DNA from: a virus
Virus record (IMG/VR): IMGVR_UViG_3300035458_000037
Location: 1 to 64,000 of that record
Strand: one strand, 5' to 3'
Length of the DNA: 64,000 nucleotides
In this document: positions 1-64,000 of the stretch, in pieces
How positions within the stretch are numbered: position 1 is the first letter of the stretch
Layout of the letters: each line of letters opens with the position of its first letter
Made by a program: the position numbers and the translations under genes
Notes under the pieces: model-generated
What the model was told of the DNA's origin: nothing
The model's database searches: none
Seen by the model: only the letters and a program-made list of their open reading frames with translations

Positions 1-70
1 TAGTTAGACCAACCAGATTAGTCTGATCAAACGTGTCAAACTAGTCTAACAAGCTCTTCGGCTAAACAAA

Positions 71-124
71 GGCACCCAGGCACCCAGGCACCCAGGCACC
101 CAGGCACCCAGGCACCCAGGCACC
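71..124. repeat. Tandem repeat, 8-bp unit GGCACCCA, 6 full copies plus a partial GGCACC
   Basis: Read directly from the sequence. Confidence 0.95.
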
Positions 125-275
125 GGGTTGAAACTCAACATCCCTCCGAAGCACTCCCTCAAACCCGTCTTCCAGGGGCACTGATACGCCTATGAGATTC
201 TAAAAATCTCTCAACCTCTCCTAGCCTGGGTAACCCACTTTTTTTATCTATGATTAAACCAGGAGTGCATCGAGT

Positions 276-303
276 GAAAAAACTCTTATTTTTATGTTAT
301 AAT
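276..303 (+). promoter_or_regulatory. Conserved phage promoter (variant GAAAA...TGTTATAAT)
   Basis: TATAAT at 298 with extended TG, and G 22 nt upstream as in the other copies. Confidence 0.55.
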
Positions 304-316
304 ATAACTGAGAATC

Positions 317-688
317 TTATTTAGCGTCATCGATAATCGAAAATACATTCTCATCATCGTCGGTGGTGAGGCGCTTCTTTTTACGCATTCCAGGAAGTCG
401 TTTGATATCAACTTTTGATATCTGCCGCGCCAGGTCGTCAAGGTTGACTTTGTAGCGCCCCCGGCTGACCGGCCCCGCCCCGCCCCCGCCGAAAGAGGGT
501 GAACCCTCCAGGGGTTCACTGCCTAAGGATTTCAAGAACTCATTGAGATGCAAAGCGTTGTAGTTGCGGATCAACTCATCCAGCACTTCCTCAACCCGGA
601 GGTGATGATGTGCTGCAATAAGTGCCAGCAACTTGAGCTGTCCCTGGTCCAAGCGATTCCTGATGATCCTGAAGGGTTTTTCTTCCAT
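317..688 (-). CDS. Hypothetical protein, possible ribbon-helix-helix-like N-terminus
   Basis: 123-aa ORF; LDQGQLKLLALIAAHHHLRVEEVLDELIRNY resembles RHH helices. Confidence 0.5.
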   Translation of the reverse strand: MEEKPFRIIRNRLDQGQLKLLALIAAHHHLRVEEVLDELIRNYNALHLNEFLKSLGSEPLEGSPSFGGGGAGPVSRGRYKVNLDDLARQISKVDIKRLPGMRKKKRLTTDDDENVFSIIDDAK

Positions 689-826
689 TTTGACACGACG
701 CGGAAAGGAGGTTGATAATAATAAGATTAACTAGGAAAAAATCGGCATCCCTTAAATAAAAAAATAAAAAAAACAAATAAAAGTAAGATTATTATTGTTA
801 TTCTTATTCTTATGTATATATGGTTT

Positions 827-857
827 GGGGTAGGAGGCTATGTAGGTCTCCTACCCC
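827..857. terminator. Long intergenic stem-loop
   Basis: GGGGTAGGAG...CTCCTACCCC inverted repeat in AT-rich non-coding DNA, downstream of ORF 957..1298(-). Confidence 0.55.
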
Positions 858-956
858 TTGTTCGTGTTTAAAAATGGAATTTTGTAAGTGTTAGCTTGTT
901 TGTGTTTGAGAAGGCTCGTAACATGCCGTGTAAGAAATGAAGCTGATAATTAATCC

Positions 957-1298
957 TTACGTGCGGGTGAGATTCTTTTTTAAAAAATGAAGCACATCAT
1001 CATGTGTCGTTGCGGGCGCGTCATGTAGGGATTGTTTAACATCATCATTTTGAAAAAAGTATGTTTTTACCCCGCCTAAATCAAATAATTTCGACATTTC
1101 CATTTTTGCTTTTTGAGAAGAGAACAAGGTGTCTGAGTTTGCAGAGGTGCCCATGTGACCCGGAATAGAAAAAACGCCTACAGTATCAAGCTCTTGTGCT
1201 GGATACCGAGGCGTGTTACGATTATTCATTAGGCCAACTCCATTCATGTGGAAATGGTAATGCACGGTAATCTTCTCACACTCTAGGGTCGAAGTCAA
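957..1298 (-). CDS. Hypothetical protein
   Basis: 113-aa ORF, start uncertain. Confidence 0.4.
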   Translation of the reverse strand: MTSTLECEKITVHYHFHMNGVGLMNNRNTPRYPAQELDTVGVFSIPGHMGTSANSDTLFSSQKAKMEMSKLFDLGGVKTYFFQNDDVKQSLHDAPATTHDDVLHFLKKNLTRT

Positions 1299-1334
1299 GC
1301 GTTTATTTTCGGAAGTTCCATAACCAAAGAAGGA

Positions 1335-3344
1335 GTGTTACGCATGAAGATAGTAATCATCAGAAACTATGAAGATGTAGAAATAGAATTATATGATCTT
1401 CAATTTTGGAATAGACGACTATTTTGCAAAGGTGATATAGATAATAAAACTTATAAGTTTATTTCTACAGAAGGATTCGAAAATCTTCTTATCAAGATTG
1501 AAGAAGGTGAAGAGTATGAATTTAATCCTAAAGAAGATATTAAATATAAATTTGAACTTAACAGAAAATTCAATCCATATACTTCTGAATATGTGCCAGT
1601 GAGAAATGAGCTATCAGGTAATAATACTAGATCTTATTTTTCTAGATTGCAAATAAAAGCATATGTTAAAGTTTTAAATAAACCTAGGAAATATAGAGAT
1701 AATATAGTTAATATCAAAGATAGAAAATTCAAAAGAATTACTTATGAAGATATAGATATAAGAACTGCGAAAACGATTAAGAAAAGAAAATATGTAAGTT
1801 TTTCAAGTAAGGATACAAATGTTACTTTACGCAAAGTAAAGTTTAAAACAGATGAGTTTATAGAGAGAAAATATATAAAACCTATTAAAGACGTAGGACC
1901 AAACGATTTTTCCGGTGATTACAAACTTATTCAATCATTAGGTCCATTAATCGATAACATGTTCTTCGAAACTGTTGATTTTGATTATCCAGAATTTGAT
2001 TTATGGAAATATCAGAATAATGAAAACTATAGAATGATGAACTATTCTCACCAAAGAAATATTAAACCAAAACTTATAAAGATGAGCGGGGGAAATTTAT
2101 TCTCATCTGATGATCCTCAAAAGATTATTCACGCTGTTCGCAAATCAGAAGATGAAAATAATGTTATCTCATATGAAGACTTCTTCAACACCAATATTCT
2201 CATAAAGATATTTGATTTTGATGCACCAACCCGTGGAGGTTCTACGTTCAGGAGGGTTTTGAAAGAAACTTGTGATAACTCAAATTATACTCGAATAAAG
2301 ATGGTAATCGAATTTATTAGTTATCAGAAATACCTCAAGAAGATTATAGGTGAAAATGATAAATGGATTCACATTTTATTCGATACTTACAGAAGAAACC
2401 GCAAGTATGAGCTTCGGCACTTCTTTGAATATAAAATGCTTATAAAACCATGGCTGATCAGTGGGCGTAGCCGCCCCCTGGACCCCGAGTTCAAGGCGGC
2501 GAAGCGAGGGGGATTGTGGGGCCACAGATTCGTTCTACATAGTGAAATAACCCCCGGAGAGTTCACCCTAGCCTACTACCGCAACGACACCCCAGTTAAT
2601 GAGCTAGAAACGCTTTTTCTTATAAATACAAAATTAACAGCAACACCTTTGTTTCATGTAAAATTACAATATGACTTTGATAAAAAAAGATTAATGATAG
2701 ATGGATATGAAAATAAATATAAATTATCTCAAGATATTGTAAAATACACTAGTATCTCTCATTCTATTACTGTCAGTAATATTTTAGCAAACCTAGATAA
2801 GAATGGAAAGATAGAAATGAAATTATCAAAGACTAAAATGAGACTTTATATAGCCGCAGAAACATTAATTAATCTATATGATTTATTTGAAACATTTGGA
2901 AGTCATGTAGGTAAAGTTAGAGATAATCTGAAGTTAGAATATGTTCGAACTAAAGTCCTTAATGAAATATTTGAATTTGATTTTTACTCGATTACTAAAG
3001 TATTATCTTTACGATCAGGTTTACTTGAAATAAACGATCACCCATTAGATTTAAATGAAATTGCTGTAACTATCTATCAAGCTATTGATTTTATTGTTAA
3101 AATGAAAGATGAAGAATATAGCACTAAGACTCATTATAAAAATATGAAAGAACATGGAATTGATGTTAGTCATAAAAACAAAATGGGAGATAGAAGTGCT
3201 AAGATAAGAACTTGGTATAGTGATGCGAATAAGCTTATTCTATTTGCGTCTAACTTTCAACCGGACGAATATGTTCCAACTTTAAATGAATGGAGTGAAA
3301 ATGCGAAGAATAGCATTGCTCTTACTAATAGTATCTTGTCGTAA
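1335..3344 (+). CDS. Large hypothetical phage protein
   Basis: 669-aa ORF with AAGGAG RBS; no motif recognised. Confidence 0.8.
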   Translation: MLRMKIVIIRNYEDVEIELYDLQFWNRRLFCKGDIDNKTYKFISTEGFENLLIKIEEGEEYEFNPKEDIKYKFELNRKFNPYTSEYVPVRNELSGNNTRSYFSRLQIKAYVKVLNKPRKYRDNIVNIKDRKFKRITYEDIDIRTAKTIKKRKYVSFSSKDTNVTLRKVKFKTDEFIERKYIKPIKDVGPNDFSGDYKLIQSLGPLIDNMFFETVDFDYPEFDLWKYQNNENYRMMNYSHQRNIKPKLIKMSGGNLFSSDDPQKIIHAVRKSEDENNVISYEDFFNTNILIKIFDFDAPTRGGSTFRRVLKETCDNSNYTRIKMVIEFISYQKYLKKIIGENDKWIHILFDTYRRNRKYELRHFFEYKMLIKPWLISGRSRPLDPEFKAAKRGGLWGHRFVLHSEITPGEFTLAYYRNDTPVNELETLFLINTKLTATPLFHVKLQYDFDKKRLMIDGYENKYKLSQDIVKYTSISHSITVSNILANLDKNGKIEMKLSKTKMRLYIAAETLINLYDLFETFGSHVGKVRDNLKLEYVRTKVLNEIFEFDFYSITKVLSLRSGLLEINDHPLDLNEIAVTIYQAIDFIVKMKDEEYSTKTHYKNMKEHGIDVSHKNKMGDRSAKIRTWYSDANKLILFASNFQPDEYVPTLNEWSENAKNSIALTNSILS

Positions 3345-3618
3345 CCCCACTCCCACCACCGCAGTCCTTGTGCCTGTAGAAGTCAATATAAGCGAGATTG
3401 ACGGCAAGCCAACAGGCCATTTCTTTAGGAGGTCACTTGTAATAGAACCAGGTAATCACACAATCACATTGCACATGGAAAGGGATCACAGGACGCATAA
3501 AGTAAAAACGAAGTTCATAGAGTTCAAGGCCGAGGCTGGTCATAAGTATCAACTCTACGAAGAAACACTCACAGATATCACGTCTAGGAGACGTAAACAC
3601 AAAGAGGATGAGGAATGA
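3301..3618 (+). CDS. Putative lipoprotein
   Basis: MRRIALLLLIVSC signal peptide and lipobox after a GGAG RBS. Confidence 0.6.
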   Translation: MRRIALLLLIVSCRNPTPTTAVLVPVEVNISEIDGKPTGHFFRRSLVIEPGNHTITLHMERDHRTHKVKTKFIEFKAEAGHKYQLYEETLTDITSRRRKHKEDEE

Positions 3619-4082
3619 GACAATTAGCGATTTTTGATCTGGATAATAATATACAAACATTGAGGCGTCATGAATTTGAGATAATAGTAGGATTGCCTAT
3701 TTCACCAAATAGAGTTAATACTAATATTTTTACTTTAATGCTTTATATGATAATGGGTGGAGTTGATGTTGAAATCTTATCATCATCTTATTATTGTGAG
3801 CAAGATATTAAGCGTTGGATTTTAAAAAGAGTACCATCTCTTGAACATTATATAGATAGGGTGAGAATAATTACGTGCGACTATGAACAAGAGGCACAAG
3901 GCGAAGAATTTAAAAAAGAATATCTATATGGATTTTTATTAAATAAAACATATAATTTAATTGATGTCATTAGAGATACTGATATAATAACTTCGATTAT
4001 TTTGAAAGAAGATAGCTATTATGATTTTTCAATAACAAAAACTAATGATTATCGTGATACAATCAAATATACAGAGGATTAA
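3615..4082 (+). CDS. HAD-like hypothetical protein
   Basis: N-terminal AIFDLD resembles HAD motif I. Confidence 0.45.
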   Translation: MRQLAIFDLDNNIQTLRRHEFEIIVGLPISPNRVNTNIFTLMLYMIMGGVDVEILSSSYYCEQDIKRWILKRVPSLEHYIDRVRIITCDYEQEAQGEEFKKEYLYGFLLNKTYNLIDVIRDTDIITSIILKEDSYYDFSITKTNDYRDTIKYTED

Positions 4083-4084
4083 TC

Positions 4085-4447
4085 ATGATAATTACTGGAG
4101 AGGAGGTGCATAAATACATTTGTAAATATCAATATTCGTATTATGGACATTATCTACGTGCCATGAGACAAATCGGTATGGTTAGAGAGATAATAGAAGG
4201 TAATAGTATGAATGACGTAGCTTTTTATTATAATGTCACTAATCATACTATAAGCGAGCAGTTAGATATATTATTTCACAAGCTTATGTTTTGTTTAGGA
4301 TATGGTAAAACATTTGAAGAATATCTTTCAGAGTTATCCAAACTTACTGACGAAGATATTTTAAAAATGGTTATAAGCAATTCTCATCAACGTGAACTTG
4401 GAAGATTAGGTAAACAACTCGAAACTATAACGTGGGAGGAAAAGTGA
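4085..4447 (+). CDS. Hypothetical protein, possible HTH
   Basis: SMNDVAFYYNVTNHTISEQL is HTH-like. Confidence 0.5.
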   Translation: MIITGEEVHKYICKYQYSYYGHYLRAMRQIGMVREIIEGNSMNDVAFYYNVTNHTISEQLDILFHKLMFCLGYGKTFEEYLSELSKLTDEDILKMVISNSHQRELGRLGKQLETITWEEK

Positions 4448-4734
4448 CGGTAACTCACCTTGAAGTAGATCTATGTCCAAATTGTGGTGCAAGATTAGAT
4501 ACAACCACATCAATTAAAACAGAGCGTAAACCTAAACCAGGTGATTTTTCAATATGTATGTATTGCGGAGCTGCATTGACATTTGATGAAAAACTATTAC
4601 ATGTCAAAATGACAGGTGAGATCTTTAACTCAGAAGCAGCAATTTTATTCAGGCAGATCTACCATAGATTTAATCTTAAGTTAAAGAAAGAAGTTCAGCA
4701 AAAGCTTAAGCAAAAATCTGAAACGGATAACTGA
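4432..4734 (+). CDS. Zinc-ribbon protein
   Basis: CPNC...CMYC. Confidence 0.6.
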   Translation: MGGKVTVTHLEVDLCPNCGARLDTTTSIKTERKPKPGDFSICMYCGAALTFDEKLLHVKMTGEIFNSEAAILFRQIYHRFNLKLKKEVQQKLKQKSETDN

Positions 4735-4735
4735 A

Positions 4736-5083
4736 ATGAATTTTTATGAAAATTACAAGAAGTTTCGGGGCCGGTGCCGGGAGCTGTCCGAGCTGGCGGT
4801 GAAGAATGATCCTACGCTCCGGCTGGTACGTGGGTATTACTGGTGCCCCGTCATCAACGACAAGGAGCCGCATTGGTGGACTGTGAGGCCGGATGGATCG
4901 ATCTATGACCCTTCGTGCCTCCAGTTCCCCTCAGCGGGCCAGGGTGAATACACGGAGTTTGATGGCTGGGTTGAATGCGCCCGGTGCGGGAAACGAATTC
5001 TTGAAGAGGACATATATGACTTCGTATACAAGCAGCCTTGCTGCTCATACGAATGTGCCCTTGAATATAGTGGATCAAACTAA
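4736..5083 (+). CDS. Cys-rich hypothetical protein
   Basis: HWW motif; CARC...CCSYEC. Confidence 0.65.
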   Translation: MNFYENYKKFRGRCRELSELAVKNDPTLRLVRGYYWCPVINDKEPHWWTVRPDGSIYDPSCLQFPSAGQGEYTEFDGWVECARCGKRILEEDIYDFVYKQPCCSYECALEYSGSN

Positions 5084-5095
5084 ACAGGAGTTTTT

Positions 5096-5395
5096 ATGAA
5101 AGTATGCCTTTACTGTTGCGCAGTGGCAATGTGCTTGGCCTTGGGCTGCGCCCCTTCCAAACCCCTGGAGGTGCCTGAGGACCAGACGGAGTTCATGCGA
5201 TTGAATTATCGTTACGTTGGAACTTTGCCCAATGGTAAAAAGGTTTATGTTACTTCCGTAAGATTCAAAGATGGTGATGATATCCAGACTCATTATATTT
5301 ATTTCAATGAGTCCGGCGAAATCAATAACAATTTCCTGTTTTACAAAGGTAAGTATCGTCGTCGTAAAGTCATAGCAGACATGGAGGGGAAATGA
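5096..5395 (+). CDS. Putative lipoprotein
   Basis: Hydrophobic N-terminus ending LALGC; GGAG RBS. Confidence 0.6.
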   Translation: MKVCLYCCAVAMCLALGCAPSKPLEVPEDQTEFMRLNYRYVGTLPNGKKVYVTSVRFKDGDDIQTHYIYFNESGEINNNFLFYKGKYRRRKVIADMEGK

Positions 5396-5718
5396 GTGAA
5401 GAAGAATTTACGGATCATGTTTACAAATGCAATTGCACTACCTATGGAGTCAAAGGTATAGACATTAATAAGATGAAGGATATGTCACGTTCCGTGACAT
5501 ATGAAACAATGAAAAAACATTGTGATATTGATGGTATATTAGAAAAATGTTTTCCAGGTATTTATGCGAAACGCAAGAATGATGGTCTGACTATTAAGAA
5601 TGATTGGCACATTCGATATTCTAAATCATATTATAAAGGTCAACCATGTTATTACTTTACCCATTCTGGTATTGAATATATTTTCGTAAGGAGGGGAGAT
5701 GAAAGATTATGTTTATAA
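5392..5718 (+). CDS. Hypothetical protein (paralog of 5699..5974)
   Basis: Shares YETMxKHCDI and PCYY...Y(I/V)FV with the next ORF. Confidence 0.7.
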   Translation: MSEEEFTDHVYKCNCTTYGVKGIDINKMKDMSRSVTYETMKKHCDIDGILEKCFPGIYAKRKNDGLTIKNDWHIRYSKSYYKGQPCYYFTHSGIEYIFVRRGDERLCL

Positions 5719-5974
5719 AAAAAATTCTCTTTATATGAGAGATTGTAATTTTCAAGATATGGTAATGACGTCAACTCCAGTGAAGTATGAAACGATGCAA
5801 AAGCATTGTGATATAAAAACAGTTCTTAATAAAGTAATTCCAGATCTATTTCCTCACAATAGAAATAAATGTGGGTATGTGATATCTTACAATAAATCTA
5901 TGATAAGAAGTGTTCCTTGTTATTATGTAATGTGTCAAGGTATTGCTTACGTTTTCGTAAAGAAGGAGGATTGA
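5699..5974 (+). CDS. Hypothetical protein (paralog of 5392..5718)
   Basis: Same shared blocks as the preceding ORF. Confidence 0.7.
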   Translation: MKDYVYKKNSLYMRDCNFQDMVMTSTPVKYETMQKHCDIKTVLNKVIPDLFPHNRNKCGYVISYNKSMIRSVPCYYVMCQGIAYVFVKKED

Positions 5975-6501
5975 TGGGTTGTCCAGGATATTGCTGTCGG
6001 TGTTTTATTCTTTCTCATGGGCCGGAAGAAATTGACGAAGCGCTTTCTAAGGATGGAAATGAATTATGGTTTAAAGTTTATAGCGATTATCGTAATGGAG
6101 TCCATACAGTATTAATAGATAGAAAAGAACTTGAACAATTAAAAGATATATTAATTCCATTAGGAAGAGATCCATCAAAGTTTGATGAAAGAAATCTTCC
6201 AGCACTTAAAGACACAGTTAATAGAGAAAGAAGAATTCTTAATACTTCGCAATGTTATTATTCTTGCAAAGAGTATGATTGGGATACTCACCTTTGTAAG
6301 ATTTATGAGAATAGACCTAAGATGTGCAGAAATTATCCAAATGGTAATGCATGTGAATTTGCAGGATGTGACGAGGGGTCATCAGCACTTATAAATATAG
6401 GCATTCCTAAAAGGAGAAGTAAAGATGTGCAAGAGTCAATACGCAGATCTCTTGAACAGATTAGTGGAGATGCAGAGATCGCCGTATTACGTGATGGTTA
6501 G
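5974..6501 (+). CDS. YkgJ-like (CxxxCC) Fe-S/Zn cysteine-cluster protein
   Basis: CPGYCC...CKIYENRPKMCRNYP signature. Confidence 0.75.
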   Translation: MGCPGYCCRCFILSHGPEEIDEALSKDGNELWFKVYSDYRNGVHTVLIDRKELEQLKDILIPLGRDPSKFDERNLPALKDTVNRERRILNTSQCYYSCKEYDWDTHLCKIYENRPKMCRNYPNGNACEFAGCDEGSSALINIGIPKRRSKDVQESIRRSLEQISGDAEIAVLRDG

Positions 6502-6564
6502 AATGCATCTGATTCAAGCCGAAACAACAATCATTTACCTTGAGAACAAGGTCAAGGAGTTAGA

Positions 6565-6885
6565 GTGCAAACTAAATTCAACATCGACCAATTAGTTTAT
6601 GTTATTAGATCAGAAATCAAAACAGAATGGGATGAATGTCCTGCATGTGATGGGAGGGGCGCTTTATTGGTGGATGGTATTCCAGAAATATGTAATTGCC
6701 ATCACGGGACAATACCAAAGATCAATACAATCACAATTGTAAGAGATTTTTTAATTAAGAAAATTGTTATTTCTGATGAAATTGAAATATATTATTATGA
6801 TGATGAAGAAGAGGATGCTAATTACGCTTTTATTGAAAGTAAGATTTTTGCAACTAGAGAAGAAGCGGAGGCATCTCGTGGATGA
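6565..6885 (+). CDS. Hypothetical protein with CxxCxGxG zinc knuckle
   Basis: CPACDGRG...CNCHHG; AAGGAG RBS. Confidence 0.65.
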   Translation: MQTKFNIDQLVYVIRSEIKTEWDECPACDGRGALLVDGIPEICNCHHGTIPKINTITIVRDFLIKKIVISDEIEIYYYDDEEEDANYAFIESKIFATREEAEASRG

Positions 6886-7245
6886 TAGAACATCAAAGCT
6901 CTTAATAAGTTTTACGCAACTTGTAAGAAGTGATATTGATATTATGAATAGCACTCTTACTTTATTATCAAAAATAGCAAATAAGAAAGAGTTAGAATTA
7001 GATGAAGAAACTACATTAAAACTTAAAAGCACTATGTCAAAGTTGAAAGTTGTAATTACTATGGATATGGAAGTAATAAATACATTGATTGATATGGGAG
7101 GAAGAGCGCATGCAGCCAAAGTACGAACTGAATCAGAAAGTCTATTACAAGTTGCGGCACCGCGCTCATGTGGCCGCTCCATGCCCAGAATGTCACGGAA
7201 AGGTAGGATTCATCGTCAGTGGAAATATTAGAGAGGAGGCTTTAG

Positions 7246-7524
7246 ATGCCAAGTAAGATATTTACTAAAGAATACTTAAAAAGTATTCTCAACAAAGAAA
7301 TTGAAGGTGCTTCTGTTATCTCAGATGAGATAGTTGATCATCGTCGATGGGCTGTTGCTCATGAATTGATCTTCAAGGATGTAGATGGATTATTTTATAA
7401 AACGAGTTATGATCGTGGCGCTACAGAGTATCAGGATGAAGGAGCAGACTTTCATTCTGATGAAGTAAAATGTATTCAGGTTCATCAAGTTGAACAAACG
7501 GTCTTGGTATGGGAGGAATGCTAA
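7246..7524 (+). CDS. Conserved hypothetical phage protein
   Basis: DHRRW...GATEYQDE; GGAGG RBS. Confidence 0.7.
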   Translation: MPSKIFTKEYLKSILNKEIEGASVISDEIVDHRRWAVAHELIFKDVDGLFYKTSYDRGATEYQDEGADFHSDEVKCIQVHQVEQTVLVWEEC

Positions 7525-7547
7525 AAACACATCTTTTTTGTTATAAT
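7520..7547 (+). promoter_or_regulatory. Conserved phage promoter
   Basis: GCTAAA...TGTTATAAT, 22-nt G-to-TATAAT spacing. Confidence 0.7.
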
Positions 7548-7591
7548 TAAATTGAGGAACATTTAAGTTCCTCTTTTTTTTAGGAGTAAAG

Positions 7592-8836
7592 ATGCACGAA
7601 GAAATGCGAAGTTTCAACGATATCCTTAATGACATGATAGTCATTATGGAGCAACACTCAGAAGTATTAAGATTAATTATTAGAGGTGATTATACTGCAA
7701 CTTTTATTGTAGAAGAGCTTGAAAAGTCAAATCAAAGAATTGAACTTATCAAAGGATGTATGGATAGATTTAATTCTAATGGAATCTATTTTGGTGTTAG
7801 TAAAACTGCTTTACTCAAGTATGCCTCAGTCTTATCTTCTAATGAACATGTAACAGAGTATATGTGGATGGCTACAAAAGAAATGATAGAACATGGATTT
7901 CATTCGGATAAAGCTATTTTTACACCAATAGCTCCAACTTCAAAACCTAACTCTAGAACCGCTATTTTCGCTATGAAGACAGGCGAGCCTTTTCCACTTG
8001 ATGCACATGTAATTTGGTAGGAGATGAAATGGATAGTAGAATAAATTCGGAAAAAGCTACTTATTGGATTATAAAATATAAAGGAAAACGTAAGAATTAT
8101 GTTTGTGGTGATCTTGCATATTTTTGCGGTAGAGTTGGATTAGATATATTTACTGTTAGAAGAGCATTATCTCAAGCCGAAGTAATACATCTAGAAGGTT
8201 GGGAGATTATGCGTTTTACAAATGCAGATCTTGGGCAAGAATTGGAAGATGATGGTTTCGTGCTGAGACCGGAAACGCAAAAAGTTGTAGCTATAATACC
8301 CGTTAAGAAAGAATTCCAAACGGAAGATGATATTACCGTGCTAAGTATTTTCACTAAACTACAAACCCTTGAGGAGGAAGAGAATGCAAGAATTAAAGCA
8401 GAAAGAAAAGCTGCTAGAATGGGTAAAAAGCAATCAGAATAAATGGATTGATGCAATTACTTTAGCAAATGAGCTTGGGATAAAGAAAACTTCTACATAT
8501 GCTCTCATTAATTTTGTTGGTAAGTATACTTTAGAATTAATAATAGATAAACGTGATGAAAATGGGACGAGACTTTATAGTTTTTCACTTAAACAGACTA
8601 CATCAAATAATGGAGTCGTTGATGTTCAACTACCTCCAATGACACTTGATAAATCTACAGCGATAGATTTATTTCGTCAATTTGCAATCTTGCTTGATAA
8701 CATGAACAAAAATATGGAAGAGAATCTAAGACTCATTAATAAAAGACTCGATAAAATCGAAGCCAGAAAAGAAGTTGAATTTTCACGAAGTATAATGGTT
8801 CTTCAAGAAGAGATTCTTGAACGCTTGCCGCGCTAG
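7592..8836 (+). other. Operon of three hypothetical CDS (7592..8020, ~8029..8442, ~8383..8836; the last is winged-HTH-like)
   Basis: Overlapping ORFs with RBSs; WIDAITLANELGIKKTSTYALI is HTH-like. Confidence 0.6.
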
Positions 8837-8863
8837 CAAAAAGACTTCGTTTTCGGTTATAAT
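8836..8863 (+). promoter_or_regulatory. Conserved phage promoter
   Basis: GCAAAA...GGTTATAAT, same spacing. Confidence 0.7.
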
Positions 8864-8905
8864 ATAATTGGAAACGAAGTTTCAATTGTTTTCCATGGAG
8901 AGGAT

Positions 8906-10146
8906 ATGAGAGATTTAACTTCTTTAGTTAATATATTACACAATATTCACACGTCCTTAGAAGTCTTTAATGAAAGACGCGGAACTAAGGCTGGTAATTA
9001 TTGGAATATTAAACAAATATGCGATGATATTGCGGTAGTAAGTAATCATCTCAAATGTCATTGTTGTAAAGAAGATTTGAAGAACAATGATTTAATGTTA
9101 TCCAATAGAATTCATTATCATGATATGTTGGACAAAGCAATTGATTCAGCAAGAGACAATGAACCTTTCCTCGGAGCGTTTGTTAATCTTCTCGTAAAGG
9201 AGTTGAATGATGAGTTCACTGAGGAATTCATGAAAAACGAGGCCTTCAAAAGGAAACATAAATGACAGAATCACATGATTACACCGTAGAAGATAATATA
9301 GGTATCAATAAATTAATGGAAGATACAGAAAAACGCATGATGAATAAAGATATCGATACAGTTGTTGTAGGAGTTGTTACAAAATTTCACGATAAACATC
9401 TTGTTGTTTATACAGATATGTCATTAACAGTATTACTAAGAAAAGGTTTTGTTTATTATTTAGAATCAAGTATATTTAACGATCCACACACTGTTGCTTT
9501 TTCGGCATCGATAATAGGACCAAGTAATTTTATTACCGTTGGAATGACCAAAGAACCACCAATTAAATTTGTGAGATCTTCTGAATATGAAATTATATGT
9601 AATGAAAAAGTAATTATAAATACTATTATAAAGAACAAAAGTGAAATGGGATCTATAAGTAGAGACAGCTTCATGTCAACCATGAACATAAGGAGATAGA
9701 ATGAACAAGTATATCGTAGCATACATCAACTTTTTTGATAATGCAATCCAACTTGACATCTTCGATGCCGTAAGTTGGAGAGATGCGTTAATCAAAATGC
9801 TTGAGAAACTTGATCCCGAAGCAAAAGATGTAGATCCATTTAAAGAATTTGGAGATATTTCTTATAAGGAAGCTCGGTTACAAGCTGCTGACATGGAATT
9901 TGGATTTGCAGTAAAGGAGATTCGATGAAAGAATATACGTTAACCGAAGAAGAATTGCAGGAATTATTTGATGCTGCCAAACCAGTTCCGTATATGATTA
10001 TAGGCGGCAATCCTCCTCCAAGTTCTTACAATAGATCTCTATCGGTATGGAAAAGAGTTGCTGAAAGAGTAAACTGTGACGTGAACACTATACAAGGCAG
10101 TGATCCAAAGAATCCTCATTTATTCAAAGCGAAGTCACTCGATTAA
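8906..10146 (+). other. Operon of four hypothetical CDS (8906..9265, 9262..9699, 9701..9928, 9925..10146)
   Basis: Coupled ORFs with RBSs, ending at a terminator. Confidence 0.7.
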
Positions 10147-10151
10147 CAAAT

Positions 10152-10173
10152 AAGCCCCTCAATCGAGGGGCTT
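10152..10173. terminator. Intrinsic terminator between convergent genes
   Basis: AAGCCCCTC-AATC-GAGGGGCTT followed by T-rich tract. Confidence 0.8.
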
Positions 10174-10200
10174 TATTTTATCTATTATAATAAGTTATAT

Positions 10201-10614
10201 TTATCTCGGAGCATATATCATCGGCTTCTTATTCTTCGGATCTGCAAATGGATTACCAAATAACCTCACTCCTTGATATATATACCACGCTCTAAATTTC
10301 CAAGTTCCATCTTCAAGAATTATCTTGCGCAGTATCTTATCCGCATCTTCTCGATATGTATCATGATCTAAATACTTAGTTCTCATTAATTGATAAAGTG
10401 CATCATGAATTAAAGATCCTCTCATAACATTTAATGTATCTATTACTGGACCACTTGGACCATCCCATGCATATCCTTCCTTTATTTTTAAAATTCCGCT
10501 TATACTTAATTTTATATATTCAGTATCGATATCTTTGGATGGTCTAATAGGAATCGTAACAAAACAAGGTTCCTTTAATTGATATTTATATCCGTTTTGA
10601 TATTTAATTAACAT
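10201..10614 (-). CDS. DUF1353-family protein
   Basis: YAWDGPSGP...SLIHDALYQ...ADKIL...YQGVRLFG. Confidence 0.75.
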   Translation of the reverse strand: MLIKYQNGYKYQLKEPCFVTIPIRPSKDIDTEYIKLSISGILKIKEGYAWDGPSGPVIDTLNVMRGSLIHDALYQLMRTKYLDHDTYREDADKILRKIILEDGTWKFRAWYIYQGVRLFGNPFADPKNKKPMIYAPR

Positions 10615-10649
10615 ATTACACCCCCTACTTTATTGTATCATAGATAGCT

Positions 10650-10677
10650 GCAAAAATAGACATAATCTTGTTACAAT
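10650..10677 (+). promoter_or_regulatory. Conserved phage promoter
   Basis: GCAAAA...TGTTACAAT, same spacing. Confidence 0.7.
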
Positions 10678-10713
10678 ATAATTGAGGGTAATGTTACCCT
10701 GTTCGGAGGCTTC

Positions 10714-11052
10714 ATGTCAAATAGGGGATTCTACGTCTTCACTACTATTAATAGTGCAAGTGTGGAATTAAAAGAAGAACCCAAACTGTTTGACTTAATC
10801 AGAATGAAAATGCATCTGGAAAATATGTGTGGCCTCATGGGGAATATGAGTGCTACAGCATTGGCGTGCGTTACTAAAGATGGTATGCGGGAAAAAGTTA
10901 GTGTGCTATCAATCGTGATGGTTTTCAAGAAATCATTATCAGAAAAGAATAAACAATCTCTAAGAGCAATTGCCGTCAAGTTTTGCGATGATCCCTCTTG
11001 TGAAGAAATTCAATATTTAATAAAAATGTTTAAAGAATATCACAATTATTAA
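10714..11052 (+). CDS. Hypothetical protein
   Basis: GGAGG RBS; single gene between promoter and terminator. Confidence 0.7.
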   Translation: MSNRGFYVFTTINSASVELKEEPKLFDLIRMKMHLENMCGLMGNMSATALACVTKDGMREKVSVLSIVMVFKKSLSEKNKQSLRAIAVKFCDDPSCEEIQYLIKMFKEYHNY

Positions 11053-11094
11053 ATTAATAAATTAATAAATTAATAAATTAATAAATTAGTAAAT
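11050..11094. repeat. AT-rich tandem repeat, 8-bp unit TAAATTAA, about 5.5 copies
   Basis: Read directly from the sequence. Confidence 0.9.
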
Positions 11095-11110
11095 CTATTT
11101 ACCATAAAGG

Positions 11111-11137
11111 AAAAAAGATTCTTGCGAATCTTTTTTT
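11111..11137 (+). terminator. Intrinsic terminator
   Basis: AAAAAAGATTC-TTGC-GAATCTTTTTTT. Confidence 0.7.
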
Positions 11138-11150
11138 CTTTATGTATCTA

Positions 11151-11178
11151 GCAAAAACCCCAGTCTTTTTGTTATAAT
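11151..11178 (+). promoter_or_regulatory. Conserved phage promoter
   Basis: GCAAAA...TGTTATAAT. Confidence 0.75.
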
Positions 11179-11227
11179 TCAATTGTGGAGTTATAGTAAT
11201 TCCACCTTACAACCCAAAGGAGTTTTT

Positions 11228-11920
11228 ATGTTTAAGTCTTACGATAAGATACCACATCTAATGTTAAGTAAAGTTCAACCGGGAGATAGATTTTTGGAAA
11301 CATCATTTGTTAAAATAGCAACTGAGAAATCTAGAGATGAACATGATAGGATTATTGTATCTGAATTAATGGATGGATTACATCTTGCTGTTTGTAAAGA
11401 GAACGGAATTATTATCCCTAAACTTAGAGATGGATCATTAGCTTCTACTCTCAAAGAAAAGAGTATTGAAATATTTTTGACATGGATATCTAAGAATGAA
11501 CATGTATTTAAAAATCTTCTTCAAGATGGAGAAAGATTATGCGGAGAATGGATGACCCAACAATATGGAACAAGTTACAAGGATCTAGTTGCGCGTTATT
11601 TCATTTTTGATATAATAAGAAATGGGAAGAGGGTTCTTTTTGATGAGCTTTCTTCGAGAATTAAATCAATAAATTTTCCAGAAATTAAAATGGTTCCGAT
11701 CTTGTTTGATTCGAATCGTGCAGTTGATATCCAGACTGCACTAGCTAGATTAGGGAAGATGGGAATGTGTAATGCTCTTGATTATCCTGAAGGTGTAGTT
11801 TATCGAGTAGAGAGAAAAGGAAGCGTTGAATTTTGCGCCAAGTTTGTATGTCTCAACAAAGATAAGTATGCACATGTAACTGGTAATAAGGTGGCATGGA
11901 ACTCATTTGATATTAAATAA
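11228..11920 (+). CDS. RNA ligase (Rnl2-like) homologue lacking the motif I lysine
   Basis: IPHL, IIVSELMDG (canonical EKxDG), LCGEW, FIFDI, EGVVYRVER, AKFV. Confidence 0.75.
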   Translation: MFKSYDKIPHLMLSKVQPGDRFLETSFVKIATEKSRDEHDRIIVSELMDGLHLAVCKENGIIIPKLRDGSLASTLKEKSIEIFLTWISKNEHVFKNLLQDGERLCGEWMTQQYGTSYKDLVARYFIFDIIRNGKRVLFDELSSRIKSINFPEIKMVPILFDSNRAVDIQTALARLGKMGMCNALDYPEGVVYRVERKGSVEFCAKFVCLNKDKYAHVTGNKVAWNSFDIK

Positions 11921-11990
11921 TTTAAATATCTTGACTTATCTCTAATATGAATTATTCTACCCTGCGAGGGTTCCTGTGCGGAGGCATTCC

Positions 11991-14051
11991 ATGCGGTCCT
12001 TAATCTTGATCCTCACCCTTTTTATGGCCTGCACACCAGCTGACTCAAAGCGGCCTTATCCGGTGTCTGCAATAAGCCAGGAAGAATACAAAGCCCACCT
12101 AGAGCGTAGGGCGCACCAACCCAAACTCCCCCTCGCAGAAATAAACGTAGGAGGCCCTGAAGATTCTGATCTTGAGGAAGTCGAAGGCATAAACCTTTTC
12201 TCGTATCTGAATTTCAGGGCCTGTGGGGGCATAGCTGGGTGGAATCAGAACCTCTATAACCCTCATAATAATGGATGCATATGGGCATCTACTGCAGCCT
12301 GCTCTATCATGCGTGGCCTCAATATTTCCACCCCACAACTATTTTCTGTGGAATGGTTCAAATTGAGTTATCCGGAAAAAGCTAAGTCTAATAAACCTAT
12401 CAATAATGATGTATATTCTTTTGCAAATTGGTATAATGATAATCCAAAATTCATGCCATGGTATTGTGGGAATACCCCTTCAATCAATGGGGTTGATCTC
12501 ACTATACCGGTGAACACTGTTACTGCACATGAGATTCCGACACAAGGTGTTTCACAAGCTCAAGCTATAGCGAACATTAAAGCTGCCTTAGATGACAATA
12601 AACCTGTGGTAATGACGATCTATCTTCCAGGGGGAGGATGGGAGGATTTCTTTAAATGGTGGGACAATTCACCTGAAAATGTAGCTTACGCCGATATTGA
12701 TAAATTCAATGGTTATCGTTTCAGAATGCCAGTCAGCTCGCACAGTGTATGCATCATCGGTTACAACGATACCAGAGAGACTTGGGTAATCCTCAACAGC
12801 TGGGGCACTACCCCTGGAAGACTCCATGGCCTCTTTGAGCTGCCTCAGAACATGTGCTACGGCAGCACCATCACGTACGGGCAGACGCCAATTCGCCAAT
12901 ATGAGTTCGATATCCTGAAGGTGAATTGGCTGGCCGCCATGATTACGCACCCGGCGCCAAACACCACGGTAACCCCAGAGTCAAGTGTATTCTTTTCAGC
13001 ATTAAAGAATCAAAGTTCTACGATCCTCTACACCTGGGACTTCGGCGATGGCACCAGCCTTTCAGATCCTCACCGCCCAGACACCACCCATATCTTTCAC
13101 AAACCTGGGAGCTACAAAGTTACCCTCAAAGTCAACAATATTCTTGGCGGGGAAACCTCTGATTCTCGGGTGCTCATCGTTCAACCTTATCTGCGTCAGC
13201 ACCCATTTTCATATTCACATCCACTTCAAAAGAAAGGAGCTTTAGACGAGTGGATCTGGGGTTTGACGACAGATGACCCAACCGTTAAAACAAGTCAACA
13301 GATTAATTCCTTAAAATCGTTTTCTACAAGAATGACCTTAAGAACAGTTTTTGACCCAGGAATGACCGCAGATTACTATTTATCTTCGGTCAAATCTCTC
13401 TCAAATGTTTCTGATATAATGGGGCTGCTCGTTGATTCTTATGATATGAAAACAATAGATTTAGAAGATATAAAGAATAGAGCCGAAGACTTTATTAGTA
13501 CATTGAATCCTTATGTAAAAATTTGGGAGATTGGCAATGAAGTAAATGGAGATTGGCTGGGTGATGGTGTGATAGAAAAGATAGAAGCCGTATACGATTA
13601 CGCTAGAAACTCAGGTAAAAGCACGGCTCTCACGCTTTTTTATAATGCGGAAGACAGCTCTCAGATGGTTGAATGGGTTGATGAAAATCTTCCTGTCGGA
13701 CACAGGATGAGAGGTGGCTTAGATTATGTATTTGTTAGCTATTATGAGCAAAGTAATAATAATCATAAATTAACTCAAGAAGAAGTTAACTTAATATTTA
13801 ATCAATTAGCAGTTAGATTTCCAAACTCAAAATTGGGTTTTGGAGAGTGTGGCTGGACTGGCACTCAGAAGGTTTCTGATGCTAACAGGATTGCTTTCTA
13901 CAAACGTTTTTATGCTTTGAGATGCCCAGAAGTTCCATTTTTTGTAGGAGGTTATTTCTTCTGGAACTTCAGGCAAAAAATGGTTCCGAAAACAACAGTT
14001 GACTGGAAAACTCTTAATAATATGATAAAGAAAGGAGCCAACACCTATTAG
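11991..14051 (+). CDS. Lipoprotein: papain-like C1 peptidase + PKD + glycoside-hydrolase-like TIM barrel
   Basis: Lipobox LFMAC; GCIWAS, HSVCIIGYND, WVILNSWG; YTWDFGDG...HKPGSYKVTL; WEIGNEVNG and GFGECG. Confidence 0.75.
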   Translation: MRSLILILTLFMACTPADSKRPYPVSAISQEEYKAHLERRAHQPKLPLAEINVGGPEDSDLEEVEGINLFSYLNFRACGGIAGWNQNLYNPHNNGCIWASTAACSIMRGLNISTPQLFSVEWFKLSYPEKAKSNKPINNDVYSFANWYNDNPKFMPWYCGNTPSINGVDLTIPVNTVTAHEIPTQGVSQAQAIANIKAALDDNKPVVMTIYLPGGGWEDFFKWWDNSPENVAYADIDKFNGYRFRMPVSSHSVCIIGYNDTRETWVILNSWGTTPGRLHGLFELPQNMCYGSTITYGQTPIRQYEFDILKVNWLAAMITHPAPNTTVTPESSVFFSALKNQSSTILYTWDFGDGTSLSDPHRPDTTHIFHKPGSYKVTLKVNNILGGETSDSRVLIVQPYLRQHPFSYSHPLQKKGALDEWIWGLTTDDPTVKTSQQINSLKSFSTRMTLRTVFDPGMTADYYLSSVKSLSNVSDIMGLLVDSYDMKTIDLEDIKNRAEDFISTLNPYVKIWEIGNEVNGDWLGDGVIEKIEAVYDYARNSGKSTALTLFYNAEDSSQMVEWVDENLPVGHRMRGGLDYVFVSYYEQSNNNHKLTQEEVNLIFNQLAVRFPNSKLGFGECGWTGTQKVSDANRIAFYKRFYALRCPEVPFFVGGYFFWNFRQKMVPKTTVDWKTLNNMIKKGANTY

Positions 14052-14061
14052 GAGGTAATAC

Positions 14062-14463
14062 ATGGCCATTTTTTATAAACAGTCTGAACGAAAGCGTAAC
14101 TTGATACATACCGCTTTTGTAGCACTTGCATTATCGGCTTTATCAGTGAGTATTTGGTATATGTTGTCAAATGCTCATGAGACTCTAGAGATAGGGTCCA
14201 CTGATTATGAAAATATATTGCAAACAAAGATAATGTGGTATAAACTTAAATTCTCTGTTGGGTTAGTTGGTATTGGGACTTTGGCCGCTTACCTATTATT
14301 TCAAGCTGTTTCACATTCTCCATTGGGAGCTTGCATGTGGATTTATGATAAGGAAAAAGATTGCCCACATGTAAAAGCTGCAAAGACATTATCAATGGGG
14401 GTTGTCTTTGCTTCATTTGTCATGGGAATGTTTTACGTGGTATCATCTATAATTGGGAGATAA
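14062..14463 (+). CDS. Three-TM membrane protein (possible holin-like partner)
   Basis: Three hydrophobic segments; adjacent to the transglycosylase. Confidence 0.6.
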   Translation: MAIFYKQSERKRNLIHTAFVALALSALSVSIWYMLSNAHETLEIGSTDYENILQTKIMWYKLKFSVGLVGIGTLAAYLLFQAVSHSPLGACMWIYDKEKDCPHVKAAKTLSMGVVFASFVMGMFYVVSSIIGR

Positions 14464-14470
14464 TAACACG

Positions 14471-15055
14471 ATGAAAAATTCGTCCATAGTTAAGGCTATT
14501 AGGATTGTTATCATCATGACTGCTTTTCAAGCAGTCATGATGGCCCAATTTTCTCCCAAGGCTCCTAAAGTGGCTCCTGGATGTGTCGTGCCATACCAAA
14601 AGACTTTTGTAGAAATTAATTCTAGACTATGGACAATGCGTGCAGCTCAAGTTTGGTGTGAGAGTAACTTTAATCCACGAGCAAAGTCTTCGGTTGCTCG
14701 TGGATTAGCTCAATTTACAAATGGTGCATGGAGGACATGGGGGGTAAAAGGTAAAACCCCATTTGATCCTTATGCTGCTTTAGTATCTCAAAATAAATAC
14801 ATGGGATATTTAGAAATACAATGTGACAATAATTTAAATGCGGCAACTGCAAGTTACAATTGTGGACTCGAAAATGTTATTCGTGCTCAAAATCTCGCCA
14901 AGCGTTTGCGATTGGGAGGACAGGATGCCTGGCTGCGAACGTTACCAAGAATAACTGGAAGACACTCAAGAGAGACGATCAACTACATTTCCAACAATAA
15001 AAAGAAACGTAAGATTATTCAAGATCTCTTGAATCAAAAGCGGGGAAAAAAATAA
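14471..15055 (+). CDS. Lytic transglycosylase (SLT family) with N-terminal signal/anchor
   Basis: CESNFNPRAKS, ARGLAQF, ASYNCG, ETINY motifs. Confidence 0.85.
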   Translation: MKNSSIVKAIRIVIIMTAFQAVMMAQFSPKAPKVAPGCVVPYQKTFVEINSRLWTMRAAQVWCESNFNPRAKSSVARGLAQFTNGAWRTWGVKGKTPFDPYAALVSQNKYMGYLEIQCDNNLNAATASYNCGLENVIRAQNLAKRLRLGGQDAWLRTLPRITGRHSRETINYISNNKKKRKIIQDLLNQKRGKK

Positions 15056-15073
15056 TTTCATAGGAGTCGTGTC

Positions 15074-16892
15074 ATGGCGTTTATCGCTCTTAGTGATTCT
15101 GTAGTTGTGTCTGATCCTTATTATTATAAAGGATCAGTTTTTTGTTTAAGACTAAATATTAAATCAGGAACATGGTCTTGTAATAAACATCGCAATAAAG
15201 ATACTCATGGATTTGTAATACGTTTAGAAAAATCTTATGAGATGACAATATTAGATGATTTTCAACCATTACCATTTTATCTAATATCTAATTCAGGAAA
15301 GATTGGCATATTCGATAGTTCAATTTATCCATCTTTAGAAAGTATCGAAGAAGGAACTGACGATTTATATGAAACATGTTGCAGTAAATTCAGTGAATAT
15401 GATATGGTTGCACCCATAAAAGAAAAAGGTATTTGTATGCTAGGTCCACAAGAATCCATTTATGCTATCTCAATCGCAATGGATAATGACAAACATATAG
15501 TTGGTGTAAAGATGGATTATTTAGGAGAATCGCACAATGACAGAGGACGACATTTGCGGTATATGCGGACTGCCATGTGCGAATAAGAAACCGCACGAAT
15601 GTTACTGGCCGGGTGAAAAACGTCCTAATACTCCAATGGTTCACAGTGAATGTGAAAATGAAGAATGTGAAAGAGCATTCTTAGCTCTACCAGAAGATGT
15701 GATATTTAAATCCATCTTAGAAGGAGATCACGATGCGTAAAAGGAGGGAATATCAAGCTGCTTAAAGAAATCGCGGAGTTCATTGCAAATGTCGTTGACG
15801 GATTGATAGGTCTGTGTCACGATTTAATCAGTTGCATTAAACGTAAATAGACTCGGGAGGAAAGATATGAAGATAGAAACAATTCTCGAAAAGCTTGCTG
15901 TGGGAGAAACTGTAATCTTAAATACAAACGAATATATTTACGTTGATCATCTATGTCATTGTCAGGCCAAGATTCCTGAATCACACATTTCTATTATTGG
16001 TAATAGACTGACGATAACACCCATCCAAAAAAACTTTATTCCGTCAATTACAACGGAACAGAAATGCGACCTATGATTATATTTTGCCAAGTCATTTTTG
16101 TAATCTATGCATTAATAGGAATAGCTATTCCTGTATATGGAATATACTTTTTAATAAAAATATTTAATAAGAGAAACCCAATGTTCTTATGCGAATATTT
16201 CAGCATGCACTTAGCACCAGAGAAACCCATTGAATACAAAGGAAAGTTGTGTGGTATTTGTCCTAGATGTTATCGGACAATATATCTGTGTCGAGACTCG
16301 TGGAGAGAGATGGAGTTCTGAAATGGAAGATATAGGAAAAGTGTGTGAAAGATTATTTAAATCTTCTGCTGGAATGGGTATTGAAGGACCATTTATAGAA
16401 ATGGATCAAATAACATTAAGGTTAATGATAACTCAACTCGAAGATCAGTTTTTTGAACATGAAGAAGATAAAGCTACATTAATAGGATTGATAACAGAAT
16501 CACCAGTAGATCCCGGAAGATTTGGTATGATTATGTTATTTCCAGAAATAGCTGGATTATATAGTGCGAAAGATATAATGGATATTTTCAATGTTTTGAG
16601 TGTATGCCCACTAACTTTGGCTTCATTTATAATTGTGCAGGCTAAATCAAATAAAATGTCTCCATCTAAGTTTATATATAATCTTGAGAATATTTATAAT
16701 TATGATAATGATGAATTTGAAGATACACTTTATGTGATTGCTAGACAAAAAGATTTTATGTTACATAGATATACTCCATATAAGTGTAATGAAAACGGCA
16801 AATTTATTCGTTCTGGTCTTACAATATCTAGAGACTCAATAGAAAATGATATACCAACTACATTTTTTATTTCTGCACCTGCAAGAAACTAA
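15074..16892 (+). other. Cluster of small hypothetical CDS (15074..15586, 15537..15740, 15867..16076, 16064..16321, ~16323..16892)
   Basis: Consecutive + strand ORFs with RBSs. Confidence 0.6.
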
Positions 16893-16908
16893 TCTTAAAT
16901 GTTATAAT
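16881..16908 (+). promoter_or_regulatory. Conserved phage promoter
   Basis: GCAAGA...TGTTATAAT. Confidence 0.75.
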
Positions 16909-16940
16909 ATGGTTGTAGGGTAATTATCCTATTAGCCAGG

Positions 16941-16979
16941 CTCCCGTCGTTTCCACTCCTTTCCGGCGGGAGTTTTTTT
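16941..16979 (+). terminator. Terminator-like hairpin in the ndk leader
   Basis: CTCCCGTCG...CGGCGGGAG followed by TTTTTTT. Confidence 0.7.
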
Positions 16980-16994
16980 AAGTTGTAAGTCTAC

Positions 16995-17429
16995 ATGGAG
17001 AATAAAATGAACCCTTGGTTTAAAGTTCAAGTAGTGCGTTGTATCCCAGGTAATATTACCTGTGGAATAATCAAACCTGATGCTTATGATGATCACAAAA
17101 GCATCATAGATATGATAGAATACGATTACAAATTTTACGTATCGAATATAGTTCCTCGTATATTTACAGAAGATGATGTAAGAGCACTTTATTATCGTCA
17201 TATTAATAAAGACTTTTTTGAAAGAAACAAAGAGTTTCTCATGAACGGGCCATCGTTATGTATGGCAATCTCCGGGCAAGATGCACTCAAAATTTGGAGA
17301 TGTGATATAATGCCCAGAATACGAGGTGATGTTAGCACATTGAAAGATCATGAAAAGCATTTAACAAAAGTTCATGGTTCTGATTCTGAAGAAAATGCGT
17401 TTAGAGAACTTCAATACTTTTTTGGATAG
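16995..17429 (+). CDS. ndk: Nucleoside diphosphate kinase
   Basis: IIKPDA and VHGSDSEENAFRELQYFF catalytic-His motif. Confidence 0.9.
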   Translation: MENKMNPWFKVQVVRCIPGNITCGIIKPDAYDDHKSIIDMIEYDYKFYVSNIVPRIFTEDDVRALYYRHINKDFFERNKEFLMNGPSLCMAISGQDALKIWRCDIMPRIRGDVSTLKDHEKHLTKVHGSDSEENAFRELQYFFG

Positions 17430-17437
17430 GAGTAGCA

Positions 17438-18524
17438 ATGCGAACCACGGTTATTATCGCAAAACGTGCCAACAGTTTTATATCGACCGTATCTGGTCAA
17501 CACGGAGAAGGTCATTCAGAACAACCTGCTGGAAACTCTATTGAAGAAGCTGCCACTACAGCAGAAAAACTCATGAATGAATATGCAATAAACAATCCGG
17601 AAGGGGGTGACTTAATAGCGCCTGAGAAACTAAGAATCCTAGTCCCAGAACATCTTCGTATTGTGAAAGGAGTGTAATAATGGAGCGCCTGAATGAATAC
17701 TGTGTATATAAATATACTGATGGTTTAGGAAAACATTTTTATAGAATATGGAAGAAAAGATGGTGGCTTCCGATTTATATTCCGATGTTTTTAGAATGTC
17801 CAGATGAGTATGAAACTTTTAGTGAGACACAGTTAGTTATCGATGGAAAGAATAAAGAGTATCTTTCGAAGAAACGCATTTGCATGGGCGTTGCTCGCAA
17901 GGAATTATTACCTGAAAATTATAAAATTTCATCCAAGTTTGATATGAATGGTAGAACATTAGAAGAAGTTATGTTCATAATGAATAAAATATTTGATCCA
18001 GCCACAGGAACTGTAACAGGGTTTTTTAATATAATGCATTCTGAATTAAATCCGAATCAAGCTGAGATAATAGTTAAAAGATCATTCAGCGAAGATAGAC
18101 CTAAGATGAATAAATTCTTTCCAAACTTAGAATATTTGGATGCAGCATTATTATTACTTTCGTATGAAATCGATAGAAATAGCGATAGTTTTGCAGAGAA
18201 ACTTGCTGAAGATATAAAGAGTTTTGGGAAGGTTGTAAAATGAAAGATCTTTATACAGATATATTATTTGTATGTTTGATGTTAAACAATCAATCTCTAT
18301 CATGGAGATCAAAAATAACATCAAATGGAGATGATCTTACAGACACGTTTATTGGAGGTATCAGTTTAAATACCGGAGCTATATCAAGAGAATTGGATGG
18401 TAAATTATGGCCATTACTAGATAGATCATATGTTAGAACTTTACCACAAGCTTTTCGTGTAAGTGTAAAATCTAGTGATGAAGAAAAGTTAATAAAATGG
18501 GCGTTGGACAGTATAACCAAATAG
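17438..18524 (+). other. Three hypothetical CDS (17438..17677, 17680..18243, 18240..18524)
   Basis: Coupled ORFs with RBSs. Confidence 0.65.
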
Positions 18525-18532
18525 GAGGAAAG

Positions 18533-20170
18533 ATGTTTGTCGCGTCGTCAACAATGAACTTACAACTGAAGGTTCAGGAATCACCAGAATACATGGAATT
18601 TGTAGCCACACTTCAAAGGTCAATAGATGAGCTTCTGCCGGATGAAGGACCAGTTTTTACTACAAATGCATCTGGATTGTTTAAAGTTTATCTCATGAAT
18701 TTAAGTCCAAATAATCGTCAAGAACATAATTGTCATACTTGCAGAAGATTTTTCGAAAAGTATGGAGGATTAGTTACAATCTGTAAAGAAACTGGATTTC
18801 AAACGCCATTGTTATGGTCAAAAAATCATTACTATGGAATTAATTATGATCAAGCAGTTCAGGTTCTTCGTGAGATTGTTAAGAGCGCCATGATAACCGG
18901 TGTCTTTTATGATGACAAGAAGGAATGGGGTATCAAAGAAGCGGGTGGTAGAGGACATTTTATTGTATATCCCAAGCCATTCATGATATTCAAAGACAAA
19001 CTTAAGACTCCTGAAGAAGCCATGGCTGAGAAACTTGAAGATTGCAGTATGCTTAGTAGAACATTGAACATTTACAAATTAAAAGATATCCAAGAGGCTT
19101 ATGATATATTAGCGTCAGACATATTATATAGATCCGACAAAGTTATTGGTCCTATGAAATGGTTTTTGGATTTGAAAAAGCAGATGAAACCATCTGTTAC
19201 TATCTCGCAACGTAATAATTTGATCTGGAGAGCCGCAGCCACCGCGCCACCCGGCTTCTGCCATGTCAGATCATCCATGGCCGGATCACTGCTTGAGGAT
19301 CTTGAGCAGGGCTACCCCCTGGAGGACGTGAAGAGAAGGTTTGCTGCAAAGATGCAGCCAGATCAGTACCTGCGCCCCCAGGCCCCTGCCAGTGCCGGTA
19401 ATGCCATCCAGGGGGAGAAGATCATCAAGAAGTTGGGATGCACTCTCTCCCTTTCACGGCGTTACCTACAGTTGGATGAGGTCAAGTATCTTCGGAAGTT
19501 TCGAAAGCTTCCGCCTCCATTTCGTAAACGGCGTCCGACAGGCGTATTTAAAGACGTGGTTTCCGAGCCCAGGATGGCCCCAGAAAGCTCCAGAATCGGT
19601 GACCCTAGTAAAGGGTTCCAGACCGTTAATATCACGTGGAGGAAATTTAGAGAGACGTTTCTTCCTCAGGTAACTCAAATGGAAGTTTTTATCCGATCTC
19701 AAAAATATGCATTTATCGCTTTAACAACTGCTGTTTATGCAGATGCACCACCAATTCTAAAATGGGATTCAGAAGAAAAAAGAAATCCTGTTTCTAGTTA
19801 CGTTTATACCTATGGATCATATCCTGGCAGTTGGGGTCTAAAAGGAGAGACTTTTGTTGAAGTAATTGGAATATGTTTTAATCCAGAATGTTGGCAAAAA
19901 GAGCAGGAAAATAAGAGTATAATATTCTTGTTAAAGGATGCAGAAGATTCTGGTAGTGATTCATGTGGGTTAGCATTATTTCCAGAAAATCTCATTTCTG
20001 AATTACATTCAATTAGATCTACGATTGAAAAATTCAGTAAGGGAGGTAAATTGAAAAAGGTTGATAGTCCAGCTTGCGGAGTTTGTTTCGGTGATGGTAA
20101 TTGGAATATTCTCTTGAGAGTAAAACTTCTAAACTATGTTAGGGATTTCATAATCGATAGGTTCGATTAA
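18533..20170 (+). CDS. Conserved large-phage hypothetical protein
   Basis: 545 aa; HNCHTCRRF metal motif; GGAGG RBS. Confidence 0.8.
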   Translation: MFVASSTMNLQLKVQESPEYMEFVATLQRSIDELLPDEGPVFTTNASGLFKVYLMNLSPNNRQEHNCHTCRRFFEKYGGLVTICKETGFQTPLLWSKNHYYGINYDQAVQVLREIVKSAMITGVFYDDKKEWGIKEAGGRGHFIVYPKPFMIFKDKLKTPEEAMAEKLEDCSMLSRTLNIYKLKDIQEAYDILASDILYRSDKVIGPMKWFLDLKKQMKPSVTISQRNNLIWRAAATAPPGFCHVRSSMAGSLLEDLEQGYPLEDVKRRFAAKMQPDQYLRPQAPASAGNAIQGEKIIKKLGCTLSLSRRYLQLDEVKYLRKFRKLPPPFRKRRPTGVFKDVVSEPRMAPESSRIGDPSKGFQTVNITWRKFRETFLPQVTQMEVFIRSQKYAFIALTTAVYADAPPILKWDSEEKRNPVSSYVYTYGSYPGSWGLKGETFVEVIGICFNPECWQKEQENKSIIFLLKDAEDSGSDSCGLALFPENLISELHSIRSTIEKFSKGGKLKKVDSPACGVCFGDGNWNILLRVKLLNYVRDFIIDRFD

Positions 20171-20193
20171 TCCCTATCATCAATTTTAAAATA

Positions 20194-20219
20194 AAAAGCA
20201 CCTGTAATGGGTGCTTTTT
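20194..20219 (+). terminator. Intrinsic terminator
   Basis: AAAAGCACC...GGTGCTTTT. Confidence 0.7.
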
Positions 20220-20583
20220 ATTTTTCGGAGATGCAATGAACAAAACAGCACAACAAGTAATTAACGAAATGTTGAATGAAGATCTAAATGAACTTGAGAC
20301 TAGGAAATGTAGTTCATTTCTAGTTAAGGCATTTCCTTTAAAACTCCAGGTAGAACAAACTATAAAACTGCCATTAGGATGTAACATTCTCACATTATTG
20401 ATTGATCCAGAAGATATTAAACTATATGTAGAATATGATAATAATGTTGAGCATTATACCGAAAGAAAATTTGCTATTTACGCAGATGAACAATTTTTTC
20501 ATCATAATTATAATCGTGCTTACGTAGGAACTATTCAGAGATATATGATGCCAACAATTCATGTTTATGAGCTATTAGGCGAT

Positions 20584-20611
20584 GCAATAAAATAACGAAA
20601 AATGTTATAAT
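20584..20611 (+). promoter_or_regulatory. Conserved phage promoter
   Basis: GCAATA...TGTTATAAT. Confidence 0.75.
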
Positions 20612-22557
20612 ATAGATGTAGGCAATTATCTACAAGGAGATGCTGTGTCTAAAGAACAAATGCTTAACGATCCGTGGTGGCAAGCTTGGACCGATGAATT
20701 TTTAAATAGTAATACTTTTGAGTTAACAACTTCAATGAGTGATAATCTTGGTCTTTTCATAGTTAATTTATTAGTAATGGAAGTGCATGATTTACCACAA
20801 ACTCCAGAACAACAGAAATTATTTGATGAGAATTTTCTTGTTCAAATATTTTTATTAAAAGCAAAATATTATGAATTGGATATATCAGATCTAGCTATTT
20901 TATTGATAGCTGGTAATTGTTCTAATCCGGGAATGATTGTCATGTATGTTCATGCAATGCTAAGATTGCAAGATAAAATAAAAAAGAAAATTCATGTTCG
21001 AGATATTCTTAAAGTATACGAAAGTGGATTTCCTTCTGAGAAAACTTTGTATAATCTTTGGGAAAAGCAAAAATGTAAAATTAAAAATAATAAATTGGAT
21101 TCGTTCGACAACGAGAAAGGAGGGAGTATGCCAGATATATGAAATTTCACACAACAGCCAAATAGCATTATTTGCCGAATCAGTAAATCTAAGCGTTATG
21201 CGCTAATCAGTAATCGGAGGCAAGATGAAGATGCACAATTCGATAACCCCCGAAAGAATACTCGGGGCAGTCAAATCATCAATGTTCGATAACGAACACA
21301 TAGGATTCTGTGTGGCGTGCGGTGAGGAGTTCACCAATATCGAACCAGATTTACGTGAGGGCATATGTAAAATCTGCAAACAGCCCAAAGTATTTGGGGC
21401 AGAATCCATTCTTCCTTATTTATCGTAAGGAAGGATCACATGCCCAGACAAACAGCTTGCCGTAAAATTATGTCATTGGAATTGGAAATTCAATGGTATT
21501 CCACCGCCTTGTGTTACATGATGGCTTTGCGTGATTATTGTAAGCCAAGCGAAGTTGCGGTAGATTATGCTATTAAAATCATAGCACAATCTATTTGTTC
21601 ATGTTTTGGTGGAAGATTTACCTCTTTCTTTTCTCCTACTGATGTGGATCTTGAAAATTCGCGGTTAGGAACGAAAATAGGAGATAAATATCGTTTCGTT
21701 ATGTGTCTTGTTAATGTGTTTGCAAAATTTAAAGATAAAGGCAAAAGAGATATTGTAGTAATGAATTTATTGACTAACGCGATAAATTCGGCAGGTAAAA
21801 TAAAGAGTAGTAAAAAGTGTATATTCATAACTATACTCTCTCACTTATATGCACTAACCAAATTTTATAGCAATTGTGATCAGGAATTAGGGCCAGATAA
21901 TATCTCTATAAAACCAATACGTGATATCTCTAATCTTATAGAGATGGTTATGTGTCGTGAATATGGAGGTAATGAAGCTATGGCAATTTCAACCGAAGCT
22001 GTTAAACTGTCAAGGCGGATATATGGCGAATAATATGCCCGTAAAGAATAAAAATGGCAAGGTTATAGTTAGATGCCCAGAGTGTGATTCGAAATGCACA
22101 AACCCTAAATCGACAGGATCTGGGTTGTCATGGGTATGTGAAACATGCGAAAATAAATTTGTAACCGGTAAGGTAAAACCAACCAAAGATATCGTGGATA
22201 GCTTAGTAGATAATGCTTTCCACATTTTTGATATCTTCAGCTAAACAAGGAGATGACATGTTAATATGTGATTGCGAAAAACGTAAGAAATATTTAATCA
22301 AGAGAATCAAAAAAGGTAAGTTTGTTAGAAAGAATAGAAAAATTAATGTTGAGTCTCGTTTGTTTATGATGTTTCTTGAAATTAACATCAGGTATGAGAT
22401 TAGTAAATTTAGAAATCTTATAACATATAATATTGAGAAGAAGAATCCTGATGATGTTCATAAGAAGATCTCTGGATTAACCAAGAGATTAATCAATTCA
22501 ATTTATCGGGCATCTATTGATGCAGAAAGATATACACCACTCGTAGCATAATCTATA

Positions 22558-22588
22558 GTGCCCAGATTATCTGGGCACCTTTTTTTAG
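22558..22588 (+). terminator. Intrinsic terminator
   Basis: GTGCCCAGAT-T-ATCTGGGCAC then T-run. Confidence 0.75.
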
Positions 22589-23246
22589 CCAATGCGAAGG
22601 AGATATATGGACAAAGAGATGACTTTCCAAGAGCTTTCTGATAAGGAGCGATCAGAAGCAATAGCTTTTCTTGGAACACAAATGATCCATGACATAGTTC
22701 ATGATAATTTTGCTGCCGAAAAAGTATCTGATAATAAATATTGGTTAGATACAATACTTAGGGTAAAGCAAGAGTTAGGGAATTGTGAAGGTGATTCTGA
22801 TTTAATACATGGTTTGTATGTTAGCGCATATACATTATGCAGTAATGAGATTATTTCATATTTAGTAAAAAATATTATACCTAACACAACGTTTTCAAGG
22901 AGATTTATTGATACGAGATCTATTCCAGTTACACCGAATGTAAATGCAAGGGATAATTAAATGATCAAAAATATTGAACTACCCAAAGATCCTATCAACG
23001 AAGTTTATTGTGATGTCTGCAAAGAACTCGTTGAAATCACCGGGATTCCCGATGATGAAAAACCTGTGTTACAAAAAGAGATGTCAGCCCTCCTCTCGAT
23101 TGCTTGCGGAAAAAATAGTAAGTATGAAGGATTATTCACAAATATCCATTTCTGTAACACATGTGCCGATAAATTAATATATTTACTTTCAGAAGAACTT
23201 GGGTTAGAATTATCTTCTGAAGATGCATTTGAGGGAGCGGAATAAT

Positions 23247-23597
23247 ATGTCTGACGGTAGCAGTAATCTCATATCTGATTCGATCCAGGATGTTACTGAA
23301 GAAATATTCAGTAGACTCACTTTCCCAGATTTTCCTTTTGAATTCGTAATTTCAAAAGAAGAAACGTGGGAAGGTATATGGATTTATAGGATTTATCATC
23401 CTATGGGTAAACTTCACAAGTCAATAAGTGAAAGAGAGTTTACTCGATTAAGATATAGAATGATTTCTGCTACCGAGGCATTCAACGGAAATGATCATCT
23501 ATACGCAAAAATCAAACTTAACGATTTAGTGAAAGAATGGGAGTTTCATTATGGAGATGAAGTCAAAAATTTCAAGTGCAATAATGATACAAATTGA
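23247..23597 (+). CDS. Hypothetical protein (paralog of the next ORF)
   Basis: SISEREFTRLRY versus SLNQKEFSRLRY. Confidence 0.65.
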   Translation: MSDGSSNLISDSIQDVTEEIFSRLTFPDFPFEFVISKEETWEGIWIYRIYHPMGKLHKSISEREFTRLRYRMISATEAFNGNDHLYAKIKLNDLVKEWEFHYGDEVKNFKCNNDTN

Positions 23598-23865
23598 AAT
23601 ACCGCTTCATCCTGCAATTTTTATTGGGATGAAAAAAGATGGAACTAATGAAATTCAAATACCAGAAATGAAATATCGTGAATCCTTAAATCAAAAAGAA
23701 TTTTCTAGATTACGTTATATAGCAATGTCTACCGAAGCTGCTTTGAAGGTTGGTAGTAAGCATTATATTGATCTCAAACAATGTGAATTGATGAAAGCTC
23801 TAATGCCATACATTACTAAAAGTTACAACGGAGGAAAGAGTGTTCAAGTTAATCCCACTGCATGA
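23584..23865 (+). CDS. Hypothetical protein (paralog of the preceding ORF)
   Basis: Shared EFxRLRY...(S/T)TEA block. Confidence 0.65.
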   Translation: MIQIEIPLHPAIFIGMKKDGTNEIQIPEMKYRESLNQKEFSRLRYIAMSTEAALKVGSKHYIDLKQCELMKALMPYITKSYNGGKSVQVNPTA

Positions 23866-24292
23866 TCATATTGATATGTCACAATATCGATATGCTACAA
23901 AGCTATCCTCTGGCATCGATCTTCGTGCTAACCTGCTGGGGATGGAGTTGGAACCTCCAGGGGAACTACTGGTCTGGATCAATCAGCCTATCGTTGTGCC
24001 TACTGGTCTTACGTGTCAATTTCGGAACCGAGATATTGAAGCCCAGGTGCGCTCACGGGGAGGTCTTGCTGCCAAGCATGGCGTCTTCGTCCTGAACTCC
24101 CCCGGAACGATTGATGCGGATTATGAAGGAGAAATCAAAATAATACTTTGCAATACTATGAATGTTCCATTTAAGATTAAGCATGGAGATAGAATTGCTC
24201 AATTAGTAATTGCTCCGATTATAAGAATTCCTGAATATATGTCTGATCGTTATCGTGGAGAAGGACATCTTAGTTCCACAGGTATATCATAA
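23840..24292 (+). CDS. dut: Trimeric dUTPase
   Basis: GIDL, RSRGG, GTIDADYEG, RIAQL, RGEGHLSSTG motifs. Confidence 0.95.
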   Translation: MFKLIPLHDHIDMSQYRYATKLSSGIDLRANLLGMELEPPGELLVWINQPIVVPTGLTCQFRNRDIEAQVRSRGGLAAKHGVFVLNSPGTIDADYEGEIKIILCNTMNVPFKIKHGDRIAQLVIAPIIRIPEYMSDRYRGEGHLSSTGIS

Positions 24293-24500
24293 TGATTAAA
24301 CCTCAATTTAGTGTTAGAATGTTTAAATCTTTGGGGATTGAGGAATGGCAAAAAGAAGATAGACGTGTAGCTGACAATCTTGGAACGAAAGGGAAGATTA
24401 TGCGCAAGGACGTTTCACTTGAGGTGGTGGAAGCCCTTCTACATGATGCTCTTTTGTATCGAGATATATATGACGCAAACTTTCATTTAGAGGGAGCACC

Positions 24501-25073
24501 ATGCGAATTGGTTTCTGTTATAAACAGCGAGCCGGTAAAGACACAGCAGCCGACTATCTTATCAATCTGACAGGCGGCATTAAACTGAAGTTTGCAGATC
24601 CCTTGTATGAACTAGAATCACATTGCTATAAATTCATGGGACTTGGAAATCCTGAATCTTACGATAAGAGTTCTCGTCGTATTTTCTTACAATTCATAGC
24701 TACCGATTGGGCACGAAGATTAGATCCAGATGTTTTTGTTAAAAAAATGTATATTAGATTACAGCAAATGAATATGATGTGCCCTGTGTTATTCTCAAGT
24801 AAAGAATGTGAAACCAATTTATTTATTAGTGACGTAAGATTTCCAAATGAATTTCATATGCTTAGGAACAATGGATTTATTCTTGTGAAAATCAATAGAG
24901 ATGAAGCGTTGCGTGTAGCAGCAGGTGCAGTTAGTTTGGATCATAAGTCAGAAACTCTACTTGACGCATATCCAGATGAAGCATTTGATTATGTGATTGA
25001 TAACAATGGAACCTTCAAGGATTTCTATTTTAAGATAGACGAAATGTTAAACTATATAGGAGTGCAAAAATAG
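24501..25073 (+). CDS. Deoxynucleoside monophosphate kinase (T4 gp1-like)
   Basis: AGKDTAA P-loop, KFADPL, ISDVRFPNE, HKSET. Confidence 0.85.
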   Translation: MRIGFCYKQRAGKDTAADYLINLTGGIKLKFADPLYELESHCYKFMGLGNPESYDKSSRRIFLQFIATDWARRLDPDVFVKKMYIRLQQMNMMCPVLFSSKECETNLFISDVRFPNEFHMLRNNGFILVKINRDEALRVAAGAVSLDHKSETLLDAYPDEAFDYVIDNNGTFKDFYFKIDEMLNYIGVQK

Positions 25074-25091
25074 CCAATTTCCTGTTATAAG
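25064..25091 (+). promoter_or_regulatory. Conserved phage promoter
   Basis: GCAAAA...TGTTATAAG. Confidence 0.65.
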
Positions 25092-25166
25092 ATATTTGAT
25101 AGCAATAATGCTATTATCTCCCCTGCGATCAGGGGCCTTTGTGCCTAAGGGCACGCGGAGGATGTA

Positions 25167-26126
25167 ATGCGCCAGGAAATCGAATTCAGCTTGTATGATA
25201 TGATCGACATCTCTAACAGGATGGGCAAGGATTGGGATATCAGCGAAAGGCTGATCAAGCCAGTATTGGAATTGTGTGACAAGGTTAGTAACAAATATAT
25301 TACCTTGCGGTCAGGTCATAGTATCTATCGTTTCACCGCAGTTGGTGGATGTTTGGTTTTGGACATCAATCAGGATGAACTAGTTAGAATGAAATTGCAG
25401 TCAAAAGATGCGCAGGAAAAAATTGACAAACTCACCAAAGAAAAAGGTGAAGAAATGAAGAAGTGTAAGAAAGAAGACATCGATAAAGTAACAAATAAGT
25501 TTGATGAAAAAATCAAGAAGGTGATGGAAGAAAGCGGAAAGGATGGAGAAGAATATAACAAAGCTGTGGAAGCGTTTGACGAAGAAATATTCAAGATTCC
25601 ACAGATTGCTGCGAAGTTGATAGAAGTGTTTGGGCCAGTTCTTCATAGTTTCCTGGTGCCCAGCCCCATGATTCCTTCTCAGCCGGAGGCACCCAAAGCT
25701 GAAGCGCCTAAGCCTGAGGCTAAGCCCGAAGCACCCAAGGCTGAAACAGAGCATATGGTTCCGCCATATGAAGATCGAAAATCTTTTGCCGAAACCGCAA
25801 GGGATAACATGAATGAAGTTCTCAAGAAATTTGATACCAACAAACAAAAAGATTTTGGAATTGTTCTAGCGTTGAGAATGGTAACTGTGGAAAATTTAAT
25901 GAAAACCAATAACTCCACATTTTGGCAAATCATTCAATGGAATGCCGATGTTGCAAAAGGAATTATCAAAGAAGAAGAGATCTATGCCAAAAGCTGCGCC
26001 ATTGCAACTCACTTTCTGAGAGCCTCTGATGCTCATTTATCCGAAGAATTAGTTGGCCAAATCTCCAAGGATTTTGGAAACAGGATGGTGGAAATCCATT
26101 ACGAAGAACAAAGGAAAGCAGCATAA
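25167..26126 (+). CDS. Hypothetical protein with coiled coil and PEAPKAE linker
   Basis: 319-aa ORF, GGAGG RBS. Confidence 0.8.
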   Translation: MRQEIEFSLYDMIDISNRMGKDWDISERLIKPVLELCDKVSNKYITLRSGHSIYRFTAVGGCLVLDINQDELVRMKLQSKDAQEKIDKLTKEKGEEMKKCKKEDIDKVTNKFDEKIKKVMEESGKDGEEYNKAVEAFDEEIFKIPQIAAKLIEVFGPVLHSFLVPSPMIPSQPEAPKAEAPKPEAKPEAPKAETEHMVPPYEDRKSFAETARDNMNEVLKKFDTNKQKDFGIVLALRMVTVENLMKTNNSTFWQIIQWNADVAKGIIKEEEIYAKSCAIATHFLRASDAHLSEELVGQISKDFGNRMVEIHYEEQRKAA

Positions 26127-26130
26127 TAAA

Positions 26131-26166
26131 AGCAATCCCCCATTCACATGGATGGGGGATTGTTTT
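26131..26166. terminator. Bidirectional terminator
   Basis: AATCCCCCAT...ATGGGGGATT, flanked by A and T runs, between convergent genes. Confidence 0.8.
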
Positions 26167-26991
26167 TTACCTATGTATTATTCTTCTTATCAAATCTCTC
26201 ATTGAAGCTAGTTTTTCAAACCAGGGTTGATGTTCAATCTTTCCCCATCCAACAGTGATTTCACGAGCTTTCAAGGCAGCGATTGGATCATTGAGATTTA
26301 GATCAGGATGATACTTCTTCATAGCATCTCGGTATATTTTCTTAGCCTCTGCTTTGGTAGTTATTTGCGTATGGGATTTATTACCCCATTTCATAAAGAA
26401 AGATTCATGCTCATTATCTATGCTACCTGGCATAGGAGGTGGAGTATATTTCTTTCCGAAGTTTTGCCAATTTTCTTCTTTAAAACTATTCTTATTATAT
26501 TCTTGCCAATTCTCTTTTGCTTTCTGATCGTGATAATTATCCCAAAATGTCTTTTGTTTTCTTTCAAATTCTTGTCTTGATCTACTAGCATAATTTTCTT
26601 CTCTGGCTCTTGCACGTATTCTTTCAAGATTTCGTTCAGCGGTACTCAATTCATGTTCAGCCTTGTGCATGGCCATACCAAAGCCTACGCCACCCGCCAG
26701 GGCTCCCAGGCCAGCACCGATCCAGGCACCCGTATTCTCTTCCTTGGTATCGAATGCGCTACCAAGTAGGGCACCACCCAGGCCACCCACCACCGCCCCG
26801 CCCAGTGCGGCAAGCGGCACCGCAGATGCCATCTTGACTATCCCGCCAGATCGCTTAATCCCAGTAGCGATAGCTGTGCCCTCGCCACCGCCATTGCGCA
26901 GGATGGCATTAGCAATTTCAATGGCCTTCTTCCTGCGCCTTATAGATAAATTTTTCATTGAATTCGGGTAGTCGGTTTCTGTCCAGGGCAT
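26167..26991 (-). CDS. ChaB/YdaT-like N-domain + glycine zipper + DnaJ J-domain protein
   Basis: MPWTETDYPNSMKNL...KAIEIANAIL; GGAVVGGLGGALLG; KKIYRDAMKKYHPDLN (HPD). Confidence 0.75.
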   Translation of the reverse strand: MPWTETDYPNSMKNLSIRRRKKAIEIANAILRNGGGEGTAIATGIKRSGGIVKMASAVPLAALGGAVVGGLGGALLGSAFDTKEENTGAWIGAGLGALAGGVGFGMAMHKAEHELSTAERNLERIRARAREENYASRSRQEFERKQKTFWDNYHDQKAKENWQEYNKNSFKEENWQNFGKKYTPPPMPGSIDNEHESFFMKWGNKSHTQITTKAEAKKIYRDAMKKYHPDLNLNDPIAALKAREITVGWGKIEHQPWFEKLASMRDLIRRIIHR

Positions 26992-26993
26992 CT

Positions 26994-27278
26994 TTATTCC
27001 TCTTTTTTTTTAAAAGCGCCATGAAGGATTAGTGGTTCAACCGTGCTGAGGATACCACCATACATCGCGCCTTCTTTCAGTCCCTTGACAACCTTCTGCC
27101 GGAAGACAGGCCCCGCAGCATGCCGCGCCTTCCATGCCGCCAGACCAGCATCAGCCGCAGCGATACCCCCGGTCAGAGCTATTCCGCTGGCAAGATAAGG
27201 GTGCCGTTGCGCCCACCCACCTAGGCCGCCTTGTTGGTTGTTGTCTCTACTTTGGGCAGCCAGCTTTACAAGGCTCAT
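26994..27278 (-). CDS. Small protein with MSLVKLA N-terminal tag and hydrophobic Gly/Ala segments
   Basis: ATG at 27278 after AAGGGG. Confidence 0.7.
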   Translation of the reverse strand: MSLVKLAAQSRDNNQQGGLGGWAQRHPYLASGIALTGGIAAADAGLAAWKARHAAGPVFRQKVVKGLKEGAMYGGILSTVEPLILHGAFKKKEE

Positions 27279-27423
27279 GTTTCCCCTTCGCTTTTTTGAG
27301 TTCTTCCACATCATCGGCAAGCAACTCTTTAACTTCCCCCTGGATGTGTTTGAAAGTTTTATCGTCCTTAGTCATATGTTTGCTATCAACGATCATTTTC
27401 TTTGCCAACTTGATAATTCCCAT
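27247..27423 (-). CDS. 58-aa protein MGIIKLAKKM... (not in ORF track)
   Basis: Translated by hand; AGGAG RBS; shares the IKLA tag. Confidence 0.65.
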   Translation of the reverse strand: MGIIKLAKKMIVDSKHMTKDDKTFKHIQGEVKELLADDVEELKKAKGKHEPCKAGCPK

Positions 27424-27436
27424 GTCATCTCCTAAT

Positions 27437-27829
27437 TTAGATGTTTCTTATCGGAACGATAATTGGGGTAGGAGTAGAATTACGTTTTAAATAATTTTCA
27501 ACACCCGTAAATTCGTGTAATCTCTTTTTCAAAGAAGGATTATTTTCAATAGCTCTACTTTCTGCTTCGTAATTCCGTCTATCTTCAGCAACTCCAAGTC
27601 CTAATCCTAATCCAAGTATGCCTCCAATAGCTCCCCCAAATAACGCATTTTCTTTCTTCATCAAATGTCCTATGCCAGCACCTATTCCAGCGCCAGCAAG
27701 ACCACCTATCATTCCGTGGGAAAGATATTTACCCTTGATCGAATTGTAATGTGGTCGAACTTCATTTTCAATCGCTTCACCTTCTCTCAGGTGATGATAT
27801 AGATCAGTAGCCAATTTGATTAAACTCAT
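27437..27829 (-). CDS. Glycine-zipper protein with MSLIKLA tag
   Basis: GGLAGAGIGAGIG and GGAIGGILGLGLG. Confidence 0.75.
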   Translation of the reverse strand: MSLIKLATDLYHHLREGEAIENEVRPHYNSIKGKYLSHGMIGGLAGAGIGAGIGHLMKKENALFGGAIGGILGLGLGLGVAEDRRNYEAESRAIENNPSLKKRLHEFTGVENYLKRNSTPTPIIVPIRNI

Positions 27830-27969
27830 TTCTTCATCCCCCAATTCATGACAGTTTTATTTGGCTTCTTAGTCATTTCTGGCTTGAGCCTTTCTGTCAT
27901 AGGTAGAAGCCGAGGATCTTTCGGATTCTCAAATAGATTACTGGCTATTGCTAGTTTGATCAAGCTCAT
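27826..27969 (-). CDS. 47-aa protein MSLIKLAIASNLFENPKDP... (not in ORF track)
   Basis: Translated by hand; ATGA overlaps with both neighbours. Confidence 0.65.
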   Translation of the reverse strand: MSLIKLAIASNLFENPKDPRLLPMTERLKPEMTKKPNKTVMNWGMKK

Positions 27970-28682
27970 TTGGCTACCTGCACAGCTGTGAACATTACGG
28001 CGGCACCGCCGATGAAGTAACAGACCTTCTCTATCGTGCTTCTCTTTTTTTCTAAAGTTAGACTTTTGTTTAAGTCATCAATCATTGTTTGATTAGTTGT
28101 TACTTGTGATGTTTGTAGTTTGAAGTTTTTATCAAGATTTGTTATAGATATAGATTGTTGATTAATCAATGAATCCTTTGAAGCTACTTCTTTTTCAAGT
28201 GCTGATATTACTTCTCCATTTTTTGATAAATTAGTTTGAAAAATAGGATAATTTATTTTCCAACTTACAGCATCTGTAACTATTGCATATGTAGTATTAG
28301 TGCATATCATAAATCTATCGTTGAGAAAAGTTACTGTATCATCATTGTAATAAGTCTTAATCTGTTTAGTTACCTCTCCATTATTTTTAATAGGAGTAAC
28401 TACTACAGGTTTCTTCAATTTATTTAATTCACTCAATGCCTTAGATGCTATAGAATTAGCCTTATTAACGTTAGTCGTTAAATTAGCAATTTTTTGTTTA
28501 TCTTCCTGTGATACTTTCTGTCCTTCTTCAACAGACTTTGCTAAAGACTCCTTTTCGCTTTTCAAACTTTCTACTTTTTTGTTTAGATCAATCTTCTCCA
28601 TTTCGTATCCATAGATGAGTTTTGCACCCACCCCAAGGATAATCAGCAAAATGAACATAACAGTAGCGAAGGCTTTACTCAT
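27966..28682 (-). CDS. Membrane-anchored coiled-coil protein (spanin-like)
   Basis: N-terminal TM, long coiled coil, C-terminal hydrophobic segment; next to holin-like gene. Confidence 0.6.
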   Translation of the reverse strand: MSKAFATVMFILLIILGVGAKLIYGYEMEKIDLNKKVESLKSEKESLAKSVEEGQKVSQEDKQKIANLTTNVNKANSIASKALSELNKLKKPVVVTPIKNNGEVTKQIKTYYNDDTVTFLNDRFMICTNTTYAIVTDAVSWKINYPIFQTNLSKNGEVISALEKEVASKDSLINQQSISITNLDKNFKLQTSQVTTNQTMIDDLNKSLTLEKKRSTIEKVCYFIGGAAVMFTAVQVAK

Positions 28683-28944
28683 CTTTCTTCTCCTTACTAG
28701 ACGCCGACACTTCGGTTTTTTTATTGATGATTCCACTTGTGGTGCTGGCTCCAATAGCTCCACCCAACAAGAGCAACACTCCGCTATCTATTTTAATTCT
28801 TCGTAATACACAGATCATAACTAAGACCATGGTAGTTATATTCCAAAGATATCTAATAATACGATCACTTGAAATACATCCATCGTTGCCAGTAATACTA
28901 TTCTTTATTGTTTGAATAAAACCAGTGGCCATTAATATGTTCAC
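28675..28944 (-). CDS. Putative holin (two TM)
   Basis: GTG start after GGAGG; ISSDR motif, two TM segments, charged C-tail. Confidence 0.55.
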   Translation of the reverse strand: MNILMATGFIQTIKNSITGNDGCISSDRIIRYLWNITTMVLVMICVLRRIKIDSGVLLLLGGAIGASTTSGIINKKTEVSASSKEKKDE

Positions 28945-28979
28945 GACAGCCTCCGAAGTAAAAGTGTAACACCTCTTAC

Positions 28980-29007
28980 GCAAAAAGGAAGTAAAATTTG
29001 TTATAAT
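28980..29007 (+). promoter_or_regulatory. Conserved phage promoter
   Basis: GCAAAA...TGTTATAAT. Confidence 0.75.
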
Positions 29008-29140
29008 ATATATGTAGTGATTATATTTATCCGAGAGGAGGTGATTGGCAATGTGGCATCCGTTCTTATAGAAAGGTAAAACGCCAGAAGCGGGATTTTC
29101 CCGCTTCTCAACAGGATATTTTTTAGCAAGGAGAACGAAA

Positions 29141-29410
29141 GTGATCAAAAATATTATTACTCAATTAGTGAATATCGTTAGAGAAGATCCTGCTGAAATT
29201 TACAATAAAATTTACAATATGCGTGGAATAAGCACAAGGTCAAAAATAAGCATTATAGCCGCCTGTCTAAATGATCAAAAAAGTATTGATTTACACGATA
29301 AGGATTTGGAAACCCGATATCATGTAATCTATAGGATAATCAAGTCATTACGGAAAACAATTAATAAAAAAAATGGTTGCACATCTGAGGAGAGTGTGTC
29401 ACCGTTGTAG
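29141..29410 (+). CDS. Hypothetical protein
   Basis: AAGGAG RBS, GTG start. Confidence 0.6.
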   Translation: MIKNIITQLVNIVREDPAEIYNKIYNMRGISTRSKISIIAACLNDQKSIDLHDKDLETRYHVIYRIIKSLRKTINKKNGCTSEESVSPL

Positions 29411-29424
29411 TATGAGGCATTCTA

Positions 29425-29583
29425 ATGATTAAAAAGAAACCACATGTTTTTAGGCGACGGTTTATAACGATAAGAGTATCAATCCAAGAAAAAGAGATTC
29501 TCGTAAAAAAAGCCGAAAGTTTAAATAAGGATGTCTCTACGTATATTCGAGAGAAGCTCGAATTAACTAATAAGGAGATTTGA
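29425..29583 (+). CDS. 52-aa ribbon-helix-helix (CopG/MobC-like) protein (not in ORF track)
   Basis: FITIRVSIQEKEILVKKAESLNKDVSTYIREKL; stop overlaps the ssb ATG. Confidence 0.65.
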   Translation: MIKKKPHVFRRRFITIRVSIQEKEILVKKAESLNKDVSTYIREKLELTNKEI

Positions 29584-30065
29584 TGAGTAGTAATTCTTGT
29601 TTTCTGCACGGCTTTGTTGGTAAAGATTCGGAGTTGAAAATGACTCCGAGTGGAATGGCGTTGCTTTCTTTTAGTTTGGCTACTACAGAATCATGGAAAA
29701 CTCAGGCAGGTGAAAAGAAAGAGAAAACACAATGGCATCAGATTAAGGTTTGGGGGAAACAAGCTGAAGCTCTTGAGAAATATGTAAAAAAAGGTATTGA
29801 ACTTGTTGTTATGGGAAAGATTGAATATACGGAAGCTCCAGATAAAGACAATCCAAACAAAAAGGTTTATTTTACGAACATCATATCAGACAAGGTTGAT
29901 TTCTGTGGGAAGAGAGGTGATTCGTCTGGTCATAGAGAATCTCCAGATCCAGAACCGCCTGCGCATATTCAGGGACAATCAAACGGTGGCTCGGATGATC
30001 GTAGACAATCTAGTAGTGCTCCTGCTTCACAACCTAATTACGGAGACGAGGATATTCCATTTTGA
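29583..30065 (+). CDS. ssb: Single-stranded DNA-binding protein
   Basis: OB-fold (FSLAT...EKTQWH...WGKQAE) and acidic DEDIPF tail. Confidence 0.95.
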   Translation: MSSNSCFLHGFVGKDSELKMTPSGMALLSFSLATTESWKTQAGEKKEKTQWHQIKVWGKQAEALEKYVKKGIELVVMGKIEYTEAPDKDNPNKKVYFTNIISDKVDFCGKRGDSSGHRESPDPEPPAHIQGQSNGGSDDRRQSSSAPASQPNYGDEDIPF

Positions 30066-30100
30066 TATTTATACTAAACTTTGTAGATAAGTATTAAACA

Positions 30101-30128
30101 AAAACACCCACATGAATGTGGGTGTTTT
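30101..30128 (+). terminator. Intrinsic terminator
   Basis: AAAACACCCACAT-GA-ATGTGGGTGTTTT. Confidence 0.8.
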
Positions 30129-30142
30129 CGTTAGGAGCTTCA

Positions 30143-30691
30143 ATGGAAATTGAGGAGTCAAACAATGGTGTATGTAGGTATAACGGATTCGTTGGTCACC
30201 TCGAACGTGATCCAGGCTGTGAAAATCCCAGGAACTCAAATGTGTTGTGTCACATGGTATGCGGTCATAAACGATATACCCTCGGTGATACTCACTCTTA
30301 CAATTTAAAAGATTTTGATGGATGGGATTCTTTAGAGGCTAAAATTAAACAAGATAGTCCTGGTTGTTATATCTTACCAATATATATGCTCGATCATAGT
30401 GGTCTCTGGATATCTACGAGATCATTTTCATGTCCATGGGATAGTGGGCAGATTGGATTTATTTATCTTTCCAAAGAAACATTCGAAGCAGAGTTTTCAG
30501 ATACTTCAGAAGATCTTGCAGAATCAATTATGAAAGATGAAATAGAAATATACGATCAATACTTAAAAGGAGAATGTTATGGATACATCATTGAGAATCA
30601 GGATAGAGAAGAGGTTGATAGTTGCTGGGGATATATAGGTCGCAGTAACGCGAGATCTGCACTTCTTGACGCAATCCAACGCATTTCTTGA
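30143..30691 (+). CDS. Conserved hypothetical mobile-element protein
   Basis: YMLDHSGL...FSCPWDSGQIGFIY...DSCWGY. Confidence 0.75.
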   Translation: MEIEESNNGVCRYNGFVGHLERDPGCENPRNSNVLCHMVCGHKRYTLGDTHSYNLKDFDGWDSLEAKIKQDSPGCYILPIYMLDHSGLWISTRSFSCPWDSGQIGFIYLSKETFEAEFSDTSEDLAESIMKDEIEIYDQYLKGECYGYIIENQDREEVDSCWGYIGRSNARSALLDAIQRIS

Positions 30692-30910
30692 GTGGGAATA
30701 ATATGCAAGGTCATAAGCTTATCTATATCTCCAACCTGAAGAATGGTTTTATCATTGAGCCGGTGAAAGGTGACGATGAAGAAACGATTCCAGATGCGGT
30801 AATGGCGGCAGGTAAAAATGATAAAGAAAGAATTATTAATCTGTTAAAAGCAATATGCGATGAATTTGGATTTGAGTTATCCGATACTGTAATAGTATAC
30901 GAGAAGTAAT

Positions 30911-31555
30911 ATGTATATACAATTAACAACTAGATGTAATATGGAATGTCCTCATTGTTGTTTTTCATGTACTAATCGCGGGAATGATATGACCAAGCGA
31001 ACCTTTAAAAAAGCTTGCGAAATAGCATGTTATTATGGTGATACGATCGTATTAGGAGGTGGCGAACCGACATTGCATCCTTTATTTGAAGAATTCCTTG
31101 GAATAGCTATGATAGCTACCGCTAGAAATGATCTAGGTATTTATATCGCAACAAATGGAACTAACGAATACTTAACCCTTAACTTATTAGAATTATCAAA
31201 GAGAAGTGAAGGTCTTTTGTGTTGTCAAGTGAGTCATGACAATTATCATGAAATGGATCTTGTATCAGATAAAGTATATGAATTAGCAGAAAAGTATCAT
31301 GCCTTGAAACCAGCATATCATATAGCTGCTGCTGGTAGAGCTAAAGGAAAATTAGATGCAGAAAAGAGATGTTGCTGTGACGACTTATTTATCAATCCAC
31401 ACGGAGACGTTTATCTTTGTGGTTGTAGAATAAGTAAGTTATGTAATATAACGCATAAGAAAAATATAAGTATAATAGAAAAGTATTATAATAATTATGA
31501 TATTGAAGATAAATGCGAAAAATATGGAGACATATTACAAGCATTGTCTGCGTAA
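30911..31555 (+). CDS. Radical SAM protein with C-terminal Cys cluster
   Basis: CNMECPHC, GGEP, TNG; INPHGDVYLC. Confidence 0.9.
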   Translation: MYIQLTTRCNMECPHCCFSCTNRGNDMTKRTFKKACEIACYYGDTIVLGGGEPTLHPLFEEFLGIAMIATARNDLGIYIATNGTNEYLTLNLLELSKRSEGLLCCQVSHDNYHEMDLVSDKVYELAEKYHALKPAYHIAAAGRAKGKLDAEKRCCCDDLFINPHGDVYLCGCRISKLCNITHKKNISIIEKYYNNYDIEDKCEKYGDILQALSA

Positions 31556-31565
31556 CACAAGAACA

Positions 31566-31599
31566 AAAAACAAAAAGGTGCTAGCCCTTTTTGTTTTTT
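31566..31599 (+). terminator. Intrinsic terminator
   Basis: AAAAACAAAAAGG...CCTTTTTGTTTTT. Confidence 0.65.
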
Positions 31600-31605
31600 A
31601 GCTAT

Positions 31606-31633
31606 GCAATTTATCATTGAAATATGTTATAAT
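31606..31633 (+). promoter_or_regulatory. Conserved phage promoter
   Basis: GCAATT...TGTTATAAT. Confidence 0.75.
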
Positions 31634-31639
31634 ATATAT

Positions 31640-31860
31640 GGTAGGGAGAGATATCTGTTAGGCGTATCTCCAAATACCAAAAGCAATACTGACTTGAATA
31701 AAAAAGGTCGCACAGTAATTGTCAGTGCCTAGTGGCACGGAAAGGGGCAGTAATGAAAGATAAAACAATACTTTCAGAGATAGTGAATCAGCCTAACTGG
31801 AGTGGAAGATGCAAGACCCATTCCAGTTAAACAAAAAGAAAGGGGGCTTAGCCCCCGGAT
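31640..31860 (+). ncRNA. Candidate structured RNA or long structured leader upstream of dnaE
   Basis: No ORF; six successive hairpins immediately after a promoter. Confidence 0.5.
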
Positions 31861-31885
31861 ATTTTAACTATGCAAAGGAGGTAAT

Positions 31886-34800
31886 TTGTATTGTGATATC
31901 GGTTTTCATACAGATCTCACTCTTGGTAGATCAGCGCTTAGATTTAAGTATCTGAAAAATTTAAAATTTAATAATCCAATAGCTATTTGTGATAACGGAA
32001 ATATGTCTCAATTAGTAAAGAGTTTAAGTTTAAATAAAATGAATATTCCAGCCGTTGAATTATTTGTTACCACTTCATATAAAGCGAAATATAGAACGAA
32101 TGATGCATTAAGATTTTTTGCATTTGATGATGAGGGGTATCAATCATTATGTAAAATGATTTATATAGCAAATGTTAATAAATATTATGTGCCACGTATT
32201 GAAATACAGGATCTAATATTCAATGGAAACATTGTCTGCGTAGCAGACAATGATTTTCTGTTTATAGAAGAATTGCCTATTGATAAAACATTTATTGCCA
32301 TCAATGAAAGTAGTAACCCAGGTGACGAAATCTATCTTAAATATAATCCAATATTTTATTATAGCTCATACGCTTTGCATAAAAGAAGTCTAGATGCCAT
32401 ATCACTTTTATCAGAACGTCAATTCACTCATGACGGAAATGTATGGTATTATGACGATTCGCATTATGCGATTGCATCTTTGATACCTGATGCAATTGCA
32501 AATTACAGCAATCTGCTGAAGAAGCATTCCTCTCCAATCATAAAAATGGAAGATAGATATCCAGTCTTTTGTCCAGAAGCCGATCAGCTTTTTGATGCAT
32601 TAGTTGAATCAGGTTTTGATAGGAAATGTCCACAAACACCGCAGTATAGAAATAGACTTGAGTTTGAGAAGTCTGTAATCAAAAAGATGAAGTATGAAAA
32701 CTATTTTTTGGTTAACTGGGACTTCATTAATTGGGCTCGCAACAATGACATACCCATTGGACCAGGTAGAGGATCTGCGGCAGGATCATTAATTGCATAT
32801 TGTCTCGATATCACCAAATTAGATCCAGTATCTAATGGATTGTATTTCGAAAGATTTTTGAATCCTGAGCGAATATCTCCTCCAGATATTGATACTGATG
32901 TTGACTCAGAAGACAGATCTAAGGTTGTTACATATATAAAAAATAAATATGGAAGTGACCATGTTTCGAAGATCGTCACCTTCACAGAGTTGAAGTCCAA
33001 GTCGGCCCTGAAGGACGCAGCGCGGCTGTATGCCATTGCGCCGGATGAGATCAATGACATCACCGCTCTCTTTCCGCCCGCTGTCTTCGGCGTTACACCA
33101 CCCCTGGAGGAGGCCTATGAGGTTGCCGCTATCAAAACCTGGGCGGATGCACATCCAGGGGTCTGGAAGGACGCCAGGGAGCTGGAAGGGTTCGTCCGGG
33201 GAACTGGCGTGCATGCCGCTGGTGTGGTGATCGCTCCCAAGAAGCTGAATGAAATAGTTGGAGTGAACACAATAGATGGTGAAGAAATATGTCAGTTGGA
33301 TAAGGATGATGCAGAAAAGTTTGGACTTCTCAAATTAGATTTGCTTGGATTAGAAACACTTCATTTGATTAAATCGACTCTTACGAAGATTGGTAAATCG
33401 TATTATTCAATGGAGGATATATCGCTTAACGACGCAAGCGTCATTAAACGGTTCGCGTCTGGTGACACTCATGGCATATTCCAATTTGAATCCGACAATA
33501 TGCGCAAGCTGCTTGTGAGAGTCAATCCCACATCATTTGCCGATATTGCTGCTGTAACCGCTCTTTATCGTCCCGGCCCACTTACATCAGGGCTTACAGA
33601 AGATTACATTAAGAATAAAAATTCTGAGAATCCCGAATATTCATTTCCTGAATTCAAAGATTTATTATCTGAGACTTATGGAATCTTTGTTTATCAAGAA
33701 CAAGTTATGCTTGTGTCTCAGGTAATATCAGGATTTAGTTTGTCTCGTGCTGATACTTTGCGAAAAGCTATAGGTAAAAAGAATAAAGAATTGATGATAG
33801 TTCTTGAACGCGAGTTTATTGATGGAGCTGTTAATAAAGGATACAACGAAGTTGATGTTACAAAACTATGGAATCAAATATTGAAGTTTGCAGATTATTG
33901 TTTCAACAAATCACATTCATATGCATACACAATGTTATCGTATTGGTCAATGTATCTGAAAGTATATCATACCAATGAATTCATAGCTGCGAAACTTTCT
34001 TGTGACATGAAAGATACTTCTGAATTGAGAAAAGATTTTTATGAATTTAAAAAAGATACAGAATTCTTTGATCCATGTATTAATAAATCAGATGAATCAT
34101 TCGTTCTCTCTGAAAGTACGGGCGTCATGATAGGTTTAGGAGCTATCAAAGGATTAGGTAATCTAGGAAAGGAGATTATCAAATATAGGCCATATGATAA
34201 AATTGCACAATTCTTTGATAAGGTTAAGATAGATAAGTCTCAATTGATATCTTTGATTTATGCTGGTGCTTTTGATTGTTTTGAGAAAGATAAAAGTGTC
34301 TTACTAGGTAATGTAGAAAGATTCTTAAAGTTTAATAAGGATAAATCCCATTCGACAATCATTGAGCTTTTTGATCCGAGCGATGTCTTCGACCTGGACC
34401 TGTCGAAGTGCCAAATCCCGCCCGACGCAAGCACCATGGAAAGGGCCTGCTATGGCTTCAATCTGCGCCATGGGTTCATCAATGAGCGGAGGTGGGTGGT
34501 TGAGCACCTGAAGGATAATCACGTCGTAGGGACTATTACAGACGTGAAGCGCACAAAAACCAAAAAGAGTAAGGAGGATATGGCTATAGTATCAATCTAT
34601 ACTCATAATAAAACAATGAAGGTTTTGTTATTTGGTCAAGAATATGAAAAGTATAATAATCTGCTGGTGAAAGAAACAACATGTGGATTTACTGGGGAGC
34701 TAAAAGAAGGAGAAGAACCAACGATATTTGTTACAAAGATGTGTGACGAATGTAGTATTAAAATTACTCGTGCAGATGTAACTATAAAGTTATCCGCAAG

Positions 34801-34999
34801 CAATGAGAGATTAAAAGAGAGATTTGATTTATTGATGTCTACACACGAGAATGGCGATACAACAATGTCATTGTTTAAGTCTAATGCCATAGGAGAAGCT
34901 GAATATGTCTATGATTACGAAAGAAAAATATTATATAATAGAGCCTTACATTCATTTCTCAAGGATACAAAATTTGAGATTGTGTTAGAAATTTTCTAG
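31886..34999 (+). CDS. dnaE: DNA polymerase III alpha subunit (family C)
   Basis: PHP-like N-terminus, GPGRGSAAGSL, PPDIDTD, HAAGVV, KLDLLGL, YQEQ, FNKSH, OB fold. Confidence 0.97.
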   Translation: MYCDIGFHTDLTLGRSALRFKYLKNLKFNNPIAICDNGNMSQLVKSLSLNKMNIPAVELFVTTSYKAKYRTNDALRFFAFDDEGYQSLCKMIYIANVNKYYVPRIEIQDLIFNGNIVCVADNDFLFIEELPIDKTFIAINESSNPGDEIYLKYNPIFYYSSYALHKRSLDAISLLSERQFTHDGNVWYYDDSHYAIASLIPDAIANYSNLLKKHSSPIIKMEDRYPVFCPEADQLFDALVESGFDRKCPQTPQYRNRLEFEKSVIKKMKYENYFLVNWDFINWARNNDIPIGPGRGSAAGSLIAYCLDITKLDPVSNGLYFERFLNPERISPPDIDTDVDSEDRSKVVTYIKNKYGSDHVSKIVTFTELKSKSALKDAARLYAIAPDEINDITALFPPAVFGVTPPLEEAYEVAAIKTWADAHPGVWKDARELEGFVRGTGVHAAGVVIAPKKLNEIVGVNTIDGEEICQLDKDDAEKFGLLKLDLLGLETLHLIKSTLTKIGKSYYSMEDISLNDASVIKRFASGDTHGIFQFESDNMRKLLVRVNPTSFADIAAVTALYRPGPLTSGLTEDYIKNKNSENPEYSFPEFKDLLSETYGIFVYQEQVMLVSQVISGFSLSRADTLRKAIGKKNKELMIVLEREFIDGAVNKGYNEVDVTKLWNQILKFADYCFNKSHSYAYTMLSYWSMYLKVYHTNEFIAAKLSCDMKDTSELRKDFYEFKKDTEFFDPCINKSDESFVLSESTGVMIGLGAIKGLGNLGKEIIKYRPYDKIAQFFDKVKIDKSQLISLIYAGAFDCFEKDKSVLLGNVERFLKFNKDKSHSTIIELFDPSDVFDLDLSKCQIPPDASTMERACYGFNLRHGFINERRWVVEHLKDNHVVGTITDVKRTKTKKSKEDMAIVSIYTHNKTMKVLLFGQEYEKYNNLLVKETTCGFTGELKEGEEPTIFVTKMCDECSIKITRADVTIKLSASNERLKERFDLLMSTHENGDTTMSLFKSNAIGEAEYVYDYERKILYNRALHSFLKDTKFEIVLEIF

Positions 35000-35043
35000 A
35001 TTAATAGGGATTCGTGATAATATGAATAGCTGAGGTCAAGCGC

Positions 35044-35955
35044 ATGACTGTATATAACATTACGGAAGTTCCGCAATCTACAACAGCCCCAGCTATTCGA
35101 AATGATATTCCTGTATTTATTGGAAAGTCTTCGATACTTAATCATAAATCAATAAGTTTTATTAATGGCGATTATACAAAAGCAACATTATCACTTGATG
35201 TTTCTGTGCAACAATTTAATGAAAACTTTGTAATTTCATATTGGCGTGATTTAGTAACTCCATTTAATGCAACTACATTAGTAAATGGACAAACATTAAT
35301 CAGTGTCAATGCAACGGTTGTTGCAAATTTGGATGCGACAAAGTTGATATTTGCTCTGATTGATAATAGTGGAACATTACTGTTCACATCTCCCGTAAGT
35401 AATATAGTTTTTTCTCCAGATAATACAAAAGTATTAAGCGTAATAATCAAAGATCCACTTGTAGTTAGCACACAAACAAAAGGCTCTATCTTAGGAATAG
35501 CGCAGGAAAGTATACCTTATACTTACAGCATGATTACTAAAGTTTATACTTTGAATTATACCCCGTTATCTTCTGTGACTGGACTATCTGTAGTGACTTC
35601 GAAATCATATGTTGAATATGAGACTCTCAATACAAGTGATTATTCTGTAATCACAGATGAATCTGTGATTACAGAGTCCAACCAAGATATTTTACGTGGT
35701 CTCAATGCATCAGAGCAAGCTGTCGTCATTCCAGCTTACTCTGATGCAGATATTTCAAATGTAATTAATATTTTAAATATCCTAACTCCAGGATATTATA
35801 TTACCCCGATAGGAATGTCGGATACTTTTAATTTAGCTATTGCAAACTATGTAAAAAGTATTACTAAAAGTAAACCTTATTCAGCTGTATTACCGCCTGC
35901 TGCAATAGTAACTCAAAATACATTAGTAAGTGGTGCTACATATGTCAAATCTTAA
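35044..35955 (+). CDS. Virion protein, likely paralog of the N-terminal tail-sheath half
   Basis: IPVFIG near the N-terminus and ATYVKS C-terminus match PCLVG and ATYTKS of 50893..51864. Confidence 0.55.
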   Translation: MTVYNITEVPQSTTAPAIRNDIPVFIGKSSILNHKSISFINGDYTKATLSLDVSVQQFNENFVISYWRDLVTPFNATTLVNGQTLISVNATVVANLDATKLIFALIDNSGTLLFTSPVSNIVFSPDNTKVLSVIIKDPLVVSTQTKGSILGIAQESIPYTYSMITKVYTLNYTPLSSVTGLSVVTSKSYVEYETLNTSDYSVITDESVITESNQDILRGLNASEQAVVIPAYSDADISNVINILNILTPGYYITPIGMSDTFNLAIANYVKSITKSKPYSAVLPPAAIVTQNTLVSGATYVKS

Positions 35956-37387
35956 AAAGATTGTCAAACCACAACATCATCAATCTGAAGCTGTAGAACA
36001 ACTTGATAAGTCTAACTCTATCATTGCGTATCATGGTTTAGGCTCCGGTAAAACTCTTACTTCTATTTTGGCAGCAGAGGAAGCTAAGGGGCCAAAACTT
36101 ATATTAGCTCCCGCTTCTCTCCTGGGCAATTATCGTAAAGAATTAAAGAAGTTTAATGTGGACGATAAAGATTATCATTTACTTTCTTACGAAAGATTTA
36201 GGAAAAATCCAGAACATTACATTGATAAAATCAAACCATCCATAATGATTGCAGATGAGTTTCATAGAACTCAAAATGTTGATTCGATAACTGGAGAAGC
36301 TATTCGAAGGACAAGGCCCAAAGTTAAAAAGTTTATGGGTCTCACTGGCACTATTGCTCAAAATCGTCCTTCTGAAATTGGTTCATTGGTTAATACTGCA
36401 ACAGGACAACCGCTATTAGGTAAAGATGAAAATGAATTTAATCAGCGCTTTGTAGCAGAGCGGCGTATCAGTCCAGGTATTATTGGAAGGTTACTTGGTA
36501 GAAGACCTGGCGTAGTAGAAGAAGCTAAAAATCTTGATAAGTTTAAAAAAATCACTCAGCCTTATGTAAACACATTCGCTGGCGATGAAGAATACATGAA
36601 GCACATTCCAAAGGTAACTCGCAATGTAGTGCGAATACCTATGAATAAAGAGCAGAATAGAATTTATGATTATACATTTAATGATGTTCCTGCTTGGATC
36701 AAATTTAAAATTAAGAATAATCTCCCTCCATCTAAACAAGAATCTAGAAATTTAAATGCTTTCCTTTTAGGATCTAGACAAGCGAGTAATTCACTTCAAC
36801 CTTTTGGTGAATATGAAAGCACTCCAAAGCTTCGTGCTGTAGTTCATGATATTGAATCAGGTATAAAGGGTGATCCCAATTTTAAGGGAGTTGTTTATAG
36901 CAACTTCTTGGAAGCTGGCTTAAAGCCACTTGCATCAAAATTGAAAAAACATAATATTCCATACGGAATGTTTACCGGAGAACAACCTGATGTTGAACGT
37001 AATCAAATGGTGCAAGACTACAACAAAGGTAAATTAAAATCGCTTCTCATATCGCCCGCAGGTGGGGAAGGCTTGGATTTAAGAGGCACCAAGTACATGG
37101 GTATTCTTGATCCAGGGTGGAACCCCGCGAAGACAGAACAAGCTATCGGGCGGGCAGCGCGGTTCAAATCTCATGAACATCTACCGGAAAATGAACGCAC
37201 TGTCACTGTAAAACAGTATTTATCAGAACCACGATTGGGTCTTGTCGGTAAGATAAAAAAGATCTTCCGGCCCGATACTCATGCGATTGGCACGGACGAG
37301 TACATTTACAACAGGGCTCAAGAGAAAGCTCGGTTGAATCAGCAGTTCACGAATGCGCTTAAAGCACCAGGTGTCCCAGTTGAGTAA
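35942..37387 (+). CDS. SNF2-family helicase/ATPase
   Basis: GLGSGKT, DEFH, LTGT, GGEGLDL, WNP, EQAIGRAAR. Confidence 0.92.
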   Translation: MSNLKKIVKPQHHQSEAVEQLDKSNSIIAYHGLGSGKTLTSILAAEEAKGPKLILAPASLLGNYRKELKKFNVDDKDYHLLSYERFRKNPEHYIDKIKPSIMIADEFHRTQNVDSITGEAIRRTRPKVKKFMGLTGTIAQNRPSEIGSLVNTATGQPLLGKDENEFNQRFVAERRISPGIIGRLLGRRPGVVEEAKNLDKFKKITQPYVNTFAGDEEYMKHIPKVTRNVVRIPMNKEQNRIYDYTFNDVPAWIKFKIKNNLPPSKQESRNLNAFLLGSRQASNSLQPFGEYESTPKLRAVVHDIESGIKGDPNFKGVVYSNFLEAGLKPLASKLKKHNIPYGMFTGEQPDVERNQMVQDYNKGKLKSLLISPAGGEGLDLRGTKYMGILDPGWNPAKTEQAIGRAARFKSHEHLPENERTVTVKQYLSEPRLGLVGKIKKIFRPDTHAIGTDEYIYNRAQEKARLNQQFTNALKAPGVPVE

Positions 37388-38942
37388 CGAAATTTTCAAT
37401 CTCTTGCCATCGTTTTATCGCGATGTATTTGTTGACTCTAATGGTCGGAGTCTGATCCTCCCGTTACTCCAACAATATGCAAACTATATGGGCGATTTAT
37501 TTTACAGGATGCAACAAACTGCGTCTGTAAGATCACTTGAATTATGTCCTGCGGTCATTGAGGAAAGACTTAAAACAATAGATATTTCAAATGCAAATCT
37601 TGATACAACGTATTCTGGACAAAGATTTTTTATCAAATCAAGCATTGTCGCTTATGATAAACTTTATTATGATTATTTATTTCTTAATCCAGTAAATATT
37701 AATTATACAATTACAGTTGATGAGGTTAATCAAAAGACATATATTGAATTTAACACACCGATCGATCAGAAATATTTGACTCTATATGCACCAATTGCAT
37801 ATCATAATCCAAATCTAGTGCGTGATCTTTATGGTAAATTATTAAACTATCAAACTGTAACTTATGTATATACAAGTCTCGAAGACTTTATATATAGCGT
37901 AGAAGTATACAGACAGCAATTACTAGCTATTTTATTTGGTATGCGCCATACAACCAGCTTGAATAATGTAGCTCAATGCATAGGATTATGGCTTGGATTA
38001 CAATACGCCCCATACGACGGATTTGTTAACGCAATAAGTGCAGATTCTATTAGTATTGAAAATCTTCTTGATGGAACTACTACTACAATTACAGCTACAG
38101 GTGAAATAGATACAGTAAACTATTATATTGGCAAAAGGGTTTCTAAGTATGATATACTTCAAATCCAGCACTATAAAGTTTATGATATTTTCTCTGATCC
38201 TGCTCGCTTTACTCAATTGCTTCTTCAGGATAGTGGAGCGGTATTGCTCTCGTTATTGGCGATAGATATTAATAACAAAGAGAAATACGCTTCATTATTC
38301 TTTGATAAAAACATTTTATTTGATTCTGCAAATTTGTATTGGGATATGGGTAATAATACTGGTGTATCACCAGACCCAACCGACGCCACTGTATATCCTG
38401 AAGTTTGGATGAGTTTGTTTGTTACAAATTTCAGTGCATATGTTGATTCAAGATGGCAAAGTCAAAAACTTTATGAGATGTTTAGAAATGTTTTCATAGT
38501 TGAATTAGATCTTTCTCTGCAAGGAAATATTTCTACGTTGAAACCTTTTATATCAATATTGTTGAATATAATCAAATCAAGCAAGACCAAGTATTTGATT
38601 CCAGCTCCAGTAACAACTCCAATTGAGCCTTACTTTGGATTGGTCACTATTTGGGATATGTCAGTTTATCCTCCAACGAAAGTATTTGATGCGTGGGATG
38701 ATCTTGCTCAATATTATGTAACTAATGTTAATTTACCATTTAATAAACCTCCTCACAATATTAACTGGAAATATGATTTTACAACTAATATGCTAGATGG
38801 ATCTCCAGAAGTGTTAGTTGCCGATTATCTTGGATTAACAGATGTTCCAATGACATATAGCACTAGCGTAAAATCTGATTGGGAAGATTGGATTCCATAT
38901 GGAAGAAGTTATGTTAACCTGTCAGCGGAATTTAATTCATAG
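37380..38942 (+). CDS. Putative baseplate protein
   Basis: Begins IFNLLPSFYRD; position in the structural module. Confidence 0.5.
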   Translation: MSNEIFNLLPSFYRDVFVDSNGRSLILPLLQQYANYMGDLFYRMQQTASVRSLELCPAVIEERLKTIDISNANLDTTYSGQRFFIKSSIVAYDKLYYDYLFLNPVNINYTITVDEVNQKTYIEFNTPIDQKYLTLYAPIAYHNPNLVRDLYGKLLNYQTVTYVYTSLEDFIYSVEVYRQQLLAILFGMRHTTSLNNVAQCIGLWLGLQYAPYDGFVNAISADSISIENLLDGTTTTITATGEIDTVNYYIGKRVSKYDILQIQHYKVYDIFSDPARFTQLLLQDSGAVLLSLLAIDINNKEKYASLFFDKNILFDSANLYWDMGNNTGVSPDPTDATVYPEVWMSLFVTNFSAYVDSRWQSQKLYEMFRNVFIVELDLSLQGNISTLKPFISILLNIIKSSKTKYLIPAPVTTPIEPYFGLVTIWDMSVYPPTKVFDAWDDLAQYYVTNVNLPFNKPPHNINWKYDFTTNMLDGSPEVLVADYLGLTDVPMTYSTSVKSDWEDWIPYGRSYVNLSAEFNS

Positions 38943-38951
38943 GAGGATAGC

Positions 38952-39818
38952 GTGACAATAGTTGCAATGAATACACCATGCACTAATTCATCTACGGCGA
39001 ATTTTCGGGCATGGGGCAGTGCCATTTCCGCTGCTATGGCTGCATTCGGATGGGTTAAATCATCTGACGTTGGGCAGATCGATTGGACTTCCGTTGTTGC
39101 ACCTACCGGGATCAGTCAAGTAATGGGATATGAAGTATGGGCAATGGCTGATACTTTGCAGGCCACTTATCCTGTTTACCTAAAGATTCAATATGGTAGT
39201 GGTGGAGCTGGCGCAAATTATCCTGCAATTACTCTTACTCCTGCAACTGGATATACCGGCTCAAGCGGAACTATGAGTGGCCAGATAGGAACAGCTGTTA
39301 GTTTGTCGCCGGGATCGCAAAGTGGATCTTCATATGCTTCTTATGTTAGTGGAACTATATCTAGAGCTACGATGTTTCTTTGGGGATCTACACCTACTTA
39401 TAGCGTATATTTTACAGTAGAAAGATCATTAAATGCTTCTGCTTTAAATAGTAATGCAGGTATTGCTTTTGTAAATGGTGTGTATGGTCAATCCAATCAA
39501 TATAGTCAATTCATTCCTGCCTCGGGAACAATTCCAGATAAATATCAAAACCTCCTGTGTCTAATGCCTCCAAGCGGAACTACCACTGTTGGTAATAATG
39601 TTTATGTTTATCCCATTCGAATATTTGGTCCTGGCGAAAATTGTCCGATCCTTGGTTTTGGTTCGTATCTACTTTCTGATATCGCAGCTTCTTCTCAAAT
39701 TACAGTATTAGATTGGGCTGGTAATCCTCATAATTACTATACTACGCCGAGTCTAAATGTGCCCACAGCTTATGGTCGTTCTATCGGAACAACTGGATTG
39801 GTGATTCTATATGAGTAA
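38952..39818 (+). CDS. Putative virion/tail-associated protein
   Basis: S/T/G-rich beta composition. Confidence 0.6.
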   Translation: MTIVAMNTPCTNSSTANFRAWGSAISAAMAAFGWVKSSDVGQIDWTSVVAPTGISQVMGYEVWAMADTLQATYPVYLKIQYGSGGAGANYPAITLTPATGYTGSSGTMSGQIGTAVSLSPGSQSGSSYASYVSGTISRATMFLWGSTPTYSVYFTVERSLNASALNSNAGIAFVNGVYGQSNQYSQFIPASGTIPDKYQNLLCLMPPSGTTTVGNNVYVYPIRIFGPGENCPILGFGSYLLSDIAASSQITVLDWAGNPHNYYTTPSLNVPTAYGRSIGTTGLVILYE

Positions 39819-39966
39819 TACTTATCTTATGCAAGCAGTTGTAGCAAAAGCTTCAATGACAGCTACAAGAAATTATATAATGCAAACTGGACCACTTGGT
39901 TTCAATATAGTCCAGATTATGTTCTCCAACGATAGGGGGCTTCAGCAAGTTTCAATCGTTAATTAA
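39811..39966 (+). CDS. 51-aa hypothetical protein (not in ORF track)
   Basis: ATG overlaps the upstream gene end and the ORF fills the gap. Confidence 0.45.
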   Translation: MSNTYLMQAVVAKASMTATRNYIMQTGPLGFNIVQIMFSNDRGLQQVSIVN

Positions 39967-39990
39967 CGTATCAACGAGTAGGAGTCGCCA

Positions 39991-40206
39991 GTGGAAGTCA
40001 ATAGTTTAGGTTTCGCGGCCTATCTAGTTATGCTTGGATATAAATTATCCGGTCCTCAAGAACGTAGTAAAACCGGTAAGTTTATATTCAATATAGAAAT
40101 TGATGAGGATAAAAGCAAGGAACTTTTTCTTAAGTATTCTAGTGGTCGTTTCAGCAAATTTGACGCTATACTGATGAACCTGAAACGCATGATGCCACGG
40201 GGTTGA
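39991..40206 (+). CDS. DUF5659-like small protein
   Basis: LGFAAYLVMLGYKL...KFIF pattern. Confidence 0.55.
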   Translation: MEVNSLGFAAYLVMLGYKLSGPQERSKTGKFIFNIEIDEDKSKELFLKYSSGRFSKFDAILMNLKRMMPRG

Positions 40207-40207
40207 A

Positions 40208-41581
40208 ATGGTTGCGGTATTAAAAGGCGCAAAATGTGAATTGAAGTTTAAGATTCTCAGTGATTACATTCATCGTCATCCTGTAGATCTTAGCAAATAC
40301 AATGAATTCATCTGCGCCGTTACCGAAGATGGGAAACTACTCATTGAAAAGAAATTCAGCACCAATGGAGTAAAAACATCTACGAATATTGTAGACGGTT
40401 TTCCATATATAATAACTGTAGTATTCAATTCTGAAGATACAAAAGATCTTTCTCTTAATCCTGCAAGCGAAGAGCGTCAAAGAACATTGGAGCTATTTGG
40501 CATCGGTTTCAATGACGCAGTAATTAGATTTCTTGTAACCGATTTCAATCTGGAAGGATCTGGATATTATGTACGTAGAAATCGAAGCTAATACATTCTA
40601 TGTGGAGATTGAAGTATGTTATCCTTCCTAGAGTCGTCTATAGCTATTGATGCAACTGGATTATCCTTTGGTGGTGCAGCTACAGCGACAGCTTATTTAA
40701 CACTTGATCAACGCAGTAGTGCTGGAATAGTTTCATTCACAGTAACAGTTCCGCCTAATGGTGACTCATCGGTTCCATATACTGCAACTTTAACATTTGT
40801 TGATACTCAAAAATGTTTACTTACAATTACATTTGGCCAACCTATGGCCAATGTTCATTTTAACGAAATAAGAACTCTTACTATTACAGCCAATAATAGT
40901 GATACGTATAATCTTGATTTGCAAATCAATTATACAGATGCTTTCATTCTAGCTAATTGGCAGAATTCCGCTGACATTGCAGCTATATCAGATCTTGCAA
41001 CATCTTCGCCGTTGACTACGCCACTTGTCAACAATAGGTTTTTGGCTTTACTTCGGTTTGCTATTACGGGGCTTAATAAAGCTAAGGAACTTATTAGCAG
41101 ATACGCGATCAAAAAGAGCTTACCAGACATAATTGACTTCGCAATTATGTCTGGCACATCCCCCATACCAGCCACTGCCACATTAACCACCGACAGCAAT
41201 TGTAATATTCTCACTTTGACCACCGTTTATAGTGATGCGGTTAGGGGAGTATCACAAAAGATTCTTGTTACATATACATATTCTACATATACGATCAAGC
41301 GTGTTATTAAAAGAAATAATAATTTCTTAGAAGTTACCAATGAAAACATTTCTCTTTTGAGTTCATTGACTATTGATGCTTTGGATAATTCTAATAATAT
41401 TATCTATCACCTAGGAACGGTGACAATCAATAGAACTGAAACTATTATAGCGGTTCCAGGTATACCGGATTACAATGATACACTTCCTCCCGAAACAATT
41501 AATACAGATCCAAATAATATCGTTTCAGATTACAAATATTACAAGACATTTGTAATAACTGGATGGACGGTTGTTGCATGA
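40208..41581 (+). other. Two putative virion CDS (40208..40591, 40616..41581)
   Basis: Beta-rich T/S/I composition within the structural module. Confidence 0.6.
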
Positions 41582-43542
41582 GATATGACATCGAAACTAT
41601 AAAAGTATGGTTCAAGGGTATCACAGATACCGTCTTGAACGTTAATACTAGACTAGGAGTAGTTGAAACCGAGTATACTGATCTGGAAGATAAGTATACT
41701 CGTAATCTTGTTTTAGCAAATGAAATTGAAGGCCGTCAATCTCAACTCGTTTCAATAACTACGACGTTCGGTAATGCAGATATTAGTGATCCAAATATAA
41801 AAACATTCACATTTAATAATGGAGCTAGTCTTCGATACTTAAAAACGACTTCGTTAACTGGAACTGATCCTTATCAAGTTGTTAATTTGCAAGCTCTTAA
41901 AAACATATTAGCTCAAATCAATGATCTGATTACAGAATCATTAACAGGGCTTCTACCCAAACATAATGGTTCTGCCACAGGTAATTATACTATTACCGCA
42001 AACGGTGTTGAGAAAAACTTTAGTTTTATTGGGATGTCGATAATTACAGATCCAGATACTGATTTATCTTTACATCATGGCGAAGTTCTTAATGTAGATG
42101 ATGGTAATACCAACGCTATAGTGAATGTTGGCTTTGTAAACAGTAAAATATCTGGATACTCCGCACCCCAGCCCCGGTTCATTTCCGGGAAGATCAAGTT
42201 CAAATCCGATCCCTTCGACGCTTCGGTGATTTCGCTCTACCCGGTGACGACCTCAGATTTCAATGGCGCGACGAACAAATACTTCAAACTTTTGAAATAC
42301 AACGCCAATATCGGGTCAGACTTGTCTTGGGTCCAGCGCTTTACTTCCACACCCCCTGGAAGCATCCCAGGCTCAGCATTGCCTATTGCTGTGGGTGTCA
42401 TACCCTACCCAGTTTCATTTCGACTGTTTATGGAATATACCGTGGAAGGAGGCTCTGCCCCCTTCCCCAGCCGCGCCACCTTCCGCGCCTCCATGCCCAA
42501 CTTCATTCAGGATGGTGATAATTTCTTCCGCTGGGGTGTGCTGATTGACGCGGATGGAGACCTGGGCCTGATCCTCTCAACCTCCGGTTTCTTGAGTCTG
42601 CCGGTTATTGCCAATCTGGGTATCAGTAATGAGAATATGGATCTGAAGTTTTATCTCATGATTGATAGCTGGTCTTACTACCCACCTTCTGAGGATTATG
42701 CAGATGGTTCAGTAATAAGTTTAGCGAAAATATCATTTCCAGTTAGCGGCCATTTTGACTTTACTGATTTACAACCAATAGGTGGTTTTACTTATAAACT
42801 TTATTACGCAAATATTCCATCATCAGCAACATGGACTTCTAGTTCTCCAGATATTACAATTGATGCAATTGGCAGCACTTATGTTACTCTCAGAATGATA
42901 TTTGTAGATCCTACTACTACTCTTACCGGTAACATTACAGCAAGTTATCTCGTTGGTTCCACTCCTACAACTAAAGTTCAAAATGTTACATTCAATTTTA
43001 TTACCGATCCTCTTGCAATTATTCCACTGACTATTAGTTGTCCTTATTATCTAACCACAGCATTTCCGCTTACACCAATTGGTATTTCTGCAATACCTAC
43101 TACACAATATGCTAAAGGCGCGGTAAGTTGGGAAATTGATGGACCGAATACTGTTGGATGCACAGCTTCATTTACTCTATCTGGTAAACTAGTAGTGACA
43201 GAAATAGATGCTTCTACCCCAGGAGCGACTGTAGGTATTATTGCAAAAGATACGAGATATTATTTGACTACAGGAACATTGGATTGCGCCAGTGATGGCA
43301 TAACACTCACAGTAGCTACTGGAACTGTAGATACAAGTAAAGTAATCGGAGCGCAAATCATCGTAGATAGCACTGGTCCTGTAACACGCACGATTCTTAC
43401 TGCATCTGGCGGTCCAGTCGTCATTACAGTTGATAGTGCCATTCCCGGAGCACCATTTACCGGAGCTTCATTCCAGATTGAAGTTATCAATGGCAAAGCA
43501 TCTTACATCGTTCCTGTTAATATGGTTAACCAGGATACCTAA
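41578..43542 (+). CDS. Putative tail fibre/baseplate protein
   Basis: N-terminal coiled coil, NAIVNVGFV fibre-type repeat, beta-rich C-terminus. Confidence 0.6.
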   Translation: MRYDIETIKVWFKGITDTVLNVNTRLGVVETEYTDLEDKYTRNLVLANEIEGRQSQLVSITTTFGNADISDPNIKTFTFNNGASLRYLKTTSLTGTDPYQVVNLQALKNILAQINDLITESLTGLLPKHNGSATGNYTITANGVEKNFSFIGMSIITDPDTDLSLHHGEVLNVDDGNTNAIVNVGFVNSKISGYSAPQPRFISGKIKFKSDPFDASVISLYPVTTSDFNGATNKYFKLLKYNANIGSDLSWVQRFTSTPPGSIPGSALPIAVGVIPYPVSFRLFMEYTVEGGSAPFPSRATFRASMPNFIQDGDNFFRWGVLIDADGDLGLILSTSGFLSLPVIANLGISNENMDLKFYLMIDSWSYYPPSEDYADGSVISLAKISFPVSGHFDFTDLQPIGGFTYKLYYANIPSSATWTSSSPDITIDAIGSTYVTLRMIFVDPTTTLTGNITASYLVGSTPTTKVQNVTFNFITDPLAIIPLTISCPYYLTTAFPLTPIGISAIPTTQYAKGAVSWEIDGPNTVGCTASFTLSGKLVVTEIDASTPGATVGIIAKDTRYYLTTGTLDCASDGITLTVATGTVDTSKVIGAQIIVDSTGPVTRTILTASGGPVVITVDSAIPGAPFTGASFQIEVINGKASYIVPVNMVNQDT

Positions 43543-43545
43543 CCA

Positions 43546-44775
43546 ATGATCGAGAAACCAGAAATAGAAGTTATCAAAGATGTATATTTGAAGTCTGCTC
43601 TTTCGCAGATCTTCGAAGCTTTTGTAAAACTCCAGCAATTAGGAATTACTATTGATGATATTTATACACAATTAAATAAAAAAGTAAATCTTGTATCGGA
43701 CATGCTTGATGGTGAAACTACTGCTAAAATATTAGGCCCAGGAACTGTAACCGCAAGCAGCACTAATGTAGTTGGAACAAATACATTCTTCAAGCGATAT
43801 ATGATGCCGGGAAATCAGATTCAAATAGGATCTGAGATTTCAACTATCGATGTGATTACAGATGATACTCATATGACGGTGATGACGCCATTTGTTAGCA
43901 GTTATACTGATGTAATTTATTCAATCATCCGTGATGCTACTAGAGAAGAGCTTATGGGTGATTTCAATTTTGGTCAGCTTAACGGCGAACAATTTAGAGG
44001 AGTAATTCAAGAGGGAAGTTATTTAGAGCATTATGGAAGAATAGCAACTCCGAATGATGTAGTAAACGTTCGCTATGTTCAAAAATCAGTTGGACCTGCA
44101 ATTGTATTAGCTCAGAATGCTATTAAAAGAAGCGGGGATACCGTTGGTGCAGTTCCTATAAGTGGAACTCTTCCTACTGCCTTTAATTTTATAAACTGTG
44201 ATTTCTTATTTGACGAACATTGCACTTTGCGTTTTAAAGGTGTAGTTAGCGAACTTGATTTAACGCAAGTAGCTACGGTTAAATATGTTAATGATATGAT
44301 ACAAACTCATGTTGATACATATATAGCGCAACTATTTTACGCTCAATGGGTTTGCGATAATTGTCAAAGTTTATCTGGCGCTGGTGGATTATGGAGACCA
44401 TTATCAGTTACACCGTTTACTCATAATACAAATGGCTCTCAGTATAATGAATATTTTACAATTGGCACTTATGGATTGACATGTATAAAAGCTTGTTCGA
44501 TACTTCTAACAATGGATACTTTCCAGGATAGTTATCATAATAATTCTCAAAATGAAGGATCACTTTTAGTTGGAAATATAACCCAAAATGCAATACAGTT
44601 AAGTGCCGGTCAATCTTTCATGGAAGCTTCGAATACTATTGGTTCTGAACATAAACCAGCTTTTTCATGTTCAGCTATCATAGAATGTTCAATAGGTGAT
44701 GTAATTGCTTGTGGTGTCGTAGGTAACCGCCCAGGTGCAATCCATGCTTATACTTCTCTCACTCGCTTGAGGTAA
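43546..44775 (+). CDS. Putative tail fibre protein
   Basis: VVGTNTFF, DVVNVRYV and VATVKYV fibre motifs; C1q-like C-terminus. Confidence 0.65.
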   Translation: MIEKPEIEVIKDVYLKSALSQIFEAFVKLQQLGITIDDIYTQLNKKVNLVSDMLDGETTAKILGPGTVTASSTNVVGTNTFFKRYMMPGNQIQIGSEISTIDVITDDTHMTVMTPFVSSYTDVIYSIIRDATREELMGDFNFGQLNGEQFRGVIQEGSYLEHYGRIATPNDVVNVRYVQKSVGPAIVLAQNAIKRSGDTVGAVPISGTLPTAFNFINCDFLFDEHCTLRFKGVVSELDLTQVATVKYVNDMIQTHVDTYIAQLFYAQWVCDNCQSLSGAGGLWRPLSVTPFTHNTNGSQYNEYFTIGTYGLTCIKACSILLTMDTFQDSYHNNSQNEGSLLVGNITQNAIQLSAGQSFMEASNTIGSEHKPAFSCSAIIECSIGDVIACGVVGNRPGAIHAYTSLTRLR

Positions 44776-44779
44776 CCAA

Positions 44780-45709
44780 ATGCTTATCGATCACATACAC
44801 GATCAATTGGGCCGGCACAGGGTTGGCATCATAAGTGAGTCGATGCCGGAATTTATAAAAGTTGCGGAAGAAGAGATAGTATCTGAGGATCTGACAAAAC
44901 TCGCTGATGGATGTTTTGCATATTCAAATCGGGTAGAAAGATTCTTTCCGATACATACTCCTGAACATACGTGGTTGAGCCATGCGTATTTCAATAAATT
45001 TGCATCTGAAATAGATGAGAAAGAAGTAAATGAGATTCGTATTAAAATCGACGATGCCTGTAAAGCATTTGGTTTTAATGAAGATTCGTTGGTAAAGATT
45101 GCCGCGCATGAAGATGAGATTGACGCTCTTCATACTTTATCTGTCGAATTAAATAAATTTGTAAACAATTACAAAAAACTGAAGCCAGAAGAGAGACGGC
45201 AGCGGGCAAAAGAGTTGGCTCATCATGCCAAAGCTTTGAATCGGGAGCACTCTCTTCATGATGTGGTGCATCGGTATTCCGGGGATCATCTCCGGCGTGA
45301 CTACCACCAGGCCTTTGGGCATCGCATGGGCTACTTCCACCACGGGGCACCGGAGCGGAAGATGCTGATGGAGATGCAGGACAATGCCCACGAGCACGTA
45401 CCTGAAAGAGTGGCGCGGGCGCTGACGATCTTTGACCGAAATGCTGGGCTGGATAGCCATTACGATCAGGATCTGGATGACCCCTATTCCGCGCTGCTAA
45501 CCGGCCAGGAGCCCGACGCGGATGATGTCGAGGTCGAAGGACACCGGATTCCCAGGCACCTCTTCCAGGAGTTCAACTGGGACTCTTTACAGGATCTGCT
45601 TGCCGAAGAGAGACTGGCCGCGCTCAAGGCCTCACCCCTGGAGGGCCTCAGAGGAATGGAGCCCTCCGTTCGTATGATTATCATTCGCAAGATTCATCAT
45701 CATGCATGA
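44780..45709 (+). CDS. Putative head-associated protein with repeated KxA motifs
   Basis: FIKVAE, LTKLAD, FNKFAS, LVKIAA. Confidence 0.7.
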   Translation: MLIDHIHDQLGRHRVGIISESMPEFIKVAEEEIVSEDLTKLADGCFAYSNRVERFFPIHTPEHTWLSHAYFNKFASEIDEKEVNEIRIKIDDACKAFGFNEDSLVKIAAHEDEIDALHTLSVELNKFVNNYKKLKPEERRQRAKELAHHAKALNREHSLHDVVHRYSGDHLRRDYHQAFGHRMGYFHHGAPERKMLMEMQDNAHEHVPERVARALTIFDRNAGLDSHYDQDLDDPYSALLTGQEPDADDVEVEGHRIPRHLFQEFNWDSLQDLLAEERLAALKASPLEGLRGMEPSVRMIIIRKIHHHA

Positions 45710-46673
45710 TTGGGATAACGAAGCGATCCTTTTGGTTAACGAAGATAAGCTCAGCGAAATAGAGCTTGAGACAATCTTTGCACTGAAAGCGTTAAAAGCT
45801 AATCCAGAAATATTAAATTCTGTTTTATATTTCGAGAAATTAGTTTATGTATTGAATAAGCTCAAACCTAATACATGGAGTTTTGAACCAGTATCGATAC
45901 TTCATCTATGTAAAGCTTTTGAGTTTTTCAAAAAGGAATATCCAAATAAAGTATGGGATCATGAGATAGTAGAATATATAGCTCACATTGCTCATGACGA
46001 AGGATGGGTTACGCTTCCTGAAAATTTAATATTTGCTCAGAACGCGCTTGACTCATTAGGAAATCGTGTCACACTTGATGAAGAGCAGTTGGAACTTCAA
46101 AAATTGAAGCATCAAGCTGTTGAAATGTATCTTCATCATAAGGAGTAATATGTTTCTAAACAATTGCTATGCCGATAGTGATACCGGAATCATGAAAGTT
46201 TTCATGGCGTATAGTTCAGATATGCAATTATTCGCTATGGATGTAAAAGCGCTTTGCCATAATGATCCTACGCAAAACAATGGTATGAGTGTGATCTTTG
46301 AATTTTCTCCTGAAGATAGATTTGGAAATTTCATTGAATTTGATAGATTGTTTAGACTTCAGTTTGGATGTTGATATGACCTACAGGATAAGCAAGTTTG
46401 CATTAATGATAATTGCTAATTATGAAATACGTCCTCAATTAGGGATATCTTTAAAGCTTCTCCATGGAGATGAAACCTGGAGTGCTAGTAAGGTTGCGTA
46501 TGAAAGATGAACGAATCAAAGAATATATGATACAGATAGGTCATGAAAATAGCATATCTTTATACTCAACATTGAAGATGTTAATTAATGAAGTTGAAAT
46601 AGAGACTCGTAAAGATTGTATAAGAATTATTGAGCAGGGCGGAACTCATAAAGATTTACTGTGGGGAAGGTAA
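45702..46673 (+). other. Small hypothetical CDS (45702..46148, ~46150..46374, ~46470..46673)
   Basis: Coupled ORFs. Confidence 0.55.
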
Positions 46674-48500
46674 ATGACATATTCATCCAGTAAGTCAGTA
46701 GCCAATGCGATAAGTGTCAAGAGTAATTTTGTCAATTATCCTATCCGCTTTTTTAACATGATGCATTTTCAGCGTCCCAATACGCTGAATGAAATATTTA
46801 AATGGTGCGGCATTCTTACTGAATCATCCGGTCTCTTCGACCGTATGACCGACACCATGGCTCGTTATCCAGTCACTCCCGTTGCCACAACAGATGATAT
46901 TGGAACTGATCAAAACTACTGGCAGAATTTTCTTAATGAAGAACTTTGTATTCAAAATGAATTAGTATCTAATGGTAAGGATTTCTATACATTTGGTAAT
47001 TGTATCTGTAGCTTTGTTCCACCCTTTAGACGTTATCTGGTATGTTCAAAGTGTAATTCATATCTTTATCATTGTATTAATCATGATAACATGGATGATA
47101 CAAAATTTGAGTGGATGTATAAAGGTTATAATTTTTACGGCAAGTGTATGAATAAAGATTGCAAACATCACGGTATGATGGAAGTGAAAGATGAATACCT
47201 TACTGGAGATGATTTCGTAAAGAATATCAAAATTCATAGATGGCCAATTCTTAATATCAAAATCAGAGATTTAGGTATTGCTGGTAAGAAGAGAATTTAT
47301 TATAAGATAGAACGTAAATATTCAAAAGGCATTGAGAAAGGAGACAGGTTTGTTGTCGCCAATGTTCCATACACATTTATTCTTGCGTGTAAGAAAAATC
47401 AGCTTACTCCCATTATCGAATTACCTTCCGAACTTACATTTCATTACAATCATGAAACTATTACGGAACCTGAATGGGAAGGGCTGAGTAAACCTTTCTT
47501 TTTCTCAGCATGGAAAGATCTCTTTATGAGCTTTGTGCTGCGCAAAGCTCAGGAGATGATTGCGGCTGATCACATGATCCCTAATAGGTTCCTGTTCCCG
47601 CAGACGGCCCCAGGCGGTCGTGATCCGCTTTCACAAATCGACGGCGGGAGCTGGGTCAACATCATCAGCACCCAGATCAAGCGCCAGCAGAATGACCCAA
47701 GCGAATTTGGTATCGTACCCTTCCCAATTGGTTACCAGGCGCTAGGTGGGCAGGGCAAAAACATGTCTCTGCGCGAAGAGATCGAGCTTCAGGATCGAAG
47801 AATCTTGACTCAGATGGGTATTCCACCAGAACTCATTTACGGCGGTATGACATGGAGCGGTAGTAATATTTCACTCAGAATGCTTGAAAATCTATTCTTG
47901 TATTATATTCATAAACATAATGTTTTCTTAAGATCCTTCGTGAATTATGCCGCAAGAATGTCTGGTAAGAAAGCGCCAGGAACCGTTAAATTAAAGCCCT
48001 TTAAAATGGCCGATGATATTCAACAGATTCAACTTCGATCTACCCTTGGTATTCAAGGCAGAATCAGCGAAACTACAGCGCTTGCTCATGTGGATGGAAT
48101 TAATCTTGAAGCAGAAGCTGATCAAGCTGAGAAAGAAGCGACATTTGTTCAACGTATTACCGCTGCTCGTCAACTCACGGCAGCCAAAGTCAATCTTGAA
48201 GTCTCTAAGACAACCAATGAAGGTCAAGTTGATATTCAAACTGAGACTGCTATGCGACAAAATCAAGATAATACCGCAGCTCAAACTGCAATTACCGATG
48301 GATTTGTAGCCAATACTACCCAAGGATTGATTAATAAATTGAACGCCATGCCTTATCAACAACGCCAGCTTGAATTGAAGAATCTTCAGCAGCAAGATCC
48401 GCAGAAGTTCAACGAAGTCACTACCGCCATGATGGGCGGTGCCAGTCAACTTCCAGAAAAACGCGCTCCCCGGCGCGGCCCTGAAACAGCCCAGGTGTAA
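46674..48500 (+). CDS. Putative portal protein with zinc-ribbon insertion
   Basis: 608 aa; DFYTFGNC, MGIPPELIYG, SLRMLEN; CSKC...CMNKDC; low-complexity C-tail; neck genes follow. Confidence 0.65.
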   Translation: MTYSSSKSVANAISVKSNFVNYPIRFFNMMHFQRPNTLNEIFKWCGILTESSGLFDRMTDTMARYPVTPVATTDDIGTDQNYWQNFLNEELCIQNELVSNGKDFYTFGNCICSFVPPFRRYLVCSKCNSYLYHCINHDNMDDTKFEWMYKGYNFYGKCMNKDCKHHGMMEVKDEYLTGDDFVKNIKIHRWPILNIKIRDLGIAGKKRIYYKIERKYSKGIEKGDRFVVANVPYTFILACKKNQLTPIIELPSELTFHYNHETITEPEWEGLSKPFFFSAWKDLFMSFVLRKAQEMIAADHMIPNRFLFPQTAPGGRDPLSQIDGGSWVNIISTQIKRQQNDPSEFGIVPFPIGYQALGGQGKNMSLREEIELQDRRILTQMGIPPELIYGGMTWSGSNISLRMLENLFLYYIHKHNVFLRSFVNYAARMSGKKAPGTVKLKPFKMADDIQQIQLRSTLGIQGRISETTALAHVDGINLEAEADQAEKEATFVQRITAARQLTAAKVNLEVSKTTNEGQVDIQTETAMRQNQDNTAAQTAITDGFVANTTQGLINKLNAMPYQQRQLELKNLQQQDPQKFNEVTTAMMGGASQLPEKRAPRRGPETAQV

Positions 48501-48502
48501 CG

Positions 48503-49434
48503 ATGGAGAAACCGCCAGTTCAGAAGTCGCGTTCAGCACTTTTTAATTTGAGTCAGAAAGAAGAGTTAGAAAAATATATTAAAGTTTTAGATAAGATTGC
48601 AAATAATAATCATAAGTATATCATTTTAAATAATCAAATTCAAAATGACAATTATGGTGATCCTTTTGTAATCATGCATTATATTGATATGATCGGAGAG
48701 GAAGAAAGGAGTAATAATAAAATTCATTATTCCGCAGAAATACTTAATGTTCCTGGTGATCTAGATAGATTTGATACTCTAATGGAAAAGATATGGAGCA
48801 AAGAAATTATTCTAACTTTTCTAGAAGATTTTAAACATCAGGAAAAAGATTTCTTTTACATGTATAAACTGATCTTCTATTACAAGACATCTCCCAAGAC
48901 TATACTCAAAAAAGATACATTTCTTAACACAATGCCCGTCGCGTCCAAGTAGGAGAGCAAATGAGTTTATCGGATCTTCGTTTTAATGCAGGGTGGTTTC
49001 CTTCAGAAAGGGATAGATTGCTTGAAAAATTTGCAGATAAAAACTCTTCAGATGATAAGATAGTTACCCCTGAATTTTTTATCGCAAAGATGACGTGCTA
49101 TCAATTTGAAAGTGTAATACGTCCGGAGGATAACGCTCTTGTAATTCACTTGAAACATTTGGCTCCAGCTCTTAGGAATAGGAAGTTCTTTGATTATGCT
49201 GCACAATTCATTCGTGATAGGATAGGTAAGTTCGCTACCATGGACGCAAGTTTTATTGGCGAAGTTGATAAGGTAAATAAATTGAATAGCCTTGATTTAA
49301 TTTTCACTCAGTATTACCCGGCAAGAATGCATGACATGGAATTCATCAAAAAGCATACGGCAAAAATTGGATACGATCTTGATCAGACTATAATTCGTGA
49401 GCTTGGAGCCGCCGCTAGTGCAAATATACCTTGA
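48503..49434 (+). other. Two hypothetical CDS (48503..48952, 48961..49434)
   Basis: ORFs with RBSs; the second has LEKFAD. Confidence 0.65.
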
Positions 49435-50245
49435 ATGTCGTGAGATTTCATATGAGTCAATTGTTCTTTATTGGACGGTTGATAAAGAAGCTCATGAACG
49501 AGTTACGGATTTTTTGTTTACGGTTGAAAAGTCGGAGTCACCCAATGGCCCGTGGTCACCGTTGCCGGGAACTCCCGTTAGCGCCTTTGGATATATAGAT
49601 ACGGATACTCAGCGTGGAATGATTGATATCCGAATTTATTATCGTGTTCGCGCTAACAATAAAACTGGTAAGGAATACTCCTCAAATACACAGTGCATAT
49701 TTGAGGAGGAACGTAATTTCATTACCAATTACATCGCTGAATGCGAAGATCGTTACATGCTTCAGCGATATAATGGTAATGAATTTTTGCATTTTTCTCG
49801 TAAAAAATTTGGCGATAGATGCCATCATTGTTATGATGAAGTGGAACGTAAATCAATTAAGCCAAAATGTCCATTCTGTTATGGAACTACTTATGAAGGC
49901 GGATTCTTTACTCCTACGCGAATTCTTATTAATGTAGATCCAAAAGCGAAAGTTGCAGATAGAAATGAGTATGGAGTATTAGAAAACTTTGCTCATTCTG
50001 GCTGGACATCTAATCGAGTTATTATCGAAGAACTCGATATGGTTGTATCGTTAGATAAATCATCTATTAGATATCTTGTTAACCAAGTGATCCCTACTGG
50101 TATTCATGGATCTGTAACAAGACAGCAATTGAATCTAACGCAATTAAAAGTTGATAGTCCTTATCAATTACTATCTGTTGATGTAGAAGCCTATCCTATA
50201 TATGAATTAAATGTTTTCAGAAGAGATTGGCAGATACACTCCTGA
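49397..50245 (+). CDS. Putative neck/head-closure protein (FN3-like + Zn finger)
   Basis: IVLYW...YYRVRA; CHHC...CPFCYGT; context. Confidence 0.55.
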   Translation: MSLEPPLVQIYLECREISYESIVLYWTVDKEAHERVTDFLFTVEKSESPNGPWSPLPGTPVSAFGYIDTDTQRGMIDIRIYYRVRANNKTGKEYSSNTQCIFEEERNFITNYIAECEDRYMLQRYNGNEFLHFSRKKFGDRCHHCYDEVERKSIKPKCPFCYGTTYEGGFFTPTRILINVDPKAKVADRNEYGVLENFAHSGWTSNRVIIEELDMVVSLDKSSIRYLVNQVIPTGIHGSVTRQQLNLTQLKVDSPYQLLSVDVEAYPIYELNVFRRDWQIHS

Positions 50246-50254
50246 GAGTAAACT

Positions 50255-50896
50255 ATGATTTACAAAGATTTCGTTCAAAGTAAAACATTCAATGTTGGAT
50301 ATTATGGCGTTAGAGCCATTATTTTATATTTAGTAGAACGTTTTAGCAATAATCAAGATCTGGAGTATAAAGTATATACTGATGAATTGAATAGAATAGA
50401 TTCATACGGATCTTTGTTGATTACATCAAGGTATGATTGGGAAACAAAGTTCAGGGGCAAGCGTCCGGCTATTTTTGTGTCACGCGGAAATCTGTTGACC
50501 GGGGCCAATGGCACTGTGGCTCAATCCAAATTGTTCAGCGTCACCGACAATGGAGAAACTACTTCCTATATGGATCTGGTTTCTTTCCCTATCGTGATAG
50601 AATGTCTAGCAGAGAGCGACATCGAAAGTGAAGCTCTGGGTTCTATGATTGCTACTTTCATAGGATTAGATGTTAGACCTTTGAGAAGTTTAGGATTACA
50701 AATACAAGGTGGAATCACTCAATCACCACCAGTATTATTCGAAAAGGATAACATTTCTTTTATCTCTTCCGTAATTATTCAAACTCAAATATCTAGACAA
50801 TACAGAGCACGGATTATGGGCAGCGAAACTCTTGAGAACATCAGAACCCTCCTTAATCAAAAACTGCTTTCCGAAATAAATGAGGATACGGTATGA
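50255..50896 (+). CDS. Putative tail terminator/completion protein
   Basis: KRPAIFVSRG; directly upstream of the sheath. Confidence 0.5.
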   Translation: MIYKDFVQSKTFNVGYYGVRAIILYLVERFSNNQDLEYKVYTDELNRIDSYGSLLITSRYDWETKFRGKRPAIFVSRGNLLTGANGTVAQSKLFSVTDNGETTSYMDLVSFPIVIECLAESDIESEALGSMIATFIGLDVRPLRSLGLQIQGGITQSPPVLFEKDNISFISSVIIQTQISRQYRARIMGSETLENIRTLLNQKLLSEINEDTV

Positions 50897-51864
50897 CATA
50901 CAAGCTTCCTGCTCCGTCCGTTACCAAATTACTGGTTCAGCCTAGTCAAAATTTGGCAGACAGTCAGCTTCTTCCGTGTTTGGTTGGGCCTCTCAATCAG
51001 GTTGTAAAGTCAGCCCCGATCGCTCTTATTTATCCGGTATCCAATGCTACAATAGCTTATCCTGGTATGAAACCTGGCGCTATTATTAGCACAAGTAGTA
51101 TTGGAGTGGTTGTTAATAATGCTATAGTTCAGATTAATGCATCACCGATAAGTGCAGGTGGAAATTTTGTTGCTGGCACTAATACAATTCATATTGCCAG
51201 TGCATTTACGAATGCATTAGCAGGTGATATCATTACATTGAGCGCAGCAGGTGGTGTGTATACTATTGCAACGGTTGTTGATAATGATCATGCTACTACC
51301 GTTGAAACGATTCATCATACAACTTCTGCTGAAACGTTTAATATTACACGAGCAATTGCATCAGCTACCGCGAAACTGAATGGAGTGGTTTACAACACTA
51401 CGTTTATGACCGTCGTATCTATGACTTACGGCACTAATGACTACGTATTTGTAGATGGTGATGCGGTAATCAGTTATGTGGCAGCTCGTAAAGATCTTCT
51501 TGGATTTTATACAGTGGACAATCCGGATACTTTGGCTGCGGATATGGATGTGGACATTTTGAATCCGTTGGGATTTGATTTGGGCATTGCAATGGCTGGA
51601 GCTGGCGCAGCAACACGATTGGCATATATCACTAGGGATGGCAGTCAAAATTCTTATATCGCAGCTCTTGCAGATTTGGCTACTCGGCGCGGTCCCTACA
51701 TGATTTCCAGTGTCAATTTTGCAGACTCCACCATCCAGGGGTTCTTTGCTACGCATGCCGAGACAGTTTCGATGCCAAGTGTTAGCATGTTCAGAGCTGC
51801 TTTGTTGACCACAGACATTGTGAAACAGCTCACGCTGACCAGCGCCACTTACACCAAGTCTTAA
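50893..51864 (+). CDS. Tail sheath, N-terminal half
   Basis: PSV...PCLVG N-terminus, NPL motif, YIAALADL. Confidence 0.6.
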   Translation: MTYKLPAPSVTKLLVQPSQNLADSQLLPCLVGPLNQVVKSAPIALIYPVSNATIAYPGMKPGAIISTSSIGVVVNNAIVQINASPISAGGNFVAGTNTIHIASAFTNALAGDIITLSAAGGVYTIATVVDNDHATTVETIHHTTSAETFNITRAIASATAKLNGVVYNTTFMTVVSMTYGTNDYVFVDGDAVISYVAARKDLLGFYTVDNPDTLAADMDVDILNPLGFDLGIAMAGAGAATRLAYITRDGSQNSYIAALADLATRRGPYMISSVNFADSTIQGFFATHAETVSMPSVSMFRAALLTTDIVKQLTLTSATYTKS

Positions 51865-51878
51865 GATCTGGAGATCGC

Positions 51879-52850
51879 ATGTCTATTACAATTACCGTAG
51901 CTGGAAAAACACTCCTAACTTCAGGAGTGAGTATTGGGCATGAGATGGTAGTGACAGATGTTACTAATCCTACGTCTACGCCAGCCGGTGTATTACTGGC
52001 TGATGGAAGTCATAATCCGATCTTATATGAACAACTTCTTGTTACAGAAGTTGTAAGCGAAACAAGCTTAAAGTTTGATGCATATTCAAATGGCACTGCA
52101 TTGGGTCTTACTGATGCAAATTTGAATCTGGCATCTACCGAACATTTCACATTCAGTATTGTTCAGCATCTTAGCACTGATCAGCAAGTAGATCATCTCG
52201 TGGCCATCGCAAGCTCTTATGATTCTGAAAGAGTTTTGATGATCTGGCCTCCTGAGGCTGAATGGGATCAGAATGGAACAGTAGTCAATGGCTCGACTAT
52301 GGCGGCGATCTGTTCTGCCGCAATGTCTGTTTATCCAGCACAGCAAGGTTTCACCAATCTGTCGTTCTCCGGCCCTTACAATCTGCATTACTCCAATACA
52401 TACTTTACGCCTGCGCAACTTAATAGATTGAGTGCCGCAGGATTCTTTGTTTTGGTTCAAGATACTCCTGGTGCAGAAGTCTATTGCAGACATCAGAAAA
52501 CAACTTCTCAGTCTGCTGAGATTGCTAGACAGGAGTTCAGTATCACCAAGGGATCTGATAAGGTAGGTCTTGACTTATACAATACGGTTAAGCCATATAT
52601 TGGTAAATACAACATCACTCAGGATCTACTGACAGCTGTGAATGAAGTAATTGGTAATTACTTATTCAAAGCAAAAAGCACTAAAGCTCCATTCTGTGGT
52701 AGCCTAATTATTGATTATAGCAATCTATCGCTTCGTGCAAATCTCGATGGTGAGAATACAGATTTACCAAAAGATACAATCGAAATATCAGTAACGATTG
52801 AAATGGGTTACCCAGCTAATTACATCGACATTCTGTTATACGTGCAATAG
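51879..52850 (+). CDS. Tail sheath, C-terminal half
   Basis: QQGFTN, QLNRLSAAG, CRHQKTT, EFSITK, YPANYIDI. Confidence 0.7.
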   Translation: MSITITVAGKTLLTSGVSIGHEMVVTDVTNPTSTPAGVLLADGSHNPILYEQLLVTEVVSETSLKFDAYSNGTALGLTDANLNLASTEHFTFSIVQHLSTDQQVDHLVAIASSYDSERVLMIWPPEAEWDQNGTVVNGSTMAAICSAAMSVYPAQQGFTNLSFSGPYNLHYSNTYFTPAQLNRLSAAGFFVLVQDTPGAEVYCRHQKTTSQSAEIARQEFSITKGSDKVGLDLYNTVKPYIGKYNITQDLLTAVNEVIGNYLFKAKSTKAPFCGSLIIDYSNLSLRANLDGENTDLPKDTIEISVTIEMGYPANYIDILLYVQ

Positions 52851-52858
52851 GAGATATC

Positions 52859-53587
52859 ATGGCCGCAAATGGCGTTTCAATAAAAGACCTATTGGGCGTT
52901 GATAGTGGGGCGAATGACTGGCAGTGGAGAGAGAACTTCGTCCAGTTGGACGAGAACATGGCCACCCCTGGATTATTCATTGCCGCAGAGTCCACTTTGG
53001 TTGCTTTTGGTCCTGCAACAGCCACCTCAGCTTTCGACGTGGTGAAGGTGGGTTTATGCCCCAATATCGCAATCTCTCAGCAGATTCCGCAGCAACGACT
53101 TCCCGAGATCGGATCGATCCGGGTACATATCCTGAACGGGGTTCCTATTGGCGGTGGATCGATGTCGCGCTTGGTCTACAACGGCCCTAGCCTTATGCGC
53201 TACGCTTACGGCAACCTGTACGATGACAATGGCGCTCCAACTCCCTTGGCACTCGCAGGAATGGCTACTGGAGTAGGCCCCGCTCAGGACTTTACAACAA
53301 ATGCCTGGAAAAATCTGGTGAAGTCACCGGATAAAGTGATGCAAGGGCATGTGTTCACGGATCTATGGATTTCCTGCTGGGACTCCAGATTGAAAGCGCC
53401 ATTTGGCCTGTGCATGTATTTCCAGGATATTGCTGGTAATGCAGTAGGTGGTGTTTATGCTGAAGGCACCAAGATCAATTCTCATAACTTGACGCAATCT
53501 GCCGGTCAGTTGATTATGATGGAAGGTATCTCATTTGCGTTTGATAGGCTTGTTCCTATCCGTGGCGTTGGAAGGAGTCAATTATGA
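52859..53587 (+). CDS. Putative tail tube protein
   Basis: QRLPEIGS motif; follows the sheath. Confidence 0.65.
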   Translation: MAANGVSIKDLLGVDSGANDWQWRENFVQLDENMATPGLFIAAESTLVAFGPATATSAFDVVKVGLCPNIAISQQIPQQRLPEIGSIRVHILNGVPIGGGSMSRLVYNGPSLMRYAYGNLYDDNGAPTPLALAGMATGVGPAQDFTTNAWKNLVKSPDKVMQGHVFTDLWISCWDSRLKAPFGLCMYFQDIAGNAVGGVYAEGTKINSHNLTQSAGQLIMMEGISFAFDRLVPIRGVGRSQL

Positions 53588-53931
53588 GTATTGTTAAGAT
53601 TGCAGCAGCTAAGTGGCGAAAGTTAGCAAAAAGTCTTGTTAGTAAAAGTGGATATCTTAATGAAGGAGAAAAGAATTTTGCAAACAAAATGACTTCTCAT
53701 ATGCATAGTGATATAGGTAAAATACAAAATAGATTGGGAGTAGCTAAACATGATTTGTCTATAAACAATCCACATCACAATCATTTTTTTAACGCTAAGG
53801 ATTATAAGCATCCTTCTAATTTTAAAAAATATAATGATGATCAAAGCCTAACATTAAAAGAAGCTTTGAAACAAAAAGCTGAAGAAGCTCCAAGGTCAAC
53901 ATGGTTACCTGCTCCAAAGTTTAATTTGTAA
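53584..53931 (+). CDS. Basic protein with MSIVKIA N-terminal tag
   Basis: Same tag as the 27-kb cluster. Confidence 0.7.
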   Translation: MSIVKIAAAKWRKLAKSLVSKSGYLNEGEKNFANKMTSHMHSDIGKIQNRLGVAKHDLSINNPHHNHFFNAKDYKHPSNFKKYNDDQSLTLKEALKQKAEEAPRSTWLPAPKFNL

Positions 53932-53953
53932 TAATCAAAGTTGTAACTCAATC

Positions 53954-53978
53954 AAAACCTCCTTTTGGAGGTTTTTTT
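53954..53978 (+). terminator. Intrinsic terminator ending the tail operon
   Basis: AAAACCTCC-TTTT-GGAGGTTTTTTT. Confidence 0.85.
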
Positions 53979-53981
53979 ATT

Positions 53982-54009
53982 GCAATAATTTATAAATATA
54001 TGTTATAAT
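53982..54009 (+). promoter_or_regulatory. Conserved phage promoter
   Basis: (TT)GCAATA...TGTTATAAT. Confidence 0.8.
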
Positions 54010-54129
54010 ATATTTGGTAATAATTAAATTATCTAAACTCATAGGAGGAAGTATGAATACTTTTTAATAACTATTCTAGGTCTTAACACTCTACTTATGA
54101 AATGAAAGGAGGATGAGATACGCAAAGTA

Positions 54130-55492
54130 ATGATTAAATCACTAGGTTCCTTAATGTGGGATCTTGCAATAATATTAAGTGAAACTGAAATATATATTTA
54201 TAAAGTATCACAAGTAGATATAAAGCTAGCGATGGCAACGAAACGAGAAAATGAAGATTGGGTAGAATGCTGGTTAAGATATTTAGAGGCTCCAGATGAA
54301 CGAAGAGTGGATAGACAACGAGTATGCTTACACCGGTAAACGTAATGATGGTGCAAGAGTAGGGGGATTCTGGCTTAATGGAAAGTTAGAATGGTGGGCC
54401 TATCCTTCAAATTATTCAATGAAATTGAATAATGCGCTAGGCCCCTTTTCAACAATGAACGCAGCGAAGGATGCGTTAGATGGATGCGTGAGGATAAAAT
54501 GACGGATGCATTAAAGCGTTTATTGAAATTAGATTTATCTAATTTTCAAGAAGGTGATAGAATAGTATTTTGTCCAGATTGTGAATTTCAAGATAAAGTT
54601 AATAGACGTTCACTAGCTAATTGTAAATGTCATTGTCATCTGGAAACAATTAGAGTCACAGATATACTTATTGGTTATATAAAATCAACTAAAGTTAAAG
54701 ATATTTATGAACAGGCTCTTAGAAATATAGTATTGAATGATAATAGAGATTTCCAAAAAGCAGTAGCTGAAGATGCATTAATACTTGGAAGCGAGGTGAC
54801 TTATGATGTTTGATTTAAATCTTATTGGTTACGCAGACAATGATATAGTAATTGTTTGTTCAAATTGTAAAATGTTGCCAAAAGATTCTGGCATAACTCC
54901 AAAATGTCAATGTGTAACTAAAGCACAATTTGACAAAACTAGAGACTTATTTTATATGTATGAACAAGCATTGAAAGACATTCTTTATACCATGCAATAT
55001 TTAAAAAGAGAAGTAGAATCAAGTGGCGATAAATTCAATGGTAGTGAAGCTGTTATATTAAATAATAATCTAAATTTTATAAAAGGAATAGCTCAAGATA
55101 CGTTAAAAATTGTAGAATCATACAATGTTGTATAGAGTCGCCCTTCTACAAGATTTTGATAGAACTGCACACTTTTTAGATTTAGAAGGTCCAGAAAAAA
55201 TTACGTTTAATGATATCGCTAAATGGGAAAGGCATGTTAATGATCGATGCAGGCACATATCTTTTACGATAATGTCATGGAGTCCGATACATCAGGAGAA
55301 AATATGATACATGATATCAAGAAATATTCTACATTCAATAATGGAGAAGAAGATCTTGTAGCTGTTCCAGAAAAAGTATATCTTGATTTAAGAAAGAGTG
55401 AAGATATTCTACAAGCATTACAAGCATACGGAGTTGATAATTGGGATGGATACTCCCAAGCGATGTCAGAAATAGAAGATGAGGAGGAGTAA
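54130..55492 (+). other. Small hypothetical CDS (54130..54339, 54296..54502, 54499..54813, 54803..55135, 55125..55307, ~55304..55492)
   Basis: Coupled ORFs; 54499 and 54803 are paralogs. Confidence 0.6.
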
Positions 55493-55984
55493 TTGATAGT
55501 AGAAATAGCGCCAGACCTTAACATCACGATTGATGATGTAGATAAACGTATTGTAGAAAAACGTAAATGGTATTTACATTCAAATAAGAGAAGTATCATA
55601 GCCTGCTTTTGGGATGGTGATAGAAAAAGAACATTTACGTTAGGAAGATATATTTTATCTGAGTATGGACATATCTTTGATGAAAATGAACTGGTATGCT
55701 ATAAGGATCATGATTTTTTGAATAATAAAAAAAGTAATCTTGTTGTTAGAACTAAGTCCGAGAATAATAAGAACAGGAGACCCAAGATGATTAAAGGTAG
55801 TCTAACTAGAAGATCATTGCCTTATGGTGTATATCGTAATAAAAAAGGTAAAAAGTATAGTTCTGCTATTAGAATAAAAGGAAAATTGATTTGGTTAGGA
55901 TCTTTTGCATCTAAAAATAACGCAGAAAGAGCAACCAGTGAGGCAGTAGAACGATTTGGATACCAAAGGAAATCAAATGGATGA
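55493..55984 (+). CDS. HNH-AP2 homing-endonuclease-like protein with degenerate HNH
   Basis: NNKKSNL; YGVY...YSSAIRIKGKLIWLGSF AP2 domain. Confidence 0.7.
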   Translation: MIVEIAPDLNITIDDVDKRIVEKRKWYLHSNKRSIIACFWDGDRKRTFTLGRYILSEYGHIFDENELVCYKDHDFLNNKKSNLVVRTKSENNKNRRPKMIKGSLTRRSLPYGVYRNKKGKKYSSAIRIKGKLIWLGSFASKNNAERATSEAVERFGYQRKSNG

Positions 55985-56231
55985 TTTGTTATGTAAATGC
56001 ACTCAGCAAAGAGGACTCGAAAGATTTGCTACATCCAATAAATTTGATCTAAATGGAGGTAGGTATACATCATTCCAGGTTTTCAAGTGTTTATCATGCA
56101 ATAAGGCTACATTCTTCCCTACTGAAAATGGAGAACTTGCGTTGAAGGAAGGGACAGAACGTTGTTTGCGTGAACTAAAAGAATGCATAGAAATGAATGC
56201 CTATAAGGAATCGTCCTATATAGGTGTCTGA
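55977..56231 (+). CDS. Small Cys-containing hypothetical protein
   Basis: CKC...CLSC; AAGGA RBS. Confidence 0.55.
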   Translation: MDDLLCKCTQQRGLERFATSNKFDLNGGRYTSFQVFKCLSCNKATFFPTENGELALKEGTERCLRELKECIEMNAYKESSYIGV

Positions 56232-56258
56232 TCAAAACGAATTCACTATGGAGGAATT

Positions 56259-57539
56259 GTGAATCAAACTCAAAGACATCCATTAACGTGGGTGCCATCT
56301 CTATTCACTATTGAGGGAATGGGAGGCATCATACTTGGACTTGTAATTCCAACTATTTATAAGAGTTTGGGATTATCAAATACAAAGATAAGCTTTTGGC
56401 TTTCCTTAGCGGGAATGCTAATGCTTTGTCGGCCTTTGATTGTGCCATTCATCGAAATGACATGTTCAAAGAAGAATGTGGTTATCTTTTCGCAAGTATT
56501 TATGTCTTTGAGTTTTATTGCAGTTGGTTTTTCGCTAAAGACATCTAGTTTCTTTTTGGTATCATTATGCGTTGTGGCAGTTCTCACTTTACTTGTTCAA
56601 ATTCATGACCCCTGCGCAGACGGAACCTTCATTGAGGTTCTGGATGTAGCAGCACAAACCAAGTATGTGGGGTGGATGTCAGCCGGTTATCAGATTGGCA
56701 AAGTCATTTGTCAAGGCGGCATTGTTCTGGGTGCTGGTTATCTTATCGAGAATATGAAAATGGAAACCTCATCCGCTTGGATGGCTGCCATGATCATATC
56801 AGGTTTTATACTGCTAATCGTTGCTGCGTATCATGGAGTGGTAATACCTCCCACTCCTAGAAATGAAAATGCTAGGGTTGAGACTACAAAAGAATATTTC
56901 TCTAAGTTTTATGAAATCACAAAAGAATACTTCATGAAACCTGGTATTTGGTGGTGTATTCTTTTCTTTTTCTTCTATCGATTGGCTGAAGAACAAGCGA
57001 TGAATATCTTTGGGTTGTTCTTAATTGATTCACCTGCAAAAGGTGGATTGGGAATGACTATCAAAGAACTGGGTATGACTTATGGATTCTTCCCGCCAAT
57101 AGCTCTTTTCATTGGAGCTTTAGTAGCTGGTCCTGTAATGGAGAAGATGGGAGGGTTTAGAAAAGCAATTCCTCTTTTTGCGGTAATTTATAATATACCA
57201 CTTCTTCTTTATGGAATTGTTGCTTATACACTTCCAAATAATCCATACCTAATTACATTTATTTGTTGCTGCGAATATTTTGGATATGGATTTGGATGGA
57301 ATGGACTATTAGTGTGCAACCAACAGTATGCCGCTCCGGGAAGATTCAAAACTGCGCATCTGGCAATTGGGACTGCCATTGTCCATGGCGTCTCCAAATT
57401 GCCAGTTGGGTTATCTGGCTATATGTCTGACCTACTTGGATACAAACACTTCTTTGTTCATTACACATTAGCAATGATGATTCCTTCGATTATCATTGCC
57501 TTTGTAGTTTCAAAGAAATTGCGAGAAATAGAACGATAA
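56259..57539 (+). CDS. AmpG-like MFS permease
   Basis: About 12 TM; PLTWVPSLFTIEG and HDPCADG resemble AmpG-type motifs. Confidence 0.75.
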   Translation: MNQTQRHPLTWVPSLFTIEGMGGIILGLVIPTIYKSLGLSNTKISFWLSLAGMLMLCRPLIVPFIEMTCSKKNVVIFSQVFMSLSFIAVGFSLKTSSFFLVSLCVVAVLTLLVQIHDPCADGTFIEVLDVAAQTKYVGWMSAGYQIGKVICQGGIVLGAGYLIENMKMETSSAWMAAMIISGFILLIVAAYHGVVIPPTPRNENARVETTKEYFSKFYEITKEYFMKPGIWWCILFFFFYRLAEEQAMNIFGLFLIDSPAKGGLGMTIKELGMTYGFFPPIALFIGALVAGPVMEKMGGFRKAIPLFAVIYNIPLLLYGIVAYTLPNNPYLITFICCCEYFGYGFGWNGLLVCNQQYAAPGRFKTAHLAIGTAIVHGVSKLPVGLSGYMSDLLGYKHFFVHYTLAMMIPSIIIAFVVSKKLREIER

Positions 57540-57552
57540 CCAAGGAGAGTTT

Positions 57553-59121
57553 ATGAATCCAGTCTTTTATCTTCCGCTGATAACAATGTCCATTCTTGGT
57601 GTTTGGACTGCTTTGATCATTAAGATCAAACGTAAGCAACATCCTGATGCATTGTTTAAGTTATTTATGGTTGAAATTTGGGAGCGATTTTCGTATTATG
57701 GCATGAGAGCAATGTTGATTCTATTCCTTTCTGCTGCTGCTACAGGTGGACTCCGTGGCGGCCTGGGAATGAATAGATCAGAAGCAATTGGTATTTACGC
57801 AGCATTTGTATCTTTGGTTTATATTACACCTCTTTTAGGTGGGAAACTGTCAGATAAAATTCTAGGTATAAAGACAGCAGTTATACTTGGATCATCTATG
57901 ATGGCTATGGGTCAATTCTGTCTGGCTTTTAGTGGCGGGAATAGAATCTTGGTCTATCTTGGGTTAGCAATATTGACGGTTGGTAATGGATTTTTTAAAC
58001 CAAACATATCTGCGCTTATAGGTAAATTATATAAGCCGGGAGACGCTAGACGTGATGGAGCGTTTACTATCTTTTACATGGGTATTAATATAGGAGCGTG
58101 GGTAGCACCATTACTTTGTGGTGCTCTTCGTGATTCTATTGGATGGAGTCCGGCTTTTGCTACCGCTGGTCTTGGCATGATTCTAGGTTTGATAATCTTC
58201 ATTTGGACGATGCGAACAGAAAAAGAAATTGCGAACTTCGCAGCGGCACCTACACCAGTTACTATTATAAAAGAAACGAATACCGTTACTCGCACCAAAG
58301 CATTTATCATTATTATATGCGCAATTCCAATTACTTGTTTGTTAATTATTAAAAACGGCTTGATGGATTGGTTATTAGGTGGAACTATTATTAGTATGAT
58401 CTCTTATATGCTTTATCTTTCTATAAAAATGGAAAAAATAGCACGCGAAAGAGTTGTTGCTTTAATTTCTCTTTTTGGTTTTTGCGTTGTATTTTGGTCT
58501 CTTTTTGAATTAGCTGGATCAGCTATTAACATTTTTACAGAGAATAATGTAGAGAAATCTTTATTCGGAGTTAAACTAACTACGGAAAGCTTTCAAAGTT
58601 TCAATGCGGCATTTGTGGTTGCCCTTGCTCCATTGATGGATAAACTGTGGTCATGGATGGCCAAAATAGGAAAGATGGCTCAAGCTCCAATCCAGTTTGG
58701 GTCAGCTTTAATATTAGTTGGTCTTGGATTTGTTTTACTCAAATTTGGAGTTCCATTTGCATCCAAATTGGGTATGATGCCAGCAATGTTTTTGGCTGGC
58801 ATGTATCTTCTTCATACTGTTGGTGAGTTATCGATTTCACCAATTGGTTTATCACTGGTCACGAAACTTGCGCCGGCATCTATGGTTTCGTTCTTTATGG
58901 GATTCTGGTTTCTTGCTACAGCTTGTGCTGGTCAGGTTGGCAAATGGATCTCACGCGCTGCGATTCCTGATGTCGTTGGAGCAACACCACTTCAAACGTT
59001 ACATACATCAGTGCATACGTTTGTTATATGTGGAGTAATATCTATTGGATGTGGTTTGATTTTGTATACAATGAATCCAATTATTAAGCGTTGGATGCAT
59101 CAAGATCAAATCCAGAATTAA
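57553..59121 (+). CDS. POT/PTR proton-dependent oligopeptide transporter
   Basis: EIWERFSYYG, GNGFFKPNIS, FYMGINIG, GELSISPIGLS. Confidence 0.95.
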   Translation: MNPVFYLPLITMSILGVWTALIIKIKRKQHPDALFKLFMVEIWERFSYYGMRAMLILFLSAAATGGLRGGLGMNRSEAIGIYAAFVSLVYITPLLGGKLSDKILGIKTAVILGSSMMAMGQFCLAFSGGNRILVYLGLAILTVGNGFFKPNISALIGKLYKPGDARRDGAFTIFYMGINIGAWVAPLLCGALRDSIGWSPAFATAGLGMILGLIIFIWTMRTEKEIANFAAAPTPVTIIKETNTVTRTKAFIIIICAIPITCLLIIKNGLMDWLLGGTIISMISYMLYLSIKMEKIARERVVALISLFGFCVVFWSLFELAGSAINIFTENNVEKSLFGVKLTTESFQSFNAAFVVALAPLMDKLWSWMAKIGKMAQAPIQFGSALILVGLGFVLLKFGVPFASKLGMMPAMFLAGMYLLHTVGELSISPIGLSLVTKLAPASMVSFFMGFWFLATACAGQVGKWISRAAIPDVVGATPLQTLHTSVHTFVICGVISIGCGLILYTMNPIIKRWMHQDQIQN

Positions 59122-59127
59122 ATTAAT

Positions 59128-59152
59128 AGCCCCAGCAATGGGGCTTTCTTTT
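59128..59152. terminator. Terminator between convergent genes
   Basis: AGCCCC-AGCAAT-GGGGCT then TTCTTTT. Confidence 0.8.
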
Positions 59153-59157
59153 AGATA

Positions 59158-60006
59158 TTACAGTTTAAACGCAATCATCTGACCCGCAAATCTTGTATCC
59201 GGTGTTAATGGAATATACAAAAGAACATAATTCTTACTTGCGAATTGAATTCCACATCGATTCCTTAAGTCAATGCCAGTATTTGGATCGGTTATACGGA
59301 CATCAACGTCTGTGTTTAAATTGTGGTGAAAAGTTATTTCGTAATGGCCTGTGATAGGGTTGACCACCCAATCAGCCACTAGGAAATTGAGAGGGTCGCT
59401 CTTATGGCCAGGATGAACACCTTCGTAGGGGCGTCCGTCAGCCATTTCTGGAACCATAGAGGGGGCCGCGCTTAAACTGCCCGTGCCGAAGTCATTGAAC
59501 TGGGCTCCAGCGTATAAGCCACTATAATCCCACATACGATACTCGGGGCTCTTGATAATACCGAATGTCTTAGCCACGTTATATGCATACTTGAATTCGC
59601 GTTTCTTCTCTTCCACACGCCTGGACCATAATCCGGCAAGTCCAATATAATTTGGGCCTCTTCCCCATGGATTAGTAGAAACGCCATTGTCATTGAATGG
59701 CATATCATTTCTGTAATACAATACACCGGCAGATTCCAAAGCAAACATTGAAGCAGCGATTATCAACCAATCGAATGCTGGAAATTGTTCAATGGTTATA
59801 GCATTAAGCAATGGGGGTGTGCTATTCCAATCACTCAATGCCATTTCAATGTATAAACCTATTTCTTGATCGGTAGTTTCTTCTCTTCGCCATAGAGCAT
59901 TGAGCTTTGGTTGATCTCGTAAAAACATGCGCACTAAATTAGTTAAAACCCTTTTGTTCATGGGCATATTTGGTTTGACTTGACCCAAATTGCATTCCTG
60001 ATCCAT
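59158..60006 (-). CDS. Putative head-completion/connector protein
   Basis: VRMFLRD...LN, ALSDWNSTPP; downstream of the capsid gene. Confidence 0.55.
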   Translation of the reverse strand: MDQECNLGQVKPNMPMNKRVLTNLVRMFLRDQPKLNALWRREETTDQEIGLYIEMALSDWNSTPPLLNAITIEQFPAFDWLIIAASMFALESAGVLYYRNDMPFNDNGVSTNPWGRGPNYIGLAGLWSRRVEEKKREFKYAYNVAKTFGIIKSPEYRMWDYSGLYAGAQFNDFGTGSLSAAPSMVPEMADGRPYEGVHPGHKSDPLNFLVADWVVNPITGHYEITFHHNLNTDVDVRITDPNTGIDLRNRCGIQFASKNYVLLYIPLTPDTRFAGQMIAFKL

Positions 60007-60104
60007 GAGAAGCTCCAATCACTTTCTGAATTTTACCGCGTTCCCAGGTATAAACGCAGAAAAGGGCCACGCAAGCGCGGCCCTCTCCTGCGTACCAGCA
60101 CCCT

Positions 60105-60572
60105 TTAAGCGGACTCTGGGGTTTGTGCCGGGGCTGGAGCTGGGCTCGTGGGAGCAGCAGTCTTGGCAGCCGTCTTTTGTGGAGTAGGGGCTGGGACAGG
60201 CTTGACGGCAGGAGCCACAACTGGAGCTGGCTCCTGGGGCAGATAATTCGTCGGAACCCCATCAATTACAAGGGGTTCCGACTTCGCAAAGTCAATTGTC
60301 GGTGCAGGAACTTGAATGGGCTCGCCATTCTTATCCACGGGAGGATTCAAAGACAAGTAACTTTCGTTGAAAAGTTCCAGGGAGGGTTTGAACTTATATG
60401 CATCTGCTTCGTCTTTTGTATTAAACACTTTGACGAGGCCACGGGCTTCCATCTCTTTGTAGAGTTCTGGATAATCAGTTCGTCCAACTTTCCCTTCCGG
60501 CAAAACAAAATCAGCGGAAGTGATGGTTCCGAAAAGTGATTTTACATACGACACGGTAACTCCCATTTTCAA
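60105..60572 (-). CDS. Hypothetical protein with Pro/Ala-rich tail
   Basis: 155-aa ORF in the head operon. Confidence 0.65.
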   Translation of the reverse strand: MKMGVTVSYVKSLFGTITSADFVLPEGKVGRTDYPELYKEMEARGLVKVFNTKDEADAYKFKPSLELFNESYLSLNPPVDKNGEPIQVPAPTIDFAKSEPLVIDGVPTNYLPQEPAPVVAPAVKPVPAPTPQKTAAKTAAPTSPAPAPAQTPESA

Positions 60573-60583
60573 CTAATTATTGA

Positions 60584-61513
60584 TTAGGTCAAACTGGCGA
60601 TGCCAGTGATCTTGGAAACAGAGGAAACGTTGCCGACTTCGATACCCTGATTGGTCCAGGAATACCACTCCAGCATATTACCCTTGCGATCCATTTCCTG
60701 TTGGACATCGCGCAACATAAAGTTGCTGCCCAAGAATTCAGGAGCCGCCACGCAATAGATATAATCATCAGGCCACACACTGGTAATGGAACTATTCACA
60801 GCGTTAATGGAAGTGATGACTTCGTAGCCCAGGAATGTCTTCTCAGGAGCCACGCCATTGAACGCAATGCGATCAACGGAGTTGTAGCCAATCTTATCGG
60901 GTTCAAGCTTTGCCAGATTGAGCCAGGTGCTCTCAGTCATAATCAAACGAGCAGCTCGACGCCTGCGGCCCAGGACGGCCCGGACACCAGCGATAACCGC
61001 ATCTTTGAACACACCTTTGACCGTACCAGCACCAGCCGGAATCACGTTGGTAGAGGTCTGCGCGGCGGCAGCAGCATCCAAACGCAGTTTGAACATGCCG
61101 TCCACCTGTTCCTGGAGATCGAAAACGAAGTTGTTATTAACAACATCGATCAAAGGAAAACGCATAGTCATCAACTCTTCCTGAGTCTTCTTATAATGCT
61201 CAGTTTCGAGTTTGGCAAACCAAACTTCATACTTACGGCCTTCAACAAACTGCGCAGAACCACGCCCACGGAAACCAAGTGTGAAAGCCTTCGAATCAGG
61301 TTCCAACCAAACGCGCTTCAGGGGGAAGTCGTTCTGAGTATTCGTATCAATCTGGGCTTCGGTAAGAACAATTGGTGCAATACAACGATTTGCTACGCAA
61401 GTTTCACGGATACGATCTCGAAGATAATCTTCGGTCAATCCCGCGACTTTTTCCATTCCGTCGCTGGAACCAGTGAACACATCCCATAGCTGGGAAGCAA
61501 GAATTTCTGACAT
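60584..61513 (-). CDS. Putative major capsid protein
   Basis: 309 aa; strongly biased codons; AAGGAG RBS; follows scaffold- and decoration-like genes. Confidence 0.7.
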   Translation of the reverse strand: MSEILASQLWDVFTGSSDGMEKVAGLTEDYLRDRIRETCVANRCIAPIVLTEAQIDTNTQNDFPLKRVWLEPDSKAFTLGFRGRGSAQFVEGRKYEVWFAKLETEHYKKTQEELMTMRFPLIDVVNNNFVFDLQEQVDGMFKLRLDAAAAAQTSTNVIPAGAGTVKGVFKDAVIAGVRAVLGRRRRAARLIMTESTWLNLAKLEPDKIGYNSVDRIAFNGVAPEKTFLGYEVITSINAVNSSITSVWPDDYIYCVAAPEFLGSNFMLRDVQQEMDRKGNMLEWYSWTNQGIEVGNVSSVSKITGIASLT

Positions 61514-61557
61514 ATAATCTCCTTGAGCTGTTTAGCTAATTAAGAATTGGCGACCTA

Positions 61558-62004
61558 TTACACCAAGATACGGAATTGAACGATCTTACCGATAGGAGTG
61601 CCCAAGGCAAAGTCAGTGGAAGCAGCTTTTGTTGCGATGCACTTGGCGAAATAAGCACCAGAACTGAGATCGCCAGCAGAAGCCTTCGCAATCTTACCAC
61701 TCACGCAAGTAAGCAGATCACTGGCACCAATAGCACCGTTTGTGGAGTCGTCAATCTGATCGGTTTCGGCTTCAAACACACCGAAAACGACAGAATATTT
61801 CTTCGAAGAATTACCGCTCAAATCTTCAAAGACAAATTCCACCTGACGATAATCGGCAGAAGTAGCAGCAGCCACCAGGGTGCCACTGCCATCAGTCTTG
61901 ACGACAGCTCCCTTGACAAAAGTTGCACCGGTAGACGCACGGCTCACAGTGGCTACCGAGTAAGAGCCTTCCTGAAGGCCACTTAGGATGTTGAAGATCG
62001 CCAT
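61558..62004 (-). CDS. Putative capsid decoration/cement protein
   Basis: 148 aa, small-residue-rich, directly upstream of the capsid gene. Confidence 0.6.
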   Translation of the reverse strand: MAIFNILSGLQEGSYSVATVSRASTGATFVKGAVVKTDGSGTLVAAATSADYRQVEFVFEDLSGNSSKKYSVVFGVFEAETDQIDDSTNGAIGASDLLTCVSGKIAKASAGDLSSGAYFAKCIATKAASTDFALGTPIGKIVQFRILV

Positions 62005-62048
62005 GAGTTCTCCTCTTTAGCAAGTTTTTGAGAATTTAAGAATTTTGG

Positions 62049-62411
62049 TTAAGCAAGACCCAATTCTTCCATGATTAAAGCTTGTCTTTCATGGAATTTA
62101 TTGTCAGCATTGGAAGCGGTTTTCGTCATCTCTTCGCCAGCTACCCGGCCAAAAGATACCTTTCGACTCAGTGTATCCGCAATTTTCAACATTGCATCAG
62201 CGCCACCATTTTCCTGGGCTTCTTTCAGCATATTCTCGGCTTCTTCATAGGACACGCCAACTTTACCAGCCAATTGTTCGGCTTTTTTATTGAGGCCTTC
62301 TGAGTGCTGACTTTTCTGCTGGAGCTGCGCGGTCATTTCCTGAATGATCGCTGCGCCTTCATCAATGATCTGGAGGGCTTGCTGTAGGGCCTGTTCGAGT
62401 TCAGCGCTCAT
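62049..62411 (-). CDS. Scaffold-like helical protein
   Basis: Coiled coil; LNKKAE, MLKIAD, MTKTAS. Confidence 0.65.
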   Translation of the reverse strand: MSAELEQALQQALQIIDEGAAIIQEMTAQLQQKSQHSEGLNKKAEQLAGKVGVSYEEAENMLKEAQENGGADAMLKIADTLSRKVSFGRVAGEEMTKTASNADNKFHERQALIMEELGLA

Positions 62412-62806
62412 TATTTCACCTCCGCAAAGAGACGCTTGCCACGGAGTGCAGCCAGCTTCATGAGCGCGGCCACCTTGATCTGGGTGCCGTCCGGTCGAGC
62501 GATTACTACTGCGCCACCACCTGCCTCTGCGCCAGCACCAGGAGTCTCCCCTTCAGCCGCCTCTTCCCCAGGAGCACCACCCCCTGGAGGCTGATCTCCA
62601 CCTGCGCCCGCTGCCATTTGACCAAGTGAAGCCTTGAATTTCTCAACATTAGCCAAATGAGCTTGAGCGGATGCGAGAATATCACCACCGCCTTGCTGCT
62701 GAGCAGATTCTGTGGGGCCACCATTTTGATCGTTAGCATTTTTCTCAACGGGATCAAGCAATAACTCATCTTGAGCCTCTTTGATAATTTGATCGATTAT
62801 TCCCAT
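62411..62806 (-). CDS. Scaffold/core-like protein
   Basis: VEKNAN, IKVAA, LMKLAA; G/A/P-rich linker. Confidence 0.65.
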   Translation of the reverse strand: MGIIDQIIKEAQDELLLDPVEKNANDQNGGPTESAQQQGGGDILASAQAHLANVEKFKASLGQMAAGAGGDQPPGGGAPGEEAAEGETPGAGAEAGGGAVVIARPDGTQIKVAALMKLAALRGKRLFAEVK

Positions 62807-62807
62807 A

Positions 62808-63332
62808 TCACCCCTCAACCATAGAATTTAGAGCCTGTGAGATTTCGATAGCTTTTTGTTCATCAATAGTCTTCTTCATAATGCCATCATGCAAATCTGT
62901 CTTGACAGCCTTAATAACTTCATTAACTAATGTTGGATAAGCAGATCCCACCGCTTGAACAAAAGGAAGGATTTTATCAGGTTGGCCTGCTTCAATAGCT
63001 TCAATTACAGCATCGTGAACTTGTTGAATATTCAAACCACCAGATTCTGGATTGGCAACAACATTTCCATTCTCTCTACTGCCAGATGCTTGGGGAATAT
63101 CTTCTGTAACTGCACCGCCAGTAATTGGAGGAGCTGTGCTATCTTCGACAGATTGAGCACCCTCATGTTGATCAAGTATTTCAGCTAATTTCTCCATTAC
63201 TAAATAGGCAGTGTAATTAGCAGTTTTCTCCAAAAGAGGTAACATGCTTTCCAAGAGTTCGTTCTGACTATCTTCGGCTAATTTCTGAAGCACTTCTGGT
63301 TCAGTTTCCTCAAGAAATCTACGTAGATCCAT
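62808..63332 (-). CDS. Scaffold/core-like acidic protein
   Basis: LQKLAE, LEKTAN, MEKLAE. Confidence 0.65.
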   Translation of the reverse strand: MDLRRFLEETEPEVLQKLAEDSQNELLESMLPLLEKTANYTAYLVMEKLAEILDQHEGAQSVEDSTAPPITGGAVTEDIPQASGSRENGNVVANPESGGLNIQQVHDAVIEAIEAGQPDKILPFVQAVGSAYPTLVNEVIKAVKTDLHDGIMKKTIDEQKAIEISQALNSMVEG

Positions 63333-63340
63333 GTGACGCC

Positions 63341-64000
63341 TCATTTACCAGTGAATAGATTTTTGACACCTTTTGCAGTATCAGCAGCAACTGTTTTGGC
63401 GCCTGAATAAAGAGCTTTAGGATTCATGGCACCAAGTCCGCCAATGAGACCTAGTTTACCAGGATTGTTGGCTACAAATTTACCAATTGGTCCAACCTGT
63501 TCACCTCTTTCCATTTTGTTCTGAATATGAGCACTTGCCATGTAAGGGACAGCGAACCCGAGTCCAGCTCTTGCCGCCATTCCTGCGACCCCTGCCTGCT
63601 TGTTTAATTCTTCAATAGCATACGGATCATTACCTATAAAAGTACCGTGATCTGGATGATCTGACATTAAAGCTCCGATACCAGCACCAAGTAATCCATA
63701 AGCACTGAATTTGTGTTCCGCATTCTTTCTGTATAATAGATAAAGCGCAGATAGAATGGAACCCATTCCCACCATGCCGGTAACACCAGCTTCTTTTCTT
63801 AAGCCTTTATCTGTTTCGTAGATTCTATGATCAACCTTGCCTATTGATCTATCATCGATTACATGAGATGGAATAGATCGTGATAGCTTGACGGCATTGT
63901 GCGTAATATCAATATCAGCTAATCCATGAAGCCTATCATCAAGTCCTTTTACTTTGGGCTGAGATAAAACTGCTTTTTTGTTTAGGTATTGATTAGCTAG
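63341..64000 (-). CDS. C-terminal part of a head-module protein (5' end outside the window)
   Basis: Frame is open to position 64000; LNKKAV, LRKEAG, LNKQAG; glycine-rich hydrophobic segments. Confidence 0.7.
   Translation of the reverse strand, partial: LANQYLNKKAVLSQPKVKGLDDRLHGLADIDITHNAVKLSRSIPSHVIDDRSIGKVDHRIYETDKGLRKEAGVTGMVGMGSILSALYLLYRKNAEHKFSAYGLLGAGIGALMSDHPDHGTFIGNDPYAIEELNKQAGVAGMAARAGLGFAVPYMASAHIQNKMERGEQVGPIGKFVANNPGKLGLIGGLGAMNPKALYSGAKTVAADTAKGVKNLFTGK

What the first reader, a model, noticed from the sequence alone, without database searches (positions are those of the whole stretch)
171..62588. Dispersed DNA motif CCCCTGGA(N)G, 17 exact copies, written into unrelated genes in four reading registers
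Seen by hand scan. CCCCTGGA starts at 2475, 5162, 12811, 19316, 27337, 33101, 42353, 45635, 52965 and 62581. Its reverse complement TCCAGGGG starts at 171, 507, 12626, 19407, 23956, 33154 and 51734. Fifteen of the 17 extend to CCCCTGGA[G/A/T]G. Variants CCCCCGGA occur at 2551, 24099 and 31852. At roughly 35% GC, fewer than one copy is expected in 64 kb; assuming about 8 kb of 60% GC islands still predicts fewer than one there. The motif is read as Pro-Leu-Glu/Asp (6 times), Pro-Gly via CCT-GGA (3), Pro-Gly via CCA-GGG (4), Ile-Gln-Gly (3), and is once non-coding, so selection appears to act on DNA rather than protein. Several copies form close inverted pairs (12626/12811, 19316/19407, 33101/33154). 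The core contains CCWGG, the Dcm-type methylation site. Inference: a genome-wide cis-signal, such as a loading site for a DNA-organising or anti-silencing protein, a self-marking modification site, or a recombination/repair initiation site. I do not recognise it as a described phage element.
Basis: partly seen in the sequence, partly recalled or inferred. Interest (0 to 1): 0.88.

Follow-up and report, generated by a model that had tools for sequence, protein, structure and literature searches.

The report
Evenly spaced phage octamer signal CCCCTGGA
A group of large soil phages keeps the 8-letter DNA word CCCCTGGA written at regular intervals on both strands of their genomes, regardless of what the genes encode, so some machine, most likely the phage's own DNA primase, reads it as a signal.

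Summary
All 17 copies sit at the stated coordinates, against 0.74 expected. The whole 84.8-kb contig holds 20.

The excess survives shuffles that keep each protein, each gene's codon usage and the GC islands: 18 copies in coding sequence against 3.5, with at most 10 in 200 shuffles.

The word is shared by a lineage. A relative with 56% DnaE identity (G001) has 34 copies, and none of the reversed word. G007 and G005 carry the core MCCCTGGA. A 39%-identity relative (G006) has none.

Positions mostly turn over while density is kept. Sites are more evenly spaced than random. Same-strand sites are never closer than about 1.85 kb in G001, whereas opposite-strand sites lie as close as 26-60 bp. This points to a reader that works on one strand at a time.

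The phage encodes a DnaG-type primase fused to a helicase. My best reading is preferred priming sites with a CTG core (confidence about 0.4). The main rival is a Chi-like hotspot array. Dcm-type marking is not supported.

In this lineage only, the word sits in conserved, evenly spaced GC-rich islands. That is unexplained.

This scan has reported similar arrays of other words in other phages.

The parts
171..178 (-). CCCCTGGA copy, non-coding, in the GC island at 1-190. An 8-bp tandem repeat, GCACCCAG x about 7, lies next to it at 72-121.
507..514 (-). CCCCTGGA copy, read P-L-E in minus-strand gene 317-688. It forms the only close same-strand pair (336 bp from 171).
2475..2482 (+). CCCCTGGA copy, read P-L-D in gene 1335-3344, at the left edge of island 2448-2595.
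5162..5169 (+). CCCCTGGA copy, read P-L-E, at the right edge of island 4766-5199.
12626..12633 (-). CCCCTGGA copy, antisense to the PKD/peptidase-like gene 11976-14051 (read P-G). One of 2 copies outside a called island. Inverted partner of 12811 (185 bp).
12811..12818 (+). CCCCTGGA copy, read T-P-G, in island 12728-13204.
19316..19323 (+). CCCCTGGA copy, read P-L-E in gene 18497-20170. Inverted partner of 19407 (91 bp).
19407..19414 (-). CCCCTGGA copy, antisense, read I-Q-G, in the same island 19225-19625.
23956..23963 (-). CCCCTGGA copy, antisense, read P-G, in island 23907-24119.
27337..27344 (+). CCCCTGGA copy, antisense to a small minus-strand gene (read H-I-Q-G-E), just outside island 26658-27291.
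33101..33108 (+). CCCCTGGA copy in dnaE (P-L-E; relative G001 has P-T-L-E-E here and no motif). Inverted partner of 33154 (53 bp).
33154..33161 (-). CCCCTGGA copy, antisense in dnaE (H-P-G; G001 has H-A-S), in island 32974-33238.
42353..42360 (+). CCCCTGGA copy, read P-P-G, in island 42159-42604.
45635..45642 (+). CCCCTGGA copy, read P-L-E. Conserved at the same place in relatives L095 (89% nucleotide identity) and L110 (72%).
45564..45571 (-). Near-cognate TCCAGGAG. Relatives L095 and L110 have the exact inverted copy TCCAGGGG here, so this site was lost or gained by one letter.
51734..51741 (-). CCCCTGGA copy, antisense, read I-Q-G, in island 51582-51848.
52965..52972 (+). CCCCTGGA copy at an invariant A-T-P-G. 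G001 encodes the same residues without the motif. G005 has a core copy that maps to this place.
62581..62588 (+). CCCCTGGA copy, antisense to minus-strand gene 62411-62818 (read P-P-G), in island 62112-62722.

Best explanation
CCCCTGGA (core MCCCTGGA across the clade) is a cis-acting DNA signal. Selection on the DNA itself keeps it at a roughly even density of one copy per 3-4 kb in a clade of roughly 160-kb phages.

It is read one strand at a time. Copies on the same strand keep their distance, while copies on opposite strands do not interfere with each other.

The most likely reader is the phage's own DnaG-type primase, fused to an SF3-like helicase (1104 aa, genome 73309-76623, outside the window). 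On this reading the word is the preferred start site for lagging-strand primers. The template 5'-CCCC-T-G-3' contains the classical DnaG trinucleotide CTG. Synthesis would start opposite T, with G as the cryptic base, and run through the four C's. That would give a G-rich primer that pairs stably in an AT-rich genome, analogous to T7's 5'-GGGTC-3' sites.

Shown: the enrichment, its independence from coding, the lineage distribution, the spacing rule, and the presence and fold of the primase.

For: Enrichment:
- 17 copies in the window against 0.74 expected.
- 20 in G000; 34 in G001 with 0 of the reversed word.
- Codon- and island-aware shuffles give 3.5 (G000) and 2.0 (G001), against 18 and 34 observed.

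Sharp specificity:
- One-mismatch neighbours occur 0-7 times each. Only the two end positions are relaxed.
- There is no conserved flank.

Spacing:
- G001, all sites: CV 0.63 against 0.96 for random placement, P=0.003.
- G000 plus strand: CV 0.34, P=0.0006.
- The smallest same-strand gaps in G001 are 1850 and 1975 bp; permuting strand labels gives P=0.0015.
- Of the 10 adjacent pairs closer than 1 kb in G000 and G001, 9 are on opposite strands.

All six frame and strand registers are used in G001. There is no bias towards the coding strand: 60 same against 46 antisense, p=0.21.

- Residues 1-450 of the 1104-aa protein fold (pLDDT 89.5) as a DnaG zinc-binding domain plus RNA-polymerase/TOPRIM domain. 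The top match is Aquifex primase 2au3 (E 6e-12), followed by E. coli, S. aureus and M. tuberculosis DnaG, T4 gp61 and T7 gp4.
- Glu277, Asp331 and Asp378 are invariant in the family alignment A5.
- The C-terminal part hits DUF927 and primase/helicase PHROGs weakly.
- Orthologues: 45% identity in G005, which prefers ACCCTGGA; 28% in G006, which has no array.

Literature:
- DnaG primases start on defined trinucleotides such as d(CTG), at the middle base with a cryptic 3' base, and the zinc-binding domain sets the specificity (PMC2978363, abstract and passages).
- T7 uses 5'-(G/T)2GTC-3' plus flank contributions (PMC12839067, listing abstract only).
- AtTwinkle uses 5'-(G/C)GGA-3' with a cryptic GA (PMC5737085, abstract).
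- An 8-nt primase site is reported for the NrS-1 enzyme (PMC8718748, passages).
Against: - No DnaG-type primase is known to need 7-8 specified bases; the documented sites have 3-5.
- Same-strand spacing of 4-8 kb is long for Okazaki fragments.
- G006 has a primase orthologue but no octamer array, so the enzyme does not by itself require one.
- The primase gene lies outside the G001 and G007 contigs, so its co-occurrence with the array could be checked only in G000, G005 and G006.
- The strand choice that would place the word on the lagging-strand template is equally what a Chi model predicts. No origin is mapped.
- The model does not explain why 18 of the 20 copies in G000 sit in GC-rich islands.
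- The zinc-binding domain has lost most of its zinc ligands.
Confidence: 0.4

Rival explanations
1. Chi-like array. The octamer is recognised on single-stranded DNA by a translocating helicase-nuclease. This could be the unknown host's RecBCD/AddAB, or the phage's own RecD2-like helicase with its PD-(D/E)XK nuclease. Recognition would switch the enzyme from degradation to recombination. That would protect phage DNA and fuel recombination-dependent replication. In the G000 lineage, repeated exchange at these sites could have built the GC islands through GC-biased repair.
For: - The word is an asymmetric 8-mer with no flank requirement, at a density of 1 per 3-4 kb, close to E. coli Chi at 1 per 4.6 kb.
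- It is the most frequent octamer, and the next most frequent ones overlap it by 7 letters. The same is described for Chi in phages LLS and P1 (PMC12315714, section 15 read).
- Positions turn over while density is kept.
- Reading is strand-specific.
- The phage encodes a RecD2-like helicase, a DUF2800 PD-(D/E)XK nuclease, an SbcC-like ATPase and an SSB, all conserved in G005.
- In G000, GC content peaks at the word.
Against: - The two orientations are nearly balanced: 11:9 in G000 and 14:20 in G001. In LLS 20 of 23 Chi sites share one orientation and cluster near one end (PMC12315714).
- In the complete genome G005, the sites near the left end are in the orientation that would be inactive for an enzyme entering from that end, assuming E. 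coli geometry.
- The even spacing is not a described property of Chi.
- Lambdoid phages that have their own recombination module mostly lack Chi (PMC12315714, abstract).
- The host is unknown.
- Among the 5 + 151 bacterial genomes I counted (G011 is in both calls), the only high counts I followed up were Magnetococcales MAGs. In the one examined, many copies sit in a REP-like palindromic repeat.
- GC content is symmetric around the word.
Confidence: 0.25
2. A site for another sequence-specific phage or host protein acting on duplex DNA. Candidates are a nicking enzyme (as at T5-type or phiKMV-type single-strand interruptions), a replication-origin or partition protein, a genome-organising protein, or an anti-defence 'self' mark.
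For: - The 8-bp specificity is strict and conserved in the lineage.
- Coverage of the genome is even.
- In the G000 lineage the word is associated with conserved GC-rich islands, which could be a structural context.
- Many clade-specific proteins of unknown function lie next to the replication genes.
Against: - A duplex-binding protein should not care which strand carries the word. Yet same-strand copies avoid each other and opposite-strand copies do not.
- No nickase, methylase or recognisable DNA-binding family was found among the roughly 70 G000 proteins, or parts of them, that I scanned.
- From memory, T5-type nicks lie on one strand only.
Confidence: 0.17
3. A by-product of methylation and repair. 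A Dcm-type methyltransferase with very-short-patch repair, or another biased mutational or repair drive, creates the word from near-cognates without the word having any function.
For: - The core contains CCWGG.
- CCWGG is about 2-fold over the composition expectation overall: 134 against 67 in G000, and 111 against 49 in G001.
Against: - No C5 or N6/N4 methyltransferase is found in G000, G001, G007 or the complete G005.
- The excess belongs to one 8-mer. Near-cognates are not depleted or enriched in a pattern that a CTWGG-to-CCWGG drive would give.
- A mutational drive does not predict even spacing or same-strand avoidance.
Confidence: 0.05
4. A chance or compositional artefact of GC-rich islands, codon usage or Pro-Gly/Pro-Leu-Glu peptides.
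For: - 18 of 20 copies lie in GC-rich islands.
- Pro-Gly accounts for 21 of 34 copies in G001.
Against: - Shuffles that preserve protein, codon usage and islands give at most 10 of the 18 observed copies, and at most 5 of 34.
- G001 carries 34 copies in AT-rich context with no local rise in GC.
- The invariant A-T-P-G at 52965 is encoded without the word in G001.
- Words with 1 or 2 mismatches are only 50% and 33% in islands, against 90% for the exact word.
Confidence: 0.02

Closest known systems
Template recognition sites of DnaG/T7-gp4-type primases: E. coli d(CTG); T7 5'-(G/T)2GTC-3'; plant Twinkle 5'-(G/C)GGA-3'
   Same: The phage encodes a primase of this fold. The word contains CTG preceded by a run of four C's, which would template a G-rich primer, like T7's GGGTC. 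The reading is strand-specific, and both strands are covered at intervals.
   Different: Known sites specify 3-5 bases and, as far as I found (search), are not reported as enriched, evenly spaced genome-wide arrays. Here 7-8 bases are strict. The zinc-binding domain has lost most of its zinc ligands. No biochemical data exist.
Chi arrays in Chi-rich phages (E. coli phages LLS and P1, GCTGGTGG)
   Same: It is the most frequent octamer of the genome, and its 7-letter overlaps are the next most frequent. It is independent of codon usage, and its density is a few kb per site (PMC12315714, section 15).
   Different: LLS Chi sites are strongly polar (20 of 23) and clustered near an end. Those phages lack their own recombination genes, and the word is the host's Chi. 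Here the orientation is balanced, the spacing is even, the phage has its own helicase and nuclease genes, and no host enrichment is known.
8-nt recognition sequence of the NrS-1 primase-polymerase (5'-TTTGGTTA-3'), and evenly spaced octamer arrays reported earlier in this scan for other phages
   Same: An 8-letter word tied to a phage-owned primase. The earlier scan notes describe the same even spacing per strand with other words.
   Different: NrS-1's enzyme is an AEP prim-pol with a helix-bundle domain (PMC8718748, passages). The enzyme here is DnaG-type. The scan notes are unchecked AI notes, not published evidence.
Dcm/EcoRII-type CCWGG sites
   Same: The core contains CCTGG.
   Different: No methyltransferase gene was found. 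The specificity extends to 8 letters. Enrichment and even spacing are the opposite of restriction-site avoidance.

Membership tests
Primase start-site array (DnaG/T7-type) | The genome encodes a primase of this type with intact catalytic residues | tested here: met
   The fold of residues 1-450 matches DnaG ZBD+RPD (2au3 E 6e-12; T4 gp61; T7 gp4). Glu277, Asp331 and Asp378 are invariant in A5.
Primase start-site array (DnaG/T7-type) | The site contains an initiation trinucleotide with a cryptic 3' base | tested here: inconclusive
   CTG is present at positions 4-6 of the word (sequence). Whether it is used is untested. Literature: PMC2978363.
Primase start-site array (DnaG/T7-type) | Sites lie on the lagging-strand template and are read per strand | tested here: inconclusive
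   Same-strand avoidance and per-strand evenness are shown. Strand domains in G001 and G005 would fit an origin at a gene-orientation switch, but no origin is mapped.
Primase start-site array (DnaG/T7-type) | The primase makes primers at the word in vitro or in vivo | not testable with these tools
   Needs biochemistry or nascent-strand mapping.
Chi (crossover hotspot instigator) | Short asymmetric word without flank requirement, over-represented beyond codon usage | tested here: met
Chi (crossover hotspot instigator) | The same word is over-represented and replichore-skewed in the host chromosome | tested here: inconclusive
   The host is unknown. In the 5 + 151 bacterial genomes counted, the high counts I followed up were Magnetococcales MAGs. 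In the one examined, many copies sit in a REP-like repeat.
Chi (crossover hotspot instigator) | Strong orientation bias in the phage genome relative to the entry end | tested here: not met
   11:9 in G000 and 14:20 in G001. In G005 the sites near the left end have the 'inactive' orientation under E. coli geometry.
Dcm-type methylation / VSP-repair site | A cognate C5 methyltransferase is encoded, and all CCWGG sites behave alike | tested here: not met
   PF00145 and PF01555 are absent from G000, G001, G005 and G007. The excess is confined to one 8-mer. Host enzymes were not tested.
T5-type single-strand interruption sites | Sites confined to one strand, and nicks present in virion DNA | tested here: not met
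   Both strands carry sites. That T5 nicks are on one strand only is recalled, not taken from a call. Nicks cannot be tested here: laid contigs only.
Dispersed repeat element (REP, MITE, uptake sequence with context) | Conserved sequence beyond the core | tested here: not met
   There is no similarity between the flanks of the copies.

The most novel reading that the evidence does not exclude
The word is a strand-specific initiation site for replication or recombination, and in the G000 lineage it has become a long-lived exchange hotspot. Repeated heteroduplex repair biased towards G/C around it would have built about 30 evenly spaced, position-conserved GC-rich islands (55-60% GC) inside the codons of an otherwise 35%-GC genome. 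That would be the first case of hotspot-centred GC-biased gene conversion shaping a virus genome, with the hotspot word known.
Probability: 0.12. Interest if true: 0.85.

Novelty: new variant of a known kind. Interest (0 to 1): 0.62.

Why it matters
If the primase reading holds, a DnaG-type primase would have a 7-8-letter site specificity, and a phage would write its priming sites into its genes at set intervals. That would be a new way of organising lagging-strand synthesis, directly testable with one purified protein and a few oligonucleotides.

If the Chi-like reading holds, the word identifies a new Chi sequence, and through it the unknown host or a phage-owned Chi-reading enzyme.

Either way the word is a compact marker for this uncultured clade of roughly 160-kb phages.

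Its coupling to conserved GC-rich islands offers a rare handle on what creates sharp compositional islands inside coding DNA.

This scan has now met comparable arrays of different words in several unrelated phages, which suggests a general phenomenon. My two literature searches found no description of it.

Tried and rejected
Second word GCACCCAGGC. It ranked high among 10-mers but is only an 8-bp tandem repeat at 72-121.

Islands as copies of one element. Rejected: island-against-island blastn gives only matches of 24 bp or less.

Islands as insertions or recent imports. Rejected:
- They align collinearly with G001 proteins, at 54% against 45.5% amino-acid identity.
- In L095 and L110 the same places are GC-rich, and nucleotide identity inside the islands is no higher than outside.

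Islands as former motif positions of relatives. Not supported: 2 of 11 G001 sites and 2 of 7 G005 sites map into G000 islands, against a 15-17% share.

Asymmetry of GC content around the word. None found (Wilcoxon p of 0.5 or more).

Coding-strand bias. None: 60 against 46, p=0.21.

Phage database. blastn of dnaE against 50,697 phage records gave no match.

Metagenome scan with the DnaE alignment. It chose patterns shared with bacterial DnaE, so 78 of its 80 loci were not clade members. Only L012 and L017 were.

Host search:
- No tRNA genes in the window.
- POT-transporter homologues are about 50% identical to proteins named after Bacteroidota and Planctomycetes, with no close host match.
- The genome-contig scan gave only 29-36% identity hits.
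- Motif counts in 5 + 151 bacterial genomes showed very high counts in some genomes. The three I could name are Magnetococcales MAGs, with about 58-60% GC around recA. In the one I looked at (G128), many copies come in pairs 27 bp apart inside a REP-like palindromic repeat, often at contig ends. I dropped this as a host lead. It does not exclude other hosts: base composition of the other genomes was not available, so the counts cannot be normalised.

Reader by gene content. Listing G005 genes shared with G000 or G001 but not detected in G006 gave 36 candidates, too many to be useful.

Sequencing runs. One run labelled soil metagenome held 6% of the sampled words, and no RNA holder was listed. 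Laying it gave 38 contig pieces, 3 of them at 99% or more alike and 17 under 90%. They cover both island and non-island DNA. There are no raw reads, so nothing can be said about nicks, ends or expression.

Other blanks:
- PDB sequence searches of the 529-aa and 1104-aa proteins found nothing useful.
- Pfam at E up to 5 on segments added nothing.
- G006 and L012 have no comparable octamer.
- Complex prediction, the protein-atlas search and the RNA tools were not used.
- Supplementary files were not opened. Supplemental Table S3 of PMC12315714 (Chi counts per phage) may bear on the comparison with Chi arrays.

Full report
THE OBSERVATION

Dinucleotide-preserving shuffles give a mean of 0.74 and never more than 2.

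The window is the first 64 kb of an 84,848-bp virus contig. The contig is 37.7% GC and CheckV rates it 54% complete. It holds 20 copies, and the word is by far the most over-represented 8-mer.

The other details also hold:
- 15 of 17 copies extend to [A/G/T]G.
- The three CCCCCGGA variants are where stated.
- The four reading registers are as stated.
- The inverted pairs are real.

IS IT MORE THAN COMPOSITION OR CODING?

The genome is a mosaic. A two-state HMM GC-rich islands, 11.1 kb in all, at 55% GC against a 35% background. Eighteen of the 20 copies lie in them. From that composition I calculate about 0.5 copies expected inside the islands.

I shuffled synonymous codons within each gene, which keeps every protein and each gene's codon usage. 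That gives 1.6 copies. Shuffling separately inside and outside islands gives 3.5, with at most 10 in 200 shuffles. The observed count in coding sequence is 18.

The copies share no flanking sequence. One-letter variants of the word occur only 0-4 times each in G000 and 0-7 times in G001. The signal is therefore a sharp 8-mer, set at the DNA level.

RELATIVES

The proteins are very divergent from anything described. No phage record matches dnaE by blastn, and most proteins hit no Pfam or PHROG family.

Searches with DnaE and a portal-like protein found a clade of uncultured phages with contigs up to 173 kb. The census is as follows.

| Record | Relation to G000 | Size and GC | Copies |
|---|---|---|---|
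| G001 | DnaE 56% identical | 112.6 kb, 31.8% GC | 34 exact copies, 0 of the reversed control |
| G007 | same clade; 27 G005 genes have hits in it | 33 kb | 7 CCCCTGGA + 8 ACCCTGGA |
| G005 | collinear with G000 | 157,395 bp, complete, 127-bp terminal repeat | core CCCTGGA 29 against 3.7 expected; 17 preceded by A, 9 by C |
| L095 | portal 98% identical | 4.9 kb | 2 |
| L110 | portal 85% identical | 4.9 kb, 43% GC | 3 |
| L108 | portal 61% identical | 6.5 kb | 2 |
| L017 | DnaE 47% identical | 4 kb | 1 |
| G006 | portal 39% identical | 168.6 kb, complete | 1, i.e. none above chance |
| L012 | DnaE 40% identical | 22.9 kb, 47.5% GC | 1 |

L097 and L099 are identical to G007, so they do not count separately.

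In G001 the copies sit in AT-rich DNA with no local rise in GC, and no flank is conserved. All six frame and strand registers are used there.

The word belongs to one sub-clade. Its core is MCCCTGGA, and it does not need GC-rich surroundings.

POSITIONS AGAINST DENSITY

Between genomes at about 72% nucleotide identity, only 5 of 23 alignable sites are conserved. About 13% of random 7-mers are conserved, so this is no clear excess.

The invariant A-T-P-G at 52965 is written without the word in G001. The dnaE copies have no counterpart in G001.

At closer range sites do persist. 45635 is conserved in L095 (89% nucleotide identity) and in L110 (72%). Both of those also have an inverted partner 72 bp away, which in G000 is one letter off. 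G005 has a core copy that maps to 52965.

Density is kept while places turn over. Position-free arrays behave this way.

SPACING

Sites are more evenly spread than random placement:
- G001: CV of gaps 0.63 against 0.96 (P=0.003), and the largest gap is 7.9 kb (P=0.009).
- G000 after merging close pairs: CV 0.57 (P=0.02).

The rule is strand-wise:
- In G001 no two same-strand copies are closer than 1850 bp (plus strand) or 1975 bp (minus strand). Permuting strand labels gives P=0.0015.
- The G000 plus-strand copies have a CV of 0.34 (P=0.0006).
- Opposite-strand copies lie as close as 26, 53, 60 and 91 bp.
- Of the 10 adjacent pairs under 1 kb in G000 and G001, 9 are on opposite strands.

There is no bias towards the coding strand: 60 same against 46 antisense, p=0.21.

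A protein that binds duplex DNA would not distinguish strands in this way. A machine that reads single strands, or tracks along DNA in one direction, would.

CANDIDATE READERS

The contig encodes:
- DnaE, two SNF2-type helicases, an SSB, a dNMP kinase, an RNA ligase and a radical-SAM protein.
- An SbcC-like ATPase, a RecD2-like helicase and a DUF2800 PD-(D/E)XK nuclease.

An 1104-aa protein at genome 73309-76623, outside the window, has weak primase/helicase PHROG and DUF927 hits. Its family has 17 members with E below 1e-30 among 1.84 billion representatives.

With their alignment (A5), residues 1-450 fold confidently (pLDDT 89.5). The fold matches DnaG-type primases:
- Aquifex ZBD+RPD, 2au3 (E 6e-12).
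- The DnaG catalytic cores of S. aureus, B. subtilis, E. coli and M. tuberculosis.
- T4 gp61 and T7 gp4.
- The B. stearothermophilus zinc-binding domain.

Acidic residues are invariant (Glu277, Asp331, Asp378). The zinc-binding domain lacks most zinc ligands.

The orthologue is 45% identical in G005 and 28% in G006. No C5 or N6/N4 methyltransferase family is detectable in G000, G001, G007 or the complete G005.

BEST READING

DnaG-type primases start on defined template trinucleotides. E. coli uses d(CTG). Synthesis starts at the middle base with a cryptic 3' base, and the zinc-binding domain sets the specificity (PMC2978363, abstract and passages).

T7 prefers 5'-(G/T)2GTC-3', with further flank effects (PMC12839067, listing abstract only). 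Plant Twinkle uses 5'-(G/C)GGA-3' with a cryptic GA (PMC5737085, abstract).

The word 5'-CCCC-T-G-G-A-3' has CTG at its centre, preceded by four C's. A primer that starts opposite T would read pppAGGGG. That is a strongly pairing primer in an AT-rich genome, much like T7's GGGTC giving pppACCC. The two most tolerant positions, 1 and 8, would be the primer's last templated base and the outermost cryptic base.

Together with the strand-wise even spacing, this makes preferred priming sites for the phage's own primase my first choice, at about 0.4.

Weaknesses of this reading:
- 7-8-base specificity is unprecedented for this primase class.
- Same-strand spacing of 4-8 kb is long for Okazaki fragments.
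- G006 has the enzyme but no array.
- No origin is mapped.
- The GC islands are not explained.

MAIN RIVAL

Chi arrays are documented in phages. LLS has 23 sites and P1 has 50. In both, Chi is the most frequent octamer and its 7-letter overlaps come next. The excess is not explained by codon usage (PMC12315714, abstract and section 15; Bobay 2013, PMC3784561, seen only in the search listing). The pattern here matches that description.

The phage also has helicase and nuclease genes that could in principle read such a site.

Against this rival:
- Orientation is balanced, whereas in LLS 20 of 23 sites are polar and clustered near an end.
- The spacing is even.
- Phages with their own recombination module mostly lack Chi (same paper).
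- I could not find a host.

Ribosome-binding sites upstream of genes are common: 67 of 111 G000 genes have one. From memory, this argues against a Bacteroidota host.

Counting the word in 5 + 151 bacterial genomes turned up very high counts in some genomes. The three I could name are Magnetococcales MAGs. In the one examined, many copies are pairs inside a REP-like palindromic repeat, not isolated words. I give the Chi-like reading 0.25.

THE GC ISLANDS

In G000 the mean GC content peaks at the word: 0.51-0.53 within 50 bp, falling to background within 150-350 bp. The peak is symmetric.

Of the exact copies, 90% are in islands. Only 50% of one-mismatch words and 33% of two-mismatch words are (P of 2e-4 or less). 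The association is therefore more than a supply of raw material.

Properties of the islands:
- They raise GC at all three codon positions: 0.60/0.46/0.58 against 0.44/0.34/0.28.
- They fall in somewhat better conserved protein segments: 54% against 45.5% identity to G001.
- G001 is not GC-rich opposite them, at 34.7%.
- They are themselves evenly spaced, CV 0.67, P=0.013.
- In the three cases testable, the same places are GC-rich in L095 and L110, with no higher identity inside than outside.

So the islands are old, maintained features of the G000 sub-lineage, not recent imports. Fifteen of the 31 lack the word. Relatives' sites do not map into them more often than chance.

I cannot explain them.

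COMPARISON AND NOVELTY

I found no paper that describes evenly spaced octamer arrays tied to a primase in phages, or GC-rich islands in AT-rich phage genomes. A full-text search for the word returned 1,738 papers. Judged by title and abstract start, none of the 20 listed treats it as a signal in phage DNA, though one is a phage genome announcement that I did not open.

This scan has noted similar arrays of other words in other phages, read as primase sites or Chi-like arrays. Those notes gave me the primase lead. I tested it here only as far as showing the primase fold and the strand-wise spacing.

I class the finding as a new variant of a known kind, a sequence-specific strand-read signal array. 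The mechanism is open, and the link to GC islands is unusual.

Noticed in passing
whole contig; e.g. window 32974-33238, 45184-45672, 47535-47860: There are 31 sharp GC-rich islands (55% against 35% GC) written into codons. They are evenly spaced (CV 0.67, P=0.013). In the three cases testable, the same places are GC-rich in relatives at 89% and 72% nucleotide identity, with no higher identity inside than outside. Fifteen of them lack the octamer. The cause is unknown.
   Followed up: partly
window 72-121: An 8-bp tandem repeat, GCACCCAG x about 7, lies in a non-coding GC-rich stretch at the contig's left end, next to two minus-strand octamer copies (171 and 507). It could be a replication or regulatory element. 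In the complete relative G005 the homologous region is internal, not a genome end.
   Followed up: no
L010 / G002 (IMGVR_UViG_3300021400_001778, 108,758 bp): A distantly related DnaE phage (26% identity, 34.7% GC) has its own over-represented octamer, TCTGGCGA: 21 copies against 1 of the reversed control, on both strands but more clustered.
   Followed up: partly
G128 (Magnetococcales MAG), e.g. L156-L161: A REP-like dispersed palindromic repeat carries CCAGGGG...CCCCTGGA stems, often as two copies 27 bp apart and often at contig ends. It contributes many of the 1454 copies of the same octamer in 4.5 Mb, while the reversed word is almost absent (15). Other Magnetococcales MAGs show similar counts.
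   Followed up: partly
window 56259-59121: Tandem MFS (AmpG-like) and POT-family peptide transporter genes lie inside the phage. An 83%-identical POT protein exists on a 9.6-kb JGI metagenome contig, and the nearest named bacterial homologues are about 50% identical.
   Followed up: partly
genome 73309-84722 (outside the window; L093, L094): A replication and recombination block: a DnaG-type primase fused to a DUF927/SF3-like helicase (1104 aa, zinc-binding domain without most zinc ligands), an SbcC-like ATPase, a transposase-like PHROG hit, a RecD2-like helicase, a Gp3-like protein and a DUF2800 PD-(D/E)XK nuclease. All are conserved in G005.
   Followed up: partly
G005 (IMGVR_UViG_3300030004_000001): The word GCCATNGCCA (N = C, T or A; 13, 13 and 11 copies) and long CAG/GCA codon repeats are strongly over-represented in this complete 157-kb relative. 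They are probably coding repeats.
   Followed up: no
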